Source of the DNA: a virus
Taxonomy: Duplodnaviria > Caudoviricetes
Length of the DNA stretch: 64,000 nucleotides
Reading direction: 5' to 3' (one strand)
IMG/VR virus record: IMGVR_UViG_2657245143_000002
Coordinates: 1 to 64,000 of that record
How positions within the stretch are numbered: the first letter of the stretch is position 1; every line of letters starts with the position of its first letter. Below, piece by piece: positions 1-64,000 of the stretch. The notes beneath the pieces were generated by a model, which was not told where the DNA came from, did no database searches, and worked only from the letters and a program-made list of their open reading frames with translations. The translations under genes were made by a program, and so were the position numbers.

Positions 1-75
1 ATGCTCGCCAACCTTTCGCCGTTGTTTTCCTATCCATCCAAGGCATGGCGCGGAAACCGCCGGACAGCCAAAGGC

Positions 76-900
76 ATGACTGGTTACGCGGTGGAGTTCC
101 ATATCCCGACGGAGCATTTCATGTCCTCACTGACCAAGGTGTCCTCCACGACGAGGGCGAGGCACAGGGCTTGGATACGCAGGTACGCGCGTCGCGTCTG
201 GCGGGCGGCAATCGAAGCGGGCGCATACAGGACGGAGCGCTTCGTCGCCTTGGCGATGGTGCAGTGGCCGGGGCCCTCGATCTACCCGGCGATGTCCTGC
301 GCGGAGACGCTGAAGCCGGTCATCGACGCCGGAACCGACGAGAGGCTGTGGCCCGACGACGACAATTCCCACTGCCGCGCCACCGTGTTCATGGAGGCAC
401 CCGGCCTCTCCGCGTATGGCGTGACGATGTGGGTCTACATCATACCGGTCGGGCGCATACCCGACATGCCCGCGTGGTTCGTGTCCATGATGCCGGGAGC
501 CAAGGGCACGCTCGCGTCCATCGAGCTGGACTCCGAGACCGAATGGCTCAACTCCAACCAGCGCAACGAGGGGCCGGAGCGCGACGAGAAGCTGGCCCGC
601 ATCATGGCGAAGGGCTACGACTCTTGGAAGGACAGGCCCGCGGTGCTGGGCGACGATGTGATGCTCGTGGCGGCGTGCCTCTGTCCGCATCCCGACCTTC
701 CGATGGATTCGAGTAATTCGGCCGAGGACACGTTGGCCTTCGCGGCCTGCGGGGCCACGCTCGGCAAGCTGCCGCAGAAGCCTGCGGTCGCCGTATCGAC
801 GCTCTCGCCCAAGCTCTCCCGCCCAAAGCACCACGGCCTTGAGGTCATGGCACTGCATATGCCGACGGGCATCTACCTGCCCACGCTCCTCACCGCCTGA
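76..900 (+). CDS. RusA-like Holliday junction resolvase-family protein, possibly two degenerate tandem domains
   Basis: ETLKPVIDAGTDERLWPDDDNSH resembles the RusA K..D...DD motif; second half has WLNSNQR...DSSNSAE; ATG at 76 chosen over the ORF start at 1. Confidence 0.45.
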   Translation: MTGYAVEFHIPTEHFMSSLTKVSSTTRARHRAWIRRYARRVWRAAIEAGAYRTERFVALAMVQWPGPSIYPAMSCAETLKPVIDAGTDERLWPDDDNSHCRATVFMEAPGLSAYGVTMWVYIIPVGRIPDMPAWFVSMMPGAKGTLASIELDSETEWLNSNQRNEGPERDEKLARIMAKGYDSWKDRPAVLGDDVMLVAACLCPHPDLPMDSSNSAEDTLAFAACGATLGKLPQKPAVAVSTLSPKLSRPKHHGLEVMALHMPTGIYLPTLLTA

Positions 901-941
901 GCCGCACACAGCCAACGGCGAAACGACGATCAGGAGGGCCC

Positions 942-1583
942 ATGACGAACGACGAATCCACCCAAGGCAACGACGGACCGACGACCAAGGGCAAGCGCCG
1001 CTGGCCCAAGGTCGTCGCGGGAATCACGGCGGGCTGCGTTGTGGCGGGCCTGCTGTGCGCGGCCCTGCTCATGCTCGGCTTGGCGGACGGCGGCCACGGC
1101 GGGACCAGCGCCCGCACGGAGGCGGAGCCGCGGCATTGCAAGGCTTGGGCGGGCGACTACCTCGCCCTCGGCGGCGGGTACGACCGTCTGACGCTGAAGG
1201 CCGACTGCTCGATGGAGGGCATCAAAACCTACGGCTACGGATACGTCTTCGACTACGTGCCGGGCTCGTTCACCGACCAAGGCAACGGCATCAGGGTCTT
1301 CGACGCGAAGGCCCATTGCGTGACGGATGCGGAGCTCTTTCAGCCCGGCCTCAACGGCAGTTGCAACGACTGCCCCGATTTCAAGGGACGCTTCGAGCTC
1401 CAGCCCACCGTGGACTCCCCGACGGGCGTCGTGCTCTACTTCGCCTCGCGCGACGGCCTCAAGTCGGATGGCTCCGACATGCACAACTACCTAGCGCCGG
1501 AGGGTTACAAGGGATACCGTGGCGGGGATGCCGAGGACGATGCCCCGGACCCCACGGGCGCGAGGAGCGTCGCACTGAGCTAG
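942..1583 (+). CDS. Membrane-anchored hypothetical protein
   Basis: AGGAGG RBS; basic N-terminus followed by a hydrophobic helix; Cys-containing outer domain. Confidence 0.7.
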   Translation: MTNDESTQGNDGPTTKGKRRWPKVVAGITAGCVVAGLLCAALLMLGLADGGHGGTSARTEAEPRHCKAWAGDYLALGGGYDRLTLKADCSMEGIKTYGYGYVFDYVPGSFTDQGNGIRVFDAKAHCVTDAELFQPGLNGSCNDCPDFKGRFELQPTVDSPTGVVLYFASRDGLKSDGSDMHNYLAPEGYKGYRGGDAEDDAPDPTGARSVALS

Positions 1584-2692
1584 TCCCGCACCACCGGCGA
1601 CACCACGCACCGGATTCCCTCGGGGCCTTTGATCTCGAACGGCTGCCTCGCGCCGTTCCTGCGCCAAGCGAGCGTCACCTCGTCGCAGTCCATCGCGGCG
1701 AGGAAGTCGGCCACGAGGTTCGGGTCGAAGCGGCAGCCCAGCCCGCCCTCGGTCGCCTTGCAGTCCAGCGTCTCGCGGTACTTGCGGGAATCCCCGTCGC
1801 CCGCCGCCAAGAGGTCCGCGGTGCCTTCGTCGGTGGCGGTGAACGTCACCCTCGGCTTCGCCTTATCGGTGACGGCCATCGCCCTCTTCAACGACTCCAG
1901 CAGGGCCGCGCGGTCGAAGGCCACGGCGCAGGGCCGGGAGTCCGGGTCGCCCAATGCCTTCGACAGGTCCGGGTAGTCCACGCCCAGCAGGGGCAGGTTG
2001 CGCCGGCGGTCGCCCGACGACGCCAACAGCCTGCGCCCGTCGCAGCGGAGCACGACCGTGCCATCCTTGGACAGGTCGAGCCTGTCCGGGTCAACGAGGG
2101 CGGACCACTCGGTAGTGGCGTCGGTGTCGGCGTCGAGCGTGGCCTCGGCCATGCGGAGCCTGTCGCTCGCCTCCAAGACAAGCCTCCCGCCGGAGACGCG
2201 GAGCCTCAGCGACATGAGCGCGGGCATCGACTGCAACGCGCCCGGCTTCGCAACGGCGGTGGTGACCACCTCCAGCGCCTTGGAGAAATCCTTCGCGTCG
2301 ATCTCCACGGCACCGTCCACGGGCGGCTCCGGCGGGACGGGGTAGTCCTCCGTCCGCATGCCCCGCAGGCCGAACAGCGCCTTGCCACAGCGCATGGTCA
2401 GCCCGCCCTCCGTGAAGGTGAGCTTGGTCTTCGGCTCGCCCGTGGGCAGCGCCCTCACCGACGACACGAGGGCCGCGCCGTTGACCAGCAGCGACGCCTC
2501 CGCGTCGGTCGATTGCGCCTCGACCCCGGCCTCCGCCGATTGCAGGCCGTCGAACGCCGAGAGGACCAGCCGGTCGTCCCTCGCCCTCAGCCACATGCCG
2601 GACAGCTCCGGCGCTCCGCCCCGTTTGGGCAACGCGCCCGCCGCGAACGAAACGGCCTTCCTGAACGAACCGGTCTCAACGAATACACCCAT
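1580..2692 (-). CDS. dnaN: DNA polymerase III beta subunit (sliding clamp), divergent
   Basis: 370 aa; three-domain pattern LSAFDG, EDYPVPPE, LEASDRLRMAE, DYPDLSKAL, FDPNLVADFL, CVVSPV; GGAGG RBS. Confidence 0.85.
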   Translation of the reverse strand: MGVFVETGSFRKAVSFAAGALPKRGGAPELSGMWLRARDDRLVLSAFDGLQSAEAGVEAQSTDAEASLLVNGAALVSSVRALPTGEPKTKLTFTEGGLTMRCGKALFGLRGMRTEDYPVPPEPPVDGAVEIDAKDFSKALEVVTTAVAKPGALQSMPALMSLRLRVSGGRLVLEASDRLRMAEATLDADTDATTEWSALVDPDRLDLSKDGTVVLRCDGRRLLASSGDRRRNLPLLGVDYPDLSKALGDPDSRPCAVAFDRAALLESLKRAMAVTDKAKPRVTFTATDEGTADLLAAGDGDSRKYRETLDCKATEGGLGCRFDPNLVADFLAAMDCDEVTLAWRRNGARQPFEIKGPEGIRCVVSPVVRD

Positions 2693-2778
2693 GCCGCACC
2701 TCCAATGTTGATGTTCCGGGCCGGCATGGGGCGGAAAGGCACAGACGGTTGAGAGTGCTCGACAACGAAAGGAGAGCG

Positions 2779-5700
2779 ATGTTCCCCACGATCAAGAGAA
2801 CCATCGCCGTGCTGACGGCGGTGGCCGCGATGGGCGGGGCCGGGGCGGTGGCCTCCACGGCGAACGCCGAGGAACCCACGCCGCCGAACGTGGAGGTCAC
2901 CTTCACCAAGGTGACCGACGGAACGGGGTTCGGCACGGCCGACCAGTGCTGGCTCAACTCGGCCAACGGCTACGCCGACGGCGCGGACGGCGACAAACCG
3001 GGCGACAACGCCGCAGACGACGGCGTGGTGTGCTCCGGCGACTACGTGGAATACGAGATGGACCTGAAGTTCAAGGGCGGCGTGAACAACAGCGTCAGGC
3101 TCGTGCCGTCCGCCCCCGAAGGCTTCCCCCTGAGCTACAGCTCCGACAAGGGGAGCTTCTGCCGCTCCGAGGGCCAGTTGTCCGCCAAGGGGTACAACGG
3201 GGGCGGATGCACGTTCCGGGCCCCGGACGGCTACACGAACGAGGTGAGGCAGGCCCTCTGGTACTTGGCCGACAACCACGGCGGCAAACCGCTGCGGGGC
3301 CAGACCAAGACCTTCGACCTGTACACCGGCGACGACGCGGACGGCTGGGCCAAGTACTCAAGCGTCGAGCTGGAGCCCGTCACGGTCATCTCGATGAACT
3401 ACGCCGAGGCCAGCGTGGACACCTACGACGAACACGACCTTGAGTGGGGCAGGGACGCCAAGACGCTGGAGGGCACGCTGAACATCTCCGCGAACCCCAT
3501 ACGCCCGAAGGCGTCCCAGACGGCCAAGGGACTCAGCAACCGCTCTATCGGCTGGTCCGGCACGCTCGACCTGAGCGCGTTCCCCACGGGTACATACCTC
3601 AAGGGCGGGTACGACGGAAAGGAGTACAGGCCCGCTGACGGCAAGCTGCATCTGGACAGCGCCACGGACGGCACCAGCTTCAACATCGAGATACCCACGC
3701 CGAAGGCATGCGGCGACGGGGAGCACCCGAACGGCAGGCCGGACTCCTGCATCGAGGGCGACGGCAGGCTCTCCTACACGCTGCACATGGACTTCGACAA
3801 AGGCTCCCCGGCCTACCCGGACGGCACCCCGGCGACCCCGGTCACGAACGACGGCAGCGAGCTCGGCACCGGCAAGGGGAAGGACTACGACACCGGGTCG
3901 GTGGGTTTCATCGGCTACTACGGCGATGATCTGAGCGGCCGCGCGGGTTACTCCAACAACAACTGGGGCGTCGTGCATGTGACGCGCAGGGACATCCCGG
4001 ACGGCAAAATCTTCCGCAAGCTGCTCCAGACCTCGAAGGCCGAGGGGCAGACGATCTTCGAGGACGGCTACACCACCTTCGGCAAGGGCGACGGCGAACG
4101 CACGCTGAACTACAAGTACACTGGGAAGGGTTACATTCTGGCCGAGAAGGTGGCCGCAGGCACCGAGATTCGCGTCCGGTTGCAGATCAACGCCAAGGAG
4201 GTCGCCGGGTGCAGGGAGTCGGGCTGCAAGCTGACGTTCTACGACAGTTTCGACTATACCAATAAGTTCCTCCCCTCCAAAGGGGTCGTCATACGGAACG
4301 GCGACAGGACCTACACCGACGGCGTGAAGGTCGCGTGGACCGAAGTACCTGCGGTGCAGGGCGACGATGACAAGGAGCCGGACACTTGGCATTTCAACAG
4401 CATCCCCGACGACGAGATGCCGGTGGACTGGTCCGACGGCATGCCCACGGAGGCCGACGTGGAGGAAGCCGATGACATGTCCGTCAAGGCTTCCTATGAG
4501 ATCACCCCGGAGCAGGCGGCGAGCGACGACCCGTGGGAGGCCGTCTTCTATGTGAGGATGCAGGAGGGTACCAACTACAGCCAAGACCACATGCTCGGCG
4601 TGGTCGAGACCAAGGACGGCAACGCCGTCAAGGGCAACTACTCCGGCGCTGTGGACGGGGTGTCGGTCCTGCCGATGTACGCCACCGCGTTCGAGTCCGT
4701 CTCCGTCAACGACGCGCAGGGCGGATACCGCAGCGCCGCGCGTCCGGGAGACACGCTCGAATACAGGCTGTCCTCGAACATCAAGGACATCAAGGTCTAC
4801 GAAGGCTTCAAGGCGCGGTTCACGGCCTGCGCGGACCCGTGGCTCACCGGGTTCAGGCTGTCCGAGTCCGATACCGACAAGTGGGACATGACCGCGCTCG
4901 ACAAGTCCAAGGCCGTGGAGAACGGCTGCGCCGTCGGAAGCACCCCGTTGCTGTTCGACTACAAGGGCAAGGCGACCTACACGGAGGAGTCTCCGTGGGT
5001 CTACTGGACCGCCAAGGTATCCAACTTCGCCAACGCCTCCCGCACCATCTCCAGCCCGGCGAGAATCGAGGCGAGCACCCCGGCGTCGCACGGCCTGAAG
5101 GCCGATGGGGTCGTCAGCGAATGGTCGTCCGACCCCGCGCCCGTCGAATCCCGCCTCGGAACGGAGGGCATGCTGACCTCCGCGTCCGGGAGCGTCACCC
5201 ACGCCGAGGCCGGCGCGAACGGATTGCGGTACGAGTGGAACATCTACAACAACCTGACCGACCTCTCGGGCGAGGTGAGCACCGTCATCAAGCTGCCGAG
5301 CAACGACGACTCGAAGCTCGCCAACGGCGGCAAGGGGCCGGACGGCACTTGGAAAGGCTACAACCGTGGCAGCTCCAAGTTCACCGACTACGTGCTCGCG
5401 GGGGAGCCACGGCTTGACGACGGCGACTCCACGCCGACCAGACTCATGTACTCGGTCGAGGACGTCACCGACCCGGACAGGGCGCTCGACCCCGACGCCT
5501 ACGAATGGAAGGCATGGGACGATCTGACCGCGGAGCAGCGCAGGCGGGTGAAGGCAATCCTCGTGACCTCCGAGACGACGGACACCTCGGACGGGACCAA
5601 GGAATCCCGGCTCGCGGCGTCGAGCGGCGTCATCACGCTGAGGTCCGACACCGCCAAGCCGCTCGAACGGTTCAACGTGTGGATTGGCGGCAACCACGGC

Positions 5701-6276
5701 GTCGCCGGCGTCCTGAACTCCGTGCCGTTCGCGGCGAGCATCAAGGTCAGGAGGGACCCCGGCCTCTATGGGACCGTGTGGTTCGACGCCGACTCCGACG
5801 GATTCATCAACAACGGCGAGAGGGGCATCCCCGGCGTGACCGTCGAGCTGTGCAAGGGTTCCGACTCGGGCTACCTCTCCGGCAGGAGGTTCGAGGAGAC
5901 CGTGGGGCGCTGCGACGTCATGGCGACCACGACCACCGACGGCAACGGCGACTACGCCTTCGACGCCAAGTACGCGCCGAAGGACGGTTCCTACGTGCTG
6001 ACCCACGTCGCCAAGGGCGTCGAGGGTCTGAAGCAGACCTACTCGTACCGCTATCACACGGACGAGGACGAGCTCTCGTCCTACTCCGACTCGCTTGAGG
6101 CGTACTGGGGCGTGAACGAGATCGAGTACATCGACTTCGGCTACAAGCCAACCATGAAGCCGCTGACCGGCGCACCGCGCACCGGCGCGAGCACCATGCT
6201 GCTCGTCATGTGCTTCGGGTTCGCGCTGCTGGGCGCGGGGGTCGCGGTCGGCAAGGCCGTCCGCCGCAGGAATTGA
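2779..6276 (+). CDS. Large sortase-anchored surface protein with C-terminal SdrD-B/Cna-B-like domain
   Basis: Signal peptide; GTVWFDADSDGFINNGERGIPGVTVEL...TTTDGNGDYAF; APRTG + hydrophobic helix + RRR tail; AAAGGAG RBS. Confidence 0.85.
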   Translation: MFPTIKRTIAVLTAVAAMGGAGAVASTANAEEPTPPNVEVTFTKVTDGTGFGTADQCWLNSANGYADGADGDKPGDNAADDGVVCSGDYVEYEMDLKFKGGVNNSVRLVPSAPEGFPLSYSSDKGSFCRSEGQLSAKGYNGGGCTFRAPDGYTNEVRQALWYLADNHGGKPLRGQTKTFDLYTGDDADGWAKYSSVELEPVTVISMNYAEASVDTYDEHDLEWGRDAKTLEGTLNISANPIRPKASQTAKGLSNRSIGWSGTLDLSAFPTGTYLKGGYDGKEYRPADGKLHLDSATDGTSFNIEIPTPKACGDGEHPNGRPDSCIEGDGRLSYTLHMDFDKGSPAYPDGTPATPVTNDGSELGTGKGKDYDTGSVGFIGYYGDDLSGRAGYSNNNWGVVHVTRRDIPDGKIFRKLLQTSKAEGQTIFEDGYTTFGKGDGERTLNYKYTGKGYILAEKVAAGTEIRVRLQINAKEVAGCRESGCKLTFYDSFDYTNKFLPSKGVVIRNGDRTYTDGVKVAWTEVPAVQGDDDKEPDTWHFNSIPDDEMPVDWSDGMPTEADVEEADDMSVKASYEITPEQAASDDPWEAVFYVRMQEGTNYSQDHMLGVVETKDGNAVKGNYSGAVDGVSVLPMYATAFESVSVNDAQGGYRSAARPGDTLEYRLSSNIKDIKVYEGFKARFTACADPWLTGFRLSESDTDKWDMTALDKSKAVENGCAVGSTPLLFDYKGKATYTEESPWVYWTAKVSNFANASRTISSPARIEASTPASHGLKADGVVSEWSSDPAPVESRLGTEGMLTSASGSVTHAEAGANGLRYEWNIYNNLTDLSGEVSTVIKLPSNDDSKLANGGKGPDGTWKGYNRGSSKFTDYVLAGEPRLDDGDSTPTRLMYSVEDVTDPDRALDPDAYEWKAWDDLTAEQRRRVKAILVTSETTDTSDGTKESRLAASSGVITLRSDTAKPLERFNVWIGGNHGVAGVLNSVPFAASIKVRRDPGLYGTVWFDADSDGFINNGERGIPGVTVELCKGSDSGYLSGRRFEETVGRCDVMATTTTDGNGDYAFDAKYAPKDGSYVLTHVAKGVEGLKQTYSYRYHTDEDELSSYSDSLEAYWGVNEIEYIDFGYKPTMKPLTGAPRTGASTMLLVMCFGFALLGAGVAVGKAVRRRN

Positions 6277-6293
6277 CCCACCGCGGCAACAAG

Positions 6294-6334
6294 TGGAAGG
6301 CCCACGGGTTCGAGAGGAATCCGTGGGCCTTCCA
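6294..6334. terminator. Hairpin between convergent genes
   Basis: TGGAAGGCCCACGG...CCGTGGGCCTTCCA inverted repeat. Confidence 0.75.
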
Positions 6335-6394
6335 TATTCGGTTTTAAGCGGCGTCCCGACGCCAGATCGACCATCGGGAATGAAGGAAAACCCA

Positions 6395-8217
6395 TCAGCC
6401 GATGGACCCGCCCATCGAGCCGCTGGACGAGCCGCCGCCCTGCGGCTGTTGCTGCTGCGGCTGGGTCTGCTGCTGCGGCGTGTAGGCCGGGCGCTTGGGC
6501 GCGACGTACTGCCTGCGGGGCGTGTACTGTTGCTGCTGCGCCTGCGCTTGGGCCTCGGCCTGCCTCCGGGCCTCCTCCTCCTGCGCCTTCTTGGCGGCCT
6601 CGGCGTCGGCCTTGGCCTTCTCCTCGGCGGCCTTCCTCTCCGCCTCCTCCGCCGCCTTCTGCTCTTCGGGCAGCTTGGCGGACAGCTTCAGTATCTCGTT
6701 CGCGTCGTCGCCCTCCAGCGCCTTGTTCAGCGCGTCCTTGGTCTCCTGCGTGGCCTTCGGGTTGGCTTCGAGCGCCTTCCGGGCCGACTCCTTGGCCCCG
6801 GCCAGCGCCTTGGCCTTGGCGATCTCGGAGCGCAGGCCCGTGGTCTTGTCGTCCAGATTCTTGGCCCCCGCCCTCGCCGCGTTGGCATCCACCGGGCAGG
6901 GCTGCTCGACGTCCTTCGAGTGCTCGATCTTGAGGTCGTCGGCCTCCTTCGCCGCCGACTTCCAGTCGCTCCACGACGCGGCGAGGGCCTTGCAGGCGGC
7001 GTCCCGCTCGGCCTCGGCGTCGGCCCGCATCTTGGCATGGACGCCGAAACCGATGCCCGCCACGAGCGCCACGGAGACGGCCCCGATGACGATGGGCTTC
7101 CAAGGGACCTGAGCACCCTCGCCGGCGGAGTCGAACCGCTCGGCCAGACCGTCGTATCCATCGGAGCCCCCGTCGTCCGTCCAACCGTCGGAATCACCGG
7201 TGTCATCGGGGTCGCCCCAACCTTCATCGTCGTCGGAGTCGGTGCCGTCGTCGGGGTTGGCTTCCTTCCCGGACTGCGGCTTGGCCTTCCGTCCGCCTAG
7301 AAACCCTAGGAATCCGCCCCGTTTGGCCGGTTCCGCAGGTCCCTCTTCTGCGTCGTCCGGGTCGTCCCAGTCATCGTCCGCACCCTCGTCGTCCCAATCC
7401 TCCTCCTCGGATTCGTCGGCGTCCGCGTCGTCGGGCTTGGCCTTGCGCCATCCGAACAGTCCGCGCCCGGATTTCGGCTCGGGTTCGGGCTTCTCCTCCT
7501 CGTCGTCATCCCAACCGCCGTCTTCATCTTCGTCCCCGCCCCAACCCTCTTCGTCATCGGTTTCCGACGCAGCGCCCCAGAGGTCGCCTCGTGGGGCATT
7601 CCCCGCCGTGTCGGCTGCGGCGAACCACGAATCGGGCTGCGGCGTCTCGTGCAGGCCATCCGCATCGGGCCGGGGGCCGAATCAACGTCGGCTTCGACGG
7701 CACGATTCGTCGCATCGAAGGCCGGCTTGGTCCCCGGCGCGGGTTCCTCCGCATCGTCGGGCATGTCCCACCAGTTGCCGCCATTGCCTCCCCCGACCGG
7801 CCCGGTCTCCGGGGTCGGCAGCGGTTGAACGATCTGTCCGTCCGGCGCACCCCACCCATCGTCACGGGCGGCCTCCGGTTTCTCCGAAGGGACGGGAGCC
7901 ACGTTCGCGGACGGCTCGGCCGGTTCCGGGGATTCCGGCACGGGCTTGGGTTCGGTGCCTGCGTCCGGCTCCTCCCACCATCTGCCGCCCGATCTCGGCG
8001 GACCGATTGGTTCGGGTGCCTTCGCGGCGACAAAGGGTTCGGTTCCGAACACCGCGTCGTCGTCCGGGTCGTGCGATGCGGCGGGCTTTCCGCCGACCAC
8101 CCCGGCGAAGTCGGACGTGGCCTCGTCCACGGACGGCTTGGGCTCCGTGGCCTCCGGTCCCGCGGGTGCCTGCCCCTGTGGTCCGAACGGTGAAAAAGAC
8201 CGCCTTTTCTGTGCCAT
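6395..8217 (-). CDS. Membrane protein with long acidic Trp-dotted disordered N-terminus, one TM helix and coiled-coil C-terminus (apparent frameshift near 7665)
   Basis: MAQKRR.. frame joins the PDADGLHETPQPDSWF...DDDEGWGD...KPIVIGAVSVALVAGIGFG frame of ORF 6395..7072 if one base is restored. Confidence 0.65.
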
Positions 8218-8311
8218 TCCTGCTCCTTCCAAGCGTCGAGAACCACGACTTTCTCCACTCGGCTGTTCGTACAGCCAACACTGGAACGAGTCGCATCAAG
8301 GAAGGTTCAAC

Positions 8312-10206
8312 ATGTCGGAAATCGTGCGCTACAGAATCCCGCGTCAGGTGAAGGACTCCAAGCAGGGGGGTGCCCTCATACCGTTCGAGCCGTGGAGCAA
8401 CGCCACGCACAACGCGAAGCTGCAAGTCAAGCTCGACAAGTGGATTAACGAGGACCAGTCGAGGTCGGGCCTCGTGCTGGCAGGCTTCGACCGCGACGAC
8501 CCGGACGGCCCTTTCGCGCTACTGAGCAAGCCGCAGGACGTGGACGTGGTGAAGACGCTCAGCGGCGACAGGAAGGTGGTCGCCCTGTCCGCGTCGCAGA
8601 GGGTCGCCTCCAGCGCCGCCGCGAGGAAGGTCGCCGCATACTACGAGGACCAGTTCGGCGGCAATTGGAGGATGACCGAGTTCAGGCCATACGAGGGCGA
8701 GGCCGTGTTCGAGCCGCTGGACGGCAAGGTCGCCACGGCGAGGGGGCTGCTGGCGAGCAACGGGTTCAAGTGCGAGCGTGGGACATCTATGTGTCGAAGC
8801 GCCGGGGCGGAGGGTTCCACGTCAGGTTGCAGGGCGGACTGACCTATTCGGAGAAGTACCGCGCGGGCATCGAGGAGGCCATCAGGCAGATCGCGGGGCG
8901 CGAGGGCTGGTACTACGAGGCCGACCCGAAGACCGGCGAGCTCGACGTCGTTCCGGCGGAACCCAAGACGTTCCCAGCGCTGGTGCCGTTCCCGTTCGAG
9001 ACCTTGGAGAGGCCCGACATCCAGAAGACCCCCATCGGGGTAAAGCTGGCAAGGCCGGGGGAGATACCGGAGGTGCTGGCGGTCAACTGGAAGGAGAGTC
9101 TGGGCGTCAGCCTGCTGGGCCTCTCGGGCGGGGGCAAGACCGTCACCATAAACGACATCCTCACCCAGCAGGCCGTCGCCGGCGCGGAGGTATACGTCAT
9201 CGACTATCCGGCGAAGTCCGTGGATTTCGAGTTCGCCAAACCGTTCTTGGCACGATTCGGGTGGGGCTGCGAATCGCTGTTGCAGGCGGCCGGCCTCACC
9301 CAATACCTCCTTGACGAGATTCAGGAGGGCGGAAAGCGCTACAAGGCGTTCAAGGAGCACGGTTGGCAGAACATGGACGCCATACCCGAAGGGGAGAGGC
9401 CCAAGTGGCCCTACATCTTCCTCTGCGTGGACGAGCTGTCGCGGCTCACCACCGGGGCGAAGAACGGGCGGGTGTCCAAGAACACGCCCGCACCCGCCAT
9501 AGCCGAGGCGATAGAGGCGCAGACCAAGCAGTACATCCTGAACAACCTCGTGTCCATCGCGGCCGTCGGACGAGCCTTCGGATACCACATGCTCGTGGCG
9601 ACCCAGATGGGCTCGGCCACCACGGGCATGCCGCCGGCCCTCCGTGGCAACCTCGGAAACAAGCTGCTCATGGGGCCGCGACCCAGCGACGGTCAGAAGG
9701 CCACGGCGTTCAACAACGGCAAAGACGTCCCCAGCGTCCCGGACAACGTGATCGAGGAGGGGGTCTCGAAGGGCACCGGCAGCTCCGAGTTCGAGGGACA
9801 GGAGTCCGCCGTGTTCAAGTCCTTCTTCCCGAAGGTCGAGGGTTGCACCGACACCGAGGCCCTTGGTCTGGCGCTTGCCGAGAAGCTGGGCCTGCCGGAG
9901 GGCGTCATGCTGGAGGAGTACAGGGAGAGCTTCGACCAGAGCAAGCCGATCAACAAGGAGTACCAGCGCAAGGTCATGTCGCGCATCGACTTCCCCAAGG
10001 CCGAGGCGTACCGCAGGCTTCCCTACCTGCGCATGCTTCAGGACCAGTACGAGGAGGCGATGGCCGAGTTGGCCGGTGACACCGGTGCCGTCCCGGAGGG
10101 CCATGATGACGTCCCGAAGGCCCCGCCGACCGTCAACGGCCAGCCGCTCGACTCGCCCTTGATCGACGCCTCGCTATTGGCGAAGCGGATGGAGGCGGAG
10201 CGCTAG
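8312..10206 (+). CDS. FtsK/SpoIIIE-family ATPase (apparent frameshift near 8775)
   Basis: Walker A GLSGGGKT, Walker B FLCVDE, GRAFGYHMLVATQ; N-terminus MSEIVRY with AAGGAAGG RBS lies in the upstream frame. Confidence 0.8.
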
Positions 10207-10346
10207 AAGCCCAGCCGCGCGTCAACCTCCGCGCGGAGCCTGTCGAAGTAGTCGGGTGCGCCCAGCTCCTCGACGGTCGGCTGGGCGTCCGTCAGCTCGA
10301 TCAGGTCCTCGGCGTCGTCGGGCCAGACGGCCTTGGAATCGAAAAC
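10203..10346 (-). pseudogene. Orphan C-terminal gene fragment without a start
   Basis: Frame VFDSKAVWPDDAEDLIELTDAQPTVEELGAPDYFDRLRAEVDARLGF* has element-typical codons but is preceded by an in-frame TGA. Confidence 0.35.
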
Positions 10347-10403
10347 GCCTCATGCTCGATTGGTTGCATGAGGGCGATTCTATACCGGGCCTGTTACGCG
10401 AAA

Positions 10404-13073
10404 TCAGCCTTGGGCCTTGCCTTGCCGCGCGGCCTCCCACCTTCTCCGGTCCACATCGGAAGCGCGGTTGGAGATTAGATTGAACAGTGCGGAGGGGAGT
10501 TTCACCTCCACGGGCGTCACATTGTTCTTGATGGTGTCCACGAAGTAGGCGATGGAACCCCTGACCACTTCGCCGGTCTTAGGGTCACGCAGGGCATAGA
10601 GGCTGTCATAGTTTGGCGCGTTGGTCTTGGCATCAAGCACCGCCGGCTGGCCCATACGCTTGTGCATGACACCACCTTCGGGCTGATCGACCAGCCTCAG
10701 TACGGCCTGCGCCTCGGAAAGTGAGCCGGGTATATTCGCGCCTTTGTCGGACATGGCGAGCACAATTGCACGGCTGACATAGCCTTGCAGCTCGGCCTTC
10801 ACAAACTCGGCGGAGCGCTGCGAGGCGAGTATCGGCAGGCAGCGCCACTGACGGGCCAGACGGCCAATCTGCTGGAATATCTCGCCGGAGCCGTCGCCAA
10901 GCGCAACGTGAGCCTCGTCCAGTATCAGAACGGAATCCTTGCCCCTCAACGCGGCGATACCGCAAAGCATGGTGAGGCGAATCACCCACTTCTGTACACG
11001 GGCGGTGATGGAACCGCCGCCACCCGGAGCGGGCATCAGGTTCTCGCTGCCGGCCTTTATCAGGGTGAGGCCGGGATAGGAACCCAGTTTCGGACCGCCA
11101 TGCTGCGTGCCGTAGATGACACGCATGAGGCCGTTCGCCTTGGCGAGCTGGTTGAGGCTCGATGCAATCTCCACGATGCTGTCAGGCAGTTGGTCCTTGG
11201 CGATGCCACTCTGATAGTCGCGCAAGGCTAAGGAGATAGCTTCGCCGGTGCAGTCCGCGCCGTGCTGCAAGCCGTAGGACAACGCGATGGTGACGGACGC
11301 CTCGCGGTTCGGGTCCGTGTGGTTTGGGTCCGTAATATCGGTGATGACGAGAATGGCGGTGCGTTTCGCCTCTTCTTGGGAAGGTATGTTCCGCAAAGGG
11401 TCGAGGACGCCATCGGCCTGCTTGAGATCATCCATAGAGATGACGCGACCACCCGAGTTGTGTACGAAGTCCGTGTAGTCGGAACCTTGCTTGGGGTCGA
11501 TCAGGACCACTTGTGTGAAAGTGCCTGTGACAGCCGACTTGGTTTTTGCAAAACCTCGCACCAGCTCCAGTATTGCCGTCGTCTTGCCGCTTCCGGTTGC
11601 GCCGGTAATAAGGGTGTACGGGGGCTGCGAATTATCCTGCACCGCTCGCGGCGAGATGTACACCGGCTGCCTGTCGCTCTCCGACCACCCCAGCAACGCT
11701 CCTGCGGTGTCGCCCGCATTACCCACGATGTCACCCGCCGCAGTCACGCCGCTCAGCCCGGCATACGACGGGATGGGCGTCGGCCAGAACAGCGGGTACG
11801 GCCTCCACCGGATGTGCGAGCCGAGCTGCATGGCCTGCATGATGGCCTCCTGCCGCATGGGAGAGCGCACGACCACGCCCGGATACGGCGGGTTCTGGTC
11901 CTCGTCCCAGATTCCGGGCAGCGCCACGGAGGCGGCGGTGTCAACCAGCGTCGGCGGAGCGCCCTGCGACTGCTCGTAGACGGACGCGATGCCGTCCAAG
12001 GTCTGCACCATCTGGTCCTTGTCCCTGCGGCCCAGCTCGCCTCGGCTGGCCTGCTTCTCCACGTTGTCGAGCATGGTGCGCTCGTCGCGGCGGAACTGCT
12101 TGGCCGTGACCTTCGCGGGCTCGACCAGCGCCCTGAGCGACACGGCCAGCGCCTCAGCGCCGCCGACGTCGTGATGCGCCAGCAGGCGCGAGCACCATTT
12201 CGCGGAGGCGTCGTGCGTGTCGGTGCCCTTGAAGTCGGTGGGGCCGAGATCGACCAGCGTCATCGGGAAGCAGTTGCGCTCCGTGGGCCAACCCCCGCAC
12301 GATGGCTCGGCCTTCCACCTGATCTTCGCGGCCTTGGCCTGACGCCAGTTGCCGAAGACGTGCAGGTGGCCGGGCTCCAGCATCATCGGGGTGCCCGACG
12401 GGTTCGGCGCGGGCTGCCACCAGCAGCGTGCCCTCGCCATCTCGTGCGGGGTCGGCTCCGCGAAGCCACAGCCCTCCAGCAGGGCGCGAACCCTGTCGCG
12501 GTCGCGCCGGAAGCTCTCGTCCGGCTCGTAGTTGTTGGCGGTCTGGAACAGCACCGTCTCGACGGCACCGAGGAGCGGGTTGGAATGGCCGGAGCTGAAG
12601 TCGGACAGCAGCCTGACTCCGAGCAGCGTCACGCGGTCGAAGGTGTACTCGTTCGGGAAGTCCGTGGCGTACTGGCGCTGCAACTCCTCCGGCAGCAGCC
12701 TGCTCGGCTCCCACTTGACCGGCGTGCTCACGGACAGCACATGGACCTCCCTGTAGGTGGACTTCGCCACCTGACGGTATCCGCCGCCGAACGTGCTCGC
12801 CATGTCGGCCAAACCGCCGAACGCCTGCATCCACGGGCGGGCCGCGTTGTCCAGCAGCGTGCCGTCGTCGGTGTCCAGCACGTTCACCGAACTGGGGGCC
12901 GTCATGTAGAGCCACGCCTGACCGTTCGAGGTGCGGACGAAGCCGTGGTCCTCGGAGGTGACGAATCCGCCGATGGGCCTGATCTCCCCGGAGCGAATCG
13001 CGTTCATGTGCCGTGTGGACACCGGGTCGTAGCGGGGCGTCGGGGCCTTGGTCTTCTTGGAGTGCGATGCCAT
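10404..13073 (-). CDS. VirB4-like conjugation ATPase
   Basis: 889 aa; Walker A GATGSGKT, LIDPK, Walker B LILDEAH, RLARQWRCLPILASQ. Confidence 0.8.
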   Translation of the reverse strand: MASHSKKTKAPTPRYDPVSTRHMNAIRSGEIRPIGGFVTSEDHGFVRTSNGQAWLYMTAPSSVNVLDTDDGTLLDNAARPWMQAFGGLADMASTFGGGYRQVAKSTYREVHVLSVSTPVKWEPSRLLPEELQRQYATDFPNEYTFDRVTLLGVRLLSDFSSGHSNPLLGAVETVLFQTANNYEPDESFRRDRDRVRALLEGCGFAEPTPHEMARARCWWQPAPNPSGTPMMLEPGHLHVFGNWRQAKAAKIRWKAEPSCGGWPTERNCFPMTLVDLGPTDFKGTDTHDASAKWCSRLLAHHDVGGAEALAVSLRALVEPAKVTAKQFRRDERTMLDNVEKQASRGELGRRDKDQMVQTLDGIASVYEQSQGAPPTLVDTAASVALPGIWDEDQNPPYPGVVVRSPMRQEAIMQAMQLGSHIRWRPYPLFWPTPIPSYAGLSGVTAAGDIVGNAGDTAGALLGWSESDRQPVYISPRAVQDNSQPPYTLITGATGSGKTTAILELVRGFAKTKSAVTGTFTQVVLIDPKQGSDYTDFVHNSGGRVISMDDLKQADGVLDPLRNIPSQEEAKRTAILVITDITDPNHTDPNREASVTIALSYGLQHGADCTGEAISLALRDYQSGIAKDQLPDSIVEIASSLNQLAKANGLMRVIYGTQHGGPKLGSYPGLTLIKAGSENLMPAPGGGGSITARVQKWVIRLTMLCGIAALRGKDSVLILDEAHVALGDGSGEIFQQIGRLARQWRCLPILASQRSAEFVKAELQGYVSRAIVLAMSDKGANIPGSLSEAQAVLRLVDQPEGGVMHKRMGQPAVLDAKTNAPNYDSLYALRDPKTGEVVRGSIAYFVDTIKNNVTPVEVKLPSALFNLISNRASDVDRRRWEAARQGKAQG

Positions 13074-13145
13074 GTTCAGCCTTCCTGTAGCTGTGGATGG
13101 CTGTGCGAGGGAAGACGGCCCGGTAAGGGTTTGGCGAAGCGGCCG

Positions 13146-13740
13146 GGGTGGCACGGTTTTCGGACCTCCCGGAAAACGCATGAGGCGTTTTTAAAGGTGG
13201 TTTTAACAATTTGTTAAATCACTTCGCACTTTTGCTCATGAATTTTGGGAATCTTGGCATTTTGTGCCACGAGTGGAAAATGAGTCAAAACCCTTGTGGC
13301 AGTAGGGCTCAGGCGGTATTTGGAGCCTTCGGGGCAAGATGGGCGAAAAGAGTGCTGTGCCACCCTCTCAGCCCTACTCCCATAAGGGTTTCCGGGCGCT
13401 CAGACAGGCGGTGGCACAGTGGCACAGAAAAAAATCGGGTATCTCACATATATGCGATTCTCAGGAATCGGATGCGAGAACTGCATAGGCGCGAGGGGGC
13501 GAAATATGCGTTGTGCCGTGCCATATATATATAAATAATAGTTTTACCTTTATTTATATATATATTGGATATACGCTCAGCCTTACTCCCATAAGGGTTT
13601 TCGGCATTTCTGGGGAGGATGGGTACCCCGGCGAAAGGGGGTGGCACAACGGTTTTCGGGCCGAAATCGCCGGAACCTCGAAAACGTTGGAACGACGCCG
13701 TTTTCGCGCTTGCACAGCGCTTGCACGGCGGTGGCACAGT
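13146..13740. repeat. Origin-like non-coding module, copy A
   Basis: AT-rich core ~13523-13570; multiple GTGCCAC/GTGGCAC heptamers; three (AGC)CCTACTCCCATAAGGGTTT-type elements; inverted homologue at 59520-60091. Confidence 0.75.
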
Positions 13741-13836
13741 GGTGTCGGGCCATGTTTTCCGGCCATCCGCCGCCCGCCCCGGAGCGTCCTATTCCGGCGG
13801 TCGCGGGACAGCCTTCCGAAGGAAGGCTGGTTTGAT

Positions 13837-14067
13837 ATGACACCCCACGCGATTCTCCAAACGGCGCTCGGCATGCTCTACGCCGCGCTCTTCATCACCG
13901 CGCTCGTCAGGCTCTCGGCTTGGCTGCTGCGCGTCCTCTCCAAGGGCCGCGTCGATCTGCGATGCAGTTGGAGGGCCGGCATGACCGTCACGCTGTTCAC
14001 GATGCTGTCGCTCTTGGCGCTCTCCAGTCTGGCCGACCTGCTGGCGGCGCTCGCACCGACGCTCTGA
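13837..14067 (+). CDS. Small two-TM membrane protein
   Basis: 76 aa; two hydrophobic helices; GGAAGG upstream. Confidence 0.55.
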   Translation: MTPHAILQTALGMLYAALFITALVRLSAWLLRVLSKGRVDLRCSWRAGMTVTLFTMLSLLALSSLADLLAALAPTL

Positions 14068-14127
14068 CCCGCACAGTCCACCCCGGCATGTGAGAGATGC
14101 CATGTTTCGACAGGAAGGTACCTCTAA

Positions 14128-17100
14128 ATGGAACATTTGAACGTGAAGAAACTCGTCACCGCAGCCGTCGCCTCCGTGGCGGCGCTCGGCATGACCGTGC
14201 CGTCGGCATACGCCGGCGAGATGGGGCAGGCGCTCAACCCGCCGGTCGAGCAGGCGCAGGGCGACTCCTCCCGCGCCGCCGACGGGACCGCCGACAACAC
14301 CCCGTATCTACAGGTGAACGGGACCGAGGACAGGTTCGCCTTGGCCGAGGGCGGCCGCTACACCCTCGTCCGCCAGATGTACTCGAAGCCCTCCGACACC
14401 TACACCGTCCGCCACGGCCTTGAGCACGATGTCCTGACCAAGAACGCCTCGCGCTCCACCGGGCCGGAGTACCGCGTCACCGCGGGGAACCGCGTCGAGG
14501 CCATCGGCACCGACGTGTTCACCGGCAAATGCGCCGACGGCAGCGGCATGACATTCGAGCTGACCATTCCCTATAACTACTCCGCCGCTTCGGAGAACTC
14601 CGCCAAAGCGACCCTCGGCAACGGTCTGGGCGAGATCGCGCTGAACTATGACGACGCCAAGAAGGCTTGGACCGGCACGACCGCGCTGGCCGAGGAGCCG
14701 GAGGCGACGCCGACCGCCAAGGCCACCGTCTCCGTGAAGCCGGAGGGCGTGGACAAGGCCGTCACGAAGACCGCCGACCTGAACGTGGCCCCCTCCGAGG
14801 ACGGTTCCATCCGCCGCTACTCGCTGACGGGCGACCTCGGCCTGTTCGGCAGGGTCGATGCGACCGCCGAGGCCACCATCAGGAAGGGCGCACCGGTGTC
14901 CGGCACCGTGACCATCGGCGGAACCGGGTTCACGCTGAAGGCCGACGGCAAGGGCGACTACACCGCGAGCGGCGACGCCGCCGATGGCACCAGCCCCGAA
15001 CGCGACGCCATCGTGACCCTGACCTACGCGGACGGCACGGCCATGACCCTGAAGGCCACGCGCCCCGAACTCGCCAAGCCGACCGCGAAGGACGGCGCTT
15101 GGGTATACAAGGGCGAGACCACCTACACCGCCGACGGAACCGACGCCGACGGCGACCCGGTGAAGGTGTCCGTCAAGGTCGCCTACGACTACAAGGTGCC
15201 CTTCAGCGAGAAGGCCACCGTCACCGTCAACGGCGAGAACGTCGAGCTGACCAAGGGCGATGACGGCAAGTGGACCGGCAGCAGGTCGCTGACCGGCGTG
15301 GAGCCGTCCAAAGCCATCCCGGACAGGCTGGACGCCAGCCTGACCCGCACCGCGTCCGGCTCCCCGGACCAGAACGAGAAGGCCGAGCTGAGGCGCGGCA
15401 GGTCCGCCGTCCGCAGCGAGATCACCACCAACCATGAGGCCCATCACTACGGCACCGCCGAGTACGCGGGCACCCTCGGCGGCGACAAGGTGGAGTTCGC
15501 CCTGTCGTTCGACTACACCGCCCCGGCCACCGAGAAGCGCTACGTCACCACCGACGGCAAGGACCGCATCGACCTCAAGAAGGGCAGCGACGGCGACTGG
15601 ACCGGCGTCATCGACCTGAAGGGCAAGGCCCCGGCGGACACCTTGCAGGCGTACCGCGAATGGTCCGCCGACGGCGTTGACTCCCCGCTCAGGGAGGGCT
15701 ACGAGCTGACGCTCGGCACCGACGGCATCAGGGACACCGAGCCCAAGCTGGGCGTCCGCCACCACGAGGGCGAGGCCAAGTGGACCGGCGACGGCACCGC
15801 CGTGACCAGTCCGGTCAAGTACGACGAGGGCACCGAGGTGACCCTCTCCGAGGCCGACGGCAAGGGCGCGTTCAAGGCCGGCGACGACGGCGTGTGGACC
15901 GCCACCGCAGCCACCAAGGCCGGAAGCCTGACCGACTCCAACGAGCCGGTCGCCAAGACCGTCGCCCTGTCCGACGGCACCGTGCTGGACATCGACTACG
16001 AGAACAAGGTCTCCTCGGTGGCCGACCCCGAGGGCAACGTGTTCGTCACCCTGAAGGGCGTCGCCAAGGGCGAGACCAAGGAGGGCGGCAAGGTGAAGGT
16101 CTCCGTGACCGCCTACCGCGCCGAGAACCGCAGGGTCTCCGGCATCAAGGTCGAGCGCTCCAAGGCCGACGGCACCAGCGAGGAGCTGGACGTCACCCCG
16201 GCCTTCAGCGAGGACGTCCACGAGTACTCCGTCACGCTGCCGCACGACGCCACCGGCGACTCCTACACGCTGAACGTCGCGCACGGCGTGGACGCCGACG
16301 TGGAGGCCCCGACCGCCAAGCTGGGCGGGGGCGCGAGCCGCATCCTCACGCAGGTGATCGAGGGCGTCGAGTGGAAGGTCACGGTGAACTTCCAAGCCGC
16401 CGACATCCAGCCGGACTCCCCGGCCAAGCTCAAGGGCATCTTCGTGAACTACAGCGGCGAGGCCAAGAAGGGCGGCCTAATCAAGGACTGGGACCCGAAC
16501 CGACTCGACTACACGATCAGCGTGGGCGAGAAGGACCCGAGCCCCTACATCACCGCCGAATGGGACGACAAGCTCGTTGACGCGAAGGCCGGCGACATCC
16601 GCCAGACCGCCGACGGCACCGCCCAGAGCTTCGTGGTGACCGCCAAGACCGGCGGCGCGACCCGCACCTACACCGTGACCGTGGTCCGCGAGCGTTCTTG
16701 GAAGACCGCCGCCGAGGAGTTCAAGCCCGCCGAGCCGATTGTGCGGGACGCGACCGTGGAGGCCGACTCGGACTCCGACACCAAGCTGGTGTCCGCCGGC
16801 TACGAGAAGGACGGCAGGTACACACCTTCGACGGACGACCCGATCAGGGTGCCGGAGGGCGGCGCGTTCTCCGTGGAGCCGAAGAAGGGCCAGTCCGTGT
16901 CCATCTCCGGCAAGCGCCTGAGCGGCATGACCTACGAGTACACGGTCAGCGTGCTGGCCCCCGACGGCGTGACCTTGGGCACCTCCACGTACAGGGTGCT
17001 CTATCTGACCTCGAAGACTCAGGACGCGACCTTGCAGGGCATCAAGGTGAACGGCAAGGACGTGGAGGGCTTCGACCCGTCGAAGCACGGGTACACGGTG

Positions 17101-17478
17101 TCCGTGCCGGACGTCGCCAAGGCGATGGTGACCCCGGTGTTCGACCGCACGCTCGGCCAGACCGTTGACACCAAGCGCGGCGGCGATGTGGTGACCGTCT
17201 CCGTGACCTCCGCCGACGGCCTGAACACCGTCGAGTACAAGGTGACGTTGGTCTCCAACGCGGTCGCCATGAGCAAGGACCTCGCCCGGACAGGTGCCGA
17301 CGTGGCGCTGTTCGCAGCCACCGCGGGTGCGTTGGTGGCGGTCGGCGTGGGTCTGTCCCTCGCGGCCCGCAGGCGCGGGAAGAAGACCGAGACCGAGGCC
17401 GAGATCGAGACCGAAACCGAGGCCGAGGCCGAAGCCGAAGCCGAGAACAGAGCCGAAAACGAGAACGGGAACGAGTGA
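14128..17478 (+). CDS. Sortase-anchored surface protein with cadherin-like beta-sandwich repeats
   Basis: Signal peptide; repeats FSEDVHEYSVTL, WDPNRLDYTISV, ATLQGIKVNG...FDPSKHGYTVSV; LARTG + TM + basic tail. Confidence 0.85.
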   Translation: MEHLNVKKLVTAAVASVAALGMTVPSAYAGEMGQALNPPVEQAQGDSSRAADGTADNTPYLQVNGTEDRFALAEGGRYTLVRQMYSKPSDTYTVRHGLEHDVLTKNASRSTGPEYRVTAGNRVEAIGTDVFTGKCADGSGMTFELTIPYNYSAASENSAKATLGNGLGEIALNYDDAKKAWTGTTALAEEPEATPTAKATVSVKPEGVDKAVTKTADLNVAPSEDGSIRRYSLTGDLGLFGRVDATAEATIRKGAPVSGTVTIGGTGFTLKADGKGDYTASGDAADGTSPERDAIVTLTYADGTAMTLKATRPELAKPTAKDGAWVYKGETTYTADGTDADGDPVKVSVKVAYDYKVPFSEKATVTVNGENVELTKGDDGKWTGSRSLTGVEPSKAIPDRLDASLTRTASGSPDQNEKAELRRGRSAVRSEITTNHEAHHYGTAEYAGTLGGDKVEFALSFDYTAPATEKRYVTTDGKDRIDLKKGSDGDWTGVIDLKGKAPADTLQAYREWSADGVDSPLREGYELTLGTDGIRDTEPKLGVRHHEGEAKWTGDGTAVTSPVKYDEGTEVTLSEADGKGAFKAGDDGVWTATAATKAGSLTDSNEPVAKTVALSDGTVLDIDYENKVSSVADPEGNVFVTLKGVAKGETKEGGKVKVSVTAYRAENRRVSGIKVERSKADGTSEELDVTPAFSEDVHEYSVTLPHDATGDSYTLNVAHGVDADVEAPTAKLGGGASRILTQVIEGVEWKVTVNFQAADIQPDSPAKLKGIFVNYSGEAKKGGLIKDWDPNRLDYTISVGEKDPSPYITAEWDDKLVDAKAGDIRQTADGTAQSFVVTAKTGGATRTYTVTVVRERSWKTAAEEFKPAEPIVRDATVEADSDSDTKLVSAGYEKDGRYTPSTDDPIRVPEGGAFSVEPKKGQSVSISGKRLSGMTYEYTVSVLAPDGVTLGTSTYRVLYLTSKTQDATLQGIKVNGKDVEGFDPSKHGYTVSVPDVAKAMVTPVFDRTLGQTVDTKRGGDVVTVSVTSADGLNTVEYKVTLVSNAVAMSKDLARTGADVALFAATAGALVAVGVGLSLAARRRGKKTETEAEIETETEAEAEAEAENRAENENGNE

Positions 17479-17502
17479 CCTTCTCCCGTGAATCCGTGAA
17501 TG

Positions 17503-17536
17503 GCCCGCAGGAGTTTCCGAACCCCTGCGGGCTTTT
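17503..17536 (+). terminator. Rho-independent terminator
   Basis: GCCCGCAGG...CCTGCGGGC followed by TTTT. Confidence 0.7.
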
Positions 17537-17754
17537 CCATACCATTTTCCATTCCCCGCCCATGCTGCACCTGAAAGGAAGCACAGTCAACACCATGAGC
17601 CAGAAAGTCCGCATCGAAAGAGTCAATCCCTGCTACGGCATCGCAAATGCAATAGGTTGCGATGCTGACAGGAATCCGCACCATGCGGGCCGTGACCTAC
17701 ATGGTGATTGGAGGAAGCCACCATGCTGGGCACAGGATTTCAAGGAGGTACACG

Positions 17755-17865
17755 ATGACCAAGGAATTTGACCCCGATGATGACACCCGCGACGACACCG
17801 CGGAGGATGGCCTGCCCATGAACGACGAACTGACCAAGGCATACAGCGACCTGCTGATGTTCTGA
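17755..17865 (+). CDS. Very small acidic protein (36 aa)
   Basis: Perfect AAGGAGGT RBS; MTKEFDPDDDTRDD... Confidence 0.55.
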   Translation: MTKEFDPDDDTRDDTAEDGLPMNDELTKAYSDLLMF

Positions 17866-17885
17866 GGCCACGGTTGGGAGGGAGC

Positions 17886-18101
17886 ATGGACGTCAAGTTC
17901 AACGGATTCGACTACATCAGCGACAACGACGGCATGGGCATCCACGTCGTCGCCGGAGCCGACGACATCTGGGTTCCGGTCGATGACCGCGAGCGTGTGA
18001 GGTTCGCACTCACCGTGCTGGACGGGTTGGAACCCAAGGAGCTGGCCGAGGTCGCCTATCAGATCGCCTCGGAGAGGAGACGCGGACATGGTTCGCTGTG
18101 A
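17886..18101 (+). CDS. Small hypothetical protein
   Basis: GGAGGGAG RBS; operon context. Confidence 0.6.
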   Translation: MDVKFNGFDYISDNDGMGIHVVAGADDIWVPVDDRERVRFALTVLDGLEPKELAEVAYQIASERRRGHGSL

Positions 18102-18435
18102 CGCCATCGAGGACACCGACGACAACAGGCGGCGTCTCCTGCGCATCGCCCAAGAGGCGTTCTCATACGACGGCGGCTTCGACTGGAGCGACGTGTACGG
18201 GAGCGTCAACGAGCTCTTCACCGGCGACGAGGACCCGGAGCGCATAGCCAATGCCGTCCACTACGGCAGCTACGACCCTATGGCGGACTGGCACCGCTTC
18301 GACGGCTACGCCAACATCCAATCGCTGAACGACCGGGAGCTCCTTGAGGAGGCTTGGGACGAGCGCGGGGAACTGACCGAATGGGCGGAGGAGCACGAGC
18401 CCGGACTACTGGAGGATTTGACCTATGACGAATGA
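18088..18435 (+). CDS. Highly acidic small protein, possible antirestriction/DNA-mimic type
   Basis: GSYDPMADWHRFDGYANIQSL motif; strong D/E excess. Confidence 0.55.
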   Translation: MVRCDAIEDTDDNRRRLLRIAQEAFSYDGGFDWSDVYGSVNELFTGDEDPERIANAVHYGSYDPMADWHRFDGYANIQSLNDRELLEEAWDERGELTEWAEEHEPGLLEDLTYDE

Positions 18436-18664
18436 GACCACAAAACCCAAGGCCCTGCGCCTCGACGGCATGTTCTTCCGCGTCCAACGCGACGGGAGAT
18501 GAGTGAACCGCTGCGTGAGCGACCTCACCAAGGAGGAGCGCCGCGAGCTGTTCAAGGACCGCGACGCCGAATGGCACGAGGCCGTGATCGACCACCTGTG
18601 TGAGCGGATGCGCTCGCTGGCGGAGTTCTGCGGCGTCACCGGAAGGGGCGGCGACGGTGCGTGA
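18425..18664 (+). pseudogene. Small ORF interrupted by in-frame TGA at 18500-18502
   Basis: MTNETTKPKALRLDGMFFRVQRDGR*VNRCVSDLTKEE... continues in frame to 18664; GGAGG RBS. Confidence 0.55.
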
Positions 18665-18860
18665 AATCGTAATCGGCTCGACGTGGGCCAACCCGGTCGG
18701 CTGTCGTCTGAAGATCACCGAGAAGGTGTCCTCGCGTTCGATTGGCTTCCTCGAAGGAAGCGACGTGTACCGCGCGAGGTTCCTCGACGGCACCGGCGAC
18801 GGGACCTTACTGACGCCGACGGCGTTGGATGCCTGCGGTTACCGATTGGAGGAGCAATGA
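18657..18860 (+). CDS. Small hypothetical protein
   Basis: GTG start overlapping the previous ORF end; stop overlaps the next ATG. Confidence 0.5.
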   Translation: MREIVIGSTWANPVGCRLKITEKVSSRSIGFLEGSDVYRARFLDGTGDGTLLTPTALDACGYRLEEQ

Positions 18861-19192
18861 ACCCTGCCTTGAAGCCATGCCCCTTCTGCGGGGCCGGCAA
18901 TCCGCTGGTCGTGGGCGAGGCAACCTACGCCGTGCAGTGCGCCAAGTGCCACGCGAAGACCGAGCGCACCCGCTCGCATGAAGAGGCTGCGGAGTTGTGG
19001 AACCGGCGGACCGTCACCGGAGAGATGATCGACCGCGCCGCGTTCGCGCTGCTGCGACGCCGCACAAGCGGCCCCGATGCGGACGGGTTCGCCCGCGAGC
19101 AATGGGAGCAAAATCTGAGCGGCCTCCGCAGCACCTACCGCAGGGAGGCCCGCGCCATGCTGGAGGCCGCGTTGAACGGCGGCGCGGAATGA
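18857..19192 (+). CDS. Lar-family restriction alleviation protein
   Basis: LKPCPFCG...VQCAKC...EEAAELWNRR signature. Confidence 0.75.
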   Translation: MNPALKPCPFCGAGNPLVVGEATYAVQCAKCHAKTERTRSHEEAAELWNRRTVTGEMIDRAAFALLRRRTSGPDADGFAREQWEQNLSGLRSTYRREARAMLEAALNGGAE

Positions 19193-19473
19193 GCGCCGCC
19201 AGTCTGAAGCCGTGCCCGTTCTGCGGCGGCGAAACGATTGACCTGTCGTATGCCGACGGCCTGTGGCGGGCGGAGTGCGACGGCTGCGGGGTCTCCACGC
19301 CGGGGCAAACCGACTATGAAGAGGTGTTCCGGCTGTGGAACGGGCGGAAGGTCACGGACGGGATGATCGACAAAGCCTATGGCGTGCTGCGCGAAAGGAC
19401 GTTGCTCGGCCGGTGGACCGTGGGCAGGCAAGCGGTGGCGGACGCCCTCAAGGCCGCGCTGAGCGATGGATGA
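19189..19473 (+). CDS. Lar-family restriction alleviation protein (second copy)
   Basis: LKPCPFCGG...AECDGCG...LWNGR signature. Confidence 0.75.
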   Translation: MSAASLKPCPFCGGETIDLSYADGLWRAECDGCGVSTPGQTDYEEVFRLWNGRKVTDGMIDKAYGVLRERTLLGRWTVGRQAVADALKAALSDG

Positions 19474-19894
19474 TGGAGTCGCAGATGACCGCCGGCGGCG
19501 ACGATGCCGGGGCGATTTTCCGAATTTTGCGTTTTACAGAATGACTTTTAACAAAAACGCGGCGATGAAGTGAACGTCGCGGAGTGATAAAAGTCGAAAA
19601 TTCTGACGTTTTTTTGAAAGCGGACGATTCCGCAAACCATAAAACCGCCAAAAACGGCCTCTCGATAGGGGTCTTTGGGGTAAATGACGCTCCGAAAAAC
19701 AAAAAGAGCCCAAGAACCGCCAAAAAAGGGCGACCTTTGCCCATGTGGCTGATTCGCAAAACCATGTTATGCTGCAAGAACTGCCAGCTTTGAGGTCGGA
19801 GGCAGCGCTTGCCACGTCGGATGTCCAACGCGGACAGACCACGACGAGGCAGCTTCGGCAGACCGGACGGTCCGGTCGCCGCGCTGGAATCATT

Positions 19895-21667
19895 ATGTTT
19901 AACGACGCACAACCGAGAGTTCCCGCCGGACGTCATGATGGTGGACAGTTCACCCAAGCCGACGGGGGTGGCCGGACCCAAGACCTTGCCCCGACCCTTG
20001 GCGACTCCGCGATGGTCGATGCCATTGTGGCCGCAGGAGCTGAAGCCTATGTTGCAGGCATCAGCGCCGAGCGGGTGAGCACATATTTGAGAACCGTTGG
20101 ACGTAACGATCTGCTCGCGCCCGACGATGCCGCGATGCGTCTGACCCCGTGGGAAGGTTTTAACGCACAGGGGCACCCTTTGAGAAGGAAAAGCACTTGT
20201 CTGTCCAAGGAGCAAGAAAATCGGCTGGTCAAGGCAACAGACGAAGAGCCGGTGCGCACTTATTTGACCCGGAAGGAACGCCTAGGGCAACCAGTGGCGG
20301 GCCCTTTGCCGTGGGAGTACGTCAGACTCACGGAGGAAGGCCGGCGGGTGGCGCTTGAGAATCTGCTGCTTGAGGCGCACGATACGCAGGCTCTCGCCGC
20401 CCGGCAGCTTGGGTTCTCTGATGACGCAGCCGAGGAATACGCGCATTGGATTGTCAACTATCGCTTGGCCGAAGCAACGCGAAACCTTGGGAAGCCTGAT
20501 AGGGAAACCCTTGATTACCTTGCCACGACGCTTTTGACCAATGGGGTCGAGAAGTACGTCACGCGCCCCGTGCCGAAGCTCGACGCGGCTTACATTGGCA
20601 CCGCCCGGCTCGGGCGCGCATTTGAAGGAACGTACAGGGTCGGCGCCGATTTCACGCGGTATGTCGCCCTGCTTAAACCGAGAAATGCCGAAACCGAGGC
20701 GGCGCTGTGGAATTCGTGCGCCCGCAAGCGGATGGACGAGGCACTTGGCACCGCATGGGACGCCCAGTTTGACAAAATCAAAGCGAAGTTCGACGTCGAG
20801 CCGATTGGCTACTGGGAATTCTACGACCCTTACTCCGTCCAGTCTCGGTCGGGTATCACGCCTCTTAACTACAGGCCCGCGAAGGAGAATCCCCAGCGTC
20901 TAGCCGAGATCAGGAAGCTCGCCACCTCCGGCGACAGGCAGGCGATGGCGACGGTCGCGGCTTGGGATGCAGCAGTGAAAAGCGCGGGTTCACACAATGC
21001 GACGATGCTGAGCAGCGGACGTTCGAGCGTGCCTTTTGCTCGAAACAAGGTCCACAGGACCATCGAACTTCCTTATAAGCCCACATCAATGTCCGTCGAA
21101 GGCACACGCCGTGGTGCTCGTTACATTTTTCGATACACCGACGGTCTGACGTATTACCGGGATGGCGTCGCCCAGTTCCGCAACGCCCGGCCGGTTTCCC
21201 TGAACGAACCAGTCGGCACCGATGACCACGCGGCGGAGTTCGGTGACCTCCTTGTCGGCTCACGCGCCGGTGGTTCGTACCGCGAGCGTGCGGCCGTGGA
21301 CCCCGCCGAAATCTACGAGGCCGGCCAGCGCTACGCGAGCGCCGCCGCCATTGCCAAGACGCTGCCCGACAATGACGAAAACAACGCGAAACTGCGTGAT
21401 TTCTTTGGCATTGACTTACACGAAGGAATCAAGGACGAGCAAGCCCGCGATGCGGTCATTGCGCGAGACATCACGAAGGCGCGAGCCGAGGGCATGCCGG
21501 AAGCTGTGATTCGCCGCCTTTGGAAACCGCAGTCAATTGAAAAGGCCAACACCTTCGCCAAAGGCCTCGCCGCGCGCCGCGCCCGAGCCAAGGCCGAAGC
21601 CGCAGCCGCCCAGCGCCGTCTCCATGACCTTGCAGCCCAGCGCCGCGCCGCGCAGCCCGCCCGCTGA
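19895..21667 (+). CDS. Hypothetical protein with N-terminal QPRVPAGxxxGGQFT motif and a sigma-70 region 3.2-like segment
   Basis: Long ORF; PVSLNEPVGTDDHAAEFGDLL; start uncertain (19745-19895). Confidence 0.65.
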   Translation: MFNDAQPRVPAGRHDGGQFTQADGGGRTQDLAPTLGDSAMVDAIVAAGAEAYVAGISAERVSTYLRTVGRNDLLAPDDAAMRLTPWEGFNAQGHPLRRKSTCLSKEQENRLVKATDEEPVRTYLTRKERLGQPVAGPLPWEYVRLTEEGRRVALENLLLEAHDTQALAARQLGFSDDAAEEYAHWIVNYRLAEATRNLGKPDRETLDYLATTLLTNGVEKYVTRPVPKLDAAYIGTARLGRAFEGTYRVGADFTRYVALLKPRNAETEAALWNSCARKRMDEALGTAWDAQFDKIKAKFDVEPIGYWEFYDPYSVQSRSGITPLNYRPAKENPQRLAEIRKLATSGDRQAMATVAAWDAAVKSAGSHNATMLSSGRSSVPFARNKVHRTIELPYKPTSMSVEGTRRGARYIFRYTDGLTYYRDGVAQFRNARPVSLNEPVGTDDHAAEFGDLLVGSRAGGSYRERAAVDPAEIYEAGQRYASAAAIAKTLPDNDENNAKLRDFFGIDLHEGIKDEQARDAVIARDITKARAEGMPEAVIRRLWKPQSIEKANTFAKGLAARRARAKAEAAAAQRRLHDLAAQRRAAQPAR

Positions 21668-21805
21668 TCGCGCACAGGCAATCAAGGCGGCGGGGCACAG
21701 ATCGCCCCGCCGCCAGCCTTCCAAGACAGACCCCGGGACCTTCTCCGACAGGTTCCGGGGTCTCACATTTCTCGGACAGCCACCATCGGAAACCGACTTG
21801 GAAGG

Positions 21806-24800
21806 ATGGTGGCTTCGATGGCAAGACCACGCCCGCGCGGAAGGTCACGCAATTCATACGGAAGGAACGAGCCGCAGGGGAGCCCGCACACCTTGGTGCT
21901 CGCCCTCGGCGTCGCAATCTCGATCGCATTGCAGTTCTTCGGCTGGCCCGGAGGCGCAGTGCTGCTCCTGACCTTCGTGGTCGCCCGGCTCTGCGCCAAG
22001 GGCACGTTCCCGACCGGCAAGGACGCTTGGGGCAAGCCTGCCCCCGCCGACAAACGGGAGCGCCGGGCGATGGACTCCTACGACGGCGTGATGAACCTCG
22101 CGTCGCCCGGCATGTGGCTGCTGCCCGTCGGCCCGTCGTGGGTGCTGGCGTTCGGCGTCGGCCTGCTGCTGTCGCCCACGCAGCGGCTCGGCATGGGCGT
22201 CGCGCTGCTCGACGCGCTCTGCGTCTGCGAGTCGCTGATGATGCTCGGCAACATGCGCCGCCGCAAGGTGCGCCCGGCACTCCACATGATGACGTGGGCC
22301 GAGTGGTGGAAGGACGCCAACCACGTCCTCTGCGTCGCCGTGGGCGTCCTGTCCGTCTGGGGCGCGGCGCTGCTGGCCGTCTTCGGCCGTCCGGCGGTGC
22401 CGGCGTTCGGCGTCGCGCTGACGCTGACCGGTGCCGTGTGGTGGCCGCCGCTGGTCAAGGCGTACAACAAGCCCGGCAGGGACGCCGCCAAGATGCTCGC
22501 CAAAGTCACCGACTGGCTCTCGCGCATGGGCAAGCCGCCGGTCGGCAGGCCGGTCGCCGCGTTCAACGCGAACGATCTGGGCGGAGGACTCACCGAGTGC
22601 ATCATCAAGGTCGCGGACGGCGAGGATTCGGAGCGCTGGTTCCGCGGCAACCTCGCCGACCAGCTCGCCCCGCTGGCGGAGCCGGAGAGGCTGCGCGTGA
22701 CGTTCGCGCCGACCAAGGACGGCGACCACACGAAGGCGGTGATGCTGCTCACGCCGACGGCGTTCCCCGGCATGGAGGGCTTGGACGCCAAGCAGGCCCG
22801 TGGCTGGCTCGTGGCCGAGTACATGCGCGTGTGCCGTCTGTGGAACGTCATACCGGGGCGCATCGGAAAAATGTCGCGCATCTCCTCGGATTCGTGGGTG
22901 TTCGAGATCGTGGGCGGCGAGACGTCGCCGTTCGTCGTCAACCGCGACTGGTTGCAGGGCACCGACGATGATCTGGGCCACGGCCTCAAGTCCCGCGTCG
23001 TGCAGGACCCTTCGCAGAGGCACTTCTACTGGCTGCTCGGCTCCGACGACGGCTACGACGACAAGGTCGCGTGCAAGTGGCGCGACATGAAGTCCCCGAC
23101 GCTGACCAAGGACACGGGCACCAAGGCATACCTCGCTCTGGTGTCCCGCGCCGCCAGCGACACCGCCATCTGGAACGAGGCGCTGTCGAAGGCGAAGCTG
23201 GACGCGCCCGTGGCGCTGTACGACACCGAGCGGGTGCTTGAGGGCCCCGGCTGGAAGGTCTCCCGAATCCTCGTGCAGATTCCGCGCTCCGCGTCGGGCA
23301 TCACCGACTATATGAAGGTGGACGCGAGGCCCGCCTTCGCGGACGCCGTGGTGGCCGATCTGCTGCCCATGCGCATGCGCGACGGGCGCTTCGCCTTGAG
23401 GCGCGGCGTGTTCCTGCGCGATGCGGGCGGCACGCCGCCGACCACGCTCGGCGGGGACAGGGGCTCGACCGAGGCGGCGTCCGAGGTCGCCAAGGTGCTC
23501 GTCGCCCGCGCGTTCCGCGAGGTGCTGAAGGCACCCATCGCCGTGATGTCCGCCTCGCAGCTCGCCAAGGACGGCTTCGGCTGGAGCATGTGGCGCGTCG
23601 CCATCAGATTGCCCGGCGGACTCGCCGCAGCCGACGTGGTGAGGAGGACCGCCGCCATGCAGTCCGCGCTCGGCGTGGAGAGGCTGCTGTGGAAGTGGAA
23701 CGGCCCCGCGGAGGCGGAGCTGTGGGCCGGGTCGAAGCCGAGGGTCAGCCCGCGTCAGGCGAGGCAGTGGTCCGACCAGCGCGACCAGAAGTCGGCCATC
23801 TCGCTGCTGCTCGACTCCGCTTGGGAGTCCGCGAAGCTGGTCGCCGCCGACGGCCGCACGCCGCACGCCGAGAGCGTGGACGACGCGGGCAACGGTCTGG
23901 TCCGCGTGGTGTTCTCGCTGCCCGCGGGTCTGTCGCCGGACGACATCGAGGCGAAGCTCGACAGGTTCAGGGCGACGTCGGGCTACGCATACGCGAGGGT
24001 GGAGGAGGCCCCGAAGGCCGGGGCGGTGCAACTGCTGCTCGGCGTGAAGGACCCGATGCCGGAGAGCGTGATGATCGACTGGTCCGTGGTGGACGCCTCG
24101 AAGCCCGACGAACTGCCCTTCGCCGTGGACGACCTCGGCAACGTGGTCCGTCACACGCTCGGACGGAGCCCGCATCTGCTCACCACGGGCGTCACTGGTT
24201 TTGGAAAGTCCTCCGTGGCGCAGGTCCTTTTGGCCGACGCCGCGGAGAAGGGTTGGGACATCATCGTGTGCGACCCGGAGAAGGGCGCGGTGGATTTCAT
24301 GCCCTTCCAGCACCTCTCGCTGGCCTTTGCCGTCACGCTGGAGGACACCGCCGCCGCGCTCAAGTGGGCTGAGGCCGAGATGGACCGCCGCATCAGACTT
24401 TATGGCGAGGCAAGGGTCAGCAGCATATGGGCCATGCCGGAGGATACCCGTCCCAAACCGCTGGCGATACTGGTGGATGAATTCAACAGCCTCCTCCAAA
24501 GTGACAAGGCCCCGCGCAACCCGGACGACGACCCGACCATCGCCAATCAGATCATCCAGATCAATGCGGCGAACAAGCTGCGTCAGATGTGCGGCGACAG
24601 TGTATCGAAGATCGCGGCCAAGGGTCGCTCCGCCGGCATCACGCTGATGCTCTGCGCACAGGCGCTTAACGCCAATGAGCTCAACCTGCTCTCTGCGGCC
24701 GGCACGCTGAAGCGGAATGTCGCCCGGATTTTCCTCGGCTCGGGCAACGCAGCGGGCAATGTCAGCCAGAACAACATCCGCGAGGCCAACCGCATCATCC

Positions 24801-25057
24801 GCAGCTTCGGCAACATGCCCAAGGGCCGTGGTCTGTATGAGCCGACCGGCGGCCATGTGGTCGGCATCCAGACTTGGTGGTCTGGCGGCGTCGATGCCCT
24901 GACCAAGCGGTTCGGCTCCAAACCGGAGGTCCGCAAAATCGACCTGTCGCCGTACCGGCAGCAGGCGTCCGGCAGGGTCGGCGTCATCGAGCAGCCGGTC
25001 GCCATGCCCGATGTGGTGACAGTCGATGACTCCTCCGACGAGGATTGGGACATCTGA
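21806..25057 (+). CDS. Membrane-bound FtsK/SpoIIIE-family DNA translocase-like ATPase
   Basis: N-terminal TM helices; PHLLTTGVTGFGKS, ILVDEF, GRSAGITLMLCAQ. Confidence 0.85.
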   Translation: MVASMARPRPRGRSRNSYGRNEPQGSPHTLVLALGVAISIALQFFGWPGGAVLLLTFVVARLCAKGTFPTGKDAWGKPAPADKRERRAMDSYDGVMNLASPGMWLLPVGPSWVLAFGVGLLLSPTQRLGMGVALLDALCVCESLMMLGNMRRRKVRPALHMMTWAEWWKDANHVLCVAVGVLSVWGAALLAVFGRPAVPAFGVALTLTGAVWWPPLVKAYNKPGRDAAKMLAKVTDWLSRMGKPPVGRPVAAFNANDLGGGLTECIIKVADGEDSERWFRGNLADQLAPLAEPERLRVTFAPTKDGDHTKAVMLLTPTAFPGMEGLDAKQARGWLVAEYMRVCRLWNVIPGRIGKMSRISSDSWVFEIVGGETSPFVVNRDWLQGTDDDLGHGLKSRVVQDPSQRHFYWLLGSDDGYDDKVACKWRDMKSPTLTKDTGTKAYLALVSRAASDTAIWNEALSKAKLDAPVALYDTERVLEGPGWKVSRILVQIPRSASGITDYMKVDARPAFADAVVADLLPMRMRDGRFALRRGVFLRDAGGTPPTTLGGDRGSTEAASEVAKVLVARAFREVLKAPIAVMSASQLAKDGFGWSMWRVAIRLPGGLAAADVVRRTAAMQSALGVERLLWKWNGPAEAELWAGSKPRVSPRQARQWSDQRDQKSAISLLLDSAWESAKLVAADGRTPHAESVDDAGNGLVRVVFSLPAGLSPDDIEAKLDRFRATSGYAYARVEEAPKAGAVQLLLGVKDPMPESVMIDWSVVDASKPDELPFAVDDLGNVVRHTLGRSPHLLTTGVTGFGKSSVAQVLLADAAEKGWDIIVCDPEKGAVDFMPFQHLSLAFAVTLEDTAAALKWAEAEMDRRIRLYGEARVSSIWAMPEDTRPKPLAILVDEFNSLLQSDKAPRNPDDDPTIANQIIQINAANKLRQMCGDSVSKIAAKGRSAGITLMLCAQALNANELNLLSAAGTLKRNVARIFLGSGNAAGNVSQNNIREANRIIRSFGNMPKGRGLYEPTGGHVVGIQTWWSGGVDALTKRFGSKPEVRKIDLSPYRQQASGRVGVIEQPVAMPDVVTVDDSSDEDWDI

Positions 25058-25074
25058 TCTCGCCTATGAAGACG

Positions 25075-25104
25075 AAGAGCCTCCTGCCAAGCACAGGGGC
25101 TCTT
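25075..25104. terminator. Hairpin between convergent genes
   Basis: AAGAGCCTCCTG...CAGGGGCTCTT. Confidence 0.55.
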
Positions 25105-25106
25105 CC

Positions 25107-27086
25107 TTATTCCTTGTTGGCCGCCGCCCTTTTGTGGGCGCATGAAGGGCAGCCATTCTCCGCGATGCGGTTGGCTATCACCGCAGCCCATGAGCGACCG
25201 CAGTATGGGCACAGCCACCAGACCTTGCGCCCGCTGCGTGGCATCACATCGGCGGGTTTCAGGTCGCCGTTCCTCTCGGAATCCCATTGCAAAGCCAGTT
25301 CGGGGTTGATCGTGGCGAGGTCGTTGAAGCCTTGGAGCACCTTCCGACTGCCGCAGTAGGGACATCCGCCACCCCTGTTGCGGTTGGCTATGGATGCCTG
25401 CCACTCGTGACCAAGTTCGTCCTTCCACCAGACCTTGCGATGGCTGCCCGCCGTGACCTCCGCAGGAGTCAGGACGCCGTTTCTTGTCGGGTGCCACTGG
25501 GCGGCGAGCTGCGGATTGCATGTGGCTAGATCGTTGACGCCCTCGTTGACGACTCGTCCGGCGCAGGCGGGGCAGCCCGTGCTTTTGTCACTTGTGCGGC
25601 TGACCACGGTGGCTCGCCACTCATAGCCGCATGCACGGCAGCGCCACCACACCTTGCGGGAGCTTCCCACGGCCACGCCGGAGGGCGTGAGTTCGCCGTT
25701 GCGTTCGGCGTCCCACTCTTGGGCGATGTCGGAGCGTCGGGTAGCCAGATCGTTGTCCCCGGCGAGGACCTTCCTATTCGCGCAGTATGGGCAACCCGGC
25801 TTCAGGCTCGGGTTGGTCCGGGAGTTGATGACCGCCTGCCAGTGGTGCCCTTTGCCACATGTCCACCAGACGTTGCTGCTTGCGGAGTATGTGAATTGCT
25901 CCGGGGTCAGTCCTTCGTTGCGTTCGTAGTCCCATTGCGCGGCGACATCGGGGCAGCGTGCCGCCAAGGAGTTCTCCCTGCGCATTCGCTCGAACTGCGC
26001 GAGGATTTCCGGTTGGTCACGGCGGGTGTCGATGTCCTTGGCGTCTTCGAGGCCAAGCATGCGCTCCAGCACGGCGATGCACCCGTCAAGGTTCCGCCAC
26101 TTGTCGTGCTTGACGTCATAGCTGATCGCGTCACCTTCCAGACTGTAGGCGTCGGATTCCCTGACGCGGATAAGGCGCACCCCGGCCTTCCTCAGCGAGG
26201 CACCCTTCCGTTCGTCGTTGCGTCCTGCGGCCTTGCGGTGGTAGAAGATTCCGTCATATTCGACCGCCGTGTTCAGCGAGGGCACGTAGGCATCGACCTC
26301 CCACACTGTGCCGTCGATCTCTGGTTTCCATTGGTTGATTGTCCCGGCGTCGATGTCCCGCCGCAGGTAATAGACGACTGCCTGTTCGGGGATGGAGGTG
26401 CGGGTGCCCTCCTGACATTTGGGGCATCCGGTTCCTTGGTTTGTCCTGAGATTCACCGTGGTGCGCCACTCGTGGCCTTTTTCGCAGCGCCACCAGACCT
26501 TCCTGATGCTGCCTTTGCCCACCTGACTGGGTGTCAGTGCGCCGTTGCGGTCGTAATCCCACTCCTTTGCGATGTCCGGGTACAGCGTCGCAAGGTCGTT
26601 GAATCCGGGGAGAACCCGTTGGCCGGAGCAATAGGGGCACCCGTTGCCTTTGTTGTTGCTTCGGGAATTGACGGTCGCCTGCCATTCATGTCCCCGGTCG
26701 CATCTCCACCAGACCTTCCGGGCCGTCCCGGCGATGACATCCTTCGGCGTCAGCCCGTTGTTCTTCGCCGGGTGCCATTGACGCGCAAGCTCCGGGTCCG
26801 TCGTCGCCAGATCATTGTATTCGGGGAGCAGCTTTTGGTTGGAGCAGTAGGGGCATCCGTTGCCTTGCGCCCTTGAGGCCACGGACGCCTCCCACGAGTG
26901 TCCCTTGTCGCAGAGCCACCAAGCCTTGCGTTGGGTTCCCAGCAGAACCTCATTCGGTTTCAGGGTGTTCTTCTCGGCATCCCATTGCTTCGAGAGCTCC
27001 GGTCGCCGTGTAGCCAGATCGTTGACACCTCTCGTCAGTCGGCCCATTCGCGCACCCTCCTTGTTCTCCATACCATTATGCAGCAA
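25107..27086 (-). CDS. Zinc-ribbon repeat (DUF4379-like) protein with central PD-(D/E)xK nuclease domain
   Basis: About eight repeats of NDLAT..P.LA.QW...N...P......S.RKVWW.C..GH.W......R....GCPYC; central EVDAYVPSLNTAVEYDGIFYH. Confidence 0.85.
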   Translation of the reverse strand: MLHNGMENKEGARMGRLTRGVNDLATRRPELSKQWDAEKNTLKPNEVLLGTQRKAWWLCDKGHSWEASVASRAQGNGCPYCSNQKLLPEYNDLATTDPELARQWHPAKNNGLTPKDVIAGTARKVWWRCDRGHEWQATVNSRSNNKGNGCPYCSGQRVLPGFNDLATLYPDIAKEWDYDRNGALTPSQVGKGSIRKVWWRCEKGHEWRTTVNLRTNQGTGCPKCQEGTRTSIPEQAVVYYLRRDIDAGTINQWKPEIDGTVWEVDAYVPSLNTAVEYDGIFYHRKAAGRNDERKGASLRKAGVRLIRVRESDAYSLEGDAISYDVKHDKWRNLDGCIAVLERMLGLEDAKDIDTRRDQPEILAQFERMRRENSLAARCPDVAAQWDYERNEGLTPEQFTYSASSNVWWTCGKGHHWQAVINSRTNPSLKPGCPYCANRKVLAGDNDLATRRSDIAQEWDAERNGELTPSGVAVGSSRKVWWRCRACGYEWRATVVSRTSDKSTGCPACAGRVVNEGVNDLATCNPQLAAQWHPTRNGVLTPAEVTAGSHRKVWWKDELGHEWQASIANRNRGGGCPYCGSRKVLQGFNDLATINPELALQWDSERNGDLKPADVMPRSGRKVWWLCPYCGRSWAAVIANRIAENGCPSCAHKRAAANKE

Positions 27087-27088
27087 AC

Positions 27089-27125
27089 AGGAACCGGCCC
27101 ACCAACGCTGACGGGCCGGTTCCTG
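27089..27125 (-). terminator. Hairpin
   Basis: AGGAACCGGCCC...GGGCCGGTTCCT perfect 12-bp stem. Confidence 0.6.
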
Positions 27126-27220
27126 CCTAGGAGACTTCAGTTATTCCGCGTCGGTTCGGAGGGCTCCGGTTCGGCCTCGGCAAGCCTCCTCACCTCGCAT
27201 GGTCGGCATGGTGCGGATTC

Positions 27221-27556
27221 CTACTCGGCCTCCGTCTCCGGGAACTTCCTGAGAATCTGCGCCTTGGTCAGGTTCGGCAGACCGCAGCCCTGACGCAGGA
27301 ACTCGCGGACGTGCTTCATGGTCGTGGCGCTGTACAGATCGACGTTGTGCAGCTCCACGGTCGGCCCCTCTTGGCCGGGATGCTCGGTGATGGTGGCGAC
27401 CGGCGTCTCGTAGCTCGTCAGGATGAATCCCATGCCGCCGTCCTTCTGCGGGACCGAGGCGTAGTGCGCCTTGCCGTAGAAGGACCTCTGCGAGAGGAAG
27501 TCCGGTCGGAGTTCGTGCGAGCCTGCGTGGTGGTCGAGCGTGTTGTACATCTTCAA
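27221..27556 (-). CDS. Small phage/plasmid-type hypothetical protein
   Basis: SFYGKAH...LTSYETPVA...YSATTMKHVREFL; AAAGGA RBS. Confidence 0.7.
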   Translation of the reverse strand: MKMYNTLDHHAGSHELRPDFLSQRSFYGKAHYASVPQKDGGMGFILTSYETPVATITEHPGQEGPTVELHNVDLYSATTMKHVREFLRQGCGLPNLTKAQILRKFPETEAE

Positions 27557-27604
27557 GTCCTTTCGACGCCGGACGCATGGGGCGGAGACAGGCTTATGAA
27601 AAAA

Positions 27605-27628
27605 AAGGACTCCCCGAAAGGAGTCCTT
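27605..27628 (-). terminator. Rho-independent terminator
   Basis: AAGGACTCC..GGAGTCCTT stem with an A-run on + (U-tract on -). Confidence 0.75.
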
Positions 27629-27643
27629 GCTGTTCGGCGCGGC

Positions 27644-28858
27644 CTACTTGAGGTGCCAGAGGGTCGGCACGCCGTTGACGCAGGTCTGCAACGCGGTGCC
27701 GGTGAACGGGTTGACGTAGCCGTCAACGCTGGGTTCGATGCCGGACACGGTGTAGGTTCTGCCGCCGACGTTCACCTTGCTGCCGACGCCCAGACCGTAG
27801 AGTGCGCTGCCGCCCATGTAGTCGTGCGCCGCGTAGATGGTCTGGGAGCCGTCCGAAGAGGAGGCGCGTACCCAGCCGCCGGCGTCGATGGCACCTTGGC
27901 AGGTGGACGAGTCACCTCTCTGGTAGGTGCAGTTGCGCACGCCGCTGATGGACGTGATGCCGCTGCCACCGGCGTAGCCGGAGGCGCTGTAGGAGCCGCC
28001 ACGACCGGAGGTGCCGTAGGAGCTGGCGGACGCGGCTTGGGCGGCCGCGGCCTCCTGAGCCACGCGGGCGTCATGGGACTTCACCGCGTCGTTCACCTTG
28101 TTCTTCGCGTCGTCAAGGGCGGCACGCTTGGCGTCGGCGGTGGCCCTGTCCGCGGTGTCCTTGACGGAGTTGGCGTCGTCCAGCTTGGCCTTGAGGTCGT
28201 TGCGCACGTTCCCGTCATCGACCTTGCCGTTGCTTGAGTCGTAGACTCCTTGGGCGTCGTTGATGGATTGGGCGAGCGCGGCGCGTGCGTCCTTGTTCAG
28301 CTTCTCGGCCTTGGAGGCCTCCACCGCCTTGACGCTCCTGTCCAAGGCGTCCTTGGCGGTCCTGATGTCGGCCTTGCGTGCCTCGGCGTAGTCGATCACC
28401 CTATTGTAGTCGTGCAGGGTGCGCGGTTCCTCCGGGCTGTACGCCTTGGTCAGTTCCGCGAAGGCGTCGTTGTCGGCGTAGCTCTTCAGGTTGACGAGGG
28501 TGTTCGGGTCAGCCACGTCGGTGTCCTTGGTGCCCTCCGCGAGCTTGTTCGCGGAGTCGATGGCGTCCTTGAGCGCCTTGGAGCTCCTGTTGCTCTCGCC
28601 CAGTACCACGGGGTACTCGGCCTTGGCGGCGTTCAGGTTCTCCACGCCGTAGGCGGTCGCCACTCCGCCGCCCGCGAGCGCGGCGATGGTCGCCAGCGAT
28701 GCGGTGGCGGCGATGGCGATGTGCTTGGCGTCGCTGAGGTGGAGCTTGATCGCGGCGGTGCCGTCGGAGAGGCCTTTGCCGATGGCGTGGCCCTTCTTGG
28801 AGAAGGCGTCGTGGGTTCTCTGGGTGCTTTCACCGGGGTTCTTCCTGAAGTTCTTCAT
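27644..28858 (-). CDS. Membrane-anchored coiled-coil protein with C-terminal sortase-like domain
   Basis: TM helix, Ala/Lys/Asp coiled coil, Ser/Gly linker, then IYAAHDY...GSKVNV...TALQTC (His...xLxTC arrangement). Confidence 0.6.
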   Translation of the reverse strand: MKNFRKNPGESTQRTHDAFSKKGHAIGKGLSDGTAAIKLHLSDAKHIAIAATASLATIAALAGGGVATAYGVENLNAAKAEYPVVLGESNRSSKALKDAIDSANKLAEGTKDTDVADPNTLVNLKSYADNDAFAELTKAYSPEEPRTLHDYNRVIDYAEARKADIRTAKDALDRSVKAVEASKAEKLNKDARAALAQSINDAQGVYDSSNGKVDDGNVRNDLKAKLDDANSVKDTADRATADAKRAALDDAKNKVNDAVKSHDARVAQEAAAAQAASASSYGTSGRGGSYSASGYAGGSGITSISGVRNCTYQRGDSSTCQGAIDAGGWVRASSSDGSQTIYAAHDYMGGSALYGLGVGSKVNVGGRTYTVSGIEPSVDGYVNPFTGTALQTCVNGVPTLWHLK

Positions 28859-28978
28859 GTCGTGTCCTTTTGTTTTGTCGTTTCGATCTTGCGGGGACTT
28901 CATGGCGCGGATTCCTCTCCGCTTGGTTGGTGCCCTTGGCCGCTTGACCTTGTGGCATGGTCATGGTGCGGAAAACGG

Positions 28979-29017
28979 AAACCGGAGGTCTTCGCCGCCG
29001 AAGCCTCCGGTTTTTTG
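28979..29017. terminator. Hairpin with T-tract
   Basis: AAACCGGAGG...CCTCCGGTTTTTT. Confidence 0.55.
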
Positions 29018-29024
29018 GTGCGCA

Positions 29025-29195
29025 TCAGTGCGGGATGCTGGGCACGTAGGGGTTGTCCTCGCCGTCGAGCCGTCGGATGCCTGTGACCGGCGACGGTTCG
29101 TCCACGATGTCCTCGGTGACGGGCGCGTACACCATCGCGTCGGCGCGGGGGCTCCACTGGTCGAAGCGGTGCCCGTCGGTGCCGGGAATCCTCAT
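29025..29195 (-). CDS. Small hypothetical protein (56 aa)
   Basis: MRIPGTDGHRFDQWSPR...; follows the upstream gene closely. Confidence 0.45.
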   Translation of the reverse strand: MRIPGTDGHRFDQWSPRADAMVYAPVTEDIVDEPSPVTGIRRLDGEDNPYVPSIPH

Positions 29196-29202
29196 GGTGG
29201 CC

Positions 29203-29589
29203 CTACTCGAATCGTACGGTGCGCTTGGTCATCGGGTCGCCCGCGAGTTCGAGCAGGCGTTGGAGCTTCGCGTTGCAGTCGGTGCTCAGCACCTCCGCCT
29301 TGTACGGGCGTCGCTCCGCGATGGCCTTGTTGAGGATTCCGGCGACCTGCTCGCGGGGAACGATGTCGTCCTGCACATGGGGGAGAGTCTGGTGCCACGC
29401 CTTCGGGCTGAGGCTCACGGTGTGCCATGCCTCGAAGTCGTCCGTCTTCACGATGCACAGCGCGTCGGTCCACACCGAGAGGTCGTGCGCCTCGCCCACC
29501 CTGTACCACTGCGGGTCCTCGGCCGCGAGCTCCCCTGCGAGTCTGTCGAACTCGGCCTGCTTGGTGATGTTGTTGTCTCCCACGATCAT
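29203..29589 (-). CDS. Hypothetical protein
   Basis: AAAGGA RBS; MIVGDNNITK. Confidence 0.6.
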   Translation of the reverse strand: MIVGDNNITKQAEFDRLAGELAAEDPQWYRVGEAHDLSVWTDALCIVKTDDFEAWHTVSLSPKAWHQTLPHVQDDIVPREQVAGILNKAIAERRPYKAEVLSTDCNAKLQRLLELAGDPMTKRTVRFE

Positions 29590-29603
29590 GTCTCGGTTCC
29601 TTT

Positions 29604-29945
29604 CTAAAAGAGTGTGGTCTGGGTGTCGCCGTGCTCGTGCCTGCCGGTCCATGCGGCGGCGAGCACCTTCCACGGCTTGTAGAGCGGGACGCCGCACACG
29701 GTGGCGTCCGGCTTGGCGAGCGGGGTCGGGTCCTTGACGAGCCTCGACAGCTCGGCCTCGGTCAGCGGCGTGCCCAGCTGCCGCATCAGCGGCAGCTTCG
29801 TGATAAGCGCGTGCAGTCTGATGATGCTGATTCCGTCGTCGGTGATGACGAAGAAACCGTGCGCCGCGAGCTGCGGTATGAACGCCTCCGGCACGTCGAG
29901 CAGCCTCGCCGCCTGTTCGTTTCCTATGTATCCCGGTCTTGTCAT
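29604..29945 (-). CDS. Small putative DNA-binding (excisionase/HTH-like) protein
   Basis: YIGNEQAARLLDVPEAFIPQLAAHG; AAAGGAG RBS. Confidence 0.5.
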   Translation of the reverse strand: MTRPGYIGNEQAARLLDVPEAFIPQLAAHGFFVITDDGISIIRLHALITKLPLMRQLGTPLTEAELSRLVKDPTPLAKPDATVCGVPLYKPWKVLAAAWTGRHEHGDTQTTLF

Positions 29946-29991
29946 GTCCCGCTCCTTTCGTCGAGCTGGGCGGAGCATGGTGCGGAAAATC

Positions 29992-30327
29992 TCAGACGAA
30001 ACGGAGCGGGCTCCTCTCCGATTTCTTGGCGAGGCGCAGGGCCTTCTGGAAGAGCTGGTTGGTGTTCGTGCGGAACGCGGTCGCCTTGACGGGTTCGTGG
30101 CGTTCGATTGCCTCGTTGAGTCTCTGCGCGACGATTGGCCCGCGCGTCCTCGATTCGCCGTCGGCGTCGAGCCTGAGCCATCTGCCGTTGTCGTTGTAAG
30201 CGCCGAAGCCCTTGGTCTCGACGTCGCAGAGCGCGGCGGTCGAGACGGCGAGGGTGCCACCATCCCATCCGAAGAGTGCGGGGTCTATGGCGTTGAGTCG
30301 TTCGGCCAGCCTGTCGAAGTCGTTCAA
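29992..30327 (-). CDS. Hypothetical protein
   Basis: GGAAGGAAGG RBS, TTG start. Confidence 0.6.
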   Translation of the reverse strand: MNDFDRLAERLNAIDPALFGWDGGTLAVSTAALCDVETKGFGAYNDNGRWLRLDADGESRTRGPIVAQRLNEAIERHEPVKATAFRTNTNQLFQKALRLAKKSERSPLRFV

Positions 30328-30377
30328 GTCGTTTCCTTCCTTCCTTGGTCGCGCCGTGCTTGGCGCGGATATGGAAA

Positions 30378-30408
30378 GGCCCGCAGGCTTGCGCGGCCTG
30401 CGGGCCTT
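30378..30408 (-). terminator. Hairpin downstream of 30423..31220
   Basis: AGGCCCGCAGGC...GCCTGCGGGCCT. Confidence 0.6.
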
Positions 30409-30422
30409 CGGTTCGTGTTGTC

Positions 30423-31220
30423 TCAGTCGAGCTGGTCGAGGACGCTCAGGTCAATGACCGGCAGCAGCTTGGAGACGTCGAGCGACACGTCGATGTCGTT
30501 GCCCTTGCCGTCGCCCACGTTCCCGGCCGCCTCCGGGTCAACGGCGGCGAGCACCTTCCACACGGCGCGGACGCGGTTGCGTTCCTTCATCGCCATCGAC
30601 ATGACCTTGATGCCCAGTGCGGCGGGGTCGGACTCGGCCTTCAGCGACTTGGCGTCGGCCACGGCCTTCTTCAGGCCGGTGTCGCCCATGTAGGCCGCGA
30701 CGATCTGCGCGTCCTCGTCCTTGCCCAGATAGTTGGACAGGAACCCGCGCAGGCGCTCGTCGGAGACGGTCTTGTACGCGGCGATGATCTTGCGGATTTC
30801 CGCGAGGGTCGGGCCGCTCGGCTTCTTGGCCTTCGGCTTCGCCTCGGAATCGGCATCGGACGCCTTGGCCTCGGTGCCGGAGAAGTCGGCGTCGAGTTCG
30901 GGCTGGACCGCCCCGCCGTCGCCGGTGGCTTCGTCGGTCGTCTCCACCGGGGCATCGGCGTCGCCATTGCCTTCGGTCTCCTCAGCCGGGGCGTCGGTGT
31001 TGCCGTCGCCGGCGGTCTCCTCGGCCGGGGCGTCGGTCGTCGCGTTCTCGTCGCCGTCGATGGCCGGGGCCTCCACCTGCATGCCGTCGGTCGAAGCGCC
31101 CGCGTCGGGGTCGAGGAAGTTGCCGTTGTTGTAGCCGTTGTAGCCGTAGCCGTTGTCGTTGTCGTTGTTGTAGCTGCTGTCGCCGTAGCCACCCCAGCCG
31201 TTGTTGTATTCGTCAGCCAT
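30423..31220 (-). CDS. Hypothetical protein with N/G/Y-rich and acidic disordered N-terminus
   Basis: 265-aa ORF; third gene of the parA-like operon. Confidence 0.75.
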   Translation of the reverse strand: MADEYNNGWGGYGDSSYNNDNDNGYGYNGYNNGNFLDPDAGASTDGMQVEAPAIDGDENATTDAPAEETAGDGNTDAPAEETEGNGDADAPVETTDEATGDGGAVQPELDADFSGTEAKASDADSEAKPKAKKPSGPTLAEIRKIIAAYKTVSDERLRGFLSNYLGKDEDAQIVAAYMGDTGLKKAVADAKSLKAESDPAALGIKVMSMAMKERNRVRAVWKVLAAVDPEAAGNVGDGKGNDIDVSLDVSKLLPVIDLSVLDQLD

Positions 31221-31281
31221 GTCGCTGCCTTCCGTTCGTTCTTCGGGCCGGTCGTCCGGCCCTTCGTGGAAGGCTGTGCGG

Positions 31282-31739
31282 TCACGCGAGTTCGTTGAGC
31301 GACCTCCACGGCCTGACGGGTTCGGGGCGGAAACCGTTCGACCATGCGAGCGACATGACCCAAGCGCTCAGCCTGCGTCCGTCGCTCCTCCCGTCGAGCA
31401 GCCAGTAGACGGTGAGCGTGCCCATCTTCTCCTCCGGCAATCCAAGCCAGCGCATCATGCGCCGCAGCGTGGTGACCGCCATGCGGTACGTCGCCCCGGT
31501 CAGCGCCTCCTGCAACTGCCAGAGCTTCATCTCGCCCACGGCGCGGTTCGTCGGCGCTTCGGAGAGGACCCAAGTCAGCGCCTCGCCGCCACGTCCGGTG
31601 TTGACGAGCTCCTGACGTGGAAGATGGCCTCGACCCGTTCGCGCTTGAGCCGTTCCCTCGCCTCATTCATCTTGGCGATGTGCTCCGGCGTCGCCTGAGC
31701 ACGGCCCCACTCGGCCCGCTTCTCCTGAGTCCACGCCAT
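31282..31739 (-). CDS. Hypothetical protein (apparent frameshift near 31610)
   Basis: MAWTQEK frame joins ELVNTGRGGEALTWVL...GEMKLWQL frame; ATG overlaps the parA-like stop. Confidence 0.55.
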
Positions 31740-32559
31740 CAGCGCCTCCATCCGCGCTTGGCCGACGGCCTCGGCCTTGTCCTCGGCTTCGGCTTGACGC
31801 CACGCACCCAAGCCCCCGCGCGTGCGAGCCATGCGGGCTCGTGGTCGTCGGGGTATCCGGCTTCCGTTCGGCCAGCAGCCTTCCGCTCGCCGGGGTCCAA
31901 CGGTCGCTGCCCAAGTACCTCCCGAGTCCTTCGAGACGCGACCGCCATCGTTCGGGCGACGTGTCCAAGGATTCCGCGCCGGGCTGCACGGTCGCCACCA
32001 CGCCGATGCCGTTCGGGCTGACGCCCGCCCCGACCAGCGCGTCCAAGGCGTTGCGCCCGTCGTTCAGCGACGAGCCGAGCAGTCCGAGCCTGAACACGAC
32101 GCCGCATGAGCCGGCTTCGGAACCGTGGAGCAGCCAAGGCAGCATCACGCCTCCGGCCACGGTCATGTTGTCGGCCAGAGCCTCCGCGTCGAAACGGTCG
32201 GTGTCCACCACAACATAGTCCGCGAGACCGGCAAGCTCCCCGATGGAGCGGCCCAAGAGATCGAGCGATTTCGGGTTGTACGAGATCGGACCGGGCAACA
32301 CCGCGTACCCCGCGCCGTTCGGGAGACGGTCGGGCGTGACGATGGCGTTCACCATGCGCTCGCGGGCGTCGCCGCCGACGAGCATGTTCTCCAAGCAGTC
32401 GTCGTCGGCCAGTCCGAAGTATTCGCGCTGTGATTGCTGCGTGAGGTTGCCGTCCACGAGCACGGTGCCGCCGAATCTCGATAGGTGCTGGGCCAGCGCC
32501 CTCGCGCCGCTCGATTTGGCGATGCCGCCCGACCCTCCGCTGGAAAATACGACCTTCAT
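31739..32559 (-). CDS. ParA/MinD-like ATPase (apparent frameshift near 31860)
   Basis: N-terminal deviant Walker A SGGSGGIAKS, VLVDGN, DYVVVDT. Confidence 0.7.
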
Positions 32560-32726
32560 AACACTGCCTTCCGATTCCGAGGCCTGAAGGCCCCTCGGAG
32601 GAGCCTGTGCGGGGCCGGGTGCGAAAATCCACGATTATAGGGGTCCGTGGCCGGTGGCGGGCGGGTGGTCGGAAAGGGCCAAAATCGTGGTTTTCGTCAT
32701 GGCGTGGCGGCCCGCTTGGAGATGGC

Positions 32727-32925
32727 CTTTGTATTTGTGATTGTTGGTTTGTTGTTGTCTTTGTTTTTGTGTTTGTTGGTCTGTCTGTTGATTGATTGTT
32801 GATTTGTTGTGTTTGTGTTTTTTGTTGTTGGCTGAGCGAAGAGAAGGCGGGAAGAGAGGGGAGGAGGGAGTCGAGAGGGGAGAAAAAGGAGGAGAGGTGA
32901 GGAGAGGTGCGGGAGGGGAGGAAGG
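32727..32925. repeat. Bipartite strand-biased low-complexity tract (T/G-rich then G/A-rich)
   Basis: TTTGTATTTGTGATTGTTGGTTTGTTG... followed by GAAGAGAAGGCGGGAAGAGAGGGGAGGAGGGAG... Confidence 0.8.
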
Positions 32926-33023
32926 TCGAATCGTCCGGCTCCGCCCTTGGAGGCCGACGACCCGCGATGCGGGAGACGCTTCGCTGTGAAAAAGAGGCGG
33001 GCCGAATGACCCGCCTCCATCGT

Positions 33024-33488
33024 TCAGTCCTCGCGCCACGCGCACGCGAGCCACCACCCGGTGTCGTCGTACATGTCGTCCCCATCCGGGTCGGGGTTGC
33101 TCCACACGCCGGTGACCGGCATCGACCTGATGGTCGCCGCGTCGGCCTTCCCTTCGAGGAAGTCCTCGACCGGCGTCAGGTCCTCCCACCGGTTGACGTT
33201 CATGGCATTGCGGACCAGATAGGCGTCCGGCTGCTCGCCGTCGTAGAAGCACAGGCCGTCGAAGTCGCAGCCCTCCTCGGTCACGGGCACCTCCGCGAAG
33301 ATGCCTCCCATGTCGGCCTCTTCGAGTTCGTACCCGTTGCCGCCGCGCGTGATGGTGACGCCGCCGTAGTACGACTCGATCTCCTTGGCCGCGTCCAACG
33401 CCTCGGCGGCGGTCTCGTACACCCCGCCCAGTTTTTCATCGAGGTAGGTCTGGAACCTCGCCGCGTTCTCCGCCGTCGCATCGCCCAT
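33024..33488 (-). CDS. Highly acidic hypothetical protein
   Basis: AAAGGAG RBS; 154 aa with strong D/E excess. Confidence 0.7.
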   Translation of the reverse strand: MGDATAENAARFQTYLDEKLGGVYETAAEALDAAKEIESYYGGVTITRGGNGYELEEADMGGIFAEVPVTEEGCDFDGLCFYDGEQPDAYLVRNAMNVNRWEDLTPVEDFLEGKADAATIRSMPVTGVWSNPDPDGDDMYDDTGWWLACAWRED

Positions 33489-33532
33489 ATCGTCTCCTTT
33501 GCTTGCCTGCATATCGCATGGCGCGGATTCGC

Positions 33533-34588
33533 TCACAGCGTCCTCGCCGCCTGAGTGCCGAGCCGGCACACCAGACCCCAGAGCGTCATGCCATGCCTCG
33601 CCGCCAAGTTCTCCATGCGCCACTCAAGCTCCGCGTCGTCCCTCACGCCGCTCTTCGTTGACTGGTCGGCCAGATACATCTTGGCGACGGTCTCCCTGTC
33701 GTCGTCCTCCGGCAGCGCGGCCATGAGGTAGCGCAGCGTCCCGCCGTCGATGGTGTCGGTGAGCTTGGCGAGCATCAGCGCCGTCGCGCGTTCCTCTCCC
33801 ATCGTCGCGTCCAGCCCGGTCTCGTAGTCGTTGGAGTCAACGAACCTGTCGAGTGACCGGTGCCAGTAGCCCGCCTCGCGCAGGTCGTCGGCGGTCACGC
33901 GACCCAGAGACAGGAGCTCGCGGCGCTCGCGTCCCATCGGCCTCGGCACGACGATGTTCGAGTAGCCGTCGAGCAGCGAGCGCGGCGACTCCTTGGATTC
34001 CTTGGTCTCGTCAAGCAGGTTGCCGCCGTCCTCGGTGTCGTACTTGGAGATCGGCTCGTCCAGACTGCGCAGCGTGCGGGAAGCCACCGAGCGGGTGATG
34101 GCCTTGGAGATGCCACGGCACCACGCGCTCACGCTGGTTCCGTTGAGTGGCTTCCAGAACGAGTTGCCCTTCCACTGCGACACCTTGCTGTCGCCGGTCG
34201 AGATGCACAGCACCTTCTCGATGACGCGGCCCTTGACGGCGGGGACGACGGTGTGCCAGCCGTTCGGCACCCTGCTCGCCACGGTTTCCTCGATCAGTCC
34301 GAACGAGTCGAGGAGACCGGCGACCAGCTTGCGTTTCTCCGAGCCGGGCCGCAGGTCGTCGTCGGTCCATGTGAACGAGGCGACGAACCGGTCGAGCTCC
34401 CTCGTGTCCTCGAACGGCACATGCCTCGGCCTCTCCGTCGAGTGGCGTGTGCCGTCCTCGCCTTGGACCCTGAGCATGGCCTTCCTGACGATCTCGGCGT
34501 ACTGCCGTGTCTTGCCAAGCTCCTTGGCGCTCAGCCCGGCGGGTATGTCCGGGTCCCGTTCGATGATCGTGTTCCTGTGGTTAGCCAT
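33533..34588 (-). CDS. Hypothetical protein with sigma-70 region 2.3/2.4- and 3.2-like segments
   Basis: FWKPLNGTSVSAWCRGISKAITRSVASRTLRSLDEPISKYDTEDGGNLLD; ORF well supported, function tentative. Confidence 0.55.
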   Translation of the reverse strand: MANHRNTIIERDPDIPAGLSAKELGKTRQYAEIVRKAMLRVQGEDGTRHSTERPRHVPFEDTRELDRFVASFTWTDDDLRPGSEKRKLVAGLLDSFGLIEETVASRVPNGWHTVVPAVKGRVIEKVLCISTGDSKVSQWKGNSFWKPLNGTSVSAWCRGISKAITRSVASRTLRSLDEPISKYDTEDGGNLLDETKESKESPRSLLDGYSNIVVPRPMGRERRELLSLGRVTADDLREAGYWHRSLDRFVDSNDYETGLDATMGEERATALMLAKLTDTIDGGTLRYLMAALPEDDDRETVAKMYLADQSTKSGVRDDAELEWRMENLAARHGMTLWGLVCRLGTQAARTL

Positions 34589-34644
34589 CGCGCACCAGCC
34601 TTTCGTCTCCGAAATTTCACGCGCGGCATGGTGCGGATTCCGGT

Positions 34645-35463
34645 TCAGATGCCGAGCGTGTTCAGCGCCCTCAGCGCGTCGTCCGCGAACCGTTCGGGGC
34701 AGCCGGTCGGCGGCTTCGCGGTGGGGTCCTTCCTTCGGCGTTCGCGCCAAGCCTTGAACGCCTCGGATTGGGCCGCGATGGCCTCGACCGTCGGCGCGTT
34801 CCTCGGGCCGATGGCGTCCTCCGGTCCGATGCGGACCACACCCACGGAAGGCTTCCGCCCCTTGACGGGTTCGCCGGTGGCCCAGCGCCATGCGAGGCCG
34901 TAGGCGGTCGTTCCCTTCTTGATCGCCCTGCTGATTCCGCTCGCCGCCGCGCAGGGCCGGCCTTCCTCCCTCAGTGTTTCGACCGCCTCGGCCATGCAAC
35001 GGTAACGGCGGACGACGCCCTCGCGCGAGACGGACTCGACCGCGCCCTTGGTGGTCGGTCCGGTCGTCCACACCGTGTTCGACCTCGACCAGCGGGAGCC
35101 GGGGTCGAGCCTCGCAAGCCTCGCGTCGTCCGAGTAGCCGTGCCGGTATGCGTCGTCGCGGAACGAGTCGAAGGACAGCCAGCGCTCCTCGATGCCCTTC
35201 GGCTCGTGCAGCAGCCTGCGCCACAGCCGGTGCAGCCGGTCGCCCGACATGTTCGACTCGCCGCCCTGCGACCTGTGCGCGATGCGGTCGCCGCAGGTCC
35301 TCCTGCGCCCGGCGCGGAGTTCGCTCGCGGTCGCACGGCAGGTTCCGCCGCAGTCGCACCAGAGCACGTACTTCCTGCGGTCGGGGTCCCAGCCATGCAC
35401 GGTCAGGGTGCCGAAGCGCTCGCCGTCCCTCAGTGGTCTTCCGCTTGGCCTTCCGTCGTCCAT
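34645..35463 (-). CDS. Phage-type HNH-like endonuclease with NUMOD1-like repeats, probably degenerate
   Basis: GERFGTLTV...CDCG...CG, WLSFDSF, LARLD...SNTVW, RYRCMAEA...ISRAIKKGTTAYGLAWRW. Confidence 0.6.
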   Translation of the reverse strand: MDDGRPSGRPLRDGERFGTLTVHGWDPDRRKYVLWCDCGGTCRATASELRAGRRRTCGDRIAHRSQGGESNMSGDRLHRLWRRLLHEPKGIEERWLSFDSFRDDAYRHGYSDDARLARLDPGSRWSRSNTVWTTGPTTKGAVESVSREGVVRRYRCMAEAVETLREEGRPCAAASGISRAIKKGTTAYGLAWRWATGEPVKGRKPSVGVVRIGPEDAIGPRNAPTVEAIAAQSEAFKAWRERRRKDPTAKPPTGCPERFADDALRALNTLGI

Positions 35464-35550
35464 GCCATCGCCTTTCGTGAGTCGTTTTGAATCGTCCGTT
35501 AACACGGGCTGTGCGCGGCATGGCGCGGAAAGGCACAGCCTCATCTGACA

Positions 35551-37926
35551 ATGCTTCGATTGAAAGGCGGTGCGCCGTTGCGTTGGTTCACCTTTGACAG
35601 GACGCCGGGCGAGAAGATGGACCCGGACGAGTTTCAGAACAGGGCGTTGCAGGCCGCGACGCTCGCGGGCTTGGTCGATTCGCCGTCGCCGGGGGAGTGG
35701 CTGCGCAACATCAACGTCCCCGCGATGATGGTCGTGGCGGAGCGCCATGACGGCTCGGACAGGCTGCTGGTCTGCTTCCCGCAGTGCGAGGGCGACGAGG
35801 CGCTTGAGACGAGGACTGCCCGCGAGCTTGGGGGCGCGGTGCAGGGCGTGCCGCGCGAGACCGAGCCGCCGTCGAGCATCGGGCGCGGCGACCTGCGGGT
35901 CGTCCACAGCCACGTCAAGCGCAACGCCCGATTGTCGCGGGCGAGTCAGGACGGCGCGGACGTCACCAAGCTGACCGCGCCGGAGGACGGCTTCGTGTGC
36001 CTCACCGCGCGTCGTCTGGGCCGTTGGGAGACCGAGCGCGTGAGGTCTTGGGTCAGCGACGAGACGAACTCGCAGGCCGACGGCAACAAGCTGCGCAAGC
36101 CGGGCGTCGCCGCGGTGAGGGTCACGGCGGGCTCGCCGTCCTTGGCCGACGCCCGCACCGCATGCCAGCAGGGCATGGCGTCGCTGCGCACCGGGCTCGA
36201 CCACACCGTGTCGTGGAAGTCGCGGCCCGGACTGGGGCTCGTGCTTCTGTCGGGAGCGCTTTTCACCGCCGTGTTGACGGCATGGCTCATCTACGATCTT
36301 CCCATCTGGCCGGCGTTCCCGCTGCTGGCGCTGCTGGTCTACTCCGTCCTCCGTCTCCTGCGGCTGCGCTCCGACCTGCCCGGCCACGAGATGTTCCGCA
36401 CGCCACGCCACTACTGGTGGGCCGCGAGGAAGCGCACGGCGGACAGCGACGACTTCAAGTCGAGGTTCGGCGGCGACGACCGGGACGAGGGCGCACCGGG
36501 CCGCAGGCTGGTGCGGGCGTATGCGTTGCAGCGTTCGAGCCTGCCGGTGCCGCCGGGAACCTTGGCGGCGCTGTGCGCACCGGAGAGGGGCAAGGCCATG
36601 AGCAAATCCGGCGCGACGTTCGCCGCCGACGGCTTCCGTGATGCCGACGGTCCCCTGATCGGCTACGACGCGGCGAACAACCCGGTGCGATTGAGGAGGG
36701 ATACGCTCTACGGCGGCGTGGCGATAGTGGGCGAGGCCGGAAGCGGCAAGACGAACCTGACCGACCTGCTCCAGTCTTGGCTCTGGTCGCACGAGGAGGA
36801 CAACCAGATGCTCAGCTTCGAGGTGAAGACCGCGAACCGCGTGCCGCTGCTGAGGGAGCTGTCGCACGGCAGGCTGAAGGTCATAGACATGATGGGCCTG
36901 CCGGACGAGCCGGTCATCGACATGCTCGGCCCCGGCGACATCGAGACGCGGGCGCAGCGATTCGCGGATTTGGTTCGCTTCGCCTATCCGGCGGGTTCCG
37001 TCATGGGCGCTTCGCTCGCCCAGTTGCATGACGCGGCGCTTGTCGGCCAGTGGTTCGTCGCCCAGCCGAAGGCCCGCGAATACGCCGCCAAGGTCGGCAT
37101 CACGCTCGACGCAGGCGACGGCTGGCTGACCATCGCGCACATCGTGCTGCTCGGACGCGGCGTGCAGCAGGCGACGATGCTCCTCAAGGCGTCCGACGCC
37201 CTGCGGCCGCCGGCGGAGATTCGGGACGCCTACGCCCGTCTTCTTGGCGAGCGCCGTGGCACCGGCAAGCTGGCGATGTCGGACACGCAGTTGATGAACA
37301 AGCTCTCCGCTCCGCTGAACAAGGTGAGCGATCTTCTCAAGGCATCGCCCGTGTTCGACGTGAGGCGTCCGAAGGTCACTTGGGACTTTGTGCTCCAGCG
37401 TCGCCTCGACATCGCCATCGTGCTGTCCGTCTCGACCCGTGGCGTTTCCATGCCGGCAGGACTGCCGGACATCCTCGGCCCGATGCTGCTCAAGTCTCTG
37501 AGGGAGTCCGTCGAGCGGGTCTGCGGTGGCTGGCAGCGCGATGGCAGGTCGCTGACCGTGGTGTGCGACGAGCTGTCCATGCTCTCCGCCGACGATGGCT
37601 CCGTGGTCGCTTGGATGCGCGAGAAGGGCCGAGAGTTCGGCGTGGAATGCCTGTTCGCCACTCAGAATCCACGCCAGCTCAACGACGAGGTGCGCAACAG
37701 CTTCCTCGGCTACATGACCGTGGCGAGCTTCCTGATCGGCAACCCGCAGATTTCCGACGAGGTTGCCGCCGTCCTCGATGACGGCACCGGCGAGTGGACG
37801 GGCGCTCGCGTGAGGTCGATAGCCAAGTACCATGTCGCGCTGAAGACGCGCGGCAAGGACGGCCCGCTGCCGACCGCCGTGGTCAGGGTTCCGTTGGCGA
37901 AGTCGAAGTCGGGCCTTACGGCGTGA
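35551..37926 (+). CDS. VirD4/TraD-like type IV coupling protein
   Basis: Two TM helices then GEAGSGKT, VVCDEL, GREFGVECLFATQ; start uncertain. Confidence 0.75.
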   Translation: MLRLKGGAPLRWFTFDRTPGEKMDPDEFQNRALQAATLAGLVDSPSPGEWLRNINVPAMMVVAERHDGSDRLLVCFPQCEGDEALETRTARELGGAVQGVPRETEPPSSIGRGDLRVVHSHVKRNARLSRASQDGADVTKLTAPEDGFVCLTARRLGRWETERVRSWVSDETNSQADGNKLRKPGVAAVRVTAGSPSLADARTACQQGMASLRTGLDHTVSWKSRPGLGLVLLSGALFTAVLTAWLIYDLPIWPAFPLLALLVYSVLRLLRLRSDLPGHEMFRTPRHYWWAARKRTADSDDFKSRFGGDDRDEGAPGRRLVRAYALQRSSLPVPPGTLAALCAPERGKAMSKSGATFAADGFRDADGPLIGYDAANNPVRLRRDTLYGGVAIVGEAGSGKTNLTDLLQSWLWSHEEDNQMLSFEVKTANRVPLLRELSHGRLKVIDMMGLPDEPVIDMLGPGDIETRAQRFADLVRFAYPAGSVMGASLAQLHDAALVGQWFVAQPKAREYAAKVGITLDAGDGWLTIAHIVLLGRGVQQATMLLKASDALRPPAEIRDAYARLLGERRGTGKLAMSDTQLMNKLSAPLNKVSDLLKASPVFDVRRPKVTWDFVLQRRLDIAIVLSVSTRGVSMPAGLPDILGPMLLKSLRESVERVCGGWQRDGRSLTVVCDELSMLSADDGSVVAWMREKGREFGVECLFATQNPRQLNDEVRNSFLGYMTVASFLIGNPQISDEVAAVLDDGTGEWTGARVRSIAKYHVALKTRGKDGPLPTAVVRVPLAKSKSGLTA

Positions 37927-37960
37927 GCTCCGTTCGATAGGGCGTTAACAATCATCAACG

Positions 37961-37991
37961 AAGCCCACGGCCTGTGAAAGGTCGTGGGCTT
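37961..37991. terminator. Hairpin between convergent genes
   Basis: AAGCCCACGGCCT...AGGTCGTGGGCTT. Confidence 0.6.
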
Positions 37992-37999
37992 CTCTTGTC

Positions 38000-38644
38000 T
38001 CAGTGTTGCTTCCGGCTCTTCGAGATTCTGCGGACCCTTTCGGTCATCGCAGCCATACCGGTTCCGCCGATGTCCAGATCGGCCATCTCCATGAGCAGTT
38101 CGGCGGGCGTGCTCCCGTTGCCGATGACGGCTTGGCGCACGTCCGCGTCCCTGTCCATCGAAAGCGCCCTCAGCGACCTGACCGGGGTGGAGGGGTGTCC
38201 CGCCACCGCCTCCCTGATGTCCGAGCGGTCGTCCCTCGCCAGTTCGGCCAGCCGCTCGGCGGGCAGACGCGGGTTGCGGGCGGCGCGGAGCCGCACAAGC
38301 GGGCTGGCGTCGCCCCCTAGACGGTCCAGCGTCTCGACGGGTGTGCGCATGTTGTCGGCCACGGCCCAGCGCACCTGCGGTTCGGTGTCCTCGGCCAGCC
38401 GGACCAGCATCTCGTTGGGGGTGCGGATGTTCCCCGCCACGGCCCATCGCACCGCCGGGTCGGTGTCGTGCGCGAGCTTCGTCAGCACTTCGGTGGCCGT
38501 GCGTGGATTCAGGGCCACCAGCCCCCTGACGCCGCCCGCGCCTTCGTCGGCCAGCGCCGCCAGCAGCTCCGGGTCGGTCGTCCCCTCACCCGCCAGAGTC
38601 TCAAGTTGCTCCTCGGTCAGGTTCCTCAGTTTCTCATTAACCAT
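38000..38644 (-). CDS. Leucine-rich-variant/HEAT-like repeat protein
   Basis: 24-aa repeats LA.D....VR.AVA.N..TP...L. Confidence 0.8.
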   Translation of the reverse strand: MVNEKLRNLTEEQLETLAGEGTTDPELLAALADEGAGGVRGLVALNPRTATEVLTKLAHDTDPAVRWAVAGNIRTPNEMLVRLAEDTEPQVRWAVADNMRTPVETLDRLGGDASPLVRLRAARNPRLPAERLAELARDDRSDIREAVAGHPSTPVRSLRALSMDRDADVRQAVIGNGSTPAELLMEMADLDIGGTGMAAMTERVRRISKSRKQH

Positions 38645-38762
38645 GTCGGCCTCCTAGATCGTACGGGTGCGGCATGGCGCGGATTTCCGTGACCGGTCTT
38701 GGCGGGCGTGCTAACAACCGGCACTAGACTGGAGGAAACCCGACGAGGACGAGGGGAGCATC

Positions 38763-39711
38763 ATGGGACTGCTTGATTCACTGAGGGGCTTGCTTGGTCG
38801 TGGAGCCGCCGCACCGGAAAGCAACCGACCGACGAACATCGACCCTTGGCGAACACCTGCGAGCGCGGGCGGTGGAAACCCGTCCCTGAGCGTCACGCTG
38901 CGGCTGCCGGACTGCGTGCAGCTCAGCGGCACCACGACGACCTGCAAGGACGCCATGCTGGGATTCGCCCGGCGTCACGGCATCGACCGGCGGGGCGGTT
39001 GCCGCGAGACCGTGGGCCGGCTCCGGCACGAATCGGACAACCCCAAGAGCGACAAGGCCATCGCCGTGGTGGTCGAGGGTGAGCGCGTCGGCTATCTTCC
39101 GGGCGCGTACTTAGAGGGCTTCCGTCTGATCGAGGGTGCCGCCAAGGAGGTGCCCGTGCAAATCTTCACGGCCCTGCTCCCGAAGGCCTCCGCTGCGAGG
39201 CGTGGGTCTGGCTGGGCGACGGGACGCCTGAGTGGCTGTGGTCGGAGACGAACCATCCGCCCATGTCTCCGCAGGAGAAGGCGGCGGCCAACCACCGGGA
39301 CAACGTGGAGCTCGTGCGCGAGGGTCTGGCCGAGGGCGGCGGACGCGCCGAGGAGTTCAGGCGCGGCACGGTCAACGGCGTGCATTATCTGGAGACGGTC
39401 GAACCGATCAAGCAGCTCAAGCGCGAGGGCAGGCTGGACGAGGCGTTGGCGCTGTGCATGCAATCGGTGCAGGCCGCCGAGAACGAGGCGGTCGCGGAGC
39501 GGGCCGAGGGCTTGGGGCGCGAGCCTGCGCCGTGGTACACGGAGCAGGCGGCCATCGTGCTGCGCAAGCTTGGTCGGCTTGACGAGGAGGAGGCACTGCT
39601 GCGCCGGTATCTCGACCATGTGCCGCCGGAGAGCATGGGCAACACCGGGCCGAGGGACATCAGGGAGAGGCTTGACAAGCTGGTGGCGAAGCGGGCGAAG
39701 GCCGGCAAGTG
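38763..39711 (+). CDS. HIRAN-domain protein with helical C-terminus (apparent frameshift near 39185)
   Basis: LRHESDNPKSDKAIAVVVEGERVGYLP; joins the ORF beginning at 39263. Confidence 0.7.
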
Positions 39712-39876
39712 AGCGACCTTCGACCGGGTGTTAGCAGCGGGCCGCATGCGACGGCGGGATGCTGCGGCGCATGCGGCCCGATCATGCGCTCAGCGTGGAC
39801 GCGGTGGCGGAGCTGCTGAGGCGGTGGATATACAACGGCTCGCTGCCCCAACGCTGGGGCTTGGTCCGAAAGTGAA

Positions 39877-41232
39877 TCATGACTTCTTCCACAAATCTCT
39901 CGGCACCTTTGTCAGGAAGAGATGGTGCGGGTTTACGCAGAGCGCCTGACCGCATGTGTGGCCTATAAACCAGTACCTAGGGACAGACCCTTTGAAAAGC
40001 TCATAGGCATACAGGACAACAGGCCTGACCACACCGCGACGAACTTGCAGAGAACCCCGCAACCTGCCTTTCTCATAGTGGCTCGCGCCCTGCCAAATCC
40101 AGCAGCCTCTCGGCCCGGCGGTCTTGGCGGCAAGCCTCCTAAACCTAGCCTCCACGGTCTCGTCGCTCGGCACTTCGTAGTGAAGGCACAATGGGTCGCG
40201 CTCCAAGTGGAAGTCATTGATCGGCTCCATCGGGCCGCGTCGCATCAATGACAGGGGTTCCTTGCGGTAACGGACGAGCAGGCGCTCGCACTCCGCTGCG
40301 GTCGGCGTCGTGCGGACCATTGGCGAGGCATAGAGGTCGTGCATGGCCTTCAGCGATTGTCTCAAGACTTCGAGCACAGGTTCATCCTCCGCCTTCTGAA
40401 GCGCGACTGCGGCGGCAAACTCGTTGTCGTCCGAGTCGGGCTGATACTTGTGGCGCATGTAGCAGGCGATCTGCTCGGCGTGGGGTAGCTCGGGGAGAAG
40501 GTACCGGTGGGTCGAATAGTGGTTCTCTCCAGAGGCATACACTTTGACGCGGATGTAAACACCATCCGAGGCATATCCACGCTGCTTCTTCGAGATGGTG
40601 ATGTTTCGCAGCCCGAAGGAAGACCTTTTGCTGGTCGGCACCCTGTTCTGTGAATTTCCGGTTTTGCTCACGAGGCGCAGATGGTCGGGTTTCACGCACA
40701 GCGTGCGGTGGCAGATGTGGTCAACATACATACCTCGCGGAATGGGACCGACGAAAGTCTCGTAGGCAAAGCGATGGGCAGGTGTATTGCGCTGGCCTTT
40801 CAACCAGAAGTACCCGTAAGGTAGACCGCGCCTTCTACTGCCTTCATCCGTGTACCCACGCCACAGCCAGCAGCCATCGTCTCCGGGGCACTTCTCCACG
40901 AAACGCATGAAACGTTCCTTGGGGTCCTTGGTCTGTCGCAGGCTTTGGTGCTCCGGCTCGATGCAACAGGGGTTATCCGGGCAACCCAACAAAGGCACGC
41001 CCTTCGGTTTCGGCCCGTTTTCGATCTCCCAGAGCGTGTGACGGATGTCCACCAGCGTCTTCACACCCTTGATTTCCTTGGTGCATAAGGGGCCATGTGG
41101 CTGCTTCCTCCCGTCGAGGTACAGAAGATGGCTCCCGCTTCGCACAAGATTCAGGTCCTTGCAAAGCTCCTTGGCTTGCAGGCTGGTCAGCCCCAGTGTG
41201 AGGGCACCTTTTCCACTTTTCTTTATAGCCAT
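39877..41232 (-). CDS. Multi-domain HNH homing endonuclease
   Basis: CWLWRG...AHRFAYETFVGPIPRGMYVDHICHRTLCVKPDHL; second CWIWQG...HTCGQALCVNPHHL; degenerate N-terminal copy; lower GC than flanks. Confidence 0.85.
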   Translation of the reverse strand: MAIKKSGKGALTLGLTSLQAKELCKDLNLVRSGSHLLYLDGRKQPHGPLCTKEIKGVKTLVDIRHTLWEIENGPKPKGVPLLGCPDNPCCIEPEHQSLRQTKDPKERFMRFVEKCPGDDGCWLWRGYTDEGSRRRGLPYGYFWLKGQRNTPAHRFAYETFVGPIPRGMYVDHICHRTLCVKPDHLRLVSKTGNSQNRVPTSKRSSFGLRNITISKKQRGYASDGVYIRVKVYASGENHYSTHRYLLPELPHAEQIACYMRHKYQPDSDDNEFAAAVALQKAEDEPVLEVLRQSLKAMHDLYASPMVRTTPTAAECERLLVRYRKEPLSLMRRGPMEPINDFHLERDPLCLHYEVPSDETVEARFRRLAAKTAGPRGCWIWQGASHYEKGRLRGSLQVRRGVVRPVVLYAYELFKGSVPRYWFIGHTCGQALCVNPHHLFLTKVPRDLWKKS

Positions 41233-41284
41233 GCAACGTTCCTTCGGTTGTTGTCCGAAAGAGCCTGTGCAGCCAGCAAAAAAT

Positions 41285-41310
41285 TGAAGACCCCTCTAAG
41301 GGGTCTTCAA
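41285..41310. terminator. Hairpin
   Basis: TGAAGACCCCT...AGGGGTCTTCA. Confidence 0.6.
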
Positions 41311-41317
41311 CGGTGAG

Positions 41318-42682
41318 CTACTTCTTCCATGCCTTGTTCGAGATGAAGGGCTTCTTTCCATCCGCCAGTTGCTTGGAAAGCTGGGAGGCGGTGAGCCACC
41401 TGCCGTTGTAGCCCGCCCATCGTCCGTCGGAGTGGTAGTTGCCCTCACTGATTCGTATGCGCCAGCCGCCGTACTGCGCGCCCTCCTGCACCTCCTCCAC
41501 ATACGCGATGTGGCCCGGCGAGCAACCTCCGAAGGGGCCACAGTATGAGGAGATCAGATCACCGGCGTGCGGGGTCGAGCTGACGTTCCATGCGGGGTCG
41601 CCGGCGGCGCACTCGGCTATGTGTCCTCCGCTGCCGCATGGGTCACCGGTGATTGGCGTCCAGCCTTTGTCGCCGTAGACGAGATAGGCACGCAGCCATG
41701 CGTAAAGAACACACTGCCAGCGATATTGGCTCGACACGCCTGCGAACCCACCATTACCGCCCACGAGCTGCGTCGTCCCCTCGATACAGATGTCGCGCTT
41801 GTACTTGTCCTCCAACGCCTTGCAGAGCCAGCCGAAGTCACCTTCCCCGACCGGGGCGTCGCCTATGCCTTCGCCTCCATTTGTCTGGCCGCTGTCCTCG
41901 CTCTTGCACCCCGCCTGCACCACCCCGCCATCAGTGGAGCCTTCCGTTCCGCCGTCGGTGCCGGCACCCGCGTCCTTGTCCGCCGTCGGGCTGGTCTGGA
42001 AGCTGATGCCGTCGAGTTTGTTCCGGTACCAGTCCACGGCGGTCTGGATGCGGAGCTCCTTGTTGCTCTTCGCCCAGTCGGGGCGCTCCCAGCCGGCCAT
42101 CCATGCGAACGCCGCCGCCTGCGGCGAGGTGGCGTTGTACCAAGACTTGTAGAGGTCTCCGCCGATCACCCAGTCGGGATGCTCGGACTGCACGTTGCCG
42201 AGGTAATGGTTGTTGAAGTCGCCCTTGGCGTAGTGAATGAGCACCTTCACCTGCGTGTCGATGCTGTCCATGTTCTCACCGCCGATGCCCATTCCGTCCA
42301 TCTTGGCTTGGAGCTTGCTCTTCGGCGTCCACTGCGCTATTCCGTAGCCGGAGCCGCCGACCTCGCCCCTCGTCGGATTGATGCCCGACTCCGCCACGAG
42401 GTTGGCTACCACGCCCGCCGCGCTCTCCTTCGTGTACCCGGCGTCCGCGAACGCCTGCGCGACCTTCAGGCCGTTGGCGAGCTGGCCGGAGCCGGTGGTC
42501 CCCGCCGAATCGGTCTCCGTGGTGTCGGCCACGGTCTTGGTGCATGCGCTCGGAGAGTCGTCCGCTGCGTCGTCGTCCCCGCCCATCGAGGAGAGCATCG
42601 CCACGACCATGAGCATGGGCAGCGCCACGACCATGAGCGGGGCCAGCAGGCCCGCCGTCCAGAAAAGTGCCTTTCGTCTCAT
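41318..42682 (-). CDS. Conjugative peptidoglycan hydrolase (phage-tail-lysozyme-like + CHAP), VirB1-like
   Basis: AAGVVANLVAESGINP...GYGIAQWT...WERP; QCVLYAW...GHIAYVE...ISEGN. Confidence 0.85.
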   Translation of the reverse strand: MRRKALFWTAGLLAPLMVVALPMLMVVAMLSSMGGDDDAADDSPSACTKTVADTTETDSAGTTGSGQLANGLKVAQAFADAGYTKESAAGVVANLVAESGINPTRGEVGGSGYGIAQWTPKSKLQAKMDGMGIGGENMDSIDTQVKVLIHYAKGDFNNHYLGNVQSEHPDWVIGGDLYKSWYNATSPQAAAFAWMAGWERPDWAKSNKELRIQTAVDWYRNKLDGISFQTSPTADKDAGAGTDGGTEGSTDGGVVQAGCKSEDSGQTNGGEGIGDAPVGEGDFGWLCKALEDKYKRDICIEGTTQLVGGNGGFAGVSSQYRWQCVLYAWLRAYLVYGDKGWTPITGDPCGSGGHIAECAAGDPAWNVSSTPHAGDLISSYCGPFGGCSPGHIAYVEEVQEGAQYGGWRIRISEGNYHSDGRWAGYNGRWLTASQLSKQLADGKKPFISNKAWKK

Positions 42683-42782
42683 GCCCTTGGCTGTCCGGCG
42701 ACGCCGCCGTGCCAAGCCGCCGTCAAACCCTGCGGCATGCCCCAGCCGGAGGCGTCGAGTCCGTATGCGGCGGCCGCCTGCA

Positions 42783-43748
42783 TCAGGCGTCCCTGCCGGG
42801 GTCGGTGGGTGCCTTCCATGTCGGTCCGGGCTGCGCCTTCGCGGTGAGCACGTCGAACGTTTCGCCGTTGGGGTAGTGGCATCTGCCGATCTGGCCGTCG
42901 GGGCCGAACCAGTCCTCCCAGAGCGCGACCGGCTGGGCGGTGTCCGCCGCCTTGAACGCGGAGCGCATCTTGGATTCGAGCATCCTCTGGCCCTTGTCGC
43001 CCCTTCCGGCGAGCAGCCACACGACCTGCGTCCTCGCATAGGGATGCTTGTCCATGTGGCTTTGCCAGCGTGACACCTTGCCCGCGAGGAACGAGCCGGA
43101 GGCGGTCAGCTCGATGCACACCCGGAAGCCGTCGGGCCGCACCAGCGTGACGTCGGGCGAGCCGGAGCCGTCGATGGAATCGTCGTCGTAGAGCAGGTCG
43201 AAGCGGGACCAGCCCTCGCCCACGAGCGACCAGCCCAAGTCGAGGAACGGCAGCGCCGCCTCGACGGTGAGCAGGTTGTGGCGGTCGTACTGGCGCTGCG
43301 AGCGCAGCGCCCTCGACGCGGAGAGGGCCGACACCTGAACGGGGTTCATGCCGAGGTCGAGGAGCTTCTGCGCGATGTCATCGACCGGGAGGCGCAGGGC
43401 CATCCAGTCGGCGGACATCGGGTTGTTGTTCGGCCTGCCGTCGAACGTCATGGGGAAGCCTAGGTCGATCAGTCCGAGCGCGGCGAGGGAGCGGTAGAGC
43501 ATGACCGCTGGCTTGTCGGGTGTTCCGGGTGCGAGACGGTTGAGCTGCTTCGTCTCCAGCGTCCTGAACGAGTGGACGAGGCCGATGACCTCGGCCACCC
43601 GGTCGAGCTGCCTCGTGACGCAGTTGGTCGCCTCGTCCCGTCCGGGGAGCCATGCGGGTCTGCGGCCCGCGAGCGCCATGCCGTTGCTGTCGTACCATGA
43701 CAGCGCCGCGCCCGACAGCCACCATTCGTATCCGAAGAAATCGGTCAT
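42783..43748 (-). CDS. Replication-relaxation (Replic_Relax-like) protein, candidate relaxase
   Basis: RHNLLTVE...SPDVTLVRPDGFRVCIELT pattern; adjacent to the VirB1-like gene. Confidence 0.55.
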   Translation of the reverse strand: MTDFFGYEWWLSGAALSWYDSNGMALAGRRPAWLPGRDEATNCVTRQLDRVAEVIGLVHSFRTLETKQLNRLAPGTPDKPAVMLYRSLAALGLIDLGFPMTFDGRPNNNPMSADWMALRLPVDDIAQKLLDLGMNPVQVSALSASRALRSQRQYDRHNLLTVEAALPFLDLGWSLVGEGWSRFDLLYDDDSIDGSGSPDVTLVRPDGFRVCIELTASGSFLAGKVSRWQSHMDKHPYARTQVVWLLAGRGDKGQRMLESKMRSAFKAADTAQPVALWEDWFGPDGQIGRCHYPNGETFDVLTAKAQPGPTWKAPTDPGRDA

Positions 43749-43889
43749 GCCTGTGCCTTCCGTCGCCTTTCGCTTGCTGCGGTTGGCTGTCCGCTCTCCG
43801 GGGCGTCCGCCGGGTCATGGGAATGCTCTCGTATTTTCGGTTTTAATCGACGCAGGGTGGTCGGTTGGTCGTCCCGGATAAAGGAAAAA

Positions 43890-43918
43890 CCACCCGGAAA
43901 ATCGGAGTTTCCGGGTGG
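43890..43918 (-). terminator. Hairpin downstream of primase operon
   Basis: CCACCCGGAAA...TTTCCGGGTGG with an A-run on +. Confidence 0.65.
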
Positions 43919-43935
43919 CCTTCGTCGTTTTCGGC

Positions 43936-45072
43936 CTATTCTGCTGGCATCAGGTCCTCGACCTTGGCCCAGTCCTCAGCCGGCGTGGCTTCGGGGAGCT
44001 CGTCGGGGACGGTGGGCACGTCGCCCTTGCCGGGCAGTTCGCCACGGTCGATCATCGCCTCGATCTCGCCCATGCCGAGGACGCGCAGGGTGCGCACCGG
44101 GGTGTCGCGGTCGGCTCCGGCCACGAGCACGTCGCGCATGAGCTGGGCCCTGCGGAAGCCCACGCGGTCGGCCACGCCTCCGGGCCACGGTCCCTTGATG
44201 ACGCGGCCTCCCAAGTCGGCGTCCAGTGGTCGCCAGTCGCTTCTGCGGTAGGTCTTGGGGTTGGCGAGCCATCGTCCTGCGGCGAGGTCCTTTGGTTCGA
44301 TGGCGGCCTCGCAGCGCACGAGCAGGTCGAGCGCGGAGACCTCGGATTCCACGGCGTCGCTGGGCAGGGTTCGCTCCAGCGCCCTGCGGTAGGAGTCCCC
44401 GTCGTTGATGGGCTCGGTGCGGGCGAGCCTGTAGGCGTCGGGGGAGCGCTTGATGCGTTCGATGTCCCCGGCGGGCTGGGGCAGTCCCATCGGCGGGCCG
44501 GGGATGACCCGGTTGGGTTCGATGTTGCCCCAGTCGCACAGGCGGACGAGCGCGGCCAGCGTCCTGTTGTCGAGCCGTCCCCACCGGCGTGCCAGTTCGA
44601 TGGCGTCGAGCCTTGTGGAGGCCGACAGGCAGAACGTGAACGCACCCGGCCCCTTGAGCTTGTCGGGGTCGTAGGTCTCGGGGTATGCGTCCGGGTCGCG
44701 TCCGGCGGGGTCGTAGATGTGGATGTGCTCGCGGGGCAGCTCCACGATCTCGCGTCCGTGCTCGCGTGCGACGGCGGCGAGCAGGTTCACCGCCGCCTGA
44801 CGTCTGAGCGCCTGAATCGGGATTGCCAAGTCGATGCGTGGTTCGCCGTCCGCGCCGGTCAGCCACCGGAGCTCGTCGCCGGGCTTGCTTGGCCGCACCC
44901 TCGGGTCGATGATGTTGCGCGAGCGCAGGGCGGGGCTCGCGGTCGCCAAGCCGATGCCCGGTCCGATCAGGTAGCCCCTGCCGTGGCACCTGTTCGCCCA
45001 GTCGGCCAGAATGTCGATGCCTTCGAGCCAGCCGTTCTCCCTGAGCAGGTTCGTTTCCTTGGTGTCGTTCAT
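43936..45072 (-). CDS. Hypothetical protein coupled to primase-helicase
   Basis: ATGA overlap with the upstream gene; 378 aa. Confidence 0.7.
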   Translation of the reverse strand: MNDTKETNLLRENGWLEGIDILADWANRCHGRGYLIGPGIGLATASPALRSRNIIDPRVRPSKPGDELRWLTGADGEPRIDLAIPIQALRRQAAVNLLAAVAREHGREIVELPREHIHIYDPAGRDPDAYPETYDPDKLKGPGAFTFCLSASTRLDAIELARRWGRLDNRTLAALVRLCDWGNIEPNRVIPGPPMGLPQPAGDIERIKRSPDAYRLARTEPINDGDSYRRALERTLPSDAVESEVSALDLLVRCEAAIEPKDLAAGRWLANPKTYRRSDWRPLDADLGGRVIKGPWPGGVADRVGFRRAQLMRDVLVAGADRDTPVRTLRVLGMGEIEAMIDRGELPGKGDVPTVPDELPEATPAEDWAKVEDLMPAE

Positions 45073-48000
45073 GCTCTTGCCTCGCTTTCGTTCGTGGTGA
45101 ATATGTCGTCCTCCTCCGGGTCGTCGTATGGGGCCACGGTGGCGAAGCCGAGTTGCCCGGCGAAGTCGCGTTCGGCCCTAGCCAAGTCGTGGGAGTCATC
45201 GGTGGGCGGTGCCGTGTATCCGGTCGCGTTCCCGCGGCCCGCCTTCCACGGGTCGTCCGGCGTGACCACGGTCGTGGGTTTCTTGGCCGACGGGGCTCCG
45301 ACGGGCTCCGGGTCCCAACCGGGTTCCGCGGGCGTCACGGCCTCCACCGGCTTCGGGGCCTCGACGGGCCTTTCCGTGTCCGGCTTCGCGTCCATCGGAC
45401 TCGCGCCCTTGGGACCGTCGTCCGTCGGTTCGGGTTCGGGGCCGTTCCCCGGTTCGTCGCCGTCCTCACCGAACCACACCGCCTCGGGGATGCACAGCAT
45501 GCGCAGCCTGCGTCCGGCGATGCGTATCTGGCGCACGGGGGAGTCCTTCTGGTCGTGCATGGTGTAGGGGGCCATCGCGTTCTTCACGTCACTCACAGTC
45601 TGTTCGAGCCTCAGCTCGCGTATGAGCGTGTCCGGCGCGAAGCAGTAGGCGTTGCCCTCGTCCGGGAACGCTTTGACGTAGCCGATGATCGGCTTGTTGC
45701 CGTCGTCCGCGCCGTTGACGGGCTGGCCCATCTCGTTGCCGAGCGTCACGCGCCCGGTCATCACGTAGGAGCGCAGCCTGTCCAGCAGGGAGCCGGTGTC
45801 GTTGGCGAGCGAGTCCGCCGCCTTCAGGTGGTTGGCGATGATGCCCGCCACCGCCGGCTCGCCATGTCCTTGGTCGAGCTTGGCGTGCCACGACTCCTTG
45901 GCCGCGTCGCTGAGCCACAGGCCGGTCTCGTCCATGAACTCTGTCCAGTATTGAAGTCCGGTCAGGATGCCCGCGACCACAAGGGATTCTCGCGTGCTCA
46001 GGCGCAGGCCACGCGAGCGCCCGGCCTTCCAAGCCGCCGAATCGTTGACGTATTCGGCCCACATGTTGCGACGGTCCGCTATCCTCGCGGAGAAATCGCC
46101 GCCGTCGGCCTTCTCGGACTCGATGCGCCGGGCCAGCCAGCGCAGGTACAGCGGTATGACCTGCTGCCACTCGCGGGCGCTGGTCATGCGCTGGATTCCG
46201 GTGAGCAGCTTGTTGCCGCCCTCGTCCAGCTCGTCGCACGGCAGGTACGCGGCCATGAACGACCCGATGACGTCACGCAGGCCCTCGTCAGCCCCGGTGG
46301 CCTCATTGAGCTGCTTGGCCGACGACAGGGATTGCGGCGTGTCCATCGGCACCTGATAGATGCGCGACAGGGCGCTCGCCGCGGCGTCGTCGGGGATGCG
46401 CTCGCCCACGATGAACGGCAACGGTTGACTGTCGTCACGGCGGCGCAGGCCCACGGAGCCGTTCTGCACCTGACCGCGCATGCGCTCGCCGGAACCGTGG
46501 GCGCGGCGCACGATGCTGTCGAATATCTCATTGAGCTTGACCCGCTCCACCCGGCTGGCCGGCATCTTCATGTCGTCCACGAACACGGGGAAGTTGTCGA
46601 TGCCACGCATGGCGAGGTCGATGGCGTTCGACGTGCTGCTGAATGCGAGCATCGATTGGTTGCGGGTCGGACCCCACGCGGAGCCGACCAGCGCGTTGTA
46701 CGTCTGCATCAGGGTGGACTTGCCATTCGAGAAGCCGCCGAAATACGCGACCACGCACGCGGGCGGGGTCGGCAGGAAGCTCAGCGCCAACGCGCCCAGC
46801 GAGGCGTCGGAACGCACCGGCTTGGCCCACACGCCCCTTAGACCGAGGGTAAGCATGCTCGCGGCCCGGCGCACGTCGTCGTTGACCGCCAAAGGCTCCA
46901 TGCGAATCTTGCGCATCTCGCCGCCCAGATCGGACTTCGTGACGCACGCCGCATCACCTTGAACCCAACCGTCGGCGGTCATGGACCCCTGCGGCAGCGT
47001 GAAGCTCGCCCGCCCGCCGTCGGCCGGAATGTCCCAGCCGATATGCGCCACCCGATAGGTCTCACGGCTCCCGGTCGAGGACTCCCACAGGGAATCCAGC
47101 ACCAGCCTGACCGTCCTCGGGTCGCGCGGCACGCGGATGGACGTCGCCCGGTCGTCCGGCAGGCTCCTGACAAGCGAACCCAAGTCCTCGACCTGCTTGA
47201 GAGTGAGATTGCGCATCGGCACCACGGTCGGCCTGCCTCCCGGATTGAAGATCGCCGCCTCCACGTCGAACAACGGCTCGCCCAACGGGGCGTCCGGGTC
47301 CTTCGGGTTCGCCTTCCAGCGGATAGCGTTCGTCACGCGGACGGTGCAGCCCATCAGCGCATTGTCCGGCAGCACGGTCGGGCGCTCGCCGGGCGCGAGG
47401 CCGTCACTGCCCTCGTCGTCGCGCAGCAACGCGAGGCCGAGGTCATAGCGCATCACCACCGGCAGGTTGTTCTCCAACGGGACGCACGCGGGCAGGTCGC
47501 CCGCGTCCTTCAGCATGTTGCGCATCAGGCGGTCGCGCTCGCCGTCGGTCAGCTTCCCCATCTCGCCGTCGATGTCGGCCTTCGTGCCGAGCCTGTTCTG
47601 CAAGGTGGCGAACAGCACGGTCGGCGTGCCGCCGTTGCCGCGCAGCACGGGGTAGAGCTCGCGCAGCGACGAGAGCAGCATCGAGGCGGAGCGGTTCACG
47701 TTCGGGTTGGAGCTCACGTCGGCGTCGAAGGCGACCACGAAGCGGGTGGCCTTCGAGTGGCGCAAGAGGTGGTGCAGGTCGTCGCCGGGGAAGCCTTCGG
47801 AGGACCAGTTCCAGCAGCCCAGCAGGCCCACGGCGGCGACGCCATCGGGCAGGTGCCGGGATGCGGCCATAGTCTGCTTGGTACCCTCTACGAGCATGAT
47901 GGTGCGGGCGTCGCGCCAGTCGGTCGGCTGGTCCTCCGGGGCGAACAGGATGCCGCCCTCGCCGCGCTGCTGCACGTATTTCATCGCCCGGCCCTTGGCG

Positions 48001-48227
48001 TCCTTGCGGGGACGGTCGGGGCGGGCCTGCCACACGACGCCGCCGGACACCCGGTGCAGGGCGAACACGAGCGCCGGGGTCGGGCAGTCGATGCGCGGGG
48101 GCAGGGAGTCGGGCCGGTCTGCGGTGTACAGGTCGCCTTCCGGGTAGTCGCGCGGGTCGATGGCGTGGTCCAGCAGGAACCGCCTGTGGACGTCCGCGAG
48201 TCTGTGAGTCGTTTGAGTGTCCGTCAT
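45069..48227 (-). CDS. Primase-helicase (DUF3854/Toprim-like N-terminus, DUF927-like region, P-loop helicase)
   Basis: WQARPDRPR...KY, LVEGTKQ, GLLGCWNW, VVAFDAD; HIGW; GGFSNGKST, VFVDD; GGAGGG RBS. Confidence 0.8.
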   Translation of the reverse strand: MTDTQTTHRLADVHRRFLLDHAIDPRDYPEGDLYTADRPDSLPPRIDCPTPALVFALHRVSGGVVWQARPDRPRKDAKGRAMKYVQQRGEGGILFAPEDQPTDWRDARTIMLVEGTKQTMAASRHLPDGVAAVGLLGCWNWSSEGFPGDDLHHLLRHSKATRFVVAFDADVSSNPNVNRSASMLLSSLRELYPVLRGNGGTPTVLFATLQNRLGTKADIDGEMGKLTDGERDRLMRNMLKDAGDLPACVPLENNLPVVMRYDLGLALLRDDEGSDGLAPGERPTVLPDNALMGCTVRVTNAIRWKANPKDPDAPLGEPLFDVEAAIFNPGGRPTVVPMRNLTLKQVEDLGSLVRSLPDDRATSIRVPRDPRTVRLVLDSLWESSTGSRETYRVAHIGWDIPADGGRASFTLPQGSMTADGWVQGDAACVTKSDLGGEMRKIRMEPLAVNDDVRRAASMLTLGLRGVWAKPVRSDASLGALALSFLPTPPACVVAYFGGFSNGKSTLMQTYNALVGSAWGPTRNQSMLAFSSTSNAIDLAMRGIDNFPVFVDDMKMPASRVERVKLNEIFDSIVRRAHGSGERMRGQVQNGSVGLRRRDDSQPLPFIVGERIPDDAAASALSRIYQVPMDTPQSLSSAKQLNEATGADEGLRDVIGSFMAAYLPCDELDEGGNKLLTGIQRMTSAREWQQVIPLYLRWLARRIESEKADGGDFSARIADRRNMWAEYVNDSAAWKAGRSRGLRLSTRESLVVAGILTGLQYWTEFMDETGLWLSDAAKESWHAKLDQGHGEPAVAGIIANHLKAADSLANDTGSLLDRLRSYVMTGRVTLGNEMGQPVNGADDGNKPIIGYVKAFPDEGNAYCFAPDTLIRELRLEQTVSDVKNAMAPYTMHDQKDSPVRQIRIAGRRLRMLCIPEAVWFGEDGDEPGNGPEPEPTDDGPKGASPMDAKPDTERPVEAPKPVEAVTPAEPGWDPEPVGAPSAKKPTTVVTPDDPWKAGRGNATGYTAPPTDDSHDLARAERDFAGQLGFATVAPYDDPEEDDIFTTNESEARA

Positions 48228-48299
48228 AATAAGCCCTCCAAAATTCCAGTTGCCGTATGGCGCGGATTTCGCACGCACGGCTGTCCGGGAAAAACGAAA

Positions 48300-48330
48300 G
48301 GGCCGGCACCCCGTGAAGAGGTGCCGGCCC
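48300..48330 (-). terminator. Hairpin downstream of SSB
   Basis: GGGCCGGCACC...GGTGCCGGCCC. Confidence 0.6.
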
Positions 48331-48348
48331 AAGACCGGTCGGTTCGTC

Positions 48349-49109
48349 TCAGAAGTCGAGCTCCACGTCATCGCCGCCCGCGATCAGGTCCTCGGCCCTG
48401 AGCTCCGTGGCCTCCGGCTTCGGGGCGGCACCGAAGATGCCGTCCTCCTCGTCGTCGGACTGCCTGCCGACCAGACCGCCGTTGGGCACGTTGGTGCCGG
48501 TGAAGGCCGCGAAGTCCTTGTCGGGGTCGGAGGAGCCGCCGAGGCGGTCGCCGTCGCGCAGCTTCAGCAGGCTGTTGAGGTACAGGCTCACGCCGACCTT
48601 GCCCTTCTTGTCCACCCACGCGCGGGCGCTGATGCGGGCGGAGCCGTAGATGCCGTCGTACCAGTTGTCGGGGTCGCGCTCGGAGTCCTTGGCGATGGTT
48701 TTGCTTTCGGTCAGCAGGTAGAGGCCGGGGGCGTAGCGGTCGCCGGAGGTGGCGGTCAGGACCCAGCTCGACAGATTCTCTTCGTGCTTGCTGTAGGGCT
48801 CGGTGTCGCCGTCCTTGATCGGGTCGGAGAAGTTGGCGGGGTTGAGCGGCAGGCTGATCTTGCCTTCGTCGCGGGCGGCGAGGAGGGCCTGCCTGACGAT
48901 GTGCTCCAGCGCCTCGTGGGTCGCCTCGTCGCTCTTGGGATGATGATTCGCGCGGAATAGCTCTTGTACTCGCTCTTCCTGCGGTCGTCGCCCACGCCGA
49001 ACCACTGGTAGTCGGGCTCGGTCACCTGTAGGAAGTTCAGGCGGGCCTCGCCGGTGGTCGTCGCCGTGTCGCGCTTCTTGGTCTTGCTGTTCTTGGCTGG
49101 TGCAGCCAT
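48349..49109 (-). CDS. Phage-type ssDNA-binding protein, DUF2815/gp2.5-like (apparent frameshift near 48935)
   Basis: TGEARLNF...YSARIIIP/KSD...PIKDGD...GVSLYLNSLLKLRDGDRLGG, acidic tail ending in F. Confidence 0.8.
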
Positions 49110-49211
49110 ATTCGCTCCTTTGTGTAGTGCGTTTTCGTTCCATCGTGTTCCGATGGCTCCACCGACCGGACGGTCGTTGTGCCGCCGGCATGGTGCGGAT
49201 TTTCGCCCCGT

Positions 49212-49373
49212 CTAGAAGAAGATCGCGCGGACGACCGCGACCGCCAGAATCACGACGGCGATGCCCGCCGCCCAAGAACCCCACTGCTCGCCGTTCTCCG
49301 CGAAGCTGCGCTCGTAGTGCTCCGGCTTTTCGGCCGCCCCGGTCCCGGCCTTGGTTTCGTTCTCGTCGCTCAT
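49212..49373 (-). CDS. Small membrane protein
   Basis: AAGGAG RBS; C-terminal TM helix. Confidence 0.5.
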   Translation of the reverse strand: MSDENETKAGTGAAEKPEHYERSFAENGEQWGSWAAGIAVVILAVAVVRAIFF

Positions 49374-50461
49374 TGCTGTGCTGCTCCTTCCGTGGTCGCG
49401 CCTTCGGTATCGGTGCCCGTGTCTGTGCCGCCCGTGGCCCCGGTCGTTCCGTCGCCTGTGGTGTCTTCGTCCTTCTCGTCCCCGTTCCTCAGCGCGTCGG
49501 CCGCCGTCCCGGTGACGGCGTTGCGGTAAGCCCTCAATTCCGCGCCGGTTCCGACCGCGCCCCAAGCGACGACCTTCGCGGAGCCCGAGTCGGGGTCCTT
49601 CAGCAGCACGTCGTAGTCGAGCTGCACGGGCTGCGAGTCCTTTTTGGCGTTCCAAGGCCGTACCTCGACGCCGACCCTCGCCACGGCCCAGTTGGACGTG
49701 GACTCGTTCCGGTTGACATCGCCACGGTTCAGGTACGCGGCCTTCTGCACCGTGGCGGACTGCACCTCGCCTATGTCGGCGGCGCGGTAGGCGTGCTTGC
49801 CGTCGGGGTCGGCCACGAGCACGGTGAGCTGCTGCGAGGAGGAGCCCATGTACGCCTGCGCCCATTTCTCCACGACCACCCCGGCGGGGTCGGCGCTCTG
49901 GATGTTGGTCAACCCCAAGGTGCCGGACCAGTCGGGCGTCTCCGAGGGCTTGAGCTCCGGGGCCGGGTCCTTCTCCAGCATCGGCTCGGACACGGGGGAG
50001 CCGTCGGACCTGCGCACCGTGAGCGTCGCCCTCCACACGTCCCCGGCCTTGTCCGCGAGCGTGAAGGAGTGGACGACCAAGGGCACGTTCCTCTTCGAGG
50101 AGCCGTTGCCCGTCTGCGCCCTTTCGTTGGTCACGCCGTCCCAAGACAGGATGCGGCCCTCCTCCAGCGGGGAGCCGTCCCTCAGCCAGTTCTCCACGTA
50201 CATCGTGGCCTGCGTCTTGCCGCTCGGCGCGAAGTCGGCCACCGGCGTCTCCGGGGTCTCCTGAGCGGGGAACACGAGGCCCGCCAAGCCCAGCATCGGG
50301 CCGACCAGCAGCAGGAGGACGACGAATATGCGCCACGGGTTCACCCGTTTCCATGCGATCTGCGCCACGCGGCGGGTCTCGCTCAGCTCCTTGGCCTTGT
50401 CCGGCTTCCTCTCCCAGAACGGGTCGTTGCCTTGGCCGCGCCTTGATGTCCTCGATGCCAT
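49370..50461 (-). CDS. TcpC/VirB8-like conjugation protein (tentative)
   Basis: Single N-terminal TM and two-lobed outer domain; next to pilin-like and VirB6-like genes. Confidence 0.5.
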   Translation of the reverse strand: MASRTSRRGQGNDPFWERKPDKAKELSETRRVAQIAWKRVNPWRIFVVLLLLVGPMLGLAGLVFPAQETPETPVADFAPSGKTQATMYVENWLRDGSPLEEGRILSWDGVTNERAQTGNGSSKRNVPLVVHSFTLADKAGDVWRATLTVRRSDGSPVSEPMLEKDPAPELKPSETPDWSGTLGLTNIQSADPAGVVVEKWAQAYMGSSSQQLTVLVADPDGKHAYRAADIGEVQSATVQKAAYLNRGDVNRNESTSNWAVARVGVEVRPWNAKKDSQPVQLDYDVLLKDPDSGSAKVVAWGAVGTGAELRAYRNAVTGTAADALRNGDEKDEDTTGDGTTGATGGTDTGTDTEGATTEGAAQQ

Positions 50462-50576
50462 GCCATCGCCTTCCTTGTGAACCACATCTGCGGTATGGGC
50501 TGTCCCCGCCGCGACTCCGGGCATGGGAAAGGCCACCGCCGACGGATGCCGGACGGTGGCCTTGGGTCGCCGTGGG

Positions 50577-50918
50577 TTACTTGTTCAGCCCCTGAACCCA
50601 CTCGAACAGGCTCTCGAACATGAAGATCAGGCCGTCGGCTATGAGGCCGACGTACTTCACGAGGCTGGGCGACACGAGGATGGTCGCCACCACGGTGGTC
50701 CAGATCAACTGCTTCGCGTCGATGTTGGCGAACATCTGGTTGTTCGGCAGGAACTTCTTCATCAGCAGGGCCAGCAGCACGAAGCCGAGGCCGAGAGCGC
50801 CGATGGCGAACATGATGCTCTTCACGATGGAGGGCAGCACGCTGTTGACGACGGATTCGAGGGCCGTCTGGACGTCGTTCCTCATGGACGCGGCGAGAAC
50901 GATTTCTCCGTTGGACAT
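50577..50918 (-). CDS. Pilin/VirB2-like small membrane protein (tentative)
   Basis: 113 aa, two hydrophobic helices; AAGGAG RBS. Confidence 0.5.
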   Translation of the reverse strand: MSNGEIVLAASMRNDVQTALESVVNSVLPSIVKSIMFAIGALGLGFVLLALLMKKFLPNNQMFANIDAKQLIWTTVVATILVSPSLVKYVGLIADGLIFMFESLFEWVQGLNK

Positions 50919-51033
50919 GGTTTTCCTCTCCTTGCGCAAGGTTGGGACGCGGGGGCTTCGCGGCCTCCGCTCGCGCTTGGCTGTGCGGCGGGACAGACGG
51001 GATTGGAAAGCACGCATATATAAGGAGCCGGCC

Positions 51034-51396
51034 ATGTGGGACCTCACCTTCCTCAACGGACGCGCGATGGAGGACATGCGCGACGAGAAGATTTTCACGG
51101 TGTATGTGCGCTGGAACGTGCTCGTCACCGCGGCCGTCTGCTTCGTCGTCGCCGGGGTCGTCGCCGCGCCGCTCTTCATACTGAACGGCACCATCGCCCT
51201 CATGGCGTGGCTCGTGCTCGCCGCCGTGGGGACGCTGGTGTTCCAACGGTCGAGGACCGATTCGGCCAGAAGGGGCCGCAGCATGTGGAACGACCTCAAC
51301 GACAAGCGCCGCCTGAAGCCCGGCAGCTTCTTCGTGCCCGGCTCACCGGAGCGCATCGACCCTACGGAGAGCTATTTCGTCGGGTTGGTCGGATAG
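51034..51396 (+). CDS. TcpE/VirB3-like two-TM protein (tentative)
   Basis: AAGGAG RBS; two TM helices; upstream of the VirB6-like gene. Confidence 0.5.
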   Translation: MWDLTFLNGRAMEDMRDEKIFTVYVRWNVLVTAAVCFVVAGVVAAPLFILNGTIALMAWLVLAAVGTLVFQRSRTDSARRGRSMWNDLNDKRRLKPGSFFVPGSPERIDPTESYFVGLVG

Positions 51397-51463
51397 CCCG
51401 TGACCCCGCGCCTCCCCGGACAGACGAGGAAGAAACCTCTATATATAAGGAAGGTGCGGTCAT

Positions 51464-54400
51464 ATGAATGGATTGGTTCTCGCCGCCAAGGGCTGCGACG
51501 GCGCGGGCGCGTGCCTGCCGCTGCTGCGGTGGGGCCCGGTGCTCGGCTCGATCAACTTCAGGTCGGACAAGGGCGGGCTGTTCTCCGGCATCACGAGCAT
51601 GTTCGTCAACATGGGCAACAGCCTGTGGCTGTCCGCCGTCAAGCTCGTGCAGGGCGCGTCGGAGCTCGACCTGATAAAGGACATGGGCTGGCGCATCAAC
51701 GACATCTTCGCCGGTCTGACCAAGGCCCTCACGTCCAACTACTACCTCTTGGCGCTGTTCGCGCTGTTCATACTGGTGTCCGGCGCGGCCATGATTATGC
51801 GCCCCAACGGCTCGGCGGCGTCCGGCGCGAAGGTCCTGCTGAAGAAGCTCGTCGCCTTCGGCTTCGCCGTGGCGATGCTCGTGACGATGGGCAACGCGGC
51901 CGCAGCCTCCAGCGGCAAGGGCAGCACGCCCGCCGTCATGAGCCCCGCGTGGGTCGCCACGAGCATGCAGGACGTGGCCGACAAGGTGACCGAGGGCATG
52001 ACCTCCGGCGCGAGCGACTGGGGCAAGTCCTCCTTCTACGACGCCGACGCGGGCAACCTCTCGTGCAGGCGCTACGTGGCGCAGCTCTACAAGGACGCCG
52101 ACGCCAAGGGCGGCGTCGAGAAGGACGCCGTGGTCCGCGGCCTCTCCTCCTACTGGGAGGACAGTGCCATGTCGTTCTGGACTGCCACGCAGTTCGGTGA
52201 CCAAGACGCCGGCGCGACGTTCGACAACCAGACGCAGGCGTTCTGCCGCGTCCTCGAATCGAGGCTCAACGTCAAGGCTCAGGACCAGATCGACGTGACC
52301 GCCAAGGCCAGCGGAAAGTTCAAGTCCGGCGACTTCGACCCGAACGCGATAGCGTGGAACGGCCCCGAATACCTCGTGGCGAACAAGGAGAACAGCGCCA
52401 CGCAGCCCAAGAAGGTTGACCGTCTGGCGACCATCTGGGAGACCTGCGGCCTGAAGGACGACGGAACCGGCACGGCTCGCGGCGGCTGGGCCTTCACCAA
52501 CGGCATCCCCGGCAAGGACAGGGGCGCGAAGGACGGCGGCGGCGGCAACATAGAACTGAGCTGCGAGGTCGCCCTCCGGGGCACCAAGGCACCCAACGGC
52601 GGCGACGCCGAGGGCGACATCGGCAAATACGTGCTCAACGCCGTGGACGGCGATGACGACAAGGACGGACGGGCCACCGACCAGACCAAGCGCCTCGTCA
52701 CCAAGTTCGACCTGCCCGAGACCGAGGGCGAGGACGCTTACGGCTGGCAGCAGTACTACGACAAGAACGACGACGGGGAACGCGCCGCCGCCGTCACCAT
52801 CAACGCCATGCACGGCGTCAACACCAACGTGAACTTCTGGGGCGCGGTCTGCATGACCCTCTCCTCGCTGGTGAACTTCGTCATCTTCGGCGGTGTCTAC
52901 GCATTGGGCAAGGCGCTGCTTCAGGTGATGCTGCTCGTGTGCTGCCTCGCCTTGGCACCCGCGCTGCTCCTGTACGCGAGCGGCTGGGACAAGGGCTCGC
53001 AGGCGATGGCGTCCGCCGTCAAGTGGTGCGCCGGGACCGCGATGGGTTCCGCGCTGCTCACCTACGGCCTGATGCTCGTCATGCAGATCAGCACCATCGT
53101 CACCAACGCGGTCGGCGGCACCGGCGCGGGCACCGTGCGCATGATAATGATGGGCCTGTCCCCGATACTGACGCTCAGGCTGTTCAAGTTCATAGGCGAG
53201 AAGGTGCTGCACCTCGGCAACATCTCCGTGCGCGGCCTCATGGGCTCCATGATCGGCGGCTCCGCCATCATGGCCGGCCTCGGAAAGCTCACCGGCCTCG
53301 GCAAGGCGGCACCCGGCATGATCGGCGCGTCCGTCGCCGGAGCGGTCGGCGGCTACCAGCAGGGTGGCGCACTCGGCGCGTTGCGCGGCGCGGCGGCCGC
53401 CAACGGGCGGAACAACAGCCTGTACGACAAGTACTGGACCGGACGCAACGCCGCGATGCACGGACGCTGGGCCGACGGCCAGAGCGGAAGGCCGGGCAAC
53501 CCCGCCGCGGCGGCCGCGATGGGCGGGGACGGGGCCTCCTCCACCGTCGTCCCACCGTCCATCGACGCCACGGAGACCAAGGAAGCCACCACCACGCCGA
53601 CCGCCAACCCGGCGGGCGACGCCGCAGCCTCCACCGCCGCCGAAACGCCCACCCCGGAGGAGGCCGGCTTCAAGCCGCTGCCCGACGCGGAGCAGACCCT
53701 CTCCAAGATGGAGGCTTGGAAGCGCCACCGCGCGAACAACGTCTCCGACAAGGGCGTGGCGAAGACCCTCGCGGAGGTCCGCAAGGCCAACCGCAGGGCC
53801 GGCCGCGGCACACTGGCCGGCAACCGCTGGCGCGAGATTCAGGCCAGCGGGCTCAAAGGCCGCGCCGCCGTCGGGGAGATGGCGAAGCGCACCGCGCTGA
53901 GCGGCCTGACCCGCGCGGGCATGGCATTGACCTCCAAGCCCGCGAGGACCGCCGCCAAGGTCGGGTTCGTCGCCGCCACCGGCGGTGCCGGACTCGCGGT
54001 GCTGGCCGGAGCGGCCGCAGTGGGCAAGGCGCACCGCCTCGCCGCAGGCGGCAACATGACCTTCGCGGACCACCTGCGCAAGAACCTCGCCGTCTCCCAC
54101 GCCAAACAGAACGCCGTCGGCTACGCCATGACCGCCGCCGACGACGAGAACGGCGCGGTCGCCCGGCAGATGCTCAAGGCGCAGACCCGCGCCGCCAAAC
54201 GGGTGGTCAAGGCCGAGACCAAGGCCAACAGCGCCGCGAGGACGGCGGGCGAGACCTTCGTCGCCGCCACCGAGGGCCATGCGACCGCCGAGCAACTGGC
54301 CGGGGCACGCGCCGCCAAGACCGAGGCGAGGCAGGCCGTGAAGTCCGCGCAGGACAAGCTGGACGCCGCCAAGGCGAAGACCGTCGATCTGCGCACGCTG

Positions 54401-54604
54401 TCCGACCGTCAGGGCCTCAACGCCCATCAGGAACGGGACGCCCGGCGTGTGGACTTCCATGTCACGAAGCGCAGCGCCGACGGCATCAACCGCAACGACG
54501 TCGGCACGTTCGAGATCAACGGCAGGCGCTACACCGGCACGCGCGGTCAGGTGAGCGACTACCTCAACAAGATCGACGCGGCCAAGGGCAAGGCCGGCAG
54601 GTAA
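51464..54604 (+). CDS. Extended VirB6-like polytopic membrane protein
   Basis: N-terminal TMs, outer loop, multi-TM block, long Ala-rich basic cytoplasmic tail. Confidence 0.65.
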   Translation: MNGLVLAAKGCDGAGACLPLLRWGPVLGSINFRSDKGGLFSGITSMFVNMGNSLWLSAVKLVQGASELDLIKDMGWRINDIFAGLTKALTSNYYLLALFALFILVSGAAMIMRPNGSAASGAKVLLKKLVAFGFAVAMLVTMGNAAAASSGKGSTPAVMSPAWVATSMQDVADKVTEGMTSGASDWGKSSFYDADAGNLSCRRYVAQLYKDADAKGGVEKDAVVRGLSSYWEDSAMSFWTATQFGDQDAGATFDNQTQAFCRVLESRLNVKAQDQIDVTAKASGKFKSGDFDPNAIAWNGPEYLVANKENSATQPKKVDRLATIWETCGLKDDGTGTARGGWAFTNGIPGKDRGAKDGGGGNIELSCEVALRGTKAPNGGDAEGDIGKYVLNAVDGDDDKDGRATDQTKRLVTKFDLPETEGEDAYGWQQYYDKNDDGERAAAVTINAMHGVNTNVNFWGAVCMTLSSLVNFVIFGGVYALGKALLQVMLLVCCLALAPALLLYASGWDKGSQAMASAVKWCAGTAMGSALLTYGLMLVMQISTIVTNAVGGTGAGTVRMIMMGLSPILTLRLFKFIGEKVLHLGNISVRGLMGSMIGGSAIMAGLGKLTGLGKAAPGMIGASVAGAVGGYQQGGALGALRGAAAANGRNNSLYDKYWTGRNAAMHGRWADGQSGRPGNPAAAAAMGGDGASSTVVPPSIDATETKEATTTPTANPAGDAAASTAAETPTPEEAGFKPLPDAEQTLSKMEAWKRHRANNVSDKGVAKTLAEVRKANRRAGRGTLAGNRWREIQASGLKGRAAVGEMAKRTALSGLTRAGMALTSKPARTAAKVGFVAATGGAGLAVLAGAAAVGKAHRLAAGGNMTFADHLRKNLAVSHAKQNAVGYAMTAADDENGAVARQMLKAQTRAAKRVVKAETKANSAARTAGETFVAATEGHATAEQLAGARAAKTEARQAVKSAQDKLDAAKAKTVDLRTLSDRQGLNAHQERDARRVDFHVTKRSADGINRNDVGTFEINGRRYTGTRGQVSDYLNKIDAAKGKAGR

Positions 54605-54629
54605 GGACGGCCGAGCCGAACCAACCCGG

Positions 54630-54661
54630 AACCCCGGAAACCCAGCGTTTTCCGGGGTTTT
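54630..54661 (+). terminator. Rho-independent terminator
   Basis: AACCCCGGAAA...TTTCCGGGGTTTT. Confidence 0.7.
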
Positions 54662-54715
54662 CCCTTGCCCCGCGGCGCACAGCCCAGAACGGTACCCAAA
54701 GAAAGGAATCCGAAT

Positions 54716-56674
54716 ATGAGACGAATGCTTGCGAAGGCACTCGCGCTGCTCATGGCGCTGGCGACGCTTTTCGCGCCCGTGGTGGCGGCGCACGCCGCCG
54801 TGCCAGCCACCGACGCGGGAGGCGCGGCCGCGGCCGCAGCGGCGGAGGTCGTCCGAAAGGACGTCAACTGCGACCCGACCGTGCCGGACTACGCCGGCAC
54901 GGAGGCGTGCGGAAATCCGGGAACCGGCGGCGGGACGCACTGCTCGATCACATCCTTCGACGCGGCCTCCTCCCATGAGGGCGGGAACGGCTGGAACGAC
55001 CACTTCCCGCGCTACGACAGCGACAACCCCTGCCTGCCGACCGGCAAGGCCAAGGTCAGCAAGTCCGATGTGAACGTCGGTGAGAAATTCCACGACGACA
55101 TCACCATCACGCCGCAGAGGGAGAGCCCCGGCGTCACGGGCACCGTGGACTACACGCGCAGGGATTTCTACGTGCGACCCTATGCCTCCGCGCTCCAGCA
55201 GGACGGCACCTATAAGGCGCTCGAAGGCTACGCCCCGGAGGACATCAAGCTCACCGACGCGCAGCTCAAGGACCTCTCCGACGGCAAGGACGTCACGGTC
55301 GCCACACCCGACGCGACCTACGGCAAGGCCGGGAAAGTGTTGTGGGGCTTCGCCTTCTACATGGACGGCGGCAAGGAGAAGACGGTGCTGATCGAGCAGG
55401 ACCCCAGCGCCGACCTGACCGACGCGACCGTGACCGTGACGGACAAGGCGAGCCATCCGGGCATCGACGCCGAGAAGCACGACAAGGAATCCGGCCCCGT
55501 CGAGGCCGAGCTGGCGACGAGGGCGTCCGTCAAGGGCGGGTACTCCGACTGGCACCCCGAGGAAGGTGTCGCCAGCGGCGGCACCTACAACTTTGGCAGT
55601 CTGGGTGACTCCTTCGACGACAACATCGCCCTGCGCGGCGACCTGCCGGAGGGCGGCTACGTCGAGGTCACCGCCTACGAGCCGCAGGCCGGCGACAGGT
55701 TCGACCCCGCCAAGGCGAAGCCGATGTCCGGCTTCCCGCAGCGCATCGACCTCACCGCCCGGCAGATCGCGGACGCCAAGGCCGGCAAGTGGGTGACCTT
55801 CGCCTCCAAGGAAACCGGCCCGGTCACCGCCAAGGGCCGCATCCAGTGGGCCGCCACGCTGTACGATGCCAAGGGCAACAAGGTCACGGACGACACCAAG
55901 AGCAAGTACTCGTCCGAATACAACATCGTCTCGGTGCCCTACTGCACCTATAGGGCGGGCTCAGCGGCCCCCGGCGGGCCGGCCACATCCCTGCCCGCCC
56001 TCAGCGAGACCGACTGCGCCCCGACCCTGACCACCAAGACGAGCAGGGACTCCGTGGGCACCGGCGGGAGGTTCCATGACGTCGTGACGATCACCCTGCC
56101 CAAGGTCCCCGACGGCAAGGGCGGCTTCTACGACGAGTACATGGGCTTCCACTACGACGATGGAAACGACGAGAACTTCTACACGATGGACGGCAGGATG
56201 TACCTCTACCTCGACGTGACCGCCTACGAGCCGCAGGACGGCAAGTTCGACAAGGGCTCCGCCAAGGTGCTCCACAACGAGAAGATCAGGCTGACCGACC
56301 AGCAGACGAAGGACCTCCTGAAGAACCACTCCGTCACCATCGACACCTCCGACGTCTCCGCCGACAGGGCCGGCAACGTCTACTGGGCCGTGTCGCTCTA
56401 CACGGACGCCGTGACACCGGAGGGCGGCGAGAAGTTCCTGAACCGCTACAAGGGCTGGACCTCGCTCAAGGAGCTTCCCGCCCTGTGGGCCACCCACAAG
56501 GTCGGCATCCCGGAGGAGACCACCAAGGTGACCCCGACGCCGGTCCCCATGAGCAAGGACCTCGCGCAGACCGGCGTAAGCGTGTCCGTCCCCGGGCTCG
56601 TCGCGGTGGGTCTGTTGATCGCAGCGACCGTGCTGGGCATCGTGGCGGCCAAGAGGTCGCGCATCGGCTCCTGA
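54716..56674 (+). CDS. Sortase-anchored surface protein with internal repeats
   Basis: Signal peptide; repeated FHDDI/VTAYEPQ/LTD.Q modules; LAQTG + TM + basic tail. Confidence 0.85.
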   Translation: MRRMLAKALALLMALATLFAPVVAAHAAVPATDAGGAAAAAAAEVVRKDVNCDPTVPDYAGTEACGNPGTGGGTHCSITSFDAASSHEGGNGWNDHFPRYDSDNPCLPTGKAKVSKSDVNVGEKFHDDITITPQRESPGVTGTVDYTRRDFYVRPYASALQQDGTYKALEGYAPEDIKLTDAQLKDLSDGKDVTVATPDATYGKAGKVLWGFAFYMDGGKEKTVLIEQDPSADLTDATVTVTDKASHPGIDAEKHDKESGPVEAELATRASVKGGYSDWHPEEGVASGGTYNFGSLGDSFDDNIALRGDLPEGGYVEVTAYEPQAGDRFDPAKAKPMSGFPQRIDLTARQIADAKAGKWVTFASKETGPVTAKGRIQWAATLYDAKGNKVTDDTKSKYSSEYNIVSVPYCTYRAGSAAPGGPATSLPALSETDCAPTLTTKTSRDSVGTGGRFHDVVTITLPKVPDGKGGFYDEYMGFHYDDGNDENFYTMDGRMYLYLDVTAYEPQDGKFDKGSAKVLHNEKIRLTDQQTKDLLKNHSVTIDTSDVSADRAGNVYWAVSLYTDAVTPEGGEKFLNRYKGWTSLKELPALWATHKVGIPEETTKVTPTPVPMSKDLAQTGVSVSVPGLVAVGLLIAATVLGIVAAKRSRIGS

Positions 56675-56695
56675 GCCGGCACCGCATAGACCGGT

Positions 56696-56730
56696 AAAGG
56701 CCACGCTTCCACCAAGGAGGCGTGGCCTTT
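56696..56730 (+). terminator. Hairpin terminator
   Basis: AAAGGCCACGC...GCGTGGCCTTT. Confidence 0.65.
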
Positions 56731-56797
56731 CCCATGCCGCCCGCACAGCCCTTCCCGAAAGACCACGAAGGCCCTCCGTCACAGAAAGGCATTTGAT

Positions 56798-57526
56798 ATG
56801 TTCAAGTTCAAGAAGGCATCCGCAGCGGTCGCCTCGGCGTTGCTCGCGTTCGCGGCTCTGGTTCCGTCCACGGCGTTCGCGGCGGGCGGCGGCAGCGCCG
56901 ACGCGGGCCCGGTCGAATACCCGGTGGGCCTCCCGACGAAGGTCGCCGGCTCCGCCTACACCGCATCCGTGGGTGATGACCTCTCCTATGACATCACCAT
57001 GTACTACGTGGACAGCGACTTCGGCACCAACAACACGGTCCCCGGCAGGAAGGACAACACGAGGATGTTCGTGGACGTCTACTGGTCCGACCAGAAGCCG
57101 GATTACGGCGACTTCACCGAGCAGAACCCCGTGGAGGACGCGCACCACAAGAAGGTCGCCCACCGCATCTATGACATGGCCCCACTTGTAGCGCCTGCGG
57201 TCCAGAAGGACATGGACGACAACTACTACAACGGCCCATACAGCTCCTACTACCAAGAGCACTACACCCCGGAGGAGTTCAGGGGGACCAGCGCTCCGAA
57301 CGTGACCTTCACCGCGTTCGGCCCCAACGGCATGCCCACCAAGAACGGCGTCAAGCCGACCTTGAAGGCCGACAAGCCCGGTTACTACACCGCCGTCGTG
57401 ACGCAGGACCTCCCCTCCAACTGGAAGGACAGGAGCTCCACGGTGGTCAAGGACTACTGCGACGCCTCGGACCCCGCCGGCCACACCTCCTACAACAGTT
57501 GGAACGCCACCATCGAGGTCAAGTGA
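56798..57526 (+). CDS. Secreted hypothetical protein
   Basis: Signal peptide ending AFA; AGAAAGG RBS. Confidence 0.75.
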   Translation: MFKFKKASAAVASALLAFAALVPSTAFAAGGGSADAGPVEYPVGLPTKVAGSAYTASVGDDLSYDITMYYVDSDFGTNNTVPGRKDNTRMFVDVYWSDQKPDYGDFTEQNPVEDAHHKKVAHRIYDMAPLVAPAVQKDMDDNYYNGPYSSYYQEHYTPEEFRGTSAPNVTFTAFGPNGMPTKNGVKPTLKADKPGYYTAVVTQDLPSNWKDRSSTVVKDYCDASDPAGHTSYNSWNATIEVK

Positions 57527-57703
57527 CCCCGCGCCGGGCATCTTGACGAGCGCCTACCCCGTGGGCACCGGCAAGATCACCCCGTGAACGGGGCGACGAC
57601 CAGAGGAACCGCGCATGCGCCGCAAGGCGGTGCGCGGTTTTCTCGTATATCCGGTTTCTTTTGCGATTCGACGGCCGACCAACCGTCGGAGGAGGGTTGA
57701 AAA

Positions 57704-58258
57704 ATGAGTCTCAGATCGAAAATGTGGAAGGCGTGGCGGGAGTACCAATATCTCCGCTGGCTCGCCTACGTCGCGTCGGTGCTGGTGCCGATGCTGTCCC
57801 TCGCGGGGGCGTGGCTGTGGAGGCGGACCACGGAGCTCGCCGCGTCGGCCCCGGAGTTCTCCGGCGGCGACGAGACGTGGGGCGGCCTGTCGAAGGCGGT
57901 GGGCACGACCGCCGCGGCGGGTGCCCCTGCGGTCCCGCTGTGGGTCCTGCTCGCCCCGCTGCCCGTCGTCCTGCCGCTCTGCGTGCTGCTGTGGCCGCAG
58001 CCCAAGCCGAAGGTCCCCAAGGACGGCAAGGGTCCACGGAGGTTCCCGGAGGAGGAGGCCGCCAAGGCGAAGCGGACCTGCCACGGCAGGTGCCAGCGCA
58101 GGTCGCTGCTGGGTCTGGGGCCGCGATGCGAGGAGCGCCCGTGCAGGCTGCTGCATGTGTTCCCGTGGGACAAGGGAGGCCCTTCGACGGCGGACAACGC
58201 GATGGCGGTGTGCAGGAGGCACGCCAAGGCGGGGGGAGCGGAGGCTGAACTGGATTGA
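57704..58258 (+). CDS. Membrane-anchored HNH-like protein
   Basis: Two TM segments; C..RC...LHVFPWDKGGPSTADNAMAVCRRH. Confidence 0.6.
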   Translation: MSLRSKMWKAWREYQYLRWLAYVASVLVPMLSLAGAWLWRRTTELAASAPEFSGGDETWGGLSKAVGTTAAAGAPAVPLWVLLAPLPVVLPLCVLLWPQPKPKVPKDGKGPRRFPEEEAAKAKRTCHGRCQRRSLLGLGPRCEERPCRLLHVFPWDKGGPSTADNAMAVCRRHAKAGGAEAELD

Positions 58259-58334
58259 GGCGGCGAGGATAAGGCGGGGCGGAAGATCACGCACCATGCG
58301 GGAGACGACGAAAAACTAGTTGGAGGAGTGCCAG

Positions 58335-59087
58335 ATGGACAAAAGGCTTAGTGGTTCCGTATTGAGAGGGAAGCGCCTGCGGGAGTACAAACCCAGCTAT
58401 CGCACTTATCAGGGGCTCTTACTGAGTGAGGCTCAGGTTGTGGTGAAGCCGCGAGTCACCAAGGCTGACAGACAGCGATATGGCAAGGGTTTTGTGGCAT
58501 TTAGCTGTCCCTACTGCCTCTACCACATGGAGCTCCCTCTGGACCGTTGGGTGCGGCACTCCTTTTGCAAGGGCTGCAAGAGGCATATCTGCCCGATGGG
58601 CTCCTCGTTCATGGAAGTCATGGTGTTCGTAACCCTTCGCAGAAGGTATCTGGGGGCGCTCTGGCATGACTATTCGCTGATCGGCAGGGAGCTGGACGTT
58701 TACCTACCGAATGAAGGCATCGCAATCGAAGTAGGCTCATGGTATCAGCACAAGGGCGAACTCAAAGCCGATATGCAGAAACGAGAGCTGTGTGAGGAAA
58801 AGGGCGTCAGATTGCTGACCATCTACAATGGCAAAGTCGAGAAAGGCGACCCAAGGGTGCCGGCAGATTGCTGGTTCTGCCAGCAGGACTTGTTTGCAAA
58901 CAGCACGCTTTCCGACAAGAGCCTTCGGTACATGATCGAGGCAATTCTGGGAGAGCTTGGTGGTCCATCACTAACCTCGGAGGAGTGGTGGCAAGCCAAG
59001 CTGGACTGCTTCAAGATGACCTTGGCTGAGAAGGTGCCCTCCGACTTCTACTGGGAGGACCTAGAAAAGGCAAGGACCTGCGCCTGA
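58335..59087 (+). CDS. Zn-finger + PD-(D/E)xK (Vsr/DUF559-like) endonuclease
   Basis: CPYC...CKGC; ELDVYLPNEGIAIEVGSWYQH...KGVRLLTI; lower GC. Confidence 0.7.
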   Translation: MDKRLSGSVLRGKRLREYKPSYRTYQGLLLSEAQVVVKPRVTKADRQRYGKGFVAFSCPYCLYHMELPLDRWVRHSFCKGCKRHICPMGSSFMEVMVFVTLRRRYLGALWHDYSLIGRELDVYLPNEGIAIEVGSWYQHKGELKADMQKRELCEEKGVRLLTIYNGKVEKGDPRVPADCWFCQQDLFANSTLSDKSLRYMIEAILGELGGPSLTSEEWWQAKLDCFKMTLAEKVPSDFYWEDLEKARTCA

Positions 59088-59102
59088 CCCACACCCAAGA
59101 CC

Positions 59103-59129
59103 AAACCCCGGCAATGACGCCGGGGTTTT
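59103..59129 (+). terminator. Rho-independent terminator
   Basis: AAACCCCGGC...GCCGGGGTTTT. Confidence 0.7.
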
Positions 59130-59519
59130 CCATATACGCGCCCAGATGCACAGTGTCAGAAAAACTGGGTAAGCAACCTCCCCAAAGTTTCCGACACCGC
59201 CTCCCCAGTTTCGTTATCGGATATACCCGAGGGAACCACCGAGACCGGATGCCCCGCCCGGCAGGCCGGTGACCGTCGGAGGCCGACCACAGGCCACGGC
59301 CTGTGGTCGAAGACCTCTTAGGTCTTTGAGAGGCCGTAGAAGGCCGCAGAAGGCGGTTCTGTAGGTCCCAGAGGCCTCCGTGCAGCCTCTCAAGCCCTTC
59401 GCTGCCCGGGAAAGCCGTCATCCCCATCCGGTGGCCGTCCAAGACCATCTAGGACCGGGGACGGGCGTGCCGCCCGCGTGGGAGGCTTCCCGAAGGGACC
59501 TCCGAAAGGCCCCAAACAC

Positions 59520-60091
59520 GGCCGTGCCACCTCCGTGCCAGCCCTGTGCCACCCGAAAACGTTGAAATTCCGCCATTCTTGATTTTCGGCCGAAAACGGC
59601 CGTGCCACCGGCCCCGGTCGTCCTCGACCGGAGGGCGAAAATGACGAAAACCCTTGTGGGAGTAGGGCTGAGGGGTTGTATAAGTAAGTAATAATATATA
59701 TGAAATATCTATTATTTATATATATATTTGGCACACTTGGCACGGCACAACGCATATTTCATCCCCTCGCGCCTATACGCTCCGCCGATTTCATTCCTGA
59801 AAATCGCGTCCGTGTAAGACACCCTTCAAAAGCCGTGCCACCCGTGCCACCGTGCCAGCCCTACTCCCACAAGGGTTTTCGGCATCGACCGGGAAACAGA
59901 CTGTGCCAGTCGTGCCGGTGTGAAATCACCCCAAAAATCGCCTCTGAGCCCTACTCCCGCTTGGGTTTTCATGGGGTGGCACAGCGAAAAACGGCGCATG
60001 AGCAAAACTGCGAGGCGACTTAACAAATCGTTAACTCTACCTGTAAAAACAGCTCATGCGATTTTTGGGAAAGTCGAAAACCGTGCCACCC
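59520..60091. repeat. Origin-like non-coding module, copy B (inverted homologue of 13146-13740)
   Basis: AT-rich core ~59680-59730; many GTGCCAC/GTGCCAG; three AGCCCTACTCCC-type elements. Confidence 0.75.
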
Positions 60092-60236
60092 TCCTCCGCT
60101 CGCGGGGCCCCGCCCTCCCACATGCGGCACCGGACGGCTTGGCTACGCATTTTCGGGCCGAAACCTCCCCAGTTTTTCTGCCACTTCGGGTTTTCCGCGC
60201 CATGACGTCCATAGAAGCAGAAGGAAAGGAACAGCC

Positions 60237-61187
60237 ATGACCATGAGAACCGGAAGCATCAGCAGAATCCTGATCGGCGCGTCCGCCGCCCTCGCCGTGG
60301 CGCTCGTCGCCGTCCTCGGCGTCGGCGCTTGGAGGTCGGCCCACGAACCGACGCCGGAGGCACCGCAGGCGTCCGAATCCACTGCGGCCGGCCTCAAGGC
60401 ATCGCAATCGCAGCTCGACCGCGCCGTGGAGTACGAGACGGCGCTGCGCCAGTGGGGCGTCCAGTACCCCAAGGACCTGAAGGAGTGGTCCGGCCTCTCC
60501 ACGGAGGACCTGCTCGGCAGGACCCGCACGCCGGATAACCTCGACGCCTCCGTGCTCGGCAAGGCCACCGGCTCGGCGCTCCCGGATTCCAAGGACGCGA
60601 AGATCGGCCCGCACTCGAAGTCCGACCTCTGCAAGGACTGGGGCGACGACTCGTGGCAGTGCCAAGAGAGCCCCGACATGCTCGCCTACGAGCGCAACAA
60701 CCACTGGTCGATGGGCGCGACGTTCATCGAGGGCCCGACCGCCAAGGACAACGGCGACGGCACCATCGACGTCACGGGCACATTGCGCTGGACGATCTGG
60801 TCGGACGCGAGGGACACGCTCTCGCAGGAGGGCCACTGGGCCTTCGCGCCGCTCCAGTACGACGTGCCCGTGTCCGACCGCCTGAAGGTCGGGGCGGACG
60901 GCACTGTGGTCTACAGGAAGGACCTCAAGGCCCAGCCTTGGTGGGCCGACCCGTTCTTCAGCGATTGGAGGGACCAGTCCGCCACCTCCGCCGGTGCCGG
61001 CCTGACCCGCACCCGTATTGTGCTGCCCGTCAGCGGCGACGCGCCCGACGTGGGTCTGAACGGCGACGCCGACGAGCCGGTGGTGAGGAACCCCGCCGAT
61101 CAGGGCGACCCGGACATCGACTGGTCGCTGTGGTATGACGAGGGGCTGCTGCTGCCGTCGGGCGGAGAGGGGAGGCAGGGGCTCTAG
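60237..61187 (+). CDS. Membrane-anchored/secreted hypothetical protein
   Basis: AAAGGA RBS; N-terminal TM helix. Confidence 0.75.
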   Translation: MTMRTGSISRILIGASAALAVALVAVLGVGAWRSAHEPTPEAPQASESTAAGLKASQSQLDRAVEYETALRQWGVQYPKDLKEWSGLSTEDLLGRTRTPDNLDASVLGKATGSALPDSKDAKIGPHSKSDLCKDWGDDSWQCQESPDMLAYERNNHWSMGATFIEGPTAKDNGDGTIDVTGTLRWTIWSDARDTLSQEGHWAFAPLQYDVPVSDRLKVGADGTVVYRKDLKAQPWWADPFFSDWRDQSATSAGAGLTRTRIVLPVSGDAPDVGLNGDADEPVVRNPADQGDPDIDWSLWYDEGLLLPSGGEGRQGL

Positions 61188-61362
61188 AAGTCGGCAGCCG
61201 ACATCGGCATCGAAGCCAAGGCGACCGGGAACGGTCGCCTTCTTCGTTTCGGGCACCCCTTGGTTCATTCCAAGGGTTCTCTCTTTTTTTGCCTTGGCGA
61301 TTCCGCACCATGCCGCCTCCGAAGGACAGTCCCCTGTGGACCTATTTTTCAGGAGGTAGCCT

Positions 61363-64000
61363 ATGTCCAACGAGGTTTTGAGGGTCGCCAAGCGCGACGG
61401 CCGCACCGTCGCCTTCGACCGCACGAAGATAGCGAACGCCATCCGGCTGGCGTTCGGGGACGTCAAGAGGGAGGTGGGGCCGCAGGAGGCCAAGGACATC
61501 GACGGCATCGCCGCCGGCATCGAGGCCAAGCTGAGGGCCGGGGACACGTCGGAGCCCGTCGAGATAGCCGACATCCAGACGCTCGTGGAGCGTGCGCTGG
61601 TGGCCGGGCACCACTACGACGTGGCGAAGGCGTACACGGACTGGCGTCTCGCACGCGACGTCGAGCGGGCGAAGGCCACGGACGTGAACGAGGCGGTGCG
61701 GCGGTTCATCGACAGGGACCCGACGATCATGCACGAGAACGCCAACCGCCCGTCCGAAATCTACATCACGCAGCGCGACCTGCTGGCTGGTGCCGTGAGC
61801 AAGGCGGCTGCGCTGAGGATGTTGCCGCAGGACGTGGCGAACGCGCATCAGAAGGGCATCATCCACTTTCACGACCTTGACGTGTCGCCGTTCACGGCGG
61901 AATCTAATTGCAGCCTCGTAAATTTCTGGGACATGCTCGGCCACGGTTTCTCACTCGGCGGCTCCGAGATGGACTCCCCGAAATCCATCGGCATCGCGGC
62001 CACCCAGATATGCCAGATCATGCAGGAGGTCGCCGTCTCGCAGTACGGCGGTCAGACGGCCAACCGTCTTGACGAGCATTTGGCCGAGTACGCCAAGAAG
62101 GATTTCTGGAAGTTCATGGAGGAGGCCCGCGAGGCCATCCCGGATGGCACCACCATCGAGCAGGCCAAGCGCGTCGTCGCGGCGGCGAAGGCCAACGAAC
62201 CGGCCAGACTCCATTTCGAGCGTGACCGCGAACCGCTGCCGATGGATGCGCCGTTCCACGAGGACGCCGACGAACTGACGCGGCAACGCGAAGTCCTCGC
62301 CAAAATCCGCACCCGCAAGGCCATCTACGACGCGATGCAGACGATGGAGTACCAGATCAACAGCAACAGGGTCGGCAGCGGCCAGACGCCGTTCGTCACC
62401 ATCGGCTTCGGCCTCGGCACCGACTGGTTCAGCCGCGAGATTCAACGCTGCCTGCTGCTCAACCGCATCATGGGCTTGGGCCGGCACCACCGCACGCCGA
62501 TATTCCCCAAGCTGGTGTTCACCGTCAGGCACGGCGTCAACAGCGAGCCGGACGACCCGAACTACGACATCAAGCAGTTGGCGCTGGAGTGCGCCACGAA
62601 GCGCATGTACCCCGATGTGGTGTTCTACGAGAACATCGTCAAGATCACCGGCTCCTTCAAGGCACCGATGGGTGCCGTGGCCGGATACTCGGGCATCGTC
62701 TGCCGTATTGGCGACAAGGCCCCGGAGGACTTCGGTTTCTCCGAGTTCTGGCAGTACATGAAGGCTGACTACGGCATGAAGCCACAGGGGACGAACGGCG
62801 ACGACTGGATGGTTGACATCCCGGAGGAGGCGAACGTCCGCATCAAGGACTCCGCCTCACCGGACGGCTGGGCCAAGGTACGCCGCGTCATCTCGAACGC
62901 ATCCCGCGTCTGGCTTCGCATCTCCACCAAGAACTTCACCGTGGACTGCACGGACGACCACCCGTGGCCCACCAAGCGGGGCCGCGTCGAGACCAAGGAC
63001 CTCACGTTGTCCGACGTGCTTTTCGATGCCGAAGGCAACGAGCAACCCGTCATCGCCGTCAAGCGCGTTGACGTCAAAATGCGCTCCTACGACGTCACCA
63101 CCTCGACCGACCGCTTCGACGTCAACGGCCTGCGGTCGCACAACTGCCGCTCCTTCCTTCAGGGCTGGGTCAACCCGGAGACCGGCGAGGACGAGGAGGA
63201 TGGCCGCATGAACCTCGGCGTCGTCTCCGTCAACCTACCGCGCATCGCCCTTGAATCCAACGGCGACAAGGACCGGTTCTGGAAGCTGCTGGACGAGCGC
63301 CTTGAGATCGCCCACCACGCGCTTCAGTTCAGGATAAGGCGCTGCAAAGAGGCCAAGCCGGAGAACGCGCCCGCCCTGTTCGAGTACGGCGCGTTCGGCC
63401 GCCTCAAGCCGGGCGACGACGTGGACGCGCTCTTCCGCAACGGCAGGGCGACCGTCTCGTTGGGCTACATCGGCATCGCGGAGGTCGTGGCCCGCTTCTA
63501 CGGCAAGGGCTGGATACGCGACCACTCGTGGGACGAGGATGGCCGTCGGTTCGGTCTGAGCATCGTCAGGCACATGCACGACAAGTGCGTCGAATGGGAG
63601 AGGGCGGAGGGCTACCACTACAGCCTCTACAGCACCCCGGCGGAGAGTCTGACCGACCGCTTCAACAAGATGGACCGCAGGCTGTTCGGCCGCGTCGAGG
63701 GCGTGACGGATCACGACTTCTACACCAACAGCTTCCACTACCCGGTGTGGCTCCGGCCCACGCCGATGGAGAAGCTCGACTACGAGAAGGACTTCCCGTA
63801 CTACGCTTCCGGCGGCTTCATCCACTACGCGGAGTTCCCGATGCTCCAGCAGAACCCCAAGGCCCTTGAGGCGGTGTGGGACTACGCGCACGATCTGGGC
63901 ATCGGCTATCTGGGCACCAACACGCCCATCGACCACTGCTACGTGTGCGGCTTCGAGGGCGACTTCGAGCCGACCGAGGAGGGGTTCAGGTGCCCGGAGT
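61363..64000 (+). CDS. nrdD: Class III anaerobic ribonucleoside-triphosphate reductase with ATP cone, intein-containing; runs off the window end
   Basis: Manual translation: VAKRDGRTVAFD (ATP cone), HENAN, HFHDLD, NCSLVN, QYGGQT, GQTPFVT, IFPKLVF, RMYPD, PMG/CRSFL, NLGVVSVNLPRIA, YSTPAESL, FYTNSFH; AGGAGGT RBS. Confidence 0.95.
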   Translation, partial: MSNEVLRVAKRDGRTVAFDRTKIANAIRLAFGDVKREVGPQEAKDIDGIAAGIEAKLRAGDTSEPVEIADIQTLVERALVAGHHYDVAKAYTDWRLARDVERAKATDVNEAVRRFIDRDPTIMHENANRPSEIYITQRDLLAGAVSKAAALRMLPQDVANAHQKGIIHFHDLDVSPFTAESNCSLVNFWDMLGHGFSLGGSEMDSPKSIGIAATQICQIMQEVAVSQYGGQTANRLDEHLAEYAKKDFWKFMEEAREAIPDGTTIEQAKRVVAAAKANEPARLHFERDREPLPMDAPFHEDADELTRQREVLAKIRTRKAIYDAMQTMEYQINSNRVGSGQTPFVTIGFGLGTDWFSREIQRCLLLNRIMGLGRHHRTPIFPKLVFTVRHGVNSEPDDPNYDIKQLALECATKRMYPDVVFYENIVKITGSFKAPMGAVAGYSGIVCRIGDKAPEDFGFSEFWQYMKADYGMKPQGTNGDDWMVDIPEEANVRIKDSASPDGWAKVRRVISNASRVWLRISTKNFTVDCTDDHPWPTKRGRVETKDLTLSDVLFDAEGNEQPVIAVKRVDVKMRSYDVTTSTDRFDVNGLRSHNCRSFLQGWVNPETGEDEEDGRMNLGVVSVNLPRIALESNGDKDRFWKLLDERLEIAHHALQFRIRRCKEAKPENAPALFEYGAFGRLKPGDDVDALFRNGRATVSLGYIGIAEVVARFYGKGWIRDHSWDEDGRRFGLSIVRHMHDKCVEWERAEGYHYSLYSTPAESLTDRFNKMDRRLFGRVEGVTDHDFYTNSFHYPVWLRPTPMEKLDYEKDFPYYASGGFIHYAEFPMLQQNPKALEAVWDYAHDLGIGYLGTNTPIDHCYVCGFEGDFEPTEEGFRCPE
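62674..63144 (+). mobile_element. 157-aa mini-intein (Ala1) in NrdD
   Basis: In-frame insertion between PMG and CRSFL; block B CTDDHPW, block F SYDVTT, block G NGLRSHN/C; no endonuclease domain. Confidence 0.9.

Follow-up and report, generated by a model that had tools for sequence, protein, structure and literature searches.

Short oriented boxes ahead of the genes of a bifidobacterial conjugative-type element as candidate single-box promoters

A short motif, here called box A, recurs ahead of genes along a viral record whose source, on our best reading, is an integrative, conjugative-type element of a Bifidobacterium-like host. Which function would such a dispersed set of sites serve, and which protein would read them? 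The record comprises 88,343 bp, of which the first 64,000 bp form the window. It is entered as a trimmed 'provirus' with an estimated completeness of 41% and without a closed replicon. The original prediction described the motif as 'element-wide', a wording which stands for the part on record and not in the sense of a closed replicon, since 'element-wide' can here mean across the recorded part only.

The motif TCCGCNCCATG is present in 15 copies in the window against 0.27 expected (mean of 100 dinucleotide-preserving shuffles; sd 0.49, largest 2) and in 20 exact copies in the 88,343-bp record. All 15 positions originally proposed as exact match CATGGBGCGGA, 12 of them on the plus strand and three on the minus strand (Table 1, where the strand given is that of box A itself). 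Two further variants, at 30359 and 48256, exist with one mismatch each. A third, at 58288, is present as well but carries two mismatches and scores at chance level on the weight matrix, for which shuffles yield 0–7 matches at 9 bits or more; it is probably no real site.

Table 1. Box A sites in the window and the gene of the candidate box reader.
Feature	Position	Strand	Context	Further details
Box A (TCCGCGCCATG on minus strand)	44..54	-	24.8 bits	Directed leftwards out of the trimmed record; target gene therefore not on record
Box A	2725..2735	-	32 nt upstream of dnaN-like gene 1580-2692	DNA_pol3_beta match, E 2e-18 (Pfam)
Box A	17675..17685	+	Ahead of small-ORF run; first ATG with RBS at 17755	Run ends in two Lar-like genes, 18857-19473 (Lar_restr_allev)
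Box A	27207..27217	-	159 nt upstream of zinc-ribbon repeat (DUF4379) gene 25107-27047	120 nt if the gene starts at TTG 27086
Box A	27576..27586	-	25 nt upstream of gene 27221-27550	12 nt behind terminator-like hairpin and T-run (27628-27605)
Box A, proximal of tandem pair	28901..28911	-	42 nt to RBS-preceded ATG of 419-aa gene	
Box A, distal of tandem pair	28962..28972	-	Immediately behind GC-rich hairpin with T-rich tail	
Box A	29976..29986	-	30 nt upstream of gene 29604-29945	
Box A variant ..CCAAG, 13.2 bits	30359..30369	-	31 nt upstream of gene 29992-30327	Immediately behind hairpin
Box A	33517..33527	-	28 nt upstream of gene 33024-33488	154 aa; no family match (Pfam)
Candidate box reader, 351 aa (P0001)	33533..34588	-	Sigma-domain-2-like fold	
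Box A, top score 25.8 bits	34627..34637	-	38 nt upstream of sigma-like gene 33533-34588	
Box A	35519..35529	-	55 nt upstream of HNH-like gene 34645-35463	phrog_374 match, E 5.5e-11; word GCACAGCC adjoins box directly on its downstream side
Box A	38673..38683	-	28 nt upstream of HEAT/LRV-repeat gene 38000-38644	
Box A variant ..CCATA, 15.4 bits	48256..48266	-	28 nt upstream of gene 45069-48227	1052-aa DUF3854 (primase-like)
Box A	49189..49199	-	80 nt upstream of RBS-preceded ATG at 49109	Enc34-type SSB reading frame 48349-49005 behind this ATG, in another frame
Weak variant, two mismatches	58288..58298	+	9.8 bits; probably no site	
Box A	60194..60204	+	32 nt upstream of gene 60237-61187	
Box A	61302..61312	+	50 nt upstream of nrdD 61363-64194; behind hairpin and T-run	Gene extends past window; NRDD match, E 2.4e-163

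By our own gene calls, which leave 13.9% of the record non-coding, 18 strong sites are extragenic, as are three weaker variants. Among the 20 exact copies, 17 are extragenic (P about 2e-12 against the non-coding share), one lies within the N-terminus of the first ORF of the record and is directed off its end, and two (67753 and 71017) are truly intragenic. Both of the latter carry T at the variable position, a letter seen in no intergenic copy. The word is rare in host genomes: its 12-mer occurs 12 times in the record (136 per Mb) and in 0–11 scattered copies in each of 236 Bifidobacteriaceae genomes of 0.6–3.3 Mb, making it about 100 times rarer there per megabase. The sites beyond the window, a family-wide pattern and a second word, GCACAGHC, had no place in the original prediction.

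The placement of box A is that of a -10-type promoter element: it sits upstream of genes, points the same way as they do and is close enough to the start codon. As had been proposed, each of the 16 sites flanked by co-directional genes reads in the direction of the gene that follows (P about 1.5e-5), and the distance to the start codon is mostly 23–58 nt. The spacings originally given for the dnaN-like, primase-like, HEAT/LRV-repeat and nrdD genes, the SSB region and the genes ending at 33488 and 29945 were reproduced minus one nucleotide, a matter of counting convention. Since spacers of 23–32 nt must also house a ribosome-binding site, transcription would have to start in or just after the box. 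Several boxes are located 0–25 nt behind hairpin and T-run structures, one of which was confirmed by a terminator scan, and this leaves no space for another promoter. Of 15 testable cases, only 3 have the ATG within the box in frame with the gene that follows; this ATG is therefore not a start codon.

Alignment of the sites reveals a single contiguous conserved block of 14 nt, WWTCCGCRCCATGC, with an asymmetric logo and strict orientation quite unlike those of a dyad operator; no -35 or other second upstream block is present in the aligned sites. The flanks of the copies are unique and the copies are not parts of longer repeats. The box is followed by a fixed Y-R pair at +19/+20, 9 nt past it, with Y at +19 in 20 of 21 sites and R at +20 likewise in 20 of 21 (P about 1e-5 each). 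The consulted part of one study (PMC4782308) describes start sites as universally having a Y-R pair at -1/+1. Contigs assembled from public runs show no transcript ends. The hexamer TANNNT does not occur in box A and is absent within 60 nt in 14 of 20 box regions, but it is equally missing from 37 of 40 box-less upstream regions used as control, so the TANNNT test carries no information. The upstream regions of the element are generally devoid of recognisable sigma-70-type signals.

Pfam matches agree with the target classes named before: genes for replication and nucleotide supply, anti-restriction genes of the Lar type, one HNH-like gene and small genes of unknown kind. Our best reading is a regulon of about 21 transcription units, including dnaN, the primase-like gene, the SSB region, a PIF1-type helicase, nrdD, the Lar-type genes, the HNH-like gene, the gene of the 351-aa sigma-like factor described below and small unknown genes, with transfer and surface genes left out. 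The exclusion of virB4- and pilin-like genes was upheld, as no box A precedes the VirB4/AAA_10-like or LPXTG-pilin genes, and none was found ahead of the FtsK-like or sortase genes in the gene calls of the record. The second intergenic word, GCACAGHC, precedes many genes that have no box A and stands 7 nt ahead of a Y-R pair.

The gene behind the top-scoring box encodes a protein of 351 residues annotated, as is its whole family in the database records found, as 'hypothetical protein' only. In its AlphaFold2 model (pLDDT 81), residues ~60–177 adopt a sigma-domain-2-like fold and the C-terminal domain is all-helical. Sigma domain 2 is a helical bundle which binds the beta-prime clamp helices and the -10 element; sigma domain 4 is a helix-turn-helix reading a -35 element. 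When 48,161 PDB chains were searched with VIA-align, sigma factors filled the top 14 of the best 50 rows, led by region 2 of RpoS (5h6x_B), which aligns over 91 of 96 residues with Z 6.9 and rmsd 2.6 A. A chain of a T4 gp45-dependent complex (7d7d_F; Z 5.4) is also among the fold matches, and every structure row of the Atlas is a Sigma70_r2 cluster. These Z values are modest, all being below 8, and the tool warns that helical domains may share just a common arrangement; Foldseek E-values for the model are 0.3–2. For the C-terminal domain (residues 205–351, pLDDT 91.7) neither a sigma-4 chain nor any other clear match is found among the matches listed, the best Z being 3.5.

At the level of sequence the searches gave no sigma signature. 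Pfam, NCBIfam and PHROGs returned nothing for the protein or its 28 homologues, Pfam gave no match at E <=1 in the 29 aligned members, and a six-frame search of the record with Sigma70_r2 (PF04542) had no match at E <=10. A profile-based search against PDB sequences gave meaningless matches only (E >=0.056), and hhalign assigned probabilities of 0.2% to host SigA and 0.1% to an ECF profile. The protein is a putative sigma-like factor, assigned solely by its modelled fold.

Homologues of the 351-aa protein were found in 8 of 236 Bifidobacteriaceae genomes; in a 401-genome sample of the order the only one was that of the query genome itself (G001). The 40-kb regions surrounding the homologues are not enriched in box A, single copies being present in four region loci, and carry instead 2–16 oriented GGACGCAT boxes ahead of genes. 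This second box clusters round the homologue, with 9 of the 25 genome-wide matches within 70 kb in G001 and 8 of 16 within 52 kb in G184, and it precedes the homologue gene itself in seven distinct related elements when one-mismatch copies are counted. In five elements (G001, G039, G027, G002 and G184) the homologue has its first in-frame ATG 10–13 nt after the T of the box CAT, two of these ATGs agreeing with database N-termini. The gap lacks a Shine-Dalgarno-like sequence in four of the five, AAGG being present in G184. Such a distance, which equals that from T10 to R20 in box A, would fit leaderless transcripts; the consulted part of PMC4782308 puts leaderless starts at 15% of those mapped in B. 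pseudolongum. A clear Y-R pair is not seen in the pooled GGACGCAT sites of the relatives. Just two box types underlie the co-variation between factor and box, and the genes for a 769-aa P-loop protein, a ParA-like protein and an 85-aa protein, which accompany the sigma-like gene in seven of the eight relatives, are linked to the boxes equally well.

With moderate confidence, we favour the reading that box A is an element-specific -10-type single-box promoter read by the element-encoded, sigma-like 351-aa factor. WWTCCGCRCCATGC would then be the core of a promoter class private to the element, working like an extended -10 element that has no -35 partner. A specificity factor encoded by the element would join the core RNA polymerase of the host and bind the box, and transcription would begin ~9–10 nt past CATG, at the conserved purine +20. 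The 351-aa protein would most likely be this factor, and the top-scoring box of its own gene would imply positive autoregulation and a self-reinforcing switch. Of the earlier alternative, 'a single-box promoter or an operator for an element-encoded factor', it is the promoter half that gains indirect support from the sense orientation, the upstream hairpins, the Y-R pair, the box at the sigma-domain-2-like gene and the short distance to the homologue ATG in the relatives.

All promoter-type arguments would hold equally if another element-encoded factor read the box, which we consider unlikely. The 351-aa protein has no sequence similarity to sigma factors and its gene belongs to the conserved module with the P-loop, ParA-like and 85-aa protein genes; in this case it would serve elsewhere, for example in replication or partition beside the ParA-like gene. 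The reader could then be a protein of unknown fold, a split partner or a 590-aa protein (19895-21667) with a sigma-finger-like stretch, 27 residues of which match region 3.2 of host SigA (41% identity, E 0.03). However, hhalign gives this match a probability of 1.7% and the Atlas shows no named neighbour for the 590-aa protein, while it is the 351-aa protein that has sigma domain 2 as its top 14 rows and whose gene is boxed here and in the seven related elements. Rather unlikely, in our view, is an operator bound by an activator or repressor of the element beside host-type promoters, as with the global regulators of large plasmids. Such regulators too produce dispersed identical sites in many upstream regions, and the lack of sigma-70-type signals could reflect unusual host promoters, but most operators are dyads whereas box A is asymmetric and in sense in 16 of 16 cases. 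No second conserved block is there to serve as the promoter proper, and boxes lie 0–25 nt from upstream terminator-like hairpins and come down to 23 nt from the start codon. In the five relatives the box precedes the homologue ATG by 10–13 nt, which leaves no space downstream for a separate promoter.

That the box acts in RNA or on the elongating polymerase, as a signal for 5'-leader processing, translation or antitermination modelled on the ops-type pause site for a NusG paralogue, seems quite improbable. Its position in possible 5' leaders, always in sense and 23–80 nt before start codons, would suit such a role, which needs a promoter upstream of every copy; yet several copies lie directly behind terminator-like hairpins and no upstream block is conserved. 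Rfam at gathering score has no match in the window and, beyond it, tRNAs and a transposase-associated RNA only, and the box ATG, being rarely in frame, is no start codon. Most improbable is a box without regulatory role, as a by-product of repeats, recombination or methylation sites or composition. Box A does contain CATG, and a DNA methylase fragment match is found among the products of the record, but the low shuffle expectation, the unique flanks outside longer repeats and the confinement to upstream regions in sense orientation all argue otherwise.

The candidate promoter can be compared with several known systems. In T4 late transcription, gp55 (sigma domain 2 only) acts with gp33 and the sliding clamp gp45 at promoters consisting of a single -10-type box without a -35 element. 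Box A is likewise a -35-less single box, its predicted factor has little beyond a sigma-2-like domain, and the element has its own dnaN-like clamp gene behind a box A; a role of this clamp in box A transcription is pure speculation. In contrast to the T4 late promoter, box A is GC-rich and 14 nt long rather than AT-rich, and no gp33-like partner was identified in the element. On IncP plasmids, dimeric repressors bind the palindromic KorA/KorB sites, whose positions vary. These sites resemble box A in that a dozen or more short copies of identical sequence are scattered across upstream regions of a single replicon, and differ from it in that box A is asymmetric, always in sense and near the start codon. 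Promoters of single-subunit (T7-type) RNA polymerases form one contiguous block ending near the start site, as box A would. Pfam gives no RNA_pol match for any of the 76 called proteins, and a six-frame search with PF00940 found nothing, a result which is uninformative because its controls matched nowhere either. SigN of the Bacillus subtilis plasmid pBS32 is a recognisable member of the sigma-70 family. As described in the consulted part of Gomberg and Grossman (bioRxiv 10.64898/2026.10.01.756105), it accumulates by positive feedback and drives plasmid genes, which our candidate factor would match, with differences in host phylum, promoter and regulon size. The same text treats Sig7-8 of Tn916, SigN and T4 gp55/gp33 as element-encoded, partly autoactivating sigma factors and is our source on the split sigma factor Sig7-8 and its promoter Psig7. 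Tn916 is, like the present element, an integrative conjugative element of a Gram-positive host in which a sigma-type factor of its own (a candidate here) drives element genes and itself. It differs, as far as that text goes, in having a pair of small proteins whose sigma regions are recognisable and a single main promoter, as against one 351-aa protein without a sequence-level sigma signature and ~21 dispersed single-box candidate promoters, which serve replication and anti-restriction genes, not transfer genes, and are known from sequence alone.

Taken as a whole, a wider reading is conceivable, though we hold it tentatively and with some doubt. Conjugative elements of Bifidobacteriaceae might carry an unrecognised family of sigma-like factors, with a sigma-2-like and a new C-terminal domain and without detectable sigma-70 sequence similarity, that redirect host RNA polymerase to -35-less single-box promoters, often of leaderless, self-activating transcripts. 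The present element would have evolved TCCGCRCCATG instead of GGACGCAT and would run a phage-like programme of two classes, with box A for replication, nucleotide supply and anti-restriction and GCACAGHC for transfer, surface, 'tagged' effector and tRNA genes. Should the reading from the fold be correct, sigma-like factors escape current family models. Sigma factors are very few in bifidobacteria, with two Sigma70_r2 genes per genome in the four genomes searched, and these bacteria are hard to engineer. If true, our reading would explain how GC-rich foreign genes are expressed without host-type signals, would reveal the way in which these elements schedule their replication and anti-restriction functions around transfer, and would offer an orthogonal factor-promoter pair with a compact 14-nt promoter for bifidobacterial genetics.

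Box A, the oriented upstream word TCCGC(A/G/C)CCATG, is present in 20 exact copies in the whole 88,343-bp record IMGVR_UViG_2657245143_000002. All 15 exact coordinates of the original prediction are correct, against a shuffle expectation of 0.27, and its one-mismatch variants are present beside the exact copies. Gene calls occupy 86% of the record, and 17 of the 20 exact copies fall in the remainder (P ~2e-12). A weight matrix was built on 18 intergenic or border copies, and shuffles yield 0–7 matches to it at 9 bits or more. Scanning of the record with this matrix gave 18 box A sites of at least 18 bits, together with weaker sites at 30359, 48256 and 69940 which are intergenic, sense-oriented and correctly spaced. 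Five further matches score 9–12 bits, four of them intragenic and the fifth the intergenic variant at 58288, which had been listed among the copies; all five are at the level that shuffles give. The copy at 44 lies within the N-terminus of the first ORF of the record and is oriented off the record end, while both of the truly intragenic copies carry T at the variable position, a base found in no upstream copy. Between co-directional genes box A is oriented like the gene that follows in 16 of 16 cases. Counted from the G of CATG, the start codon comes after 23–58 nt at most sites; the spacer is longer at 17675, 27207 and 49189, where either a small ORF without annotation intervenes or the start is uncertain.

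Box A is not a host signal. Copies of the 12-mer TCCGCRCCATGC number 12 in the 88 kb record, equivalent to 136 per Mb, as compared to 0–11 scattered copies per 0.6–3.3 Mb in 236 Bifidobacteriaceae genomes, with no clusters among the matches listed. No relatives carrying the same box were identified by megablast against phages and plasmids, by tblastn with two proteins, the sigma-like and the primase-like one, or by a related-locus search with three proteins, and a scan of viral contigs with a 16-mer gave 11 loci with a single copy each, which is the chance level. Comparison of positions 26500–39500 with assembled contigs of public sequencing runs X1–X4 revealed a 61.6-kb relative, 90–95% identical, in run X4; contigs of a metatranscriptome cover the same stretch in patches, and no read ends are visible in any of them. 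The X4 contig skips 30010–30365, an interval that contains the gene following the variant box at 30359, and shows further small insertions and deletions across the small-gene stretch at 28.7–30.4 kb.

The record has a G+C content of 65.6%, and the window is its first 64,000 bases. The collection lists it as a provirus, 41% complete by estimate; the record is accordingly a fragment trimmed from a host contig and no closed circle, and a circular replicon was ruled out on this ground. A Pfam scan covered 70 of 76 rough gene calls, leaving out six ORFs of 41–67 aa. By the predicted families, the gene content shows a Gram-positive conjugative-type element and not a phage; capsid, portal and terminase families are absent among the 70 scanned gene calls. 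Homologues of the element proteins are located in Bifidobacteriaceae genomes. An ARAGORN 'tmRNA*' call overlapping the tRNA array is probably spurious. The IS605-type OrfB/TnpB protein is 73% identical to a copy in the Bifidobacteriaceae genome G067, and its gene is accompanied by an Rfam Transposase-2 RNA (81.2 bits). In the SSB region (48349–49284, minus strand), the Enc34-type frame at 48349–49005 lacks the first 34 profile positions, and the RBS-preceded ATG at 49109 downstream of box A opens a 117-aa ORF in a different frame, a discrepancy which could be due to a frameshift, a sequencing error or the presence of two genes.

Features of the element, with record positions and the basis of assignment
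Feature	Position	Basis
GCACAGHC, window	2739, 13099, 14071, 17581, 31272, 35507, 35533, 54677, 56743, 59899	
GCACAGHC, beyond the window	64302–86520	
FtsK/AAA_10-type ATPases		Pfam
Wall hydrolase (Phage_lysozyme2+CHAP) and a second CHAP protein		Pfam
LPXTG pilin-like protein and sortase		Pfam
Tyrosine integrase		Pfam
Two Lar-type restriction-alleviation genes		Pfam
DNA methylase (fragment match) and IS605 OrfB		Pfam
Replication/nucleotide set: dnaN-like, DUF3854 primase-like, Enc34-type SSB, PIF1-type helicase, nrdD		Pfam
Four-gene module: 769-aa P-loop, sigma-like, 85-aa and ParA-like 298-aa genes	31282–37926	
590-aa protein	19895–21667 (+)	
tRNA array, eight genes (Ser, Tyr, Val, Phe, Gln, Trp, Arg, Thr)	73754–74904 (piece L001 13754–14904)	ARAGORN
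IS605-type OrfB/TnpB gene	81581–82885 (piece L002 11581–12885)	

The gene at 33533–34588 (minus strand) starts 38 nt after the top-scoring box A and encodes the candidate reader of the box, a sigma-like protein of 351 aa. A word-indexed search returned one near-identical relative, and an exhaustive search returned 28 relatives at E <=0.001 which, that one excepted, are 25–38% identical. Neither the protein nor any aligned member belongs to a Pfam, NCBIfam or PHROG family, a six-frame search of the record for Sigma70_r2 gave no match, a profile search of PDB sequences gave noise only, and hhalign against SigA and ECF sigma profiles built from the hosts gave probabilities of 0.2% and 0.1%. An AlphaFold2 model was generated from the 29-row alignment (pLDDT 81) and compared with 48,161 PDB representatives. 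Each of the first 14 matches is a sigma factor, the alignments covering residues ~35–177. RpoS region 2 is the best listed (Z 6.9, rmsd 2.6 Å, 91 of 96 residues), and the others include sigma-32, SigE, the SigC 'Pribnow box recognition region', SigW, SigB, pro-sigma-K, HrdB, SigA domain 2, CnrH, SigK, sigma-S and sigma-70 as well as a chain of the T4 gp45-dependent activation complex. By title, ~30 of the best 50 matches are sigma chains. Foldseek with the whole model gave weak matches (E 0.3–2), those listed being mostly sigma chains, and the only neighbours of a low-confidence Atlas model of the protein are Sigma70_r2 clusters. The predicted structure points, with modest strength, to a sigma factor where sequence methods see none. 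The invariant family block W..P....W.R resembles FSTYATWWIRQ of the host SigA, as judged by eye and without a statistic. The C-terminal 147 residues (pLDDT 92) have no clear fold match, the best being Z 3.5, and a C-terminal domain without a clear sigma-4 match would fit promoters that have no -35 element.

Alignment of the box A sites gave the consensus WWTCCGCRCCATGC, and no second conserved block is present throughout the 50 nt upstream. The box is followed by six unconstrained positions, then by a pyrimidine at +19 (20 of 21 sites) and a purine at +20 (also 20 of 21), and A is favoured at +22. Directly before the boxes at 27576, 28962, 30359 and 61302 there are GC-rich hairpins that end in T-rich tails, and a terminator scan confirms one of these hairpins (27628–27605). 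Since as little as 23–32 nt is left for a ribosome-binding site, transcription would start in or just after box A. The ATG contained in the box invites the reading that it is itself a start codon, giving a leaderless start in this element, but only 3 of 15 testable cases have it in frame with the gene that follows, and this reading is ruled out. A sigma-70-type consensus scan over 13 kb found two weak sites, neither of them at a box; the lack of TANNNT near boxes is no argument against a host promoter, as TANNNT is also missing from 37 of 40 upstream regions without a box. A host ECF-type promoter (GGAAT ... GTT) is suggested by the GGAA that precedes some copies of box A, but it was rejected on inspection by eye, as GGAA stands at only about one third of the sites and no -10 partner is present.

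Homologues of the sigma-like protein are all annotated as 'hypothetical protein' (Bifidobacterium crudilactis, B. adolescentis, Bombiscardovia coagulans), with loci in B. coagulans and B. castoris. A profile search found the gene in 8 of 236 genomes of the family and, among 401 genomes sampled from the order, in the query genome only. The regions analysed around the eight homologues span 40 kb each (17 kb in G027, at a contig end), and G060/G067 and G039/G047 are near-duplicates, leaving about six independent elements. Box A is not enriched in these regions; region loci L013, L019, L022 and L027 carry a single copy each, at chance level. Another oriented word, GGACGCAT(A/G), stands before RBS-bearing genes, with 8 copies in the region of G001, 6 in G184, 16 in G002, 7 in G067, 9 in G060, 4 each in G039 and G047, and 2 in G027. 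Genome-wide, 9 of 25 matches to the 9-mer in G001 fall within 70 kb round the homologue, and 8 of 16 in G184 fall within 52 kb; the total in G184 is no higher than that of the reversed-word control, so the clustering alone is informative there. The GC-rich 9-mers CGCGCATGC and GGGCGCGCA of the relatives were rejected as upstream motifs because they resemble words of coding sequence.

In every relative the homologue is preceded by a GGACGCAT-type box or a one-mismatch copy of it. The distance from the T of CAT to the first in-frame ATG of the homologue is 10 nt in G001, 12 in G039 and G027, 13 in G002 and 11 in G184, and two of these five ATGs are the N-termini of database proteins (P0004 and P0016). 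No Shine-Dalgarno-like sequence lies between box and ATG in four of these elements, and AAGG is present in G184. As far as sequence can tell, the layout in the five relatives looks like that of a leaderless mRNA. In PMC4782308, leaderless starts account for 15% of those mapped in B. pseudolongum, and Y-R at -1/+1 is general at start sites. On the leaderless reading, transcription would start as far from CAT as R20, the conserved purine, is from T10 in box A. This would put the A of CAT near -11 and let the box cover about -21 to -8, where an extended -10 element lies. Beside the sigma-like gene, two GGACGCATA boxes stand back to back, ~11–17 nt apart, in G184 (positions 19736–19764 of its region) and G002 (18644–18675 of its region); facing outwards, they form a putative divergent promoter pair.

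Three neighbours of the sigma-like gene, encoding the 769-aa, ParA-like 298-aa and 85-aa proteins, are kept in 7 of the 8 relatives. The 769-aa protein has weak P-loop matches, and none of the three belongs to a DNA-reading family in Pfam, NCBIfam or PHROG; they are weaker candidates for box readers than the sigma-like protein, although by synteny alone any of them may be one. The four-gene module is also present in G001, G002, G027, G039, G047, G060 and G067. In most relatives the P-loop gene comes immediately before the sigma-like gene, with both on one strand; the two are divergent in this element and G067. Elsewhere in the element, the 590-aa protein starts with an RVPAGR..GG.F tag and contains a 27-residue stretch 41% identical to region 3.2 ('finger') of the host SigA (hhalign E 0.03, probability 1.7%); it has no Pfam family in residues 152–590, the part scanned, and no named Atlas neighbour.

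A second word, GCACAGHC, is unusual in its placement only: with 13 copies in the window against 10.0 expected it was rejected as an over-represented word, and of the 28 copies in the whole record 24 fall between genes (P ~3e-17). Eighteen copies lie 21–138 nt, mostly 25–51 nt, before a co-oriented start, with Y at +14 in 16 and R at +15 in all 18. Many genes lacking box A are preceded by GCACAGHC, among them LPXTG/LAXTG surface genes, the AAA_10 ATPase, the 'tagged' array and IS605 orfB, along with transfer and tRNA genes, and one copy stops 6 nt short of a tRNA-Val gene. The word may represent a second private promoter class of the element; it is not enriched in the related elements, and no reader protein was found for it.

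What the analysis shows are the sites and their geometry, the rarity in hosts, the fold match and the family pattern; for transcription from box A, its start point, its reader and its timing we infer the following scheme. A trigger would supply the first dose of the sigma-like protein, perhaps through basal or read-through transcription from the box of the HNH-like gene upstream. The protein would bind the host core polymerase via its sigma-2-like domain and read box A as a -10-type element, transcription starting ~9–10 nt downstream of the box, and would thereby raise its own synthesis. It would then activate the clamp, primase-like, SSB, helicase and nrdD genes, and the Lar cluster and small unknown genes would also be switched on. 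Tn916 Sig7-8 and pBS32 SigN follow the same switch logic according to a recent preprint (bioRxiv 10.64898/2026.10.01.756105). The proposed promoter architecture resembles that of T4 gp55. A partial literature search, covering main texts, found nothing on the box system of this Bifidobacterium element. Element-encoded sigma factors with private promoters are of an already known kind; box A, its GGACGCAT counterpart and the unannotated protein family behind both look new, as does the putative leaderless autoregulation in Bifidobacteriaceae elements.
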